Virus record (IMG/VR): IMGVR_UViG_3300044695_008744
DNA from: an uncultured virus (IMG/VR IMGVR_UViG_3300044695_008744)
Lineage: Duplodnaviria > Heunggongvirae > Uroviricota > Caudoviricetes
Length of the DNA: 20,000 nt
Direction: 5' to 3' (one strand)
How positions within the stretch are numbered: position 1 is the stretch's first letter; the number at the start of each line of letters is the position of its first letter. The notes below the pieces were generated by a model, which made no database searches, was not told the DNA's origin, and saw only the letters and a list, made by a program, of their open reading frames with translations. The position numbers and the translations under genes are program-made. This document shows positions 1 to 20,000 of the stretch, in pieces.

Positions 1-2
1 AG

Positions 3-3000
3 CCAACATATTTGAGAAAATATGTGACAAATTCAAGTGTTGTAAATGGAATAATTTTTGATTTCTCAGAATATTCAACAACAATCGGTGGACCAGTTTA
101 TTTAAGTTTACTCACTGAAACTGAAGAAAAAAGATTTTACACAATCGCTAACAATTTCTCATTAAGCACAGACTATACATTCTCATTTAGTGTGCAGAGG
201 ACAAATTCTGATAATGCTTTTCATTTGAAACCATTTTTTACTCTAAGTGGGGGAAATCTAAATGAACTATCATTAAGTCTTGATGATATTCTCACAGAAC
301 CTTTAGATACACAATCTCTTACTTTTGGATTTTATCCATTTATATCTTTGATTGGTAATGGCAACGCCACTGTATCTTACTCCGTGTTTAGAGGCACTTA
401 TAATCATGGGCTAAGTTACCAAAAAGATAAAACATATTTTTCATTGTTATCAAGTGAAAACCCTGACTATACTTCTCAGTATGGAAAAAATGTTATTGCT
501 CAAAATACATACGGAATTACCACTTCAGCATTTCCGCAGATAGACACATACTTTTCTAATAACTCTATAAAGCAATTTAAATACGAAAATGTTACTTTTA
601 CAGTTAAAGCAGCATCAACTAGTCCAGTAGGTCTGTATGGACAAACTTATATAGACGGCATATATTTAGATTTTTGTGATTATGTTTTGGTTGCTGGTCA
701 AGTTGATAAAACAACAAATGGTGTATATCAAGTTCAAAGCCAAAGATGGGTTAAACAATCTGCATTGCCTTCAGGTAGTAATTTATCTGAGCCTACAGTG
801 TTAGTAAGCCAGGGAAATATTTTTGAAAATACACTTTGGATGCTAGATAAAACCTCATCTGAATGGATTAGCAATGTGATTAGTTGCCCAGTCGTAATTG
901 AGGACAATAATCTTCTTTTCACAGGAGTATCATCTTCTTATAAATATCCACAATATATTAAACTTGCATGTTCAGTAAATGGAATTGCCAGCCAAAGCAC
1001 CAGCAACCAAGTACAGATAAAATTGGCGAATTCTCCCACAGAAATTATTCAGGAAACTGATCAGATTACACAATGGGTTGGATTATTGCAAAATGGACAA
1101 CTTTACAATATTCAAGAAAAAAGCAATTCTAATAACACTGTATTTATGAATTTTGGAATTTCAAGTTCTCAAATTTCAGGAATTACAACAAATAGTTTTC
1201 CAGCAGTTTACAATATTTTAACAAGTTATGCTGGTAATTTTGCACCAGCAATATCAAATAATTCAGATTTTGTTCTTCCAGCTTACGGTTCTGAATATAG
1301 AATTTTCAAAAATGCTAGTTTAATTTATCAGCTATTTTCAACCTATGATTCGGTGAGTTTGAGTTCTTTGTCCACTGCAGTTGTAAACTCTTCAGTGTAT
1401 GCACTTAATTTTGCAAATCTTAAATCACCACAATCTGGTTATAGTACAGATATATTCATTGATAATGTTGCACCAACTATAGGAATTGTTTCTGTTTTAA
1501 ATGATCAAACAAAATCTGTAACTCTTGGTGTATCCACTGCATTAGACGCTGGGTCTGGTTTATATATAGCAAGAATTGTTCAAAGAAATCCATCCAATGA
1601 ATTAATATATGGATCTTGGTTTGGTTTTAATACAAACAGTTTTTATGGCTTATCAACCTTTACTGCATATCCTTCATATGTATCGAATGTAAATGGAATT
1701 TCCACTGGAGAACCTCTTTCAGGTTATTATAGATATAGCTTGCAAGTGGCAGACTCTGTAGGAAATGTAGCACAAACAAATCAAGTAGAAAGTTTTTATT
1801 ATGAATCTGCTCTTGTTGACACACAAGGTCCAGGATGTTCTGTTCAGTTTGTCAACTCACAAACATTTGAACCGATTTCAATTTCTTCATCTACAATCTT
1901 AACTGCTCAGATGTTTGCAACAGACACATTATCTCAGGTCAAAGCTTTTAGATATAGAATTCTACCTGATGGAGAATTCGGCAATTGGATTGACTATAAT
2001 GAATATGCTAACATTTATCTTCCTGAAAATATTTTAGACGGCACACTATCTGTCCAATTTCAGTTTAAAGATTTTGGCAATAATGTGTTGTATTCAAATT
2101 CTACAATCATAAATGATCAAGTTTATGTTTATTCATGGAACATTGTATCAAAACTTATAAACAATACTCTTTTCACTGTCACTGAAGTTACGAAATACAA
2201 TAATAACTCAGTTCTTTTGATTGGTGCATCTAAGCAAAATGCTGCTACACTTTTTGTGTGGGACAACAACAAACTGATTGAATTACAATATTCTGGCTTT
2301 ACAGGATGTAAAGCTGTTACCGCATTGATAAAAGTGGGAACACAAGTTTTAATTGGAACTGACAATGGTTCTATATTCACATACAGAAATGGTGTGGTGG
2401 CAGGTCCATTCGCTACTTTGAGTTGGGGCGATACACCTTTGCCAATTTCTAAATTTGAAATTCACTCTTACCCAGAAGACAACACAAGTTTTGTTTACGC
2501 AACAACATTAAATATTCCAAGAATTTTTAGAACTCCAACTGATAGCTTGAGATCTACTTCTTGGGAAGTAATTCAACCACCATTTATTTCTCTGGAGAAA
2601 ATTAATGTATTGAATTCGGGGCTTTGGTCAGGTACACAAATTTCATACACAATCTCATCAAGTTATATACCAGCCACATTATCACCAAACTATAGTTATG
2701 GTATTTCAAGTGTTATTGTTGCCAGCTCTGGTTCTAATTTACCAAGTGCGCCTACAATTACTGTTGGTGGACCCATTACAAACCTTGGATTACAGCCAGT
2801 AATGCAAGGAAGTATTGGTCAAATTATTTTAATTGCAAGTGGTCAAGGGTATTCGTCTGGAGCCACAGTAACAATTGCATCACCAGCAACAGGAGGATCA
2901 TCAGTACAAGCCACTGGTGTTGCAGTAACAAATTCACTTGGTCAGATTGTGTCGATAGTTTTGACTGCTGCAGGCTATGGATATACTGCACAGTACCCAG

Positions 3001-6000
3001 CTGTAACAATCACAGGAAATTCTGGAAATGGAAGCCAAGCTACCGCTACAGCAATAACACAATTTGATTCGATTTATTCTGTTACTGTCACTTCAACAGG
3101 TATTGCTACAACATCTAACATTACACTGACTACATCAGGTGGCGCGGTTTTAATTCCTACATTCTTGTATAGAGTGCCATCTATTACATTGACAAGCCCA
3201 GGCTTTGGTTATACATCAAGCCCAATTGTTTCAATTAATGGTTTAACAACCTTAGCAAGTTCAGTGGCACAATATGGTTCAATACAATCTATCACAGTGA
3301 GTGAGCCAGATGTAGAATTTCCAATCACTCTTTCTCCTAGTATATCTTTTATTGGTGGAGCATCCACTTCGTTTACCGCTAGTTTATCAACCACATCAAT
3401 TTCTTTTTCTACAGGTTCGACCGATAGTTTCTTAGGATTTGTATTAAGCTCAGCAAGTATCACAACAAGTTCTGTTGGTTTTGGGACTATTCCTCAGATT
3501 GTGTTTACAGGAACTGGAACTACAAATATTTTCTTACCACAGCTAGAATATGTTTTATCTGATGACATTCTTTTATATACAAAATCTGGTTCAATTTATG
3601 ATATTAAATCTTTTGATAATAAACTTTTTGTTTCAAGTTCATCAGGCGATATTGTAGAAATTGGTTATTCAAGCGGAATATTCAGCGCAGAGAGACATAA
3701 ACTTAATGTCAATAGCAATACTTTTTCTAATATTATTCCTGTTAATTTGGCAAAATATAATGATGGTATAAGCACTAATCTTTATTTTAGCACAAAAGAA
3801 GAGCCTTATATTGGAAAGTTAACAAAAAATCTAAACAGTTTTATTTTTGATTCTTATCGTGATAACATTTTACTTTTCAAACCTTTTAATTTTGATATTC
3901 TTTCAAACTGGCAACTTAAGAAAATTATCAATGATAATGGTTTTGCAAACGTTTCTTATGGAGATTCAAACAATAGTTCTGTTGACATCACAACATTTAA
4001 TGCTCAAGCTTTTTATGAAACTACAAAAGAGAACACATGGTTCAACAGATGTATTACTAATAATGACTATTTAGTGTTGTTTGATTTCCAGGCAGTTATT
4101 GGAACACAATCTTTTGAAATTTCAACTTTTAATTCTACACTTAAAGTAGCATTTACAGTTTTAAATAACACTCTACAGATTGCTTTTGGAAACAATAACT
4201 ATTCTACTATTGAAATTGATCTTTCATCTAATTACAATATTTATTTTGCAAAGAGTTCACAAAATTTATACATTTACAATGATTCTAACTTAATTTACAG
4301 TGAAATAGGATTTTTTGTAACCGTGAGTGCACAACCAGTTATTAAGTTTGGTTACATATTCGAACCACAAACTGTTTCAGCCAATGGTGACACTCTGTAC
4401 ATATTTGGTTTACCTTCTAATGCTGAATCTTCACAATTTATTTGGAGACAAATTAAATTCTCATTTAATAGCAGCACTAATGTATTACCAACTGATTATT
4501 ATAGTTTAAGTTTACCTTATGTAATGGCTAATTCTAGCTCTGTAAGAGCACTTAGAAATATAAACAATAGTTTGTTTGCCGCAACAAAATCAATTTTAGA
4601 TAGAAGAAGTACAACAAATCTTCCAGATGTTGGCACTAAAGTTTTTAGATTAGATAATGATTACTGGAGTGATGTTACAGGTAACTTTGATACATATACA
4701 GCAAGTGTAAGCACCTCTTATGTAATAACTTCACCAAACGACATTAACGCTTTAGACAATTCGTATTTTGTTACAGGTTTGGTTAAATCAATTCCAACAA
4801 GACAAGCAGCAAACACAATTATTCTTGGTCTTACATCGAACACAATTTATGAAGAACAAAATGGTCTTATATTAACAATTATTTACCCATATAATATTGA
4901 ACCTTCAGGCAAATTCTTGTTTATTTCAAGCACAAATAGTAATGTAACAGTTCCTTCTTCTGTCTTCTTTAGTTCAAGCGATCAAGTTCAAACTGTTGCT
5001 GTGGGAATTGGATCTACATCAGTAAACTCAAATGTCACCTTAACTGTAACTGATGGTGATATTTCCCAATCTGTTACAGCTAATATTTTGCCAATTGGAA
5101 TTTCTACTCTTGGATTCAATACAAATCTTTTTGTTGGATATTCTCAAGATTCTGTAATTGCAAATATAAGATTGACATCAGTTCCTAAAACAAACAGAAC
5201 AATTTTATTATCTAGCAATAATAGTTCAGTGCTGGCAGCACCAACAAATGGAATTGCTACAATTACAGCGGGTAATATTGGAATCTTTACTTCATTCTCA
5301 GTTGGCACAGCTGTAGCATCTAACACTAGCGTGACTATTGCTGCGTCTTACAGATCAACATTTGGGATAGCTACAGTTGTTGCATCTCCATTTGTTTTGT
5401 CATTAGGCGTAAATACAAATACTTTTGTTGGCAATGAATCCACAAGAAAAGTATTTGTAACATCCAGCGTTCAAAAATCCCCAATTGGCGTATTAACAGT
5501 GAATTACACCTCAAGTAGTAGTGCTATATTAAGTATACAGCCATCCGCTGTAATATCTCCAGCTTCTTTCAGCACAACTACTCAATTAACAATTGGAAAT
5601 GCTGTCACTACCAACACTCAAGTCAATTTGACAGGAAGATTTACTGGATCAATTTCCACTGGAATTTCTACTGCCACTCCGTTTGTTGTGACTACAGCGA
5701 CCACTGACTTATCAAGTCCAGTTTTAGGTTTACAAACTTCTAACGTTACATTTACAATTAATACTACACCTCTTACTAATGTGTCGGTTAGAAACATTGT
5801 GAGTTCACCTTCTTTTGTTAATATGGTGTTCCCTACATTCTCAACAGTCCTTGCTGGTACTTTATCTACCACTTTTGCAATATCTACTACAATTCAAACA
5901 TCAGCAGGATTAGCTATTACAATCAAAGGTGCGCCATTTGGATTCAACACTTCTCCAACTCAAGGTTTAATACTTTCTTCTGACGTTTGGAAGATTACAG

Positions 6001-9000
6001 GGTTTTCTATTTCCCCAACTTCAATTGTTGGAAATGGGCTTTTCGCAAATGGCATAGGTCAATCATATATTCTAAATGTTTCACTTAATATTGGTTTGCA
6101 AACAACAATTCTTATTACATCAAGTACAGGCTTTGTTAGCACAAGAAACATTAATTTCTTGACCACAAGCACAGGCTCAGCATCATCTATTGGATATGCC
6201 ACTGGATTTTCTACTTCTGCAATAACAAACGTAACTATAACAGCCACTGGTCCTAATTCTATATCTAGTTCAGTAAGTGGCTTGTTCTTAAATCCACTGT
6301 TAATTTCAAGTTTTTCGACAGCTTATGTATGGAATGACATTGCAACATTGTCTCCTAATTATACTATAGGAGGTCTAGGGGCAACAGTGATTGGCACTGT
6401 TGTGCTTAATTCTTATGTAGCCACAGGTGTTCAAACTATTCTTGTAAGAGCAAGCAATGTAACCACTCCTATAAGAATTTATGGTCAATCTTCTTCATCG
6501 GAAATTATAGGCTTAGCAACAGTATATACAGGTAGCAACACTACAAGTATTAATTTTGGGGCAAATTTTGTTTCTGTAAATACATCAGAGCCAATTACAG
6601 CTAGAATAATTTCTTCTGGTAGTGGTGTAGCAACAACGCCTATCAATGTTTACACCTATCCATCTTACAGTGCAATTTTCTATCCTGTTTACAGTGGTCG
6701 AGAAAACTATTTTGCACTTTCTGTTGGAACAAGTTTGCCAGTGAGCATTGGTTTTGCTGTAACTTTTAATAGTGGAGCTGGAATTGCTATAACAGCCACT
6801 CTTTTTGCGCAACAAAATCAAGTGTTGGCAAGCGTAAATCTTGGAACATTTAACACAGATAAGGTAATTTTAGCAGAAGTTGTGGCTTTAGGCTCAATGC
6901 AAACCTATTATGTGACAGGATATGCAAAAACAGGGGACGTTTTTGGTATGGGCTACAATTACTACGGGGAACTTTCATATAATTATCCTGTTTTAGGTCC
7001 AACAAATGGTTCGGCAGATAAGATTGCAATGAATCTTGGAAACATTGTTAAAACTGTATCAGGCTATCATCATAATTTAGCTCTTGATTCATATGGATAT
7101 GTTTATGGTATTGGTTATAATGCATATAATCAAATAGATTCTACTGGTATATCCACAAATGCTTTCAAACTCATCAACACAAATAACACATATGTCAGAG
7201 ACATTTTTGCTCAAGGTAACTCTTCTTACTTTATAACTGCCGATAACAAACTATATGGTTTTGGAGAAAATAATTCATATAGTTTGGGTACTTCAGGGTT
7301 TGCAAGCACAAGTGCTCCTTATCTTATAGCTTCTAATGTTGTTTTAGCTAGTATTATTTATGATAGAGGTGCTTACGTAACCTATGACAACAGGCAAGGA
7401 ATACAATCAGTGTATGAGTTTGGTAATGGAGCAGCTGGAATAACAAGTAAGCCCATCACTACATTGACAGATCAAGGCGTAACAATTCCCATTAGTAATT
7501 TGAGAATTTCAAATATTGATAATGGTCAGTATCATACAGTGGCGTGTGGCATATGGTCAAATCAAACTTTAGGTTTTTCTTCTAGTGGTGTTTTTGCTTG
7601 GGGAAGCAATGCATATTATCAAATAGGAACTTCTATTTCTATTGGCTATATAACAGTGCCTAATATTCTTCATAGATTTACCCAAGGAGGGGTTGATCAT
7701 GTTACACAATCTAATAACATTTACGCTGTTGATAGATTATCTGGTGTTGTTGAAAGTTATATACCTCAGGATCAATACTTTGTAGGCTCTGTAACAATGA
7801 ATACTCAAGGAATTGGATATACAGCAGGAGCAACTGTAACGTTTTCTGCTCCTCCTGTAACCCCATCTTCCGTTACAGCAACAGGTTACGCAGTCACTAA
7901 CGCGATTGGAATTGTTTCATCAGTCCTAATTACTAATCAAGGAGCAGGTTATAATCTTGGAGCAGCTGTTACGTTTTCTCCTCCACCAGCAGGAATAAAT
8001 ACTCGAAATGCTACTGGTACTGTTATTGTAAGCGCCAATAAAGTGGATTCAATTGTTATCACTGATTCTGGTAATGGTTATACTGAAGCCCCAACAGTAT
8101 TTATTTCACCAATAGCTGGTGGCTCAGGAGCGGCAGGAATTTCTTCAATGGCGTATAGCCAAATCACACAAATTATCGTCAGCAATTCTGGTTTTGGTTA
8201 TACAAACGCTCCAACAATAACAATTTCGTCTGTTGTGGGTTCAGGTGCAACAGCCACAGCAAATATCGAAACTATTGCTGAGCCAATTAACATTATTTAT
8301 CAAGTTGGAGTCAGCGTGACTTCGAACGCTACTGGATTTGGTTTAGCTCAAACATCTATCGCTGCTCCTTTATATGTAACAATACCTCAAGTATTACAGC
8401 GTATTTCTAAAAACTCTCAACATTTTGTTTGGACTATGCAATCTGGTTTAGTTTATGTCTCAGGCGGATCAGTGGGTCCGATACCTCTTACACAGTTAAC
8501 AACCACATTTACACAATCTGTTAGGCTGTTTGCACAAAATGAACCTCTCTCTACAAATGAACTTTATAGTTATGTGTGGTCAGCTGGCTCAAACATAACA
8601 ATTTCACTATTTGCTGGGGAAATTGTTCAAACTCTGAGTCAAGTTCCTGTAAAAATCAGTAGCCAAAACCAATGGGGTCCAACTAGTAACAATGAGTGGG
8701 GCTGGGCTTTAACACTCAAAACTGATGGTTCAATCGATTTCTTTAGACAACACCCAACGATTGTTCCTAAGTATGTTCAGAATTATCTACAAAATATTTA
8801 TGGAAATACTTTTGTTGATGTTTGTGCTACAAGCTATTTCAAGCCTACTAGACTTTATGGTGATTCAAACTATGCACCTGTAGCTCTTTCTTATTCAGGA
8901 GGCAACGTATTTGTTATAAGAACTCAAGGCGTAAGCAGTTACAATGTTTACCTTTCTAAGGCATCATCTGTTGCCCCTGTCCTAATTGATTCTGGCTATT

Positions 9001-9740
9001 TAAGTTATGAATATGCTAGTTTAAGAACTTATGCAAACTTCGCTGTGGCATACGCTGATGGTACAATTGAGCTTTATGTCCAAACATCTTTTGGGTTTGG
9101 TCATAGCCTTCTCACTTCTTGGAATCCAGATGGATCTCAGATTTCTATTTTAAAGAGTTTAATTAATGCAACCACTGATACGATTGTAAATGTTACATCT
9201 TCAAGTTCAAATTTTGTGTATCTTTATGTTGGAACGCAAAATAGATTACTAAATTGTTATTATGCATGGAATACCAGCTTCTCGGCTTTAGGCTCTTCTG
9301 CTTCACCAACATTATTGAATTCTGTAACAATAAGTTCAGTGTATGGATATGTAAAATATATTGAATCATTTGTTGATGGCGTAATAATTGCTGCAACATC
9401 AAATAATTATCTGTTAGTCATGGGTGCAACGAATTTAGTTGTTTTTGGCGCAACACTTGTCCCTGGTGAGATCACATCTATTACGTCAAGTTATCCTGAA
9501 TACGGAGTAGCTCCATCTGGTAAACCAACTATTTTTGTTACAACTACATATAATGTTTATGCATATGAAATTAATATCACGCCAAACTATGAAATAGGTT
9601 TGAATTATTATAACATCACTGGAGACTATCAGCTTATGACTCAGAATGGATTCCAAACTGGATCTCCAGTTACAAATATCATAAACACATCAACAAATGA
9701 TACATTCACGCTTTTATTGCGCGAACCAACAAGTTCTTAA
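3..9740 (+). CDS. Giant (>3240 aa) multidomain putative phage virion structural/adhesin protein: fibre domain, Ig-like domains, beta-propeller, G-x-G-Y repeats, tandem Ig-like repeats, RCC1 propeller and C-terminal propeller; probably 5'-partial
   Basis: The ORF track starts at TTG 12, but the frame is open from the window edge (CCA ACA TAT TTG = PTYL), so the true start is probably upstream. It ends at TAA 9738-9740. Motifs are listed in the sub-features. Confidence 0.8.
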   Translation, partial: PTYLRKYVTNSSVVNGIIFDFSEYSTTIGGPVYLSLLTETEEKRFYTIANNFSLSTDYTFSFSVQRTNSDNAFHLKPFFTLSGGNLNELSLSLDDILTEPLDTQSLTFGFYPFISLIGNGNATVSYSVFRGTYNHGLSYQKDKTYFSLLSSENPDYTSQYGKNVIAQNTYGITTSAFPQIDTYFSNNSIKQFKYENVTFTVKAASTSPVGLYGQTYIDGIYLDFCDYVLVAGQVDKTTNGVYQVQSQRWVKQSALPSGSNLSEPTVLVSQGNIFENTLWMLDKTSSEWISNVISCPVVIEDNNLLFTGVSSSYKYPQYIKLACSVNGIASQSTSNQVQIKLANSPTEIIQETDQITQWVGLLQNGQLYNIQEKSNSNNTVFMNFGISSSQISGITTNSFPAVYNILTSYAGNFAPAISNNSDFVLPAYGSEYRIFKNASLIYQLFSTYDSVSLSSLSTAVVNSSVYALNFANLKSPQSGYSTDIFIDNVAPTIGIVSVLNDQTKSVTLGVSTALDAGSGLYIARIVQRNPSNELIYGSWFGFNTNSFYGLSTFTAYPSYVSNVNGISTGEPLSGYYRYSLQVADSVGNVAQTNQVESFYYESALVDTQGPGCSVQFVNSQTFEPISISSSTILTAQMFATDTLSQVKAFRYRILPDGEFGNWIDYNEYANIYLPENILDGTLSVQFQFKDFGNNVLYSNSTIINDQVYVYSWNIVSKLINNTLFTVTEVTKYNNNSVLLIGASKQNAATLFVWDNNKLIELQYSGFTGCKAVTALIKVGTQVLIGTDNGSIFTYRNGVVAGPFATLSWGDTPLPISKFEIHSYPEDNTSFVYATTLNIPRIFRTPTDSLRSTSWEVIQPPFISLEKINVLNSGLWSGTQISYTISSSYIPATLSPNYSYGISSVIVASSGSNLPSAPTITVGGPITNLGLQPVMQGSIGQIILIASGQGYSSGATVTIASPATGGSSVQATGVAVTNSLGQIVSIVLTAAGYGYTAQYPAVTITGNSGNGSQATATAITQFDSIYSVTVTSTGIATTSNITLTTSGGAVLIPTFLYRVPSITLTSPGFGYTSSPIVSINGLTTLASSVAQYGSIQSITVSEPDVEFPITLSPSISFIGGASTSFTASLSTTSISFSTGSTDSFLGFVLSSASITTSSVGFGTIPQIVFTGTGTTNIFLPQLEYVLSDDILLYTKSGSIYDIKSFDNKLFVSSSSGDIVEIGYSSGIFSAERHKLNVNSNTFSNIIPVNLAKYNDGISTNLYFSTKEEPYIGKLTKNLNSFIFDSYRDNILLFKPFNFDILSNWQLKKIINDNGFANVSYGDSNNSSVDITTFNAQAFYETTKENTWFNRCITNNDYLVLFDFQAVIGTQSFEISTFNSTLKVAFTVLNNTLQIAFGNNNYSTIEIDLSSNYNIYFAKSSQNLYIYNDSNLIYSEIGFFVTVSAQPVIKFGYIFEPQTVSANGDTLYIFGLPSNAESSQFIWRQIKFSFNSSTNVLPTDYYSLSLPYVMANSSSVRALRNINNSLFAATKSILDRRSTTNLPDVGTKVFRLDNDYWSDVTGNFDTYTASVSTSYVITSPNDINALDNSYFVTGLVKSIPTRQAANTIILGLTSNTIYEEQNGLILTIIYPYNIEPSGKFLFISSTNSNVTVPSSVFFSSSDQVQTVAVGIGSTSVNSNVTLTVTDGDISQSVTANILPIGISTLGFNTNLFVGYSQDSVIANIRLTSVPKTNRTILLSSNNSSVLAAPTNGIATITAGNIGIFTSFSVGTAVASNTSVTIAASYRSTFGIATVVASPFVLSLGVNTNTFVGNESTRKVFVTSSVQKSPIGVLTVNYTSSSSAILSIQPSAVISPASFSTTTQLTIGNAVTTNTQVNLTGRFTGSISTGISTATPFVVTTATTDLSSPVLGLQTSNVTFTINTTPLTNVSVRNIVSSPSFVNMVFPTFSTVLAGTLSTTFAISTTIQTSAGLAITIKGAPFGFNTSPTQGLILSSDVWKITGFSISPTSIVGNGLFANGIGQSYILNVSLNIGLQTTILITSSTGFVSTRNINFLTTSTGSASSIGYATGFSTSAITNVTITATGPNSISSSVSGLFLNPLLISSFSTAYVWNDIATLSPNYTIGGLGATVIGTVVLNSYVATGVQTILVRASNVTTPIRIYGQSSSSEIIGLATVYTGSNTTSINFGANFVSVNTSEPITARIISSGSGVATTPINVYTYPSYSAIFYPVYSGRENYFALSVGTSLPVSIGFAVTFNSGAGIAITATLFAQQNQVLASVNLGTFNTDKVILAEVVALGSMQTYYVTGYAKTGDVFGMGYNYYGELSYNYPVLGPTNGSADKIAMNLGNIVKTVSGYHHNLALDSYGYVYGIGYNAYNQIDSTGISTNAFKLINTNNTYVRDIFAQGNSSYFITADNKLYGFGENNSYSLGTSGFASTSAPYLIASNVVLASIIYDRGAYVTYDNRQGIQSVYEFGNGAAGITSKPITTLTDQGVTIPISNLRISNIDNGQYHTVACGIWSNQTLGFSSSGVFAWGSNAYYQIGTSISIGYITVPNILHRFTQGGVDHVTQSNNIYAVDRLSGVVESYIPQDQYFVGSVTMNTQGIGYTAGATVTFSAPPVTPSSVTATGYAVTNAIGIVSSVLITNQGAGYNLGAAVTFSPPPAGINTRNATGTVIVSANKVDSIVITDSGNGYTEAPTVFISPIAGGSGAAGISSMAYSQITQIIVSNSGFGYTNAPTITISSVVGSGATATANIETIAEPINIIYQVGVSVTSNATGFGLAQTSIAAPLYVTIPQVLQRISKNSQHFVWTMQSGLVYVSGGSVGPIPLTQLTTTFTQSVRLFAQNEPLSTNELYSYVWSAGSNITISLFAGEIVQTLSQVPVKISSQNQWGPTSNNEWGWALTLKTDGSIDFFRQHPTIVPKYVQNYLQNIYGNTFVDVCATSYFKPTRLYGDSNYAPVALSYSGGNVFVIRTQGVSSYNVYLSKASSVAPVLIDSGYLSYEYASLRTYANFAVAYADGTIELYVQTSFGFGHSLLTSWNPDGSQISILKSLINATTDTIVNVTSSSSNFVYLYVGTQNRLLNCYYAWNTSFSALGSSASPTLLNSVTISSVYGYVKYIESFVDGVIIAATSNNYLLVMGATNLVVFGATLVPGEITSITSSYPEYGVAPSGKPTIFVTTTYNVYAYEINITPNYEIGLNYYNITGDYQLMTQNGFQTGSPVTNIINTSTNDTFTLLLREPTSS
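603..843 (+). other. Phage fibre/decoration-type 'VxAA..IDG..VLV..Q...NGVY' domain in ORF1
   Basis: VKAASTSPVGLYGQTYIDGIYLDFCDYVLVAGQVDKTTNGVYQVQSQRW...VLVSQGN..NTLW fits a widespread phage structural motif recalled as VxAATTxNIxLSGxQTIDGVxLxxGDRVLVKNQxxxxENGIY. Confidence 0.75.
1461..2084 (+). other. Two bacterial Ig-like (D-x-x-x-P ... D-x-x-GN type) domains in ORF1
   Basis: Domain 1: DNVAP...DAGSGL...YRYSLQVADSVGN. Domain 2 (1818-2084): DTQGP...ATDTLSQVKAFRYR...FGNWIDY...DGTLSVQFQFKDFGNN. Confidence 0.65.
2589..3560 (+). repeat. Block of about 8 degenerate ~35-45 aa 'I.SI.I...G.GY...P.VTI' repeats, as in T4-like/cyanophage baseplate and fibre proteins
   Basis: Examples: SIGQIILIASGQGYSSGATVTI, QIVSIVLTAAGYGYTAQYPAVTI, RVPSITLTSPGFGYTSSPIVSI, ISSVIVASSGSNLPSAPTITV. 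Confidence 0.75.
4818..6920 (+). repeat. About 7 tandem ~90-120 aa Ig-like beta-sandwich repeats in ORF1
   Basis: Units start near 4818, 5094, 5391, 5682, 5985, 6297 and 6660. They share the pattern hydrophobic-S-L..(P/T)..(V/I)G ... LSS...V..P....AG...TF ... VTITA, and four units end in P (NILP, VASP, TATP, FLNP). The repeat is visible at protein level only. Confidence 0.7.
6927..8470 (+). other. RCC1/BLIP-II-like repeat propeller in ORF1, interrupted by an insert at 7779-8270
   Basis: GDVFGMGYNYYGEL; IVKTVSGYHHNLALDSYGYVYGIGYNAYNQI; VRDIFAQGNSSYFITADNKLYGFGENNSYSLG; ISNIDNGQYHTVACG..VFAWGSNAYYQIG; LQRISKNSQHFVWTMQSGLVYVSG. Confidence 0.85.
7779..8270 (+). repeat. Second block of four G-x-G-Y fibre repeats in A-A-B-B order
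   Basis: QGIGYTAGATVTFSAPP and QGAGYNLGAAVTFSPPP lie 132 nt apart. SGNGYTEAPTVFIS and SGFGYTNAPTITIS lie 120 nt apart. Residual DNA identity remains, e.g. attctggtaatggttatac vs attctggttttggttatac. Confidence 0.85.
8690..9720 (+). other. C-terminal WD40/YVTN-like beta-propeller region of ORF1
   Basis: Blade-like segments: ALTLKTDGSIDFF, FAVAYADGTIELY, YLYVGTQNRLLNCY, VIIAATSNNYLLVM, TIFVTTTYNVYAY. Confidence 0.55.
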
Positions 9741-9768
9741 TCTAGGCAAAACCAGTTTAGATCAAGAA
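9734..9768 (+). promoter_or_regulatory. Intergenic inverted repeat/RNA hairpin spanning the ORF1 stop codon, function unknown
   Basis: TTCTTAATCTAGGC-aaaacca-GTTTAGATCAAGAA forms a 14-position stem with 11 Watson-Crick pairs, 2 G-U pairs and 1 mismatch, and a 7-nt loop. No U-tract follows it. Confidence 0.5.
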
Positions 9769-9779
9769 AAATAGAATGA

Positions 9780-12700
9780 ATGTTCACCGCAGTTGCCTCA
9801 AATACAAGTTTAACAATTTATTTTCCAGCTACAATCACTGGTGTAAATACAAATCTGATTTATGTATTTGATAATAATGTTTTTAGATCAATTTCATCGT
9901 ATGGAATTGCTTCATCTCAAGTAAATTTTACTTTAAATAAATCTGTAACAGTGGGCGGAACTACCAAAATAAATCTTTATAGGGGTGGAATAAGTTCAGC
10001 AACAGGTTTGTTTACCACATCAGTGATATTTGCCACAAATTCAACAATATATGTTGATAATAATGAGCCATCATTAATTGAAATGATTGAACAAGGCAAT
10101 TATAATTTTACCAGTTATGTTTATTCTAATTTTATCACTGGTATTTCTACAGAAGCTAATTTTCCATCTGCTAACCTCACTTTGAAAAGACAACCACCGT
10201 CTGGTAAAATAACAATTAATGAGGGATATTTAGGGAGCATGAAAGTGCACAGATTTGCCGCATTATCTTCAACAATATTTACAGTGAATGAAGCCAGTTT
10301 TTTTTATGCACCTAAAAACTTTGCGTTTGATTATAATGTTTTTGGAAATCAAACTTTATATTCAATAACTTTAAGTTTTGCTCCAGCTAATGCTTTTGCA
10401 ACAAATTCGAAAGGATATTTCACATTAAATGAAGATTATTTTGATTCACCTTCGCAAGTTGCGCTAGGAATTACAACAATTGTTGATTTAACAGGAATAA
10501 CACAATCTGCTGTTAGATTTACTTTCACTGATCCAGTAGTGCTTTCTGAAGGAAAATATTGGTTTGTTTTCAAGCCCACTCCAAGTGCGAGTTTTGGCTC
10601 TGGAAATCAAATGCAATTAAAACAATCTGTAGCTGACAATTTATATACTACCACTTTCTTAGATTCAGATGATGGTGTTGTTTTTACTTCCACAGAATAC
10701 AACGGTGTTGGTTTTACTGTTATTACAGAACGAGGAATTGTTTTGCCATCTGAAGACGCAATTTATAATCAGTTGAATCAACCTCAAGCAGAAGAAGTGA
10801 TTTATGGAGATGAGTCAAATTTAAATGTTTATGTATCTTTAGCAGTTCCGACATCTGCACACTCAATAAAGAAAAATTTATTAGATGATTCACAGGTGTA
10901 TGCAATCGAAACTCTCATTGACTCTTTAGGTCAAAATCAATACGAAGTGGTTGGAGTAAATTCATCATATTATTCAATGATTGCAAATGCTTTGACACCA
11001 AACATTGTAAGATATGATTTTTACTCTCCTCAAAATATTTATCAAATTAACTTGAATAGCTTGGGGGATTATTACGCTAAAGGAAATCAAGGAACAGTGT
11101 TAGTGTCAGCTTCTGACTTTATTGGTTTGTCAACAATTGAAATTTCCACTTCTCCAAATTTTCCATCTAGTGGTACCACTTCAATCACACTATCTGGCAA
11201 TCCGCAGTTATATTTAGAAAATTTAGATTTTGATTTTGGTGATTTAGGCAAACAATTTGTAGCAGTGCAATACGAAACAGGTAATCCTATTCGAGCAATT
11301 TTTGCAGTGGCAATCAATGGGGTATTTAATTATCTTTTAATTTCTGATTCTGATCTTTATACATATGATCAAACTACTATAACAAATGTCTACACCCTTT
11401 CTAATTCAATCTTTACCACATATTGTGTTGGAACAGAGGGCATTTTATTGGCAGACACAAATGGTGTAATTTATAATTTCAATAATAATGCCATCACAAC
11501 CATTGGTAATGTTGCTAATATTCCTACAGCTTCATCTACGCAAACTACAAACTCATATATTGGTGTTTCTACTTTGTTAGACACATCTTCAGCGCAAAGT
11601 AGAAAAAGAATCTATAAACTTAATAACAATACATTATCTCACTTGTCGTGGTCTACACAAATTCCAGAACCTGAAATTACATTTATTTATTCCACATCAT
11701 TTGGATTAATTATTGGTGCTTTTGAACAAAACAGATCTGTTGGTAAAATATACATTTACTACAATTCTATCCTCACGCTCCAGTATCAAACTTATCTCAG
11801 ACCTGATGTTGCTTTCTTTTCAACTACAACAAATAAACTTTATGTAGCGTTTGCTGGTTCTCAAATTTTATATGCTTCTTACAGCTCAAATAAACTTGGT
11901 AATTTTGAAGATTCAGGTGTTCCAGTTTCAGGAACAGTTGCAAAACAACTTACTGCAACTAAAGACTCTGGATATATTTCAGTGATAACAGATTTTTCAG
12001 CTTATATTTTCAATGAAACTAATTACACAGCTTCTCAGATTACTTCACCAGGTTACTCATCTGATGACCAGAGGGGATTGTTAGTTAGCGTAGAAAATCA
12101 AAATCTTAACCTTTCTTATTATAAATCAAGCTACAAAACACAATCTTTTAGCAATGTACAATTTGATCCTCTTTTAAATGGATATACATCAGCATTTGTT
12201 TACAACGCAAATGGATATATAGTTTTTGATACAATCTCAACTAGTTACACCACTGATTTCTTTTTGCAGTATCCTAATAATTCTTCCATTCAATACATAA
12301 AATTTGATGGGCAAAATTTAAGTTTAGACAATAACACATTTACTCAAACCTTTGAGCCATCTATTCCAAGACAATTCTCATTTGAAATAGTTGGATTAGC
12401 TGTAACAGGCATTGGAACAATTGCGCTCTACAATGGGCTTAATTCTTCCTCTCCTGTGGTGGGGCTATCAAGCTTTGTTGCACCAAAAACAATAAACTGG
12501 TATTACAGAACAGGCGCAGAATATGATGTTTATGGTTTTGCAGATGGTTCTTTAAGAGAAGCAAATACTACAGATTTGTCTTCAAACCAATTTAAAGTAT
12601 ATGCTCGATTTTCTGATGTTTTTGGTAACAGAAGTGGTGCTTCCCAGCTTGCCACTGATATTATTTATAATCAAATTCAACAACAAGCAAACAATCAAGC

Positions 12701-13799
12701 ATTGCCTTCAGGCAAAATATTAGAAATCAATCCTGCAACTACCATGAATGGTGTTACACAATTTGTCCCACAATCGGGGACAAATAATTTCATTTATTCA
12801 GGTTCAAGAATTGTTAGATCCACTGGAGTATTTGAATCAGATCCTTATTATGCATCTGACGTAGTTGCGTGGGGTCAATTGCAATTATTAGCAATTATTC
12901 CAGGAGTAGCAAGCAGTGGTGAGCATGGCACTTCTGTCACTCTATATGTTAAAACAGGCACAACACTATCTAATCTTCAATCAAACTTGTATACCAACTC
13001 ATACACGGTAAGCACAATTAATAATGGCAACGATTATAGCGCCTCTGTTACATCAATATTAGCAAACATTTCAAGTTTGTCAGGTAGATGGATACAATTT
13101 AAAATAGAACTTGTTTCTGCATCTGCCAATGTTACACCAGAAGTGAGAAGTGCACTTCTTACCTATACTGGTGCTGGAAAATCTGTATTTGTAACTAAAA
13201 CATATAACACAGCCACACAATCTACTATAAATCCAACACCTAAAATAAGGCGCGGTATTTTAACAGCTAACTTTGTAACTAATGGAGGCGAATTGGTATT
13301 TGGGTATACAACAGATCCAAATGATGGCAATCCTGCAAATTACACAGTTATCACACCCAACCAAATTTTCACATTGCCTTCACCATCTTCGACAATTAAA
13401 TTCGGTGTCATCCTAAAAACTGCCACTGATAACCCAGCTTTCTTAGATGAATTTGCTGTTCAGCTTGACCTTGGTCCTAATGATGTTTATTTTATGCCAC
13501 CGCAGGCTTCATTTGAAATTGCACAATATCTGGATCCTGTAACAGGTATTGCAGTGACGAAAACATATCAATTTGTTAATAAAACTATTGGAATTGTATC
13601 AAGTTACAACTGGAGTTTTGGAACATCTTCATTTACAATCATCAATGGAACAATTTCCACAATATATAATGCACAAAATCCAATAATTGGTTTTGCTAAT
13701 TCAGGACCATTCACTGTAGGTTTATTTGTTACAGGTTGGGTAGAAAATAATATCGTCTTCAATTCAGAACTTTACACTAAATCATTCATAGCAACATAA
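9780..13799 (+). CDS. 1339-aa putative phage virion structural protein: split Ig-like domain, jelly-roll domain, 7-blade propeller, PA14-like insert, two beta-sandwich domains and C-terminal PKD domain
   Basis: ATG 9780 directly follows an in-frame TGA, so the ORF cannot extend upstream. It ends at TAA 13797-13799. No signal peptide or TM segment is apparent. Motifs include FTFTDPVVLSEGKYWFVF, GRWIQFKIELVS...TPEVRSALLTY and YNWSFG. Confidence 0.8.
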   Translation: MFTAVASNTSLTIYFPATITGVNTNLIYVFDNNVFRSISSYGIASSQVNFTLNKSVTVGGTTKINLYRGGISSATGLFTTSVIFATNSTIYVDNNEPSLIEMIEQGNYNFTSYVYSNFITGISTEANFPSANLTLKRQPPSGKITINEGYLGSMKVHRFAALSSTIFTVNEASFFYAPKNFAFDYNVFGNQTLYSITLSFAPANAFATNSKGYFTLNEDYFDSPSQVALGITTIVDLTGITQSAVRFTFTDPVVLSEGKYWFVFKPTPSASFGSGNQMQLKQSVADNLYTTTFLDSDDGVVFTSTEYNGVGFTVITERGIVLPSEDAIYNQLNQPQAEEVIYGDESNLNVYVSLAVPTSAHSIKKNLLDDSQVYAIETLIDSLGQNQYEVVGVNSSYYSMIANALTPNIVRYDFYSPQNIYQINLNSLGDYYAKGNQGTVLVSASDFIGLSTIEISTSPNFPSSGTTSITLSGNPQLYLENLDFDFGDLGKQFVAVQYETGNPIRAIFAVAINGVFNYLLISDSDLYTYDQTTITNVYTLSNSIFTTYCVGTEGILLADTNGVIYNFNNNAITTIGNVANIPTASSTQTTNSYIGVSTLLDTSSAQSRKRIYKLNNNTLSHLSWSTQIPEPEITFIYSTSFGLIIGAFEQNRSVGKIYIYYNSILTLQYQTYLRPDVAFFSTTTNKLYVAFAGSQILYASYSSNKLGNFEDSGVPVSGTVAKQLTATKDSGYISVITDFSAYIFNETNYTASQITSPGYSSDDQRGLLVSVENQNLNLSYYKSSYKTQSFSNVQFDPLLNGYTSAFVYNANGYIVFDTISTSYTTDFFLQYPNNSSIQYIKFDGQNLSLDNNTFTQTFEPSIPRQFSFEIVGLAVTGIGTIALYNGLNSSSPVVGLSSFVAPKTINWYYRTGAEYDVYGFADGSLREANTTDLSSNQFKVYARFSDVFGNRSGASQLATDIIYNQIQQQANNQALPSGKILEINPATTMNGVTQFVPQSGTNNFIYSGSRIVRSTGVFESDPYYASDVVAWGQLQLLAIIPGVASSGEHGTSVTLYVKTGTTLSNLQSNLYTNSYTVSTINNGNDYSASVTSILANISSLSGRWIQFKIELVSASANVTPEVRSALLTYTGAGKSVFVTKTYNTATQSTINPTPKIRRGILTANFVTNGGELVFGYTTDPNDGNPANYTVITPNQIFTLPSPSSTIKFGVILKTATDNPAFLDEFAVQLDLGPNDVYFMPPQASFEIAQYLDPVTGIAVTKTYQFVNKTIGIVSSYNWSFGTSSFTIINGTISTIYNAQNPIIGFANSGPFTVGLFVTGWVENNIVFNSELYTKSFIAT
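13497..13796 (+). other. PKD domain at the ORF2 C-terminus
   Basis: PPQASF...YQFVNKTIGIVSSYNWSFG...AQNPIIGFANSGPFTVGLFVT matches the PKD pattern (PxAxF, VxFxxxS, YxWxFG, xNPxxxYxxxGxYTVxLxV). Confidence 0.85.
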
Positions 13800-16700
13800 T
13801 GTCAAAACGAACACCGATCTATAACTATTTATACCTTGAGAGTGGTGATGTCATATATCCAGGTTATGACAAAGACAATCAATTTACATCTGAAAATCAA
13901 ATTTTTGGAATGTACAGTTATTTAGGTCAGGGAATTATTTCTGGTTGGACAATTCATTGGATGGGCTGTTTATCTGATGCTTATGTTTTGCAACAAAGAC
14001 AAGCTCTTATAGATGCATATCGCACTGATCGTTTTTCATATTTGGCTTTACAATATCAATCTCTTAATTATCCAGTAACAGAAGCTGATTGGAAACAATG
14101 CATAGTGGTGAAGCCTGGATTAGGCATCGTTGATGTATTTCATGCTGCCACTGAATATCCCACCTTTTTCAGATTCACAGAAGTAAATCATTACTACGTT
14201 TGGGCTCAAAAAAATGTTTGCACAAACACTGAATATCTTTGTGAAATTGTAGCCCCTGAATATCCAGATGAAGATTATGATTTAGCTAATCAAGCTATCT
14301 ATATAGGAGAGGTTTTTACAGGAGTAGTGAATTCTAGTGTAGCCGTAACACAAATTACATATTCTGAAAGAAGAAGAGAATTAAAAAATGCTCAAGGGGA
14401 TATACAAAGAATTTTAAATCAAGCTTTGATCAACCATGTGCATTCTGGGGAAGGTGATAACCCAAGCAAAATTAATTTGAGTACAAATGTAACAATTATA
14501 GTTCCTATAATAGAAAACAGCAATACTTTCACTTTTACTTTGCCTTCTGGGTTTAACTCAAATAATTATGCAACTCCACAAGTGTATTTGAATAGTAATC
14601 TGTTAATGTCTAGCCAGTATCAAATTTCTGGTTCAATAATTTATTTGCAAAATAGTGTGCCAATTACTTCATCTCTTCAGATTGTGTATCAGCTTGCTCC
14701 AGGTCCAAATATTTACATAACAAGTTCTTTAACCCCTCCATTACAAAATATCACTTTAAGTTTCGAAAAAATATATTATCTTACAGATGGTACAACAACT
14801 ACTGCCAGTGATGGTACTCAAGTTTTTAATGTTTGGAACTGGAATGATAATAATTATAGCGAAATCAAAGTATATCTTTCTACTGAGGCGTTAGATGTTC
14901 AAACTTATAGCATCTATCAATTAAAAGGAGTGGATAATAGTGGCGGAAGACTTAAATTTATTGGACCCATATTACCTTCAATTTTGAATTATGGAGAAAC
15001 TGATGTTGTAGTTAAATTTACTGTACCAAGCTTTGAAGTTACTGGGAAGCTTTCTGCGTCAAGAATTGCTTCAATAAATGCAAGTAGCTTTACAAGAGGC
15101 ACACTTTCTAATGCTAGAATATCACGATTAGATCACTTAGGTCTATATAGATTAGACGAAAGAGCAACAGTAATACCAACAAAAAAATTATTAGATTCTG
15201 GTGATCACATTCATTTTTATCCTGAAATAGAAAGTGTAATTCAACATTCTGATTACATTTTAAATACAACAACTACAAGGTATGTAAAAGAAACCTCAGC
15301 AGATTCTACCACTTCTCCAAAAACAATTATATCTACCCCCAATGGATTATTTGCATCAAAAAGATCTACGCTTGATTTTTCAACAATTGTAAAACTTCCT
15401 TGGAATACAGACAATGGTGTAGCAGATGAATTTTCAGAAAACTACTTTGGTAATTTTAATACATATCAATTACCAGGCACAACTACTGAAAATTTAAATC
15501 CAAAAGCTTTTTGGATTTTGTGCAAGAACAAAAATCAGTTTAAAAATGTTTTATATCTCTCCACTAATTTTGGAATAACATATTCTAAAATAACCATACC
15601 TTTTACTAGTTCAGGATCAATAGTAACAATAAATGATTTTATCTTTACAGTAAATGTATTTCAGTTCACTGTAGGTGAAGTAATTCTCACACCAAAGCTT
15701 GATGTAAATTATATTTATTATATTGCGGCAACAGATGGTTTGTATTCAGCAACAATTTTAAGAAGCCAAAATAAATTGAAACCAGTTTGGGATAATCCAA
15801 CAAAAAACACAACAAATGCTTCTACAGGTTCTATAAATAAAATTTCAGAGGCTGTAAATGTTGGCACTATCACTACGACATATGATTCAGGTCTTACTGA
15901 AAGGAATTATCAAAATTACAGAGCTTTATATGCCGCTTGTGATTCTGGATTGTTTGTGTATCAATCTGGAACAGGACTTAAATTTACAACAAACTCAACA
16001 GCATATAATTCTGACAATTCAACATTTTATTTTTCTAAATGGCTTGGTGTAGAAGATTCATCTAATCAGATTTTTGCAGTGGCGTGGGCTGACAGTTATG
16101 GCTTATACTTCTCAAATTCTGGACAAAAAATTACAACTACATCTTCTAGCGGTAGCTCAAGAACTGTTACAATTACTTTTTATGAGCCTCTTACTTTAAG
16201 CAGAACTTCTACAACCACTGTAAGTTGTGCTTCTACCGAAAACATTGATATTACAGAGGCTATCACTTCTATTGATGGATATAGTCTAGTAAATTCTGCT
16301 TTAGTTTTGCTTAAAAATCAAACAGATCCGAGCCAGAATGGAGTGTATATATGGTCATCAACTTCAGAGCTTCTTTATAAACAATCTAGTTTTAATACAA
16401 AAGTTTATGTTACCAATGGCACACAATCTCAAACAGAATGGATACAACTTGAATCTGATCCAGAAAATTTAAATGCAATTAATTATGCTTTATGGTTTGC
16501 AAATATTCTTTCTTTAGAAAGTAATGATCAGATTGTGTCAATTGCAAATGATAAATCTGGCGGACCAAATAGTAATACAACAGAAACAAGATATTATCAA
16601 TCCTTTTTTGTTGCAACAACTAAATATATCTATAGGGTATTGAATTACAATACTCCGAACATTTATCCAACTATTTCACAAATCAACTGGGATTACGAAA

Positions 16701-19700
16701 ATAATGGGCTTATTACCAATATTCAACATTACAGTGTCGAAGATCCAGAAAACGGTCAACTTGTAGTGTTTACTGAAAATGGAATTTTTAAATCAAAATC
16801 AAGTGCTTTTGAATATGGACCATTGGACTCATCAGGCAATTTGGTTTTACCAAATAATTCTTACGAAAGATTTATTAACAATGTAACAGCACCCCAAGCA
16901 GATAATGCATCAGTGTACGATGCTTATACCTTGGAAGAGTATGTAGGTAAAATCACATCAGTAAGTATTGCCACTTCAATTGTCACCGTTCCTGATGGCA
17001 CTTACACGAATCAGCGCGTTTATGCCAATAATACACAAGGCTCTGGGTTGACTGTAGATCTTACAATTAAATCAAATGTTATTACAAGTCTAGAGATCAA
17101 TAGGGGTGGAGTAAATTATGGTGAAGATCTGCCTAATCCATATGTGGTAATTGGTGAACAGAAGATTTTCTTACAAAATGCAGTGACACAAGGATACTTT
17201 ACATGTAATTATGATTCTCAATATTTTGTTTACAGCAAATCTGATGGAATAAATCCTTCTTCTTTATTATATGAAGTTAACTACACAAATTTTTATGTGG
17301 AGCCTTGGAATAATTTTCCATTAGTTACAGCTAAAATTAACAATACACCTACAAATAATACTTTCGGATATAATGCAGAAACTGGTGAGATTGTGTTTGT
17401 GGATTCGTTGCCTAAATCTTTGAAAGATTCTGTCACCGTTTCTTTGACAAATAAAGGACAATACATTTCCAATACTGGTGATACTCCTCACGGTGAAGTA
17501 TTTAACATAAGCATTGCTGACTCAGTGCCTTCTGCAAGTATATCATCCACTTACTATTCTTCGTCTGGTTCTAATATTCTGCCTTTAAAAAACATCAACA
17601 ATACTAGATGGAACTCGGAAATCACATCCCTAAAAGTTACAGGATTGAGACCTGCAACTAATAGTTCAACTTTGCAATCTTACACTGAGATTTTACAAGT
17701 TAGTGTAGACACCACTGCTGGGCTCATTGTTTACATAAAGTCTAAACCGACAACACTGCCTCTCACTGTAAACTCAAATGTTTTTATTGTTAGACCTTAT
17801 GATAATGTTCTTGGAATTGAAGATAAAATTTTTCTTTCAAAATCAAACCTCACATATCACATGGATTCTGTTAGTCATGCAAATGTTTACACATTGTCTA
17901 ATGCTCTCACAAATATTAATCCAGATTTGTATGATTATCCAATTGTGCCAAATGAAACTTTATCAGGTGTAGATAGAGGGTTAAAAAATACTATTGCTCT
18001 GAAAAGTTTGTCAGAATTTGATCCAACAGCTACATTTGTTGGATATACATTTGGTGTTGACCCTAGCTCTTCAGATGTAGCAGCTTCTCCATCTACAATA
18101 AATTTAATCCTTAATTTTTCTTATGGAAATAACCCAACGTTTGCCACTAACAAAGGAATTTGGCAATACTTTAGAGCCTCTAAATCTTGGGTTAAACTTG
18201 ACTCTGTTGGAGATTCTAATGTAATTAATTTTGCTGATAAAACTCTTACAAATTCCTCGAATATAAGCTTTACATATGCAGGAACTGATCAAGGGCTTTT
18301 TTACCAACAAGACGGTGTATATACACTTGATCCTTTATTTACTGAACCAAATTTGAGTGTAAGCATGGGATCATGGTATACTTCAGCAAAGAACACAACT
18401 AAAAGATTTGAAGCTTATGGAAAAGACAATAGCATGTCTTTTGTTTTGAGAACCACAAAAACCCAAGAGCAAACAACTACCTTACAAAGTGATTATTTTG
18501 AAGGTCATACTATTTATGATCTTTATTACAATACTTTTTACAGATATGATGATAAGGGAAATAGAACTGAACATCCTGCAATTTATTTAGCAACGGATTA
18601 CAGTGTTTGGGCTTTTACCACTGACGCCGCTCCAGGGTCACCTCCACCTTCAAGCAGAGGTGCAAATCACACTTTACTTGTAGGTCGCGAAATGTTCGGC
18701 AATAATATTCTTAGAAACATAAATAGATTGAATCCAAGTGCGCTTGGTATACCTGTTAAAGTTTACAAAATTTTAGAAGTTCCTTCAGGTGGGAGATCAA
18801 CTTGGCTTGCTGTGGCAACATCAAATGGTGTGTATGTTGTTATAAACTGGAGACAATGTGATGTTGGTGATCCAAACGGTTTAACTTTTTATCCGCAAAA
18901 CAAATTCAGTTCAAATGAAACAGTTGGACACTCGTGTTTTGTTATAATTCCAAAATCTACTGATACTTCTAATTCCACATATTTTGTTGGCACTGAAGTG
19001 GGTGTTTTTAAATCTGTATCAAAATGCGGAGATTGGTCAAGAGTTTCAAAGTTTGATAATCAGGATTTGTCAGTAAGCGATTTAAAATATTTCAACGATT
19101 CAAGCGGAAACGGTATACTTGTTGCTGCCACGAACTTAGGGCTTTGGGTTTCCAATGATGATGGTGACACATGGTCAACAGTAGAAGATTATAATGATCC
19201 ACAAGTGCAAATAGAAACAAGTGCGACATATGGCTCTCCTTTAAGCGATTTGCCAATTCAAACATTTACGCCTGTTTCTGACGGCTATGTATCAAAGGCT
19301 TTTGCATACTTTAATCCAGGAGATTTAACTGGTATAACAACATTAAAAGCTTACATTTCTAACGGAACAGCTACAACACAATCTTCATCATCAATAGAAT
19401 TGAATTCAAGCAGTTATCCAGGCATGTATGGATTTGCATTTTCAAATGTGTCATGTATATCAACCATGTCTTATAGTCTAGGAATAGTAACAGATAATGC
19501 CACTTACGCTTCACAAGTAACATGGGGATTATCTAATTTGAATAATCCATACACACAAGGATCAGCATCTACATCTGGTGGCACATTATTAAATAAAGAC
19601 TTTTTCTTTAGAATAAATTTAACTACCCCTGCTACACCCACTGAAGTAATAGAACCAGTGGGATTCTATAACACATCTTATTCAATAGGTTTTGCGTCAG

Positions 19701-20000
19701 GAACATATTTGGGGGCTTCAATTTCAAGTACAGGATATCTTTATTCAAATGTTGGTATTTTGTGCAATGTTGTATTTGACACTTCTAAATCTTTTGAAAT
19801 CAATGATACAGCTATTGTCACACAATCTGGAGTATCCACTTCTTATGTAAGAACTGCAGTAATTAATGCCTTAGTGCCAACTGGAATAAACTCTGACACT
19901 TTATATACACGCTTGTCGAATGGTTTTGGCACTAGCAAATTGCTTACAGCAATATATGGATTTAACAATAAAATCAATGATTTATTGTTTTATTCAACAG
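13799..20000 (+). CDS. Giant (>=2067 aa, 3'-partial) putative phage fibre/baseplate-associated protein with HxH motifs, BNR/Asp-box propellers and a probable vWA domain at the window edge
   Basis: ATG 13799 overlaps the ORF2 stop (TAATG). Manual translation gives MSKRTPIYNYLYLESGDVIYPGYD... with no stop through ...INDLLFYST at 19999. Motifs: HVHSG 14435, GTLSNARI about 15100, STNFGITY 15560, SNDDGDTW 19151, DTSKS 19778. Confidence 0.85.
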   Translation, partial: MSKRTPIYNYLYLESGDVIYPGYDKDNQFTSENQIFGMYSYLGQGIISGWTIHWMGCLSDAYVLQQRQALIDAYRTDRFSYLALQYQSLNYPVTEADWKQCIVVKPGLGIVDVFHAATEYPTFFRFTEVNHYYVWAQKNVCTNTEYLCEIVAPEYPDEDYDLANQAIYIGEVFTGVVNSSVAVTQITYSERRRELKNAQGDIQRILNQALINHVHSGEGDNPSKINLSTNVTIIVPIIENSNTFTFTLPSGFNSNNYATPQVYLNSNLLMSSQYQISGSIIYLQNSVPITSSLQIVYQLAPGPNIYITSSLTPPLQNITLSFEKIYYLTDGTTTTASDGTQVFNVWNWNDNNYSEIKVYLSTEALDVQTYSIYQLKGVDNSGGRLKFIGPILPSILNYGETDVVVKFTVPSFEVTGKLSASRIASINASSFTRGTLSNARISRLDHLGLYRLDERATVIPTKKLLDSGDHIHFYPEIESVIQHSDYILNTTTTRYVKETSADSTTSPKTIISTPNGLFASKRSTLDFSTIVKLPWNTDNGVADEFSENYFGNFNTYQLPGTTTENLNPKAFWILCKNKNQFKNVLYLSTNFGITYSKITIPFTSSGSIVTINDFIFTVNVFQFTVGEVILTPKLDVNYIYYIAATDGLYSATILRSQNKLKPVWDNPTKNTTNASTGSINKISEAVNVGTITTTYDSGLTERNYQNYRALYAACDSGLFVYQSGTGLKFTTNSTAYNSDNSTFYFSKWLGVEDSSNQIFAVAWADSYGLYFSNSGQKITTTSSSGSSRTVTITFYEPLTLSRTSTTTVSCASTENIDITEAITSIDGYSLVNSALVLLKNQTDPSQNGVYIWSSTSELLYKQSSFNTKVYVTNGTQSQTEWIQLESDPENLNAINYALWFANILSLESNDQIVSIANDKSGGPNSNTTETRYYQSFFVATTKYIYRVLNYNTPNIYPTISQINWDYENNGLITNIQHYSVEDPENGQLVVFTENGIFKSKSSAFEYGPLDSSGNLVLPNNSYERFINNVTAPQADNASVYDAYTLEEYVGKITSVSIATSIVTVPDGTYTNQRVYANNTQGSGLTVDLTIKSNVITSLEINRGGVNYGEDLPNPYVVIGEQKIFLQNAVTQGYFTCNYDSQYFVYSKSDGINPSSLLYEVNYTNFYVEPWNNFPLVTAKINNTPTNNTFGYNAETGEIVFVDSLPKSLKDSVTVSLTNKGQYISNTGDTPHGEVFNISIADSVPSASISSTYYSSSGSNILPLKNINNTRWNSEITSLKVTGLRPATNSSTLQSYTEILQVSVDTTAGLIVYIKSKPTTLPLTVNSNVFIVRPYDNVLGIEDKIFLSKSNLTYHMDSVSHANVYTLSNALTNINPDLYDYPIVPNETLSGVDRGLKNTIALKSLSEFDPTATFVGYTFGVDPSSSDVAASPSTINLILNFSYGNNPTFATNKGIWQYFRASKSWVKLDSVGDSNVINFADKTLTNSSNISFTYAGTDQGLFYQQDGVYTLDPLFTEPNLSVSMGSWYTSAKNTTKRFEAYGKDNSMSFVLRTTKTQEQTTTLQSDYFEGHTIYDLYYNTFYRYDDKGNRTEHPAIYLATDYSVWAFTTDAAPGSPPPSSRGANHTLLVGREMFGNNILRNINRLNPSALGIPVKVYKILEVPSGGRSTWLAVATSNGVYVVINWRQCDVGDPNGLTFYPQNKFSSNETVGHSCFVIIPKSTDTSNSTYFVGTEVGVFKSVSKCGDWSRVSKFDNQDLSVSDLKYFNDSSGNGILVAATNLGLWVSNDDGDTWSTVEDYNDPQVQIETSATYGSPLSDLPIQTFTPVSDGYVSKAFAYFNPGDLTGITTLKAYISNGTATTQSSSSIELNSSSYPGMYGFAFSNVSCISTMSYSLGIVTDNATYASQVTWGLSNLNNPYTQGSASTSGGTLLNKDFFFRINLTTPATPTEVIEPVGFYNTSYSIGFASGTYLGASISSTGYLYSNVGILCNVVFDTSKSFEINDTAIVTQSGVSTSYVRTAVINALVPTGINSDTLYTRLSNGFGTSKLLTAIYGFNNKINDLLFYST
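16220..16441 (+). other. Second copy of the 'IDG...NGVY' fibre domain, in ORF3
   Basis: VSCASTENIDITEAITSIDGYSLVNSALVLLKNQTDPSQNGVYIW...KVYVTNGTQSQTEW. Confidence 0.8.
18095..19180 (+). other. BNR/Asp-box type beta-propeller in ORF3; an earlier propeller region lies at about 15320-16800
   Basis: Blades FATNKGIWQY, YAGTDQGLFY, IYLATDYSVW, LAVATSNGVYV, YFVGTEVGVFKS and LVAATNLGLWV, followed by the canonical Asp-box SNDDGDTW (19151-19174). Confidence 0.75.
19757..20000 (+). other. Probable start of a von Willebrand factor A domain with a MIDAS DxSxS motif
   Basis: ILCNVVF-DTSKS-FEIND (DTSKS at 19778-19792), then a helix-like YVRTAVINAL and a strand LLTAIYGFNN, matching the vWA betaA-alpha1-betaB order. 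Confidence 0.6.

Follow-up and report, generated by a model that had tools for sequence, protein, structure and literature searches.

Three giant genes at a jumbo-phage contig end

The window, which is the whole 20,000-nucleotide stretch of DNA analyzed here, forms the terminal part of a jumbo-phage contig and carries three adjacent genes for very large proteins; a 347-kb record carries an identical ORF2. The genes lie between head genes and tail-tube genes, in a run of genes for proteins of 1100 to 4100 aa that is flanked by terminase, portal, major head, head-tail adaptor, and tail-tube genes, so that ORF1 to ORF3 are encoded in a tailed-phage morphogenesis region. In genome G001 the giant genes are 50 to 80 kb from the head genes and 8 to 9 kb from the tail-tube gene. 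The contractile-tail families PF04984 (sheath) and PF04865 (baseplate-J) had a match in 0 of 4 records, although divergent genes could be missed. The features are as follows (ORF1 residue numbering starts at window base 3).

3..9740, +, ORF1, 5' open; last 3245 aa of a 4138-aa full protein
591..872, +, decoration-type module (aa ~197-290) like the ORF3 insert, 27.9 bits to the ORF3 module profile
1452..2117, +, pair of contiguous Ig-like domains (aa 484-600, 604-705), serving as unsplit reference for the ORF2 hub
2166..4790, +, propeller 1, three segments (aa ~722-845, 1198-1277, 1498-1596) predicted to form one 7-blade ring
2589..3572, +, insert 1 (aa 863-1190), eight GxGY-type half-units; absent in 4/4 clade-B proteins
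3858..4493, +, insert 2 (aa 1286-1497), all-beta domain, LamG/ConA-like by eye only
4815..6902, +, tandem Ig-like array (aa ~1605-2300, ~700 aa), ordinary end-to-end, by sequence
6915..8492, +, RCC1-type propeller (aa ~2305-2830), PF25390 E 6e-21, PF13540 E 1e-6
7758..8282, +, insert 3 (aa ~2586-2760), four GxGY half-units in a turn of an RCC1 blade
9780..13799, +, ORF2, 1339 aa
10179..12683, +, Ig hub in three pieces (aa ~134-150, 436-487, 934-968), enclosing inserts 5 to 8
10230..11084, +, insert 5 (aa 151-171 + 319-435), outer beta-sandwich, contiguous in L053, galactose-binding-like by eye only
10293..10733, +, insert 6 (aa 172-318), beta-sandwich inside insert 5; absent in L053, where the flanks abut (264-290 / 296-415)
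11244..12575, +, insert 7 (aa 489-932), 7-blade propeller inside the Ig hub
12048..12491, +, insert 8 (aa 757-904), PA14-type domain inside the propeller
13799..20000, +, ORF3, 3' open; first 2067 aa of 3069 aa (full length from the identical record L001)
13961..14098, +, insert 9 (aa 55-100), ~45-aa segment in the N-terminal domain; absent in 2/2 aligned paralogues
14489..15034, +, insert 10 (aa ~231-412), two small beta domains splitting a shaft-like motif after H-x-H
15251..16888, +, ORF3 propeller 1 (aa 485-805 + 900-1030), from a two-chain model
16214..16495, +, insert 11 (aa 806-899, 94 aa), decoration-type module, phrog_24595 and phrog_2647 E ~1e-8
16943..17182, +, insert 12 (aa 1049-1128), single GxGY-type module, boundaries approximate
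18086..19198, +, second propeller-like region (aa ~1430-1800), from sequence, with BNR/Sortilin matches in the L053 orthologue

Homologues numbered 30 for the ORF1 700-1625 region and 36 for ORF2. Among GenBank phages ORF2 had no match and ORF3 matched through its 94-aa module only (three Mycobacterium phage records). GTDB genomes gave no match, and PDB sequence searches gave nothing significant and no sequence link to solved chains; the best ESM Atlas scores (0.86 to 0.87) fell on unnamed clusters and are leads only. The literature consulted, mostly freely readable papers, held no description of this operon.

Host domains split by inserts

Domain nesting in the three neighboring giant proteins is confirmed. 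We count 12 domain insertions; their share of the sequence is ~22% in the ORF1 part, 55% in ORF2, and 19% in the ORF3 part. The earlier note had proposed at least eight; all eight are supported by models, natural absence, the profile test, or inferred self-nesting, and four more are added here. Split host domains were seen in structure models around ORF1 863-1190 and 1286-1497, ORF2 757-904, and ORF3 806-899 (the last in a two-chain model), and in these models the host segments on either side of the insert form one domain. Six of the 12 inserts (ORF1 863-1190 and 2586-2760; ORF2 172-318; ORF3 55-100, 231-412, and 1049-1128) are absent from relatives or paralogues, with the flanks abutting, so that the insert-free homologues the note had called for do exist; further, more distant ones may exist as well.

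The structure predictions that it had suggested as a check, judged here by pLDDT and fold alignment, bear it out as well. Two AlphaFold models (pLDDT 81.5 and 90.6) show 7-blade propellers interrupted by inserts, which are about 330 and 210 aa long in ORF1 and 150 aa long in ORF2 (PA14), and a whole-ring structural match to a 7-blade beta-propeller was obtained. Single propellers of ~300 aa align over 270 to 280 residues across positions 10..896 of the 926-residue propeller 1 model; because its three segments hold only about 124, 80, and 99 residues, all three are needed for such an alignment. In silico excision of the inserts, another check the note had suggested, raised the profile-profile score from 88 intact to 138, with a peak at the proposed boundaries. 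A single-HMM version against L003 alone gained little (30.3 to 32.9 bits). Whole-model Foldseek searches returned generic propeller matches with a query TM of 0.26 or less and were uninformative on nesting. Integrin and DDB1 chains were among the fold matches. Integrin alpha has an I-domain inserted in its propeller, and DDB1 has a propeller inserted between propeller halves; there, too, propeller loops serve as insertion sites, but these proteins are eukaryotic, have single inserts, and imply no homology.

Insert 1 probably forms an out-and-back stalk with about three levels of nesting, insert 4 being its putative self-nesting. Judged by strand lengths, its model has long unbroken strands in matched pairs (24/25 and 17/17 residues) on either side of a central hairpin. 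Its length is nearly constant, with 344 to 354 aa for aa 850-1200 in 28/28 clade-A sequences and no length variants. Insert 2 had no relevant Pfam or NCBIfam match and no PDB sequence match, and its fold lists were filled by propellers; in clade B it contains a further ~265-aa domain, giving two-level nesting of propeller, all-beta insert, and further domain. Insert 3 is absent in 8/25 orthologues, with at least three state changes on the tree. The description of the nesting as systematic was too strong, given the insert shares above and given that ORF1 ~1605-2300 is, by eye, a plain run of some six or seven Ig-like units joined end to end.

Two-level nesting was also found in ORF2, from hub to propeller to PA14 and from hub to sandwich to aa 172-318, such that an Ig hub of ~105 aa likely carries ~730 aa of two-level inserts. 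The L053 hub scored 19.9 bits joined versus 11.1 for its best single piece and at most 8.6 for 300 random joins. For the window's own family, the hub level of nesting is weak by sequence comparison: its HMM score averaged 4.4 bits, mostly from the last piece, and by hhalign the joined hub was not significant against contiguous Ig domains and not above random joins. The ORF2 propeller model aligned over 273 residues across 444. Insert 5, the outer sandwich, which looks F5/8-like by eye only, had no Pfam, NCBIfam, or PDB sequence match, and its fold lists, too, were filled by propellers. The PA14 insert orthologous to insert 8 matched PF07691 in L053 (E 8.6e-16, 58.5 bits versus a cut-off of 24) and more faintly in L003 (E 2.5e-4, 21.3 bits, below the cut-off). 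PA14/GLEYA (PF07691, PF10528) is thus above the Pfam cut-off in the L053 insert, while the window's own insert 8 has no PA14/GLEYA Pfam match, its copy having drifted below detection. Lectin-type PA14 domains have an Asp-Asp calcium motif, which by eye these PA14 inserts are without.

The ORF3 N-terminus is paralogous to a 1681-aa upstream gene and has an H-x-H motif at aa 214-216, by which it resembles a tail-fiber anchor. In L003 a decoration-type module sits inside insert 9. The shaft-like motif split by insert 10 is contiguous in 2/2 paralogues, by eye, as MAFFT did not cleanly open the gap. When propeller 1 was folded as two chains without insert 11, its flanks packed with a score of 0.77, versus 0.01 for the best of three controls; of 157 solved complexes, 116 reach the mark for such packing, as do 2 of 215 mismatched pairs, and these figures are only roughly valid for the alignment used. 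Contact agreement between runs was at least 92%, the partner pLDDT was at least 72, and the partner is in contact with chain 1 at both of its ends, which a closed ring demands. The result may reflect likeness to solved propellers. Insert 12 is unmatched in L003 and L053, yet the next domain matches at 56 to 67 bits. A reversal of host and guest, by which the ORF2 inner module would be the same as an ORF3 module whose L003 version harbors an F5/8-like domain, was considered by eye and dropped, with scores at background.

Shared modules and known nested proteins

The inserts draw on recurring modules. The decoration-type module occurs in three genes of G001 and in four genes in the 160 kb read from G003. 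The GxGY (Gly-x-Gly-Tyr) module, the commonest insert with three sites, has copies in ORF1 and ORF3 and a weak match in a further gene. In PHROG the modules score best against families of the head or connector ("head decoration," "virion structural protein," "head closure"). Pfam gave nothing relevant on four insert segments of the window, and the sole binder-family match among the inserts is the PA14/GLEYA one in L053 and L003. The scaffold-plus-module design advanced in the earlier note stands insofar as propellers and an Ig hub carry the inserts; its term "binding modules" is shown for none of them. Its expectation that HMM annotation would fragment or miss the architecture held, in that RCC1 is the sole Pfam family found across the three window proteins.

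Nesting as such is already known, and solved phage precedents speak against a principle specific to this lineage. In the crAssvirus muzzle gp44 and the phage T7 nozzle, a 7-blade propeller has domains inserted between and into its blades (PMC10172136). These are likewise phage propellers hosting whole domains, but each is one ~6-fold gate protein, whereas the 12 inserts described here are spread over three adjacent genes, are of several kinds, reach two levels in places, and turn over among relatives. The contractile tail sheath has "Russian doll" domains I to IV, insertion within insertion, with outer layers that vary between systems (PMC6088184). It too is a nested phage structural protein; it is one linear nest in a polymer-forming protein, in contrast to the branching nests in propeller or Ig hosts here, where PF04984 matched in 0 of 4 records. 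The Si3 insertion of the cyanobacterial RNA polymerase beta' subunit is a six-level recursion of a small two-half module (PMC13114784). Si3 is likely an analogue of the GxGY stalk. Si3 is deeper (about three levels are inferred here), has one module type, and sits in an enzyme; any homology of the GxGY module to HABAS is hypothetical.

What stands out here is the insertion density, the mixed module types, and the live turnover across one operon. One survey puts an insertion in ~20% of multidomain proteins, mostly single-level, with inserts usually smaller than hosts (median 115 versus 199 residues) (PMC13114784). Against this, one operon has 12 insertions, and a hub of ~105 aa likely bears ~730 aa.

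A probable tail-tip role and its alternatives

We consider it reasonably probable that ORF1 to ORF3 are tail-tip attachment parts in which propellers and an Ig-like hub fold around inserted domains that vary among relatives; gene context makes a role in adsorption a reasonable inference. The assembly contacts would reside in the scaffolds and chain ends, which would remain fixed, so that new modules would be tolerated only in surface loops and only as domains whose termini are near each other. A small kit (the GxGY repeat module, the decoration-type module, PA14, and other beta-sandwiches) would be reused across genes, and inserts would themselves turn into hosts of further inserts. The outcome would be branched, outward-projecting arms on which some modules may bind host surface sugars and others may act as spacers. 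Recombination is a candidate route of insert gain and loss; only weak direct repeats were found in the DNA, none of them at insert ends. In this way the virus is likely able to redecorate its outer particle, probably the host-attachment gear, with the frame undisturbed.

The insertions may instead be real but mainly structural, serving as stalks, struts, or cross-links in a large baseplate or collar and binding receptors little or not at all. We regard this as unlikely: no ligand is known for the GxGY module at its three sites, it forms long strands in the model, and its PHROG match is to a head-closure family, and the near-constant length of insert 1 also fits, but PA14/GLEYA in the orthologous ORF2 insert points the other way, and the absence of insert 3 from 8/25 orthologues suits an accessory part better than a strut. 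The head-type PHROG matches, together with the lack of a baseplate-J or sheath match, could also suggest capsid or neck decoration (head fibers) rather than a tail tip. This seems improbable, as those matches span mobile modules of 50 to 85 aa and not whole proteins, the G001 genes are far nearer the tail-tube gene than the head genes, and the ORF3 N-terminus resembles a tail-fiber anchor.

Repeated gain or loss and the presence of the same modules in several genes would also be expected of passengers tolerated in permissive loops, drifting in and out with no adaptive role. We give this very little credence, since the inserts are in frame and conserved across orthologues at 40 to 60% identity, and no nuclease or intein domain was found in them. 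That these are ordinary end-to-end multidomain proteins, with nesting an illusion of low-complexity Ser/Thr-rich sequence, is scarcely believable: such composition does yield spurious ~26% alignments and ORF1 does include a true tandem array, but models, natural absence, and boundary-specific score peaks contradict it for nine or more of the 12 inserts.

A broader extension of the tail-tip reading, which we offer tentatively and think rather doubtful, is that a family of 350- to 480-kb phages varies the entire attachment apparatus through a plug-in grammar, with a shared kit swapped among fixed loops of several scaffold proteins, in both directions between clades, and tiny hubs carrying seven times their own size in nested inserts. 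If true, receptor-binding variation would have a third route besides C-terminal swapping and repeat expansion, one that HMM annotation would mostly fail to see. The nesting also explains why giant phage genes of this kind remain "hypothetical," as profile searches see fragments. The relatives form natural pairs with and without an insert at the same loop, which makes testable both the rules for tolerated sites and what the inserts contribute to host range. For protein design, the insertion loops offer candidate display sites.

Predicted split propellers in ORF1 and ORF2

The earlier note read the operon as giant virion-like proteins made by systematic nested domain insertion. Domain nesting in these proteins is very probably real, given split folds in two AlphaFold models (pLDDT 81.5 for ORF1, 90.6 for ORF2), a two-chain fold of ORF3 (0.77), and insert-free relatives. 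The ORF1 model covers residues 700-1625 (28 sequences, pTM 0.64), and contiguous propellers of ~300 residues align to it over 270-280 residues at 3.3-3.7 Å, spanning model positions 10-896. Because the three propeller 1 segments hold only ~124, ~80, and ~99 residues, the ring uses all of them; as modeled, it closes around predicted inserts of ~330 and ~210 aa. The first of these is absent from the distant clade B (loci L003, 441 kb, and L053, 479 kb, and proteins P0067-P0069; n = 4 sequences here). In clade B, the second insert itself encloses a domain of ~265 aa, and blade 1 takes up an insert of ~95 aa with no counterpart in the window.

The excision check also favored nesting. The profile-profile score of clade A, the window's own group, against clade B was 138 with the insert blocks cut versus 88 intact. 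Scores peaked near the proposed boundaries: 18 shifted clade-A cuts scored 62-131, with every value over 117 falling no more than 20 residues from the proposed start, and 18 shifted clade-B cuts scored 35-136, with every value over 113 no more than 25 residues away. Aligned length by itself has no discriminating power, as ~480 columns were reached with many control cuts too, and a single-HMM version gave little gain.

Insert 1 of ORF1 consists of eight half-units of the GxGY type, a small Gly-x-Gly-Tyr repeat. Four modeled junctions are unbroken strands (17, 24, 25, and 17 residues) about a central hairpin; this secondary structure fits an out-and-back stalk, perhaps three deep, with a side branch. 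No length variants of insert 1 occurred among 28 sequences. A further GxGY-type module, weakly matched, lies in a gene of 858 aa at another place on the contig (L023:6161-8737, minus strand). The first Ig domain of the L053 ORF1 orthologue (aa 1234-1476 of L053:9992-17449) is apparently interrupted by a decoration-type module, the kind inserted in ORF3: Ig matches at 1234-1308 and 1444-1476 flank a module match at 1307-1397. The window's ORF1 is without this module.

In the ORF2 model (residues 130-975, 36 sequences, pTM 0.76), a 293-aa propeller aligns over 273 residues at 2.7 Å across 444 model residues, the remainder being a predicted ~150-aa insert. PA14 is matched by the L053 version of this insert (E 8.6e-16) and, weakly, by that of L003; the window's own insert gave no PA14 match.

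The probable ORF2 Ig hub and ORF3 inserts

The proposed ORF2 hub is an Ig-like domain in three separated pieces. Residues 172-318 are missing in L053, where the flanks abut. Against a profile of 59 contiguous Ig domains drawn only from ORF1-family proteins, the joined L053 hub scored 19.9 bits, spanning positions 2-102 of 105; its strongest piece alone reached 11.1, the pieces in the wrong order 7.6, the uncut sequence 5.9, and 300 random joins no more than 8.6. The joined L003 hub aligned end to end at 10.7 bits, against 9.6 for its top piece and at most 4.5 for 200 random joins. Hubs of the window's family (n = 34) averaged 4.4 bits, most of it from the last piece, and hhalign of the hub found nothing exceeding random. 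A hub in the window's family is therefore likely, by orthology.

When ORF3 485-805 and 900-1030 were modeled as separate chains, the pair scored 0.77 versus 0.01 for the best control. Of solved complexes, 116 of 157 reach the pass mark, as do 2 of 215 mismatches. Contacts agreed at ≥92% across runs, partner pLDDT was ≥72, and the partner contacted chain 1 at each end. Resemblance to solved propellers could have aided this result. The 94 aa skipped are a known mobile module. Residues 55-100 are absent in two paralogues, as, by eye, are residues 231-412. In L003, a decoration-type module sits within the segment equivalent to 55-100. Neither L003 nor L053 had a match to residues 1049-1128. In the L003 ORF3 orthologue, a stretch of ~160 aa (L003:20368-20835) gave an F5/8-type match below cut-off (E 0.0024), and a test did not confirm that it is nested within a host domain. 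A swap of host and guest roles, suggested by eye, did not survive testing.

Insert turnover and its interpretation

The ~175-aa RCC1-propeller insert of ORF1 is present in 17 and absent from 8 of the 25 database orthologues holding the region (window's own counted). In seven of the eight insert-free forms, the matches on either side are separated by 4-14 residues; the remaining one has a truncated upstream match. Insert-free relatives also exist for ORF2 172-318 and the first propeller 1 insert. On a tree of the propeller 1 region (24 labeled leaves; P0063 outside the alignment, four proteins without the RCC1 region unlabeled), insert state changes at least three times, and one sister pair, present versus absent, has support of 1.0. 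Recombination of the 3' part of the ORF1 gene could produce the same pattern. "Systematic" is too strong a word: ORF1 ~1605-2300 is by eye a tandem array, so both nested and end-to-end growth are at work.

Scaffolds and termini likely carry assembly contacts, so change would be forced into surface loops admitting domains with nearby ends. A scan of 590 ORFs showed the modules reused in several genes. The product would likely be a multivalent attachment structure with branches, some modules binding and others serving as spacers; we favor this full functional account by a modest margin, and binding, virion location, and orientation are our inferences. Save where the Ig profile tests apply, LamG-like, galactose-binding-like, and Ig-like are labels assigned by eye.

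According to PMC13114784, 20% of multidomain proteins contain an insertion, inserts are mostly smaller than their hosts, and Si3 nests up to six levels; PMC6088184 likens sheath proteins to "Russian dolls." The crAssvirus muzzle (PMC10172136) has a 7-blade propeller with two inserted Ig domains, resembling the predicted 7-blade propellers with inserted domains in ORF1 and ORF2. No published account of the operon was found in the literature searched. Nesting is known in kind, and the operon is notable for its density, mixed modules, and turnover.

Genome setting and relatives

The window spans bases 51501-71500 of a virus record of 71.5 kb; at full length, ORF1 has 4138 aa and ORF3 has 3069 aa. 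A 347-kb phage record, G001 (rated 99% complete), has an ORF2 100% identical to the window's and is laid out as follows.

G001 126-147 kb: terminase, portal, and major head genes
G001 182-226 kb: run of 1100-4100-aa genes
G001 near 235 kb: tail-tube gene

Profile searches for PF04984 and PF04865 matched none of four records. Pfam gave only RCC1-type families on the three window proteins, plus a single weak unrelated match. Homologues numbered 36 for ORF2 and 30 for the ORF1 region, with 19 metagenome loci.

ORF1 forms without the RCC1 region are P0061, P0062, P0064, and P0065. ORF1 is split in two in L021 (2118+ and 1180 aa; 2-6355 and 6419-9958), and ORF3 into ~2050 and ~1060 aa downstream of ORF2 in L014, L015, and L017; these splits are gene fission or fusion. 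L010:1-10000 holds ORF2 and ORF3 with genes other than ORF1 immediately upstream. A subtilisin-family protease gene directly 3' of ORF3 (L037:6276-7199, E 2e-51) could encode a processor of the giant proteins. Just upstream of the L003 ORF1 orthologue is a 429-aa ORF, by eye an IS605/TnpB-type nuclease (L003:39-1325, minus strand). A HINT domain (PF07591, E 2e-15) occurs in a 317-aa ORF among fibre-like genes (L039:3873-4823), and frame translations of gene-poor G000:C1:19500-21500, in the window's own record, resemble a tRNA cluster. Two G001 phage genes (L033:7450-8430, minus strand; L041:7603-8631, plus strand), whose clusters number 89 and 144 members, carry a prepilin N-methylation motif that presumably resembles Armatimonadota pilin-like proteins, a possible clue to the host.
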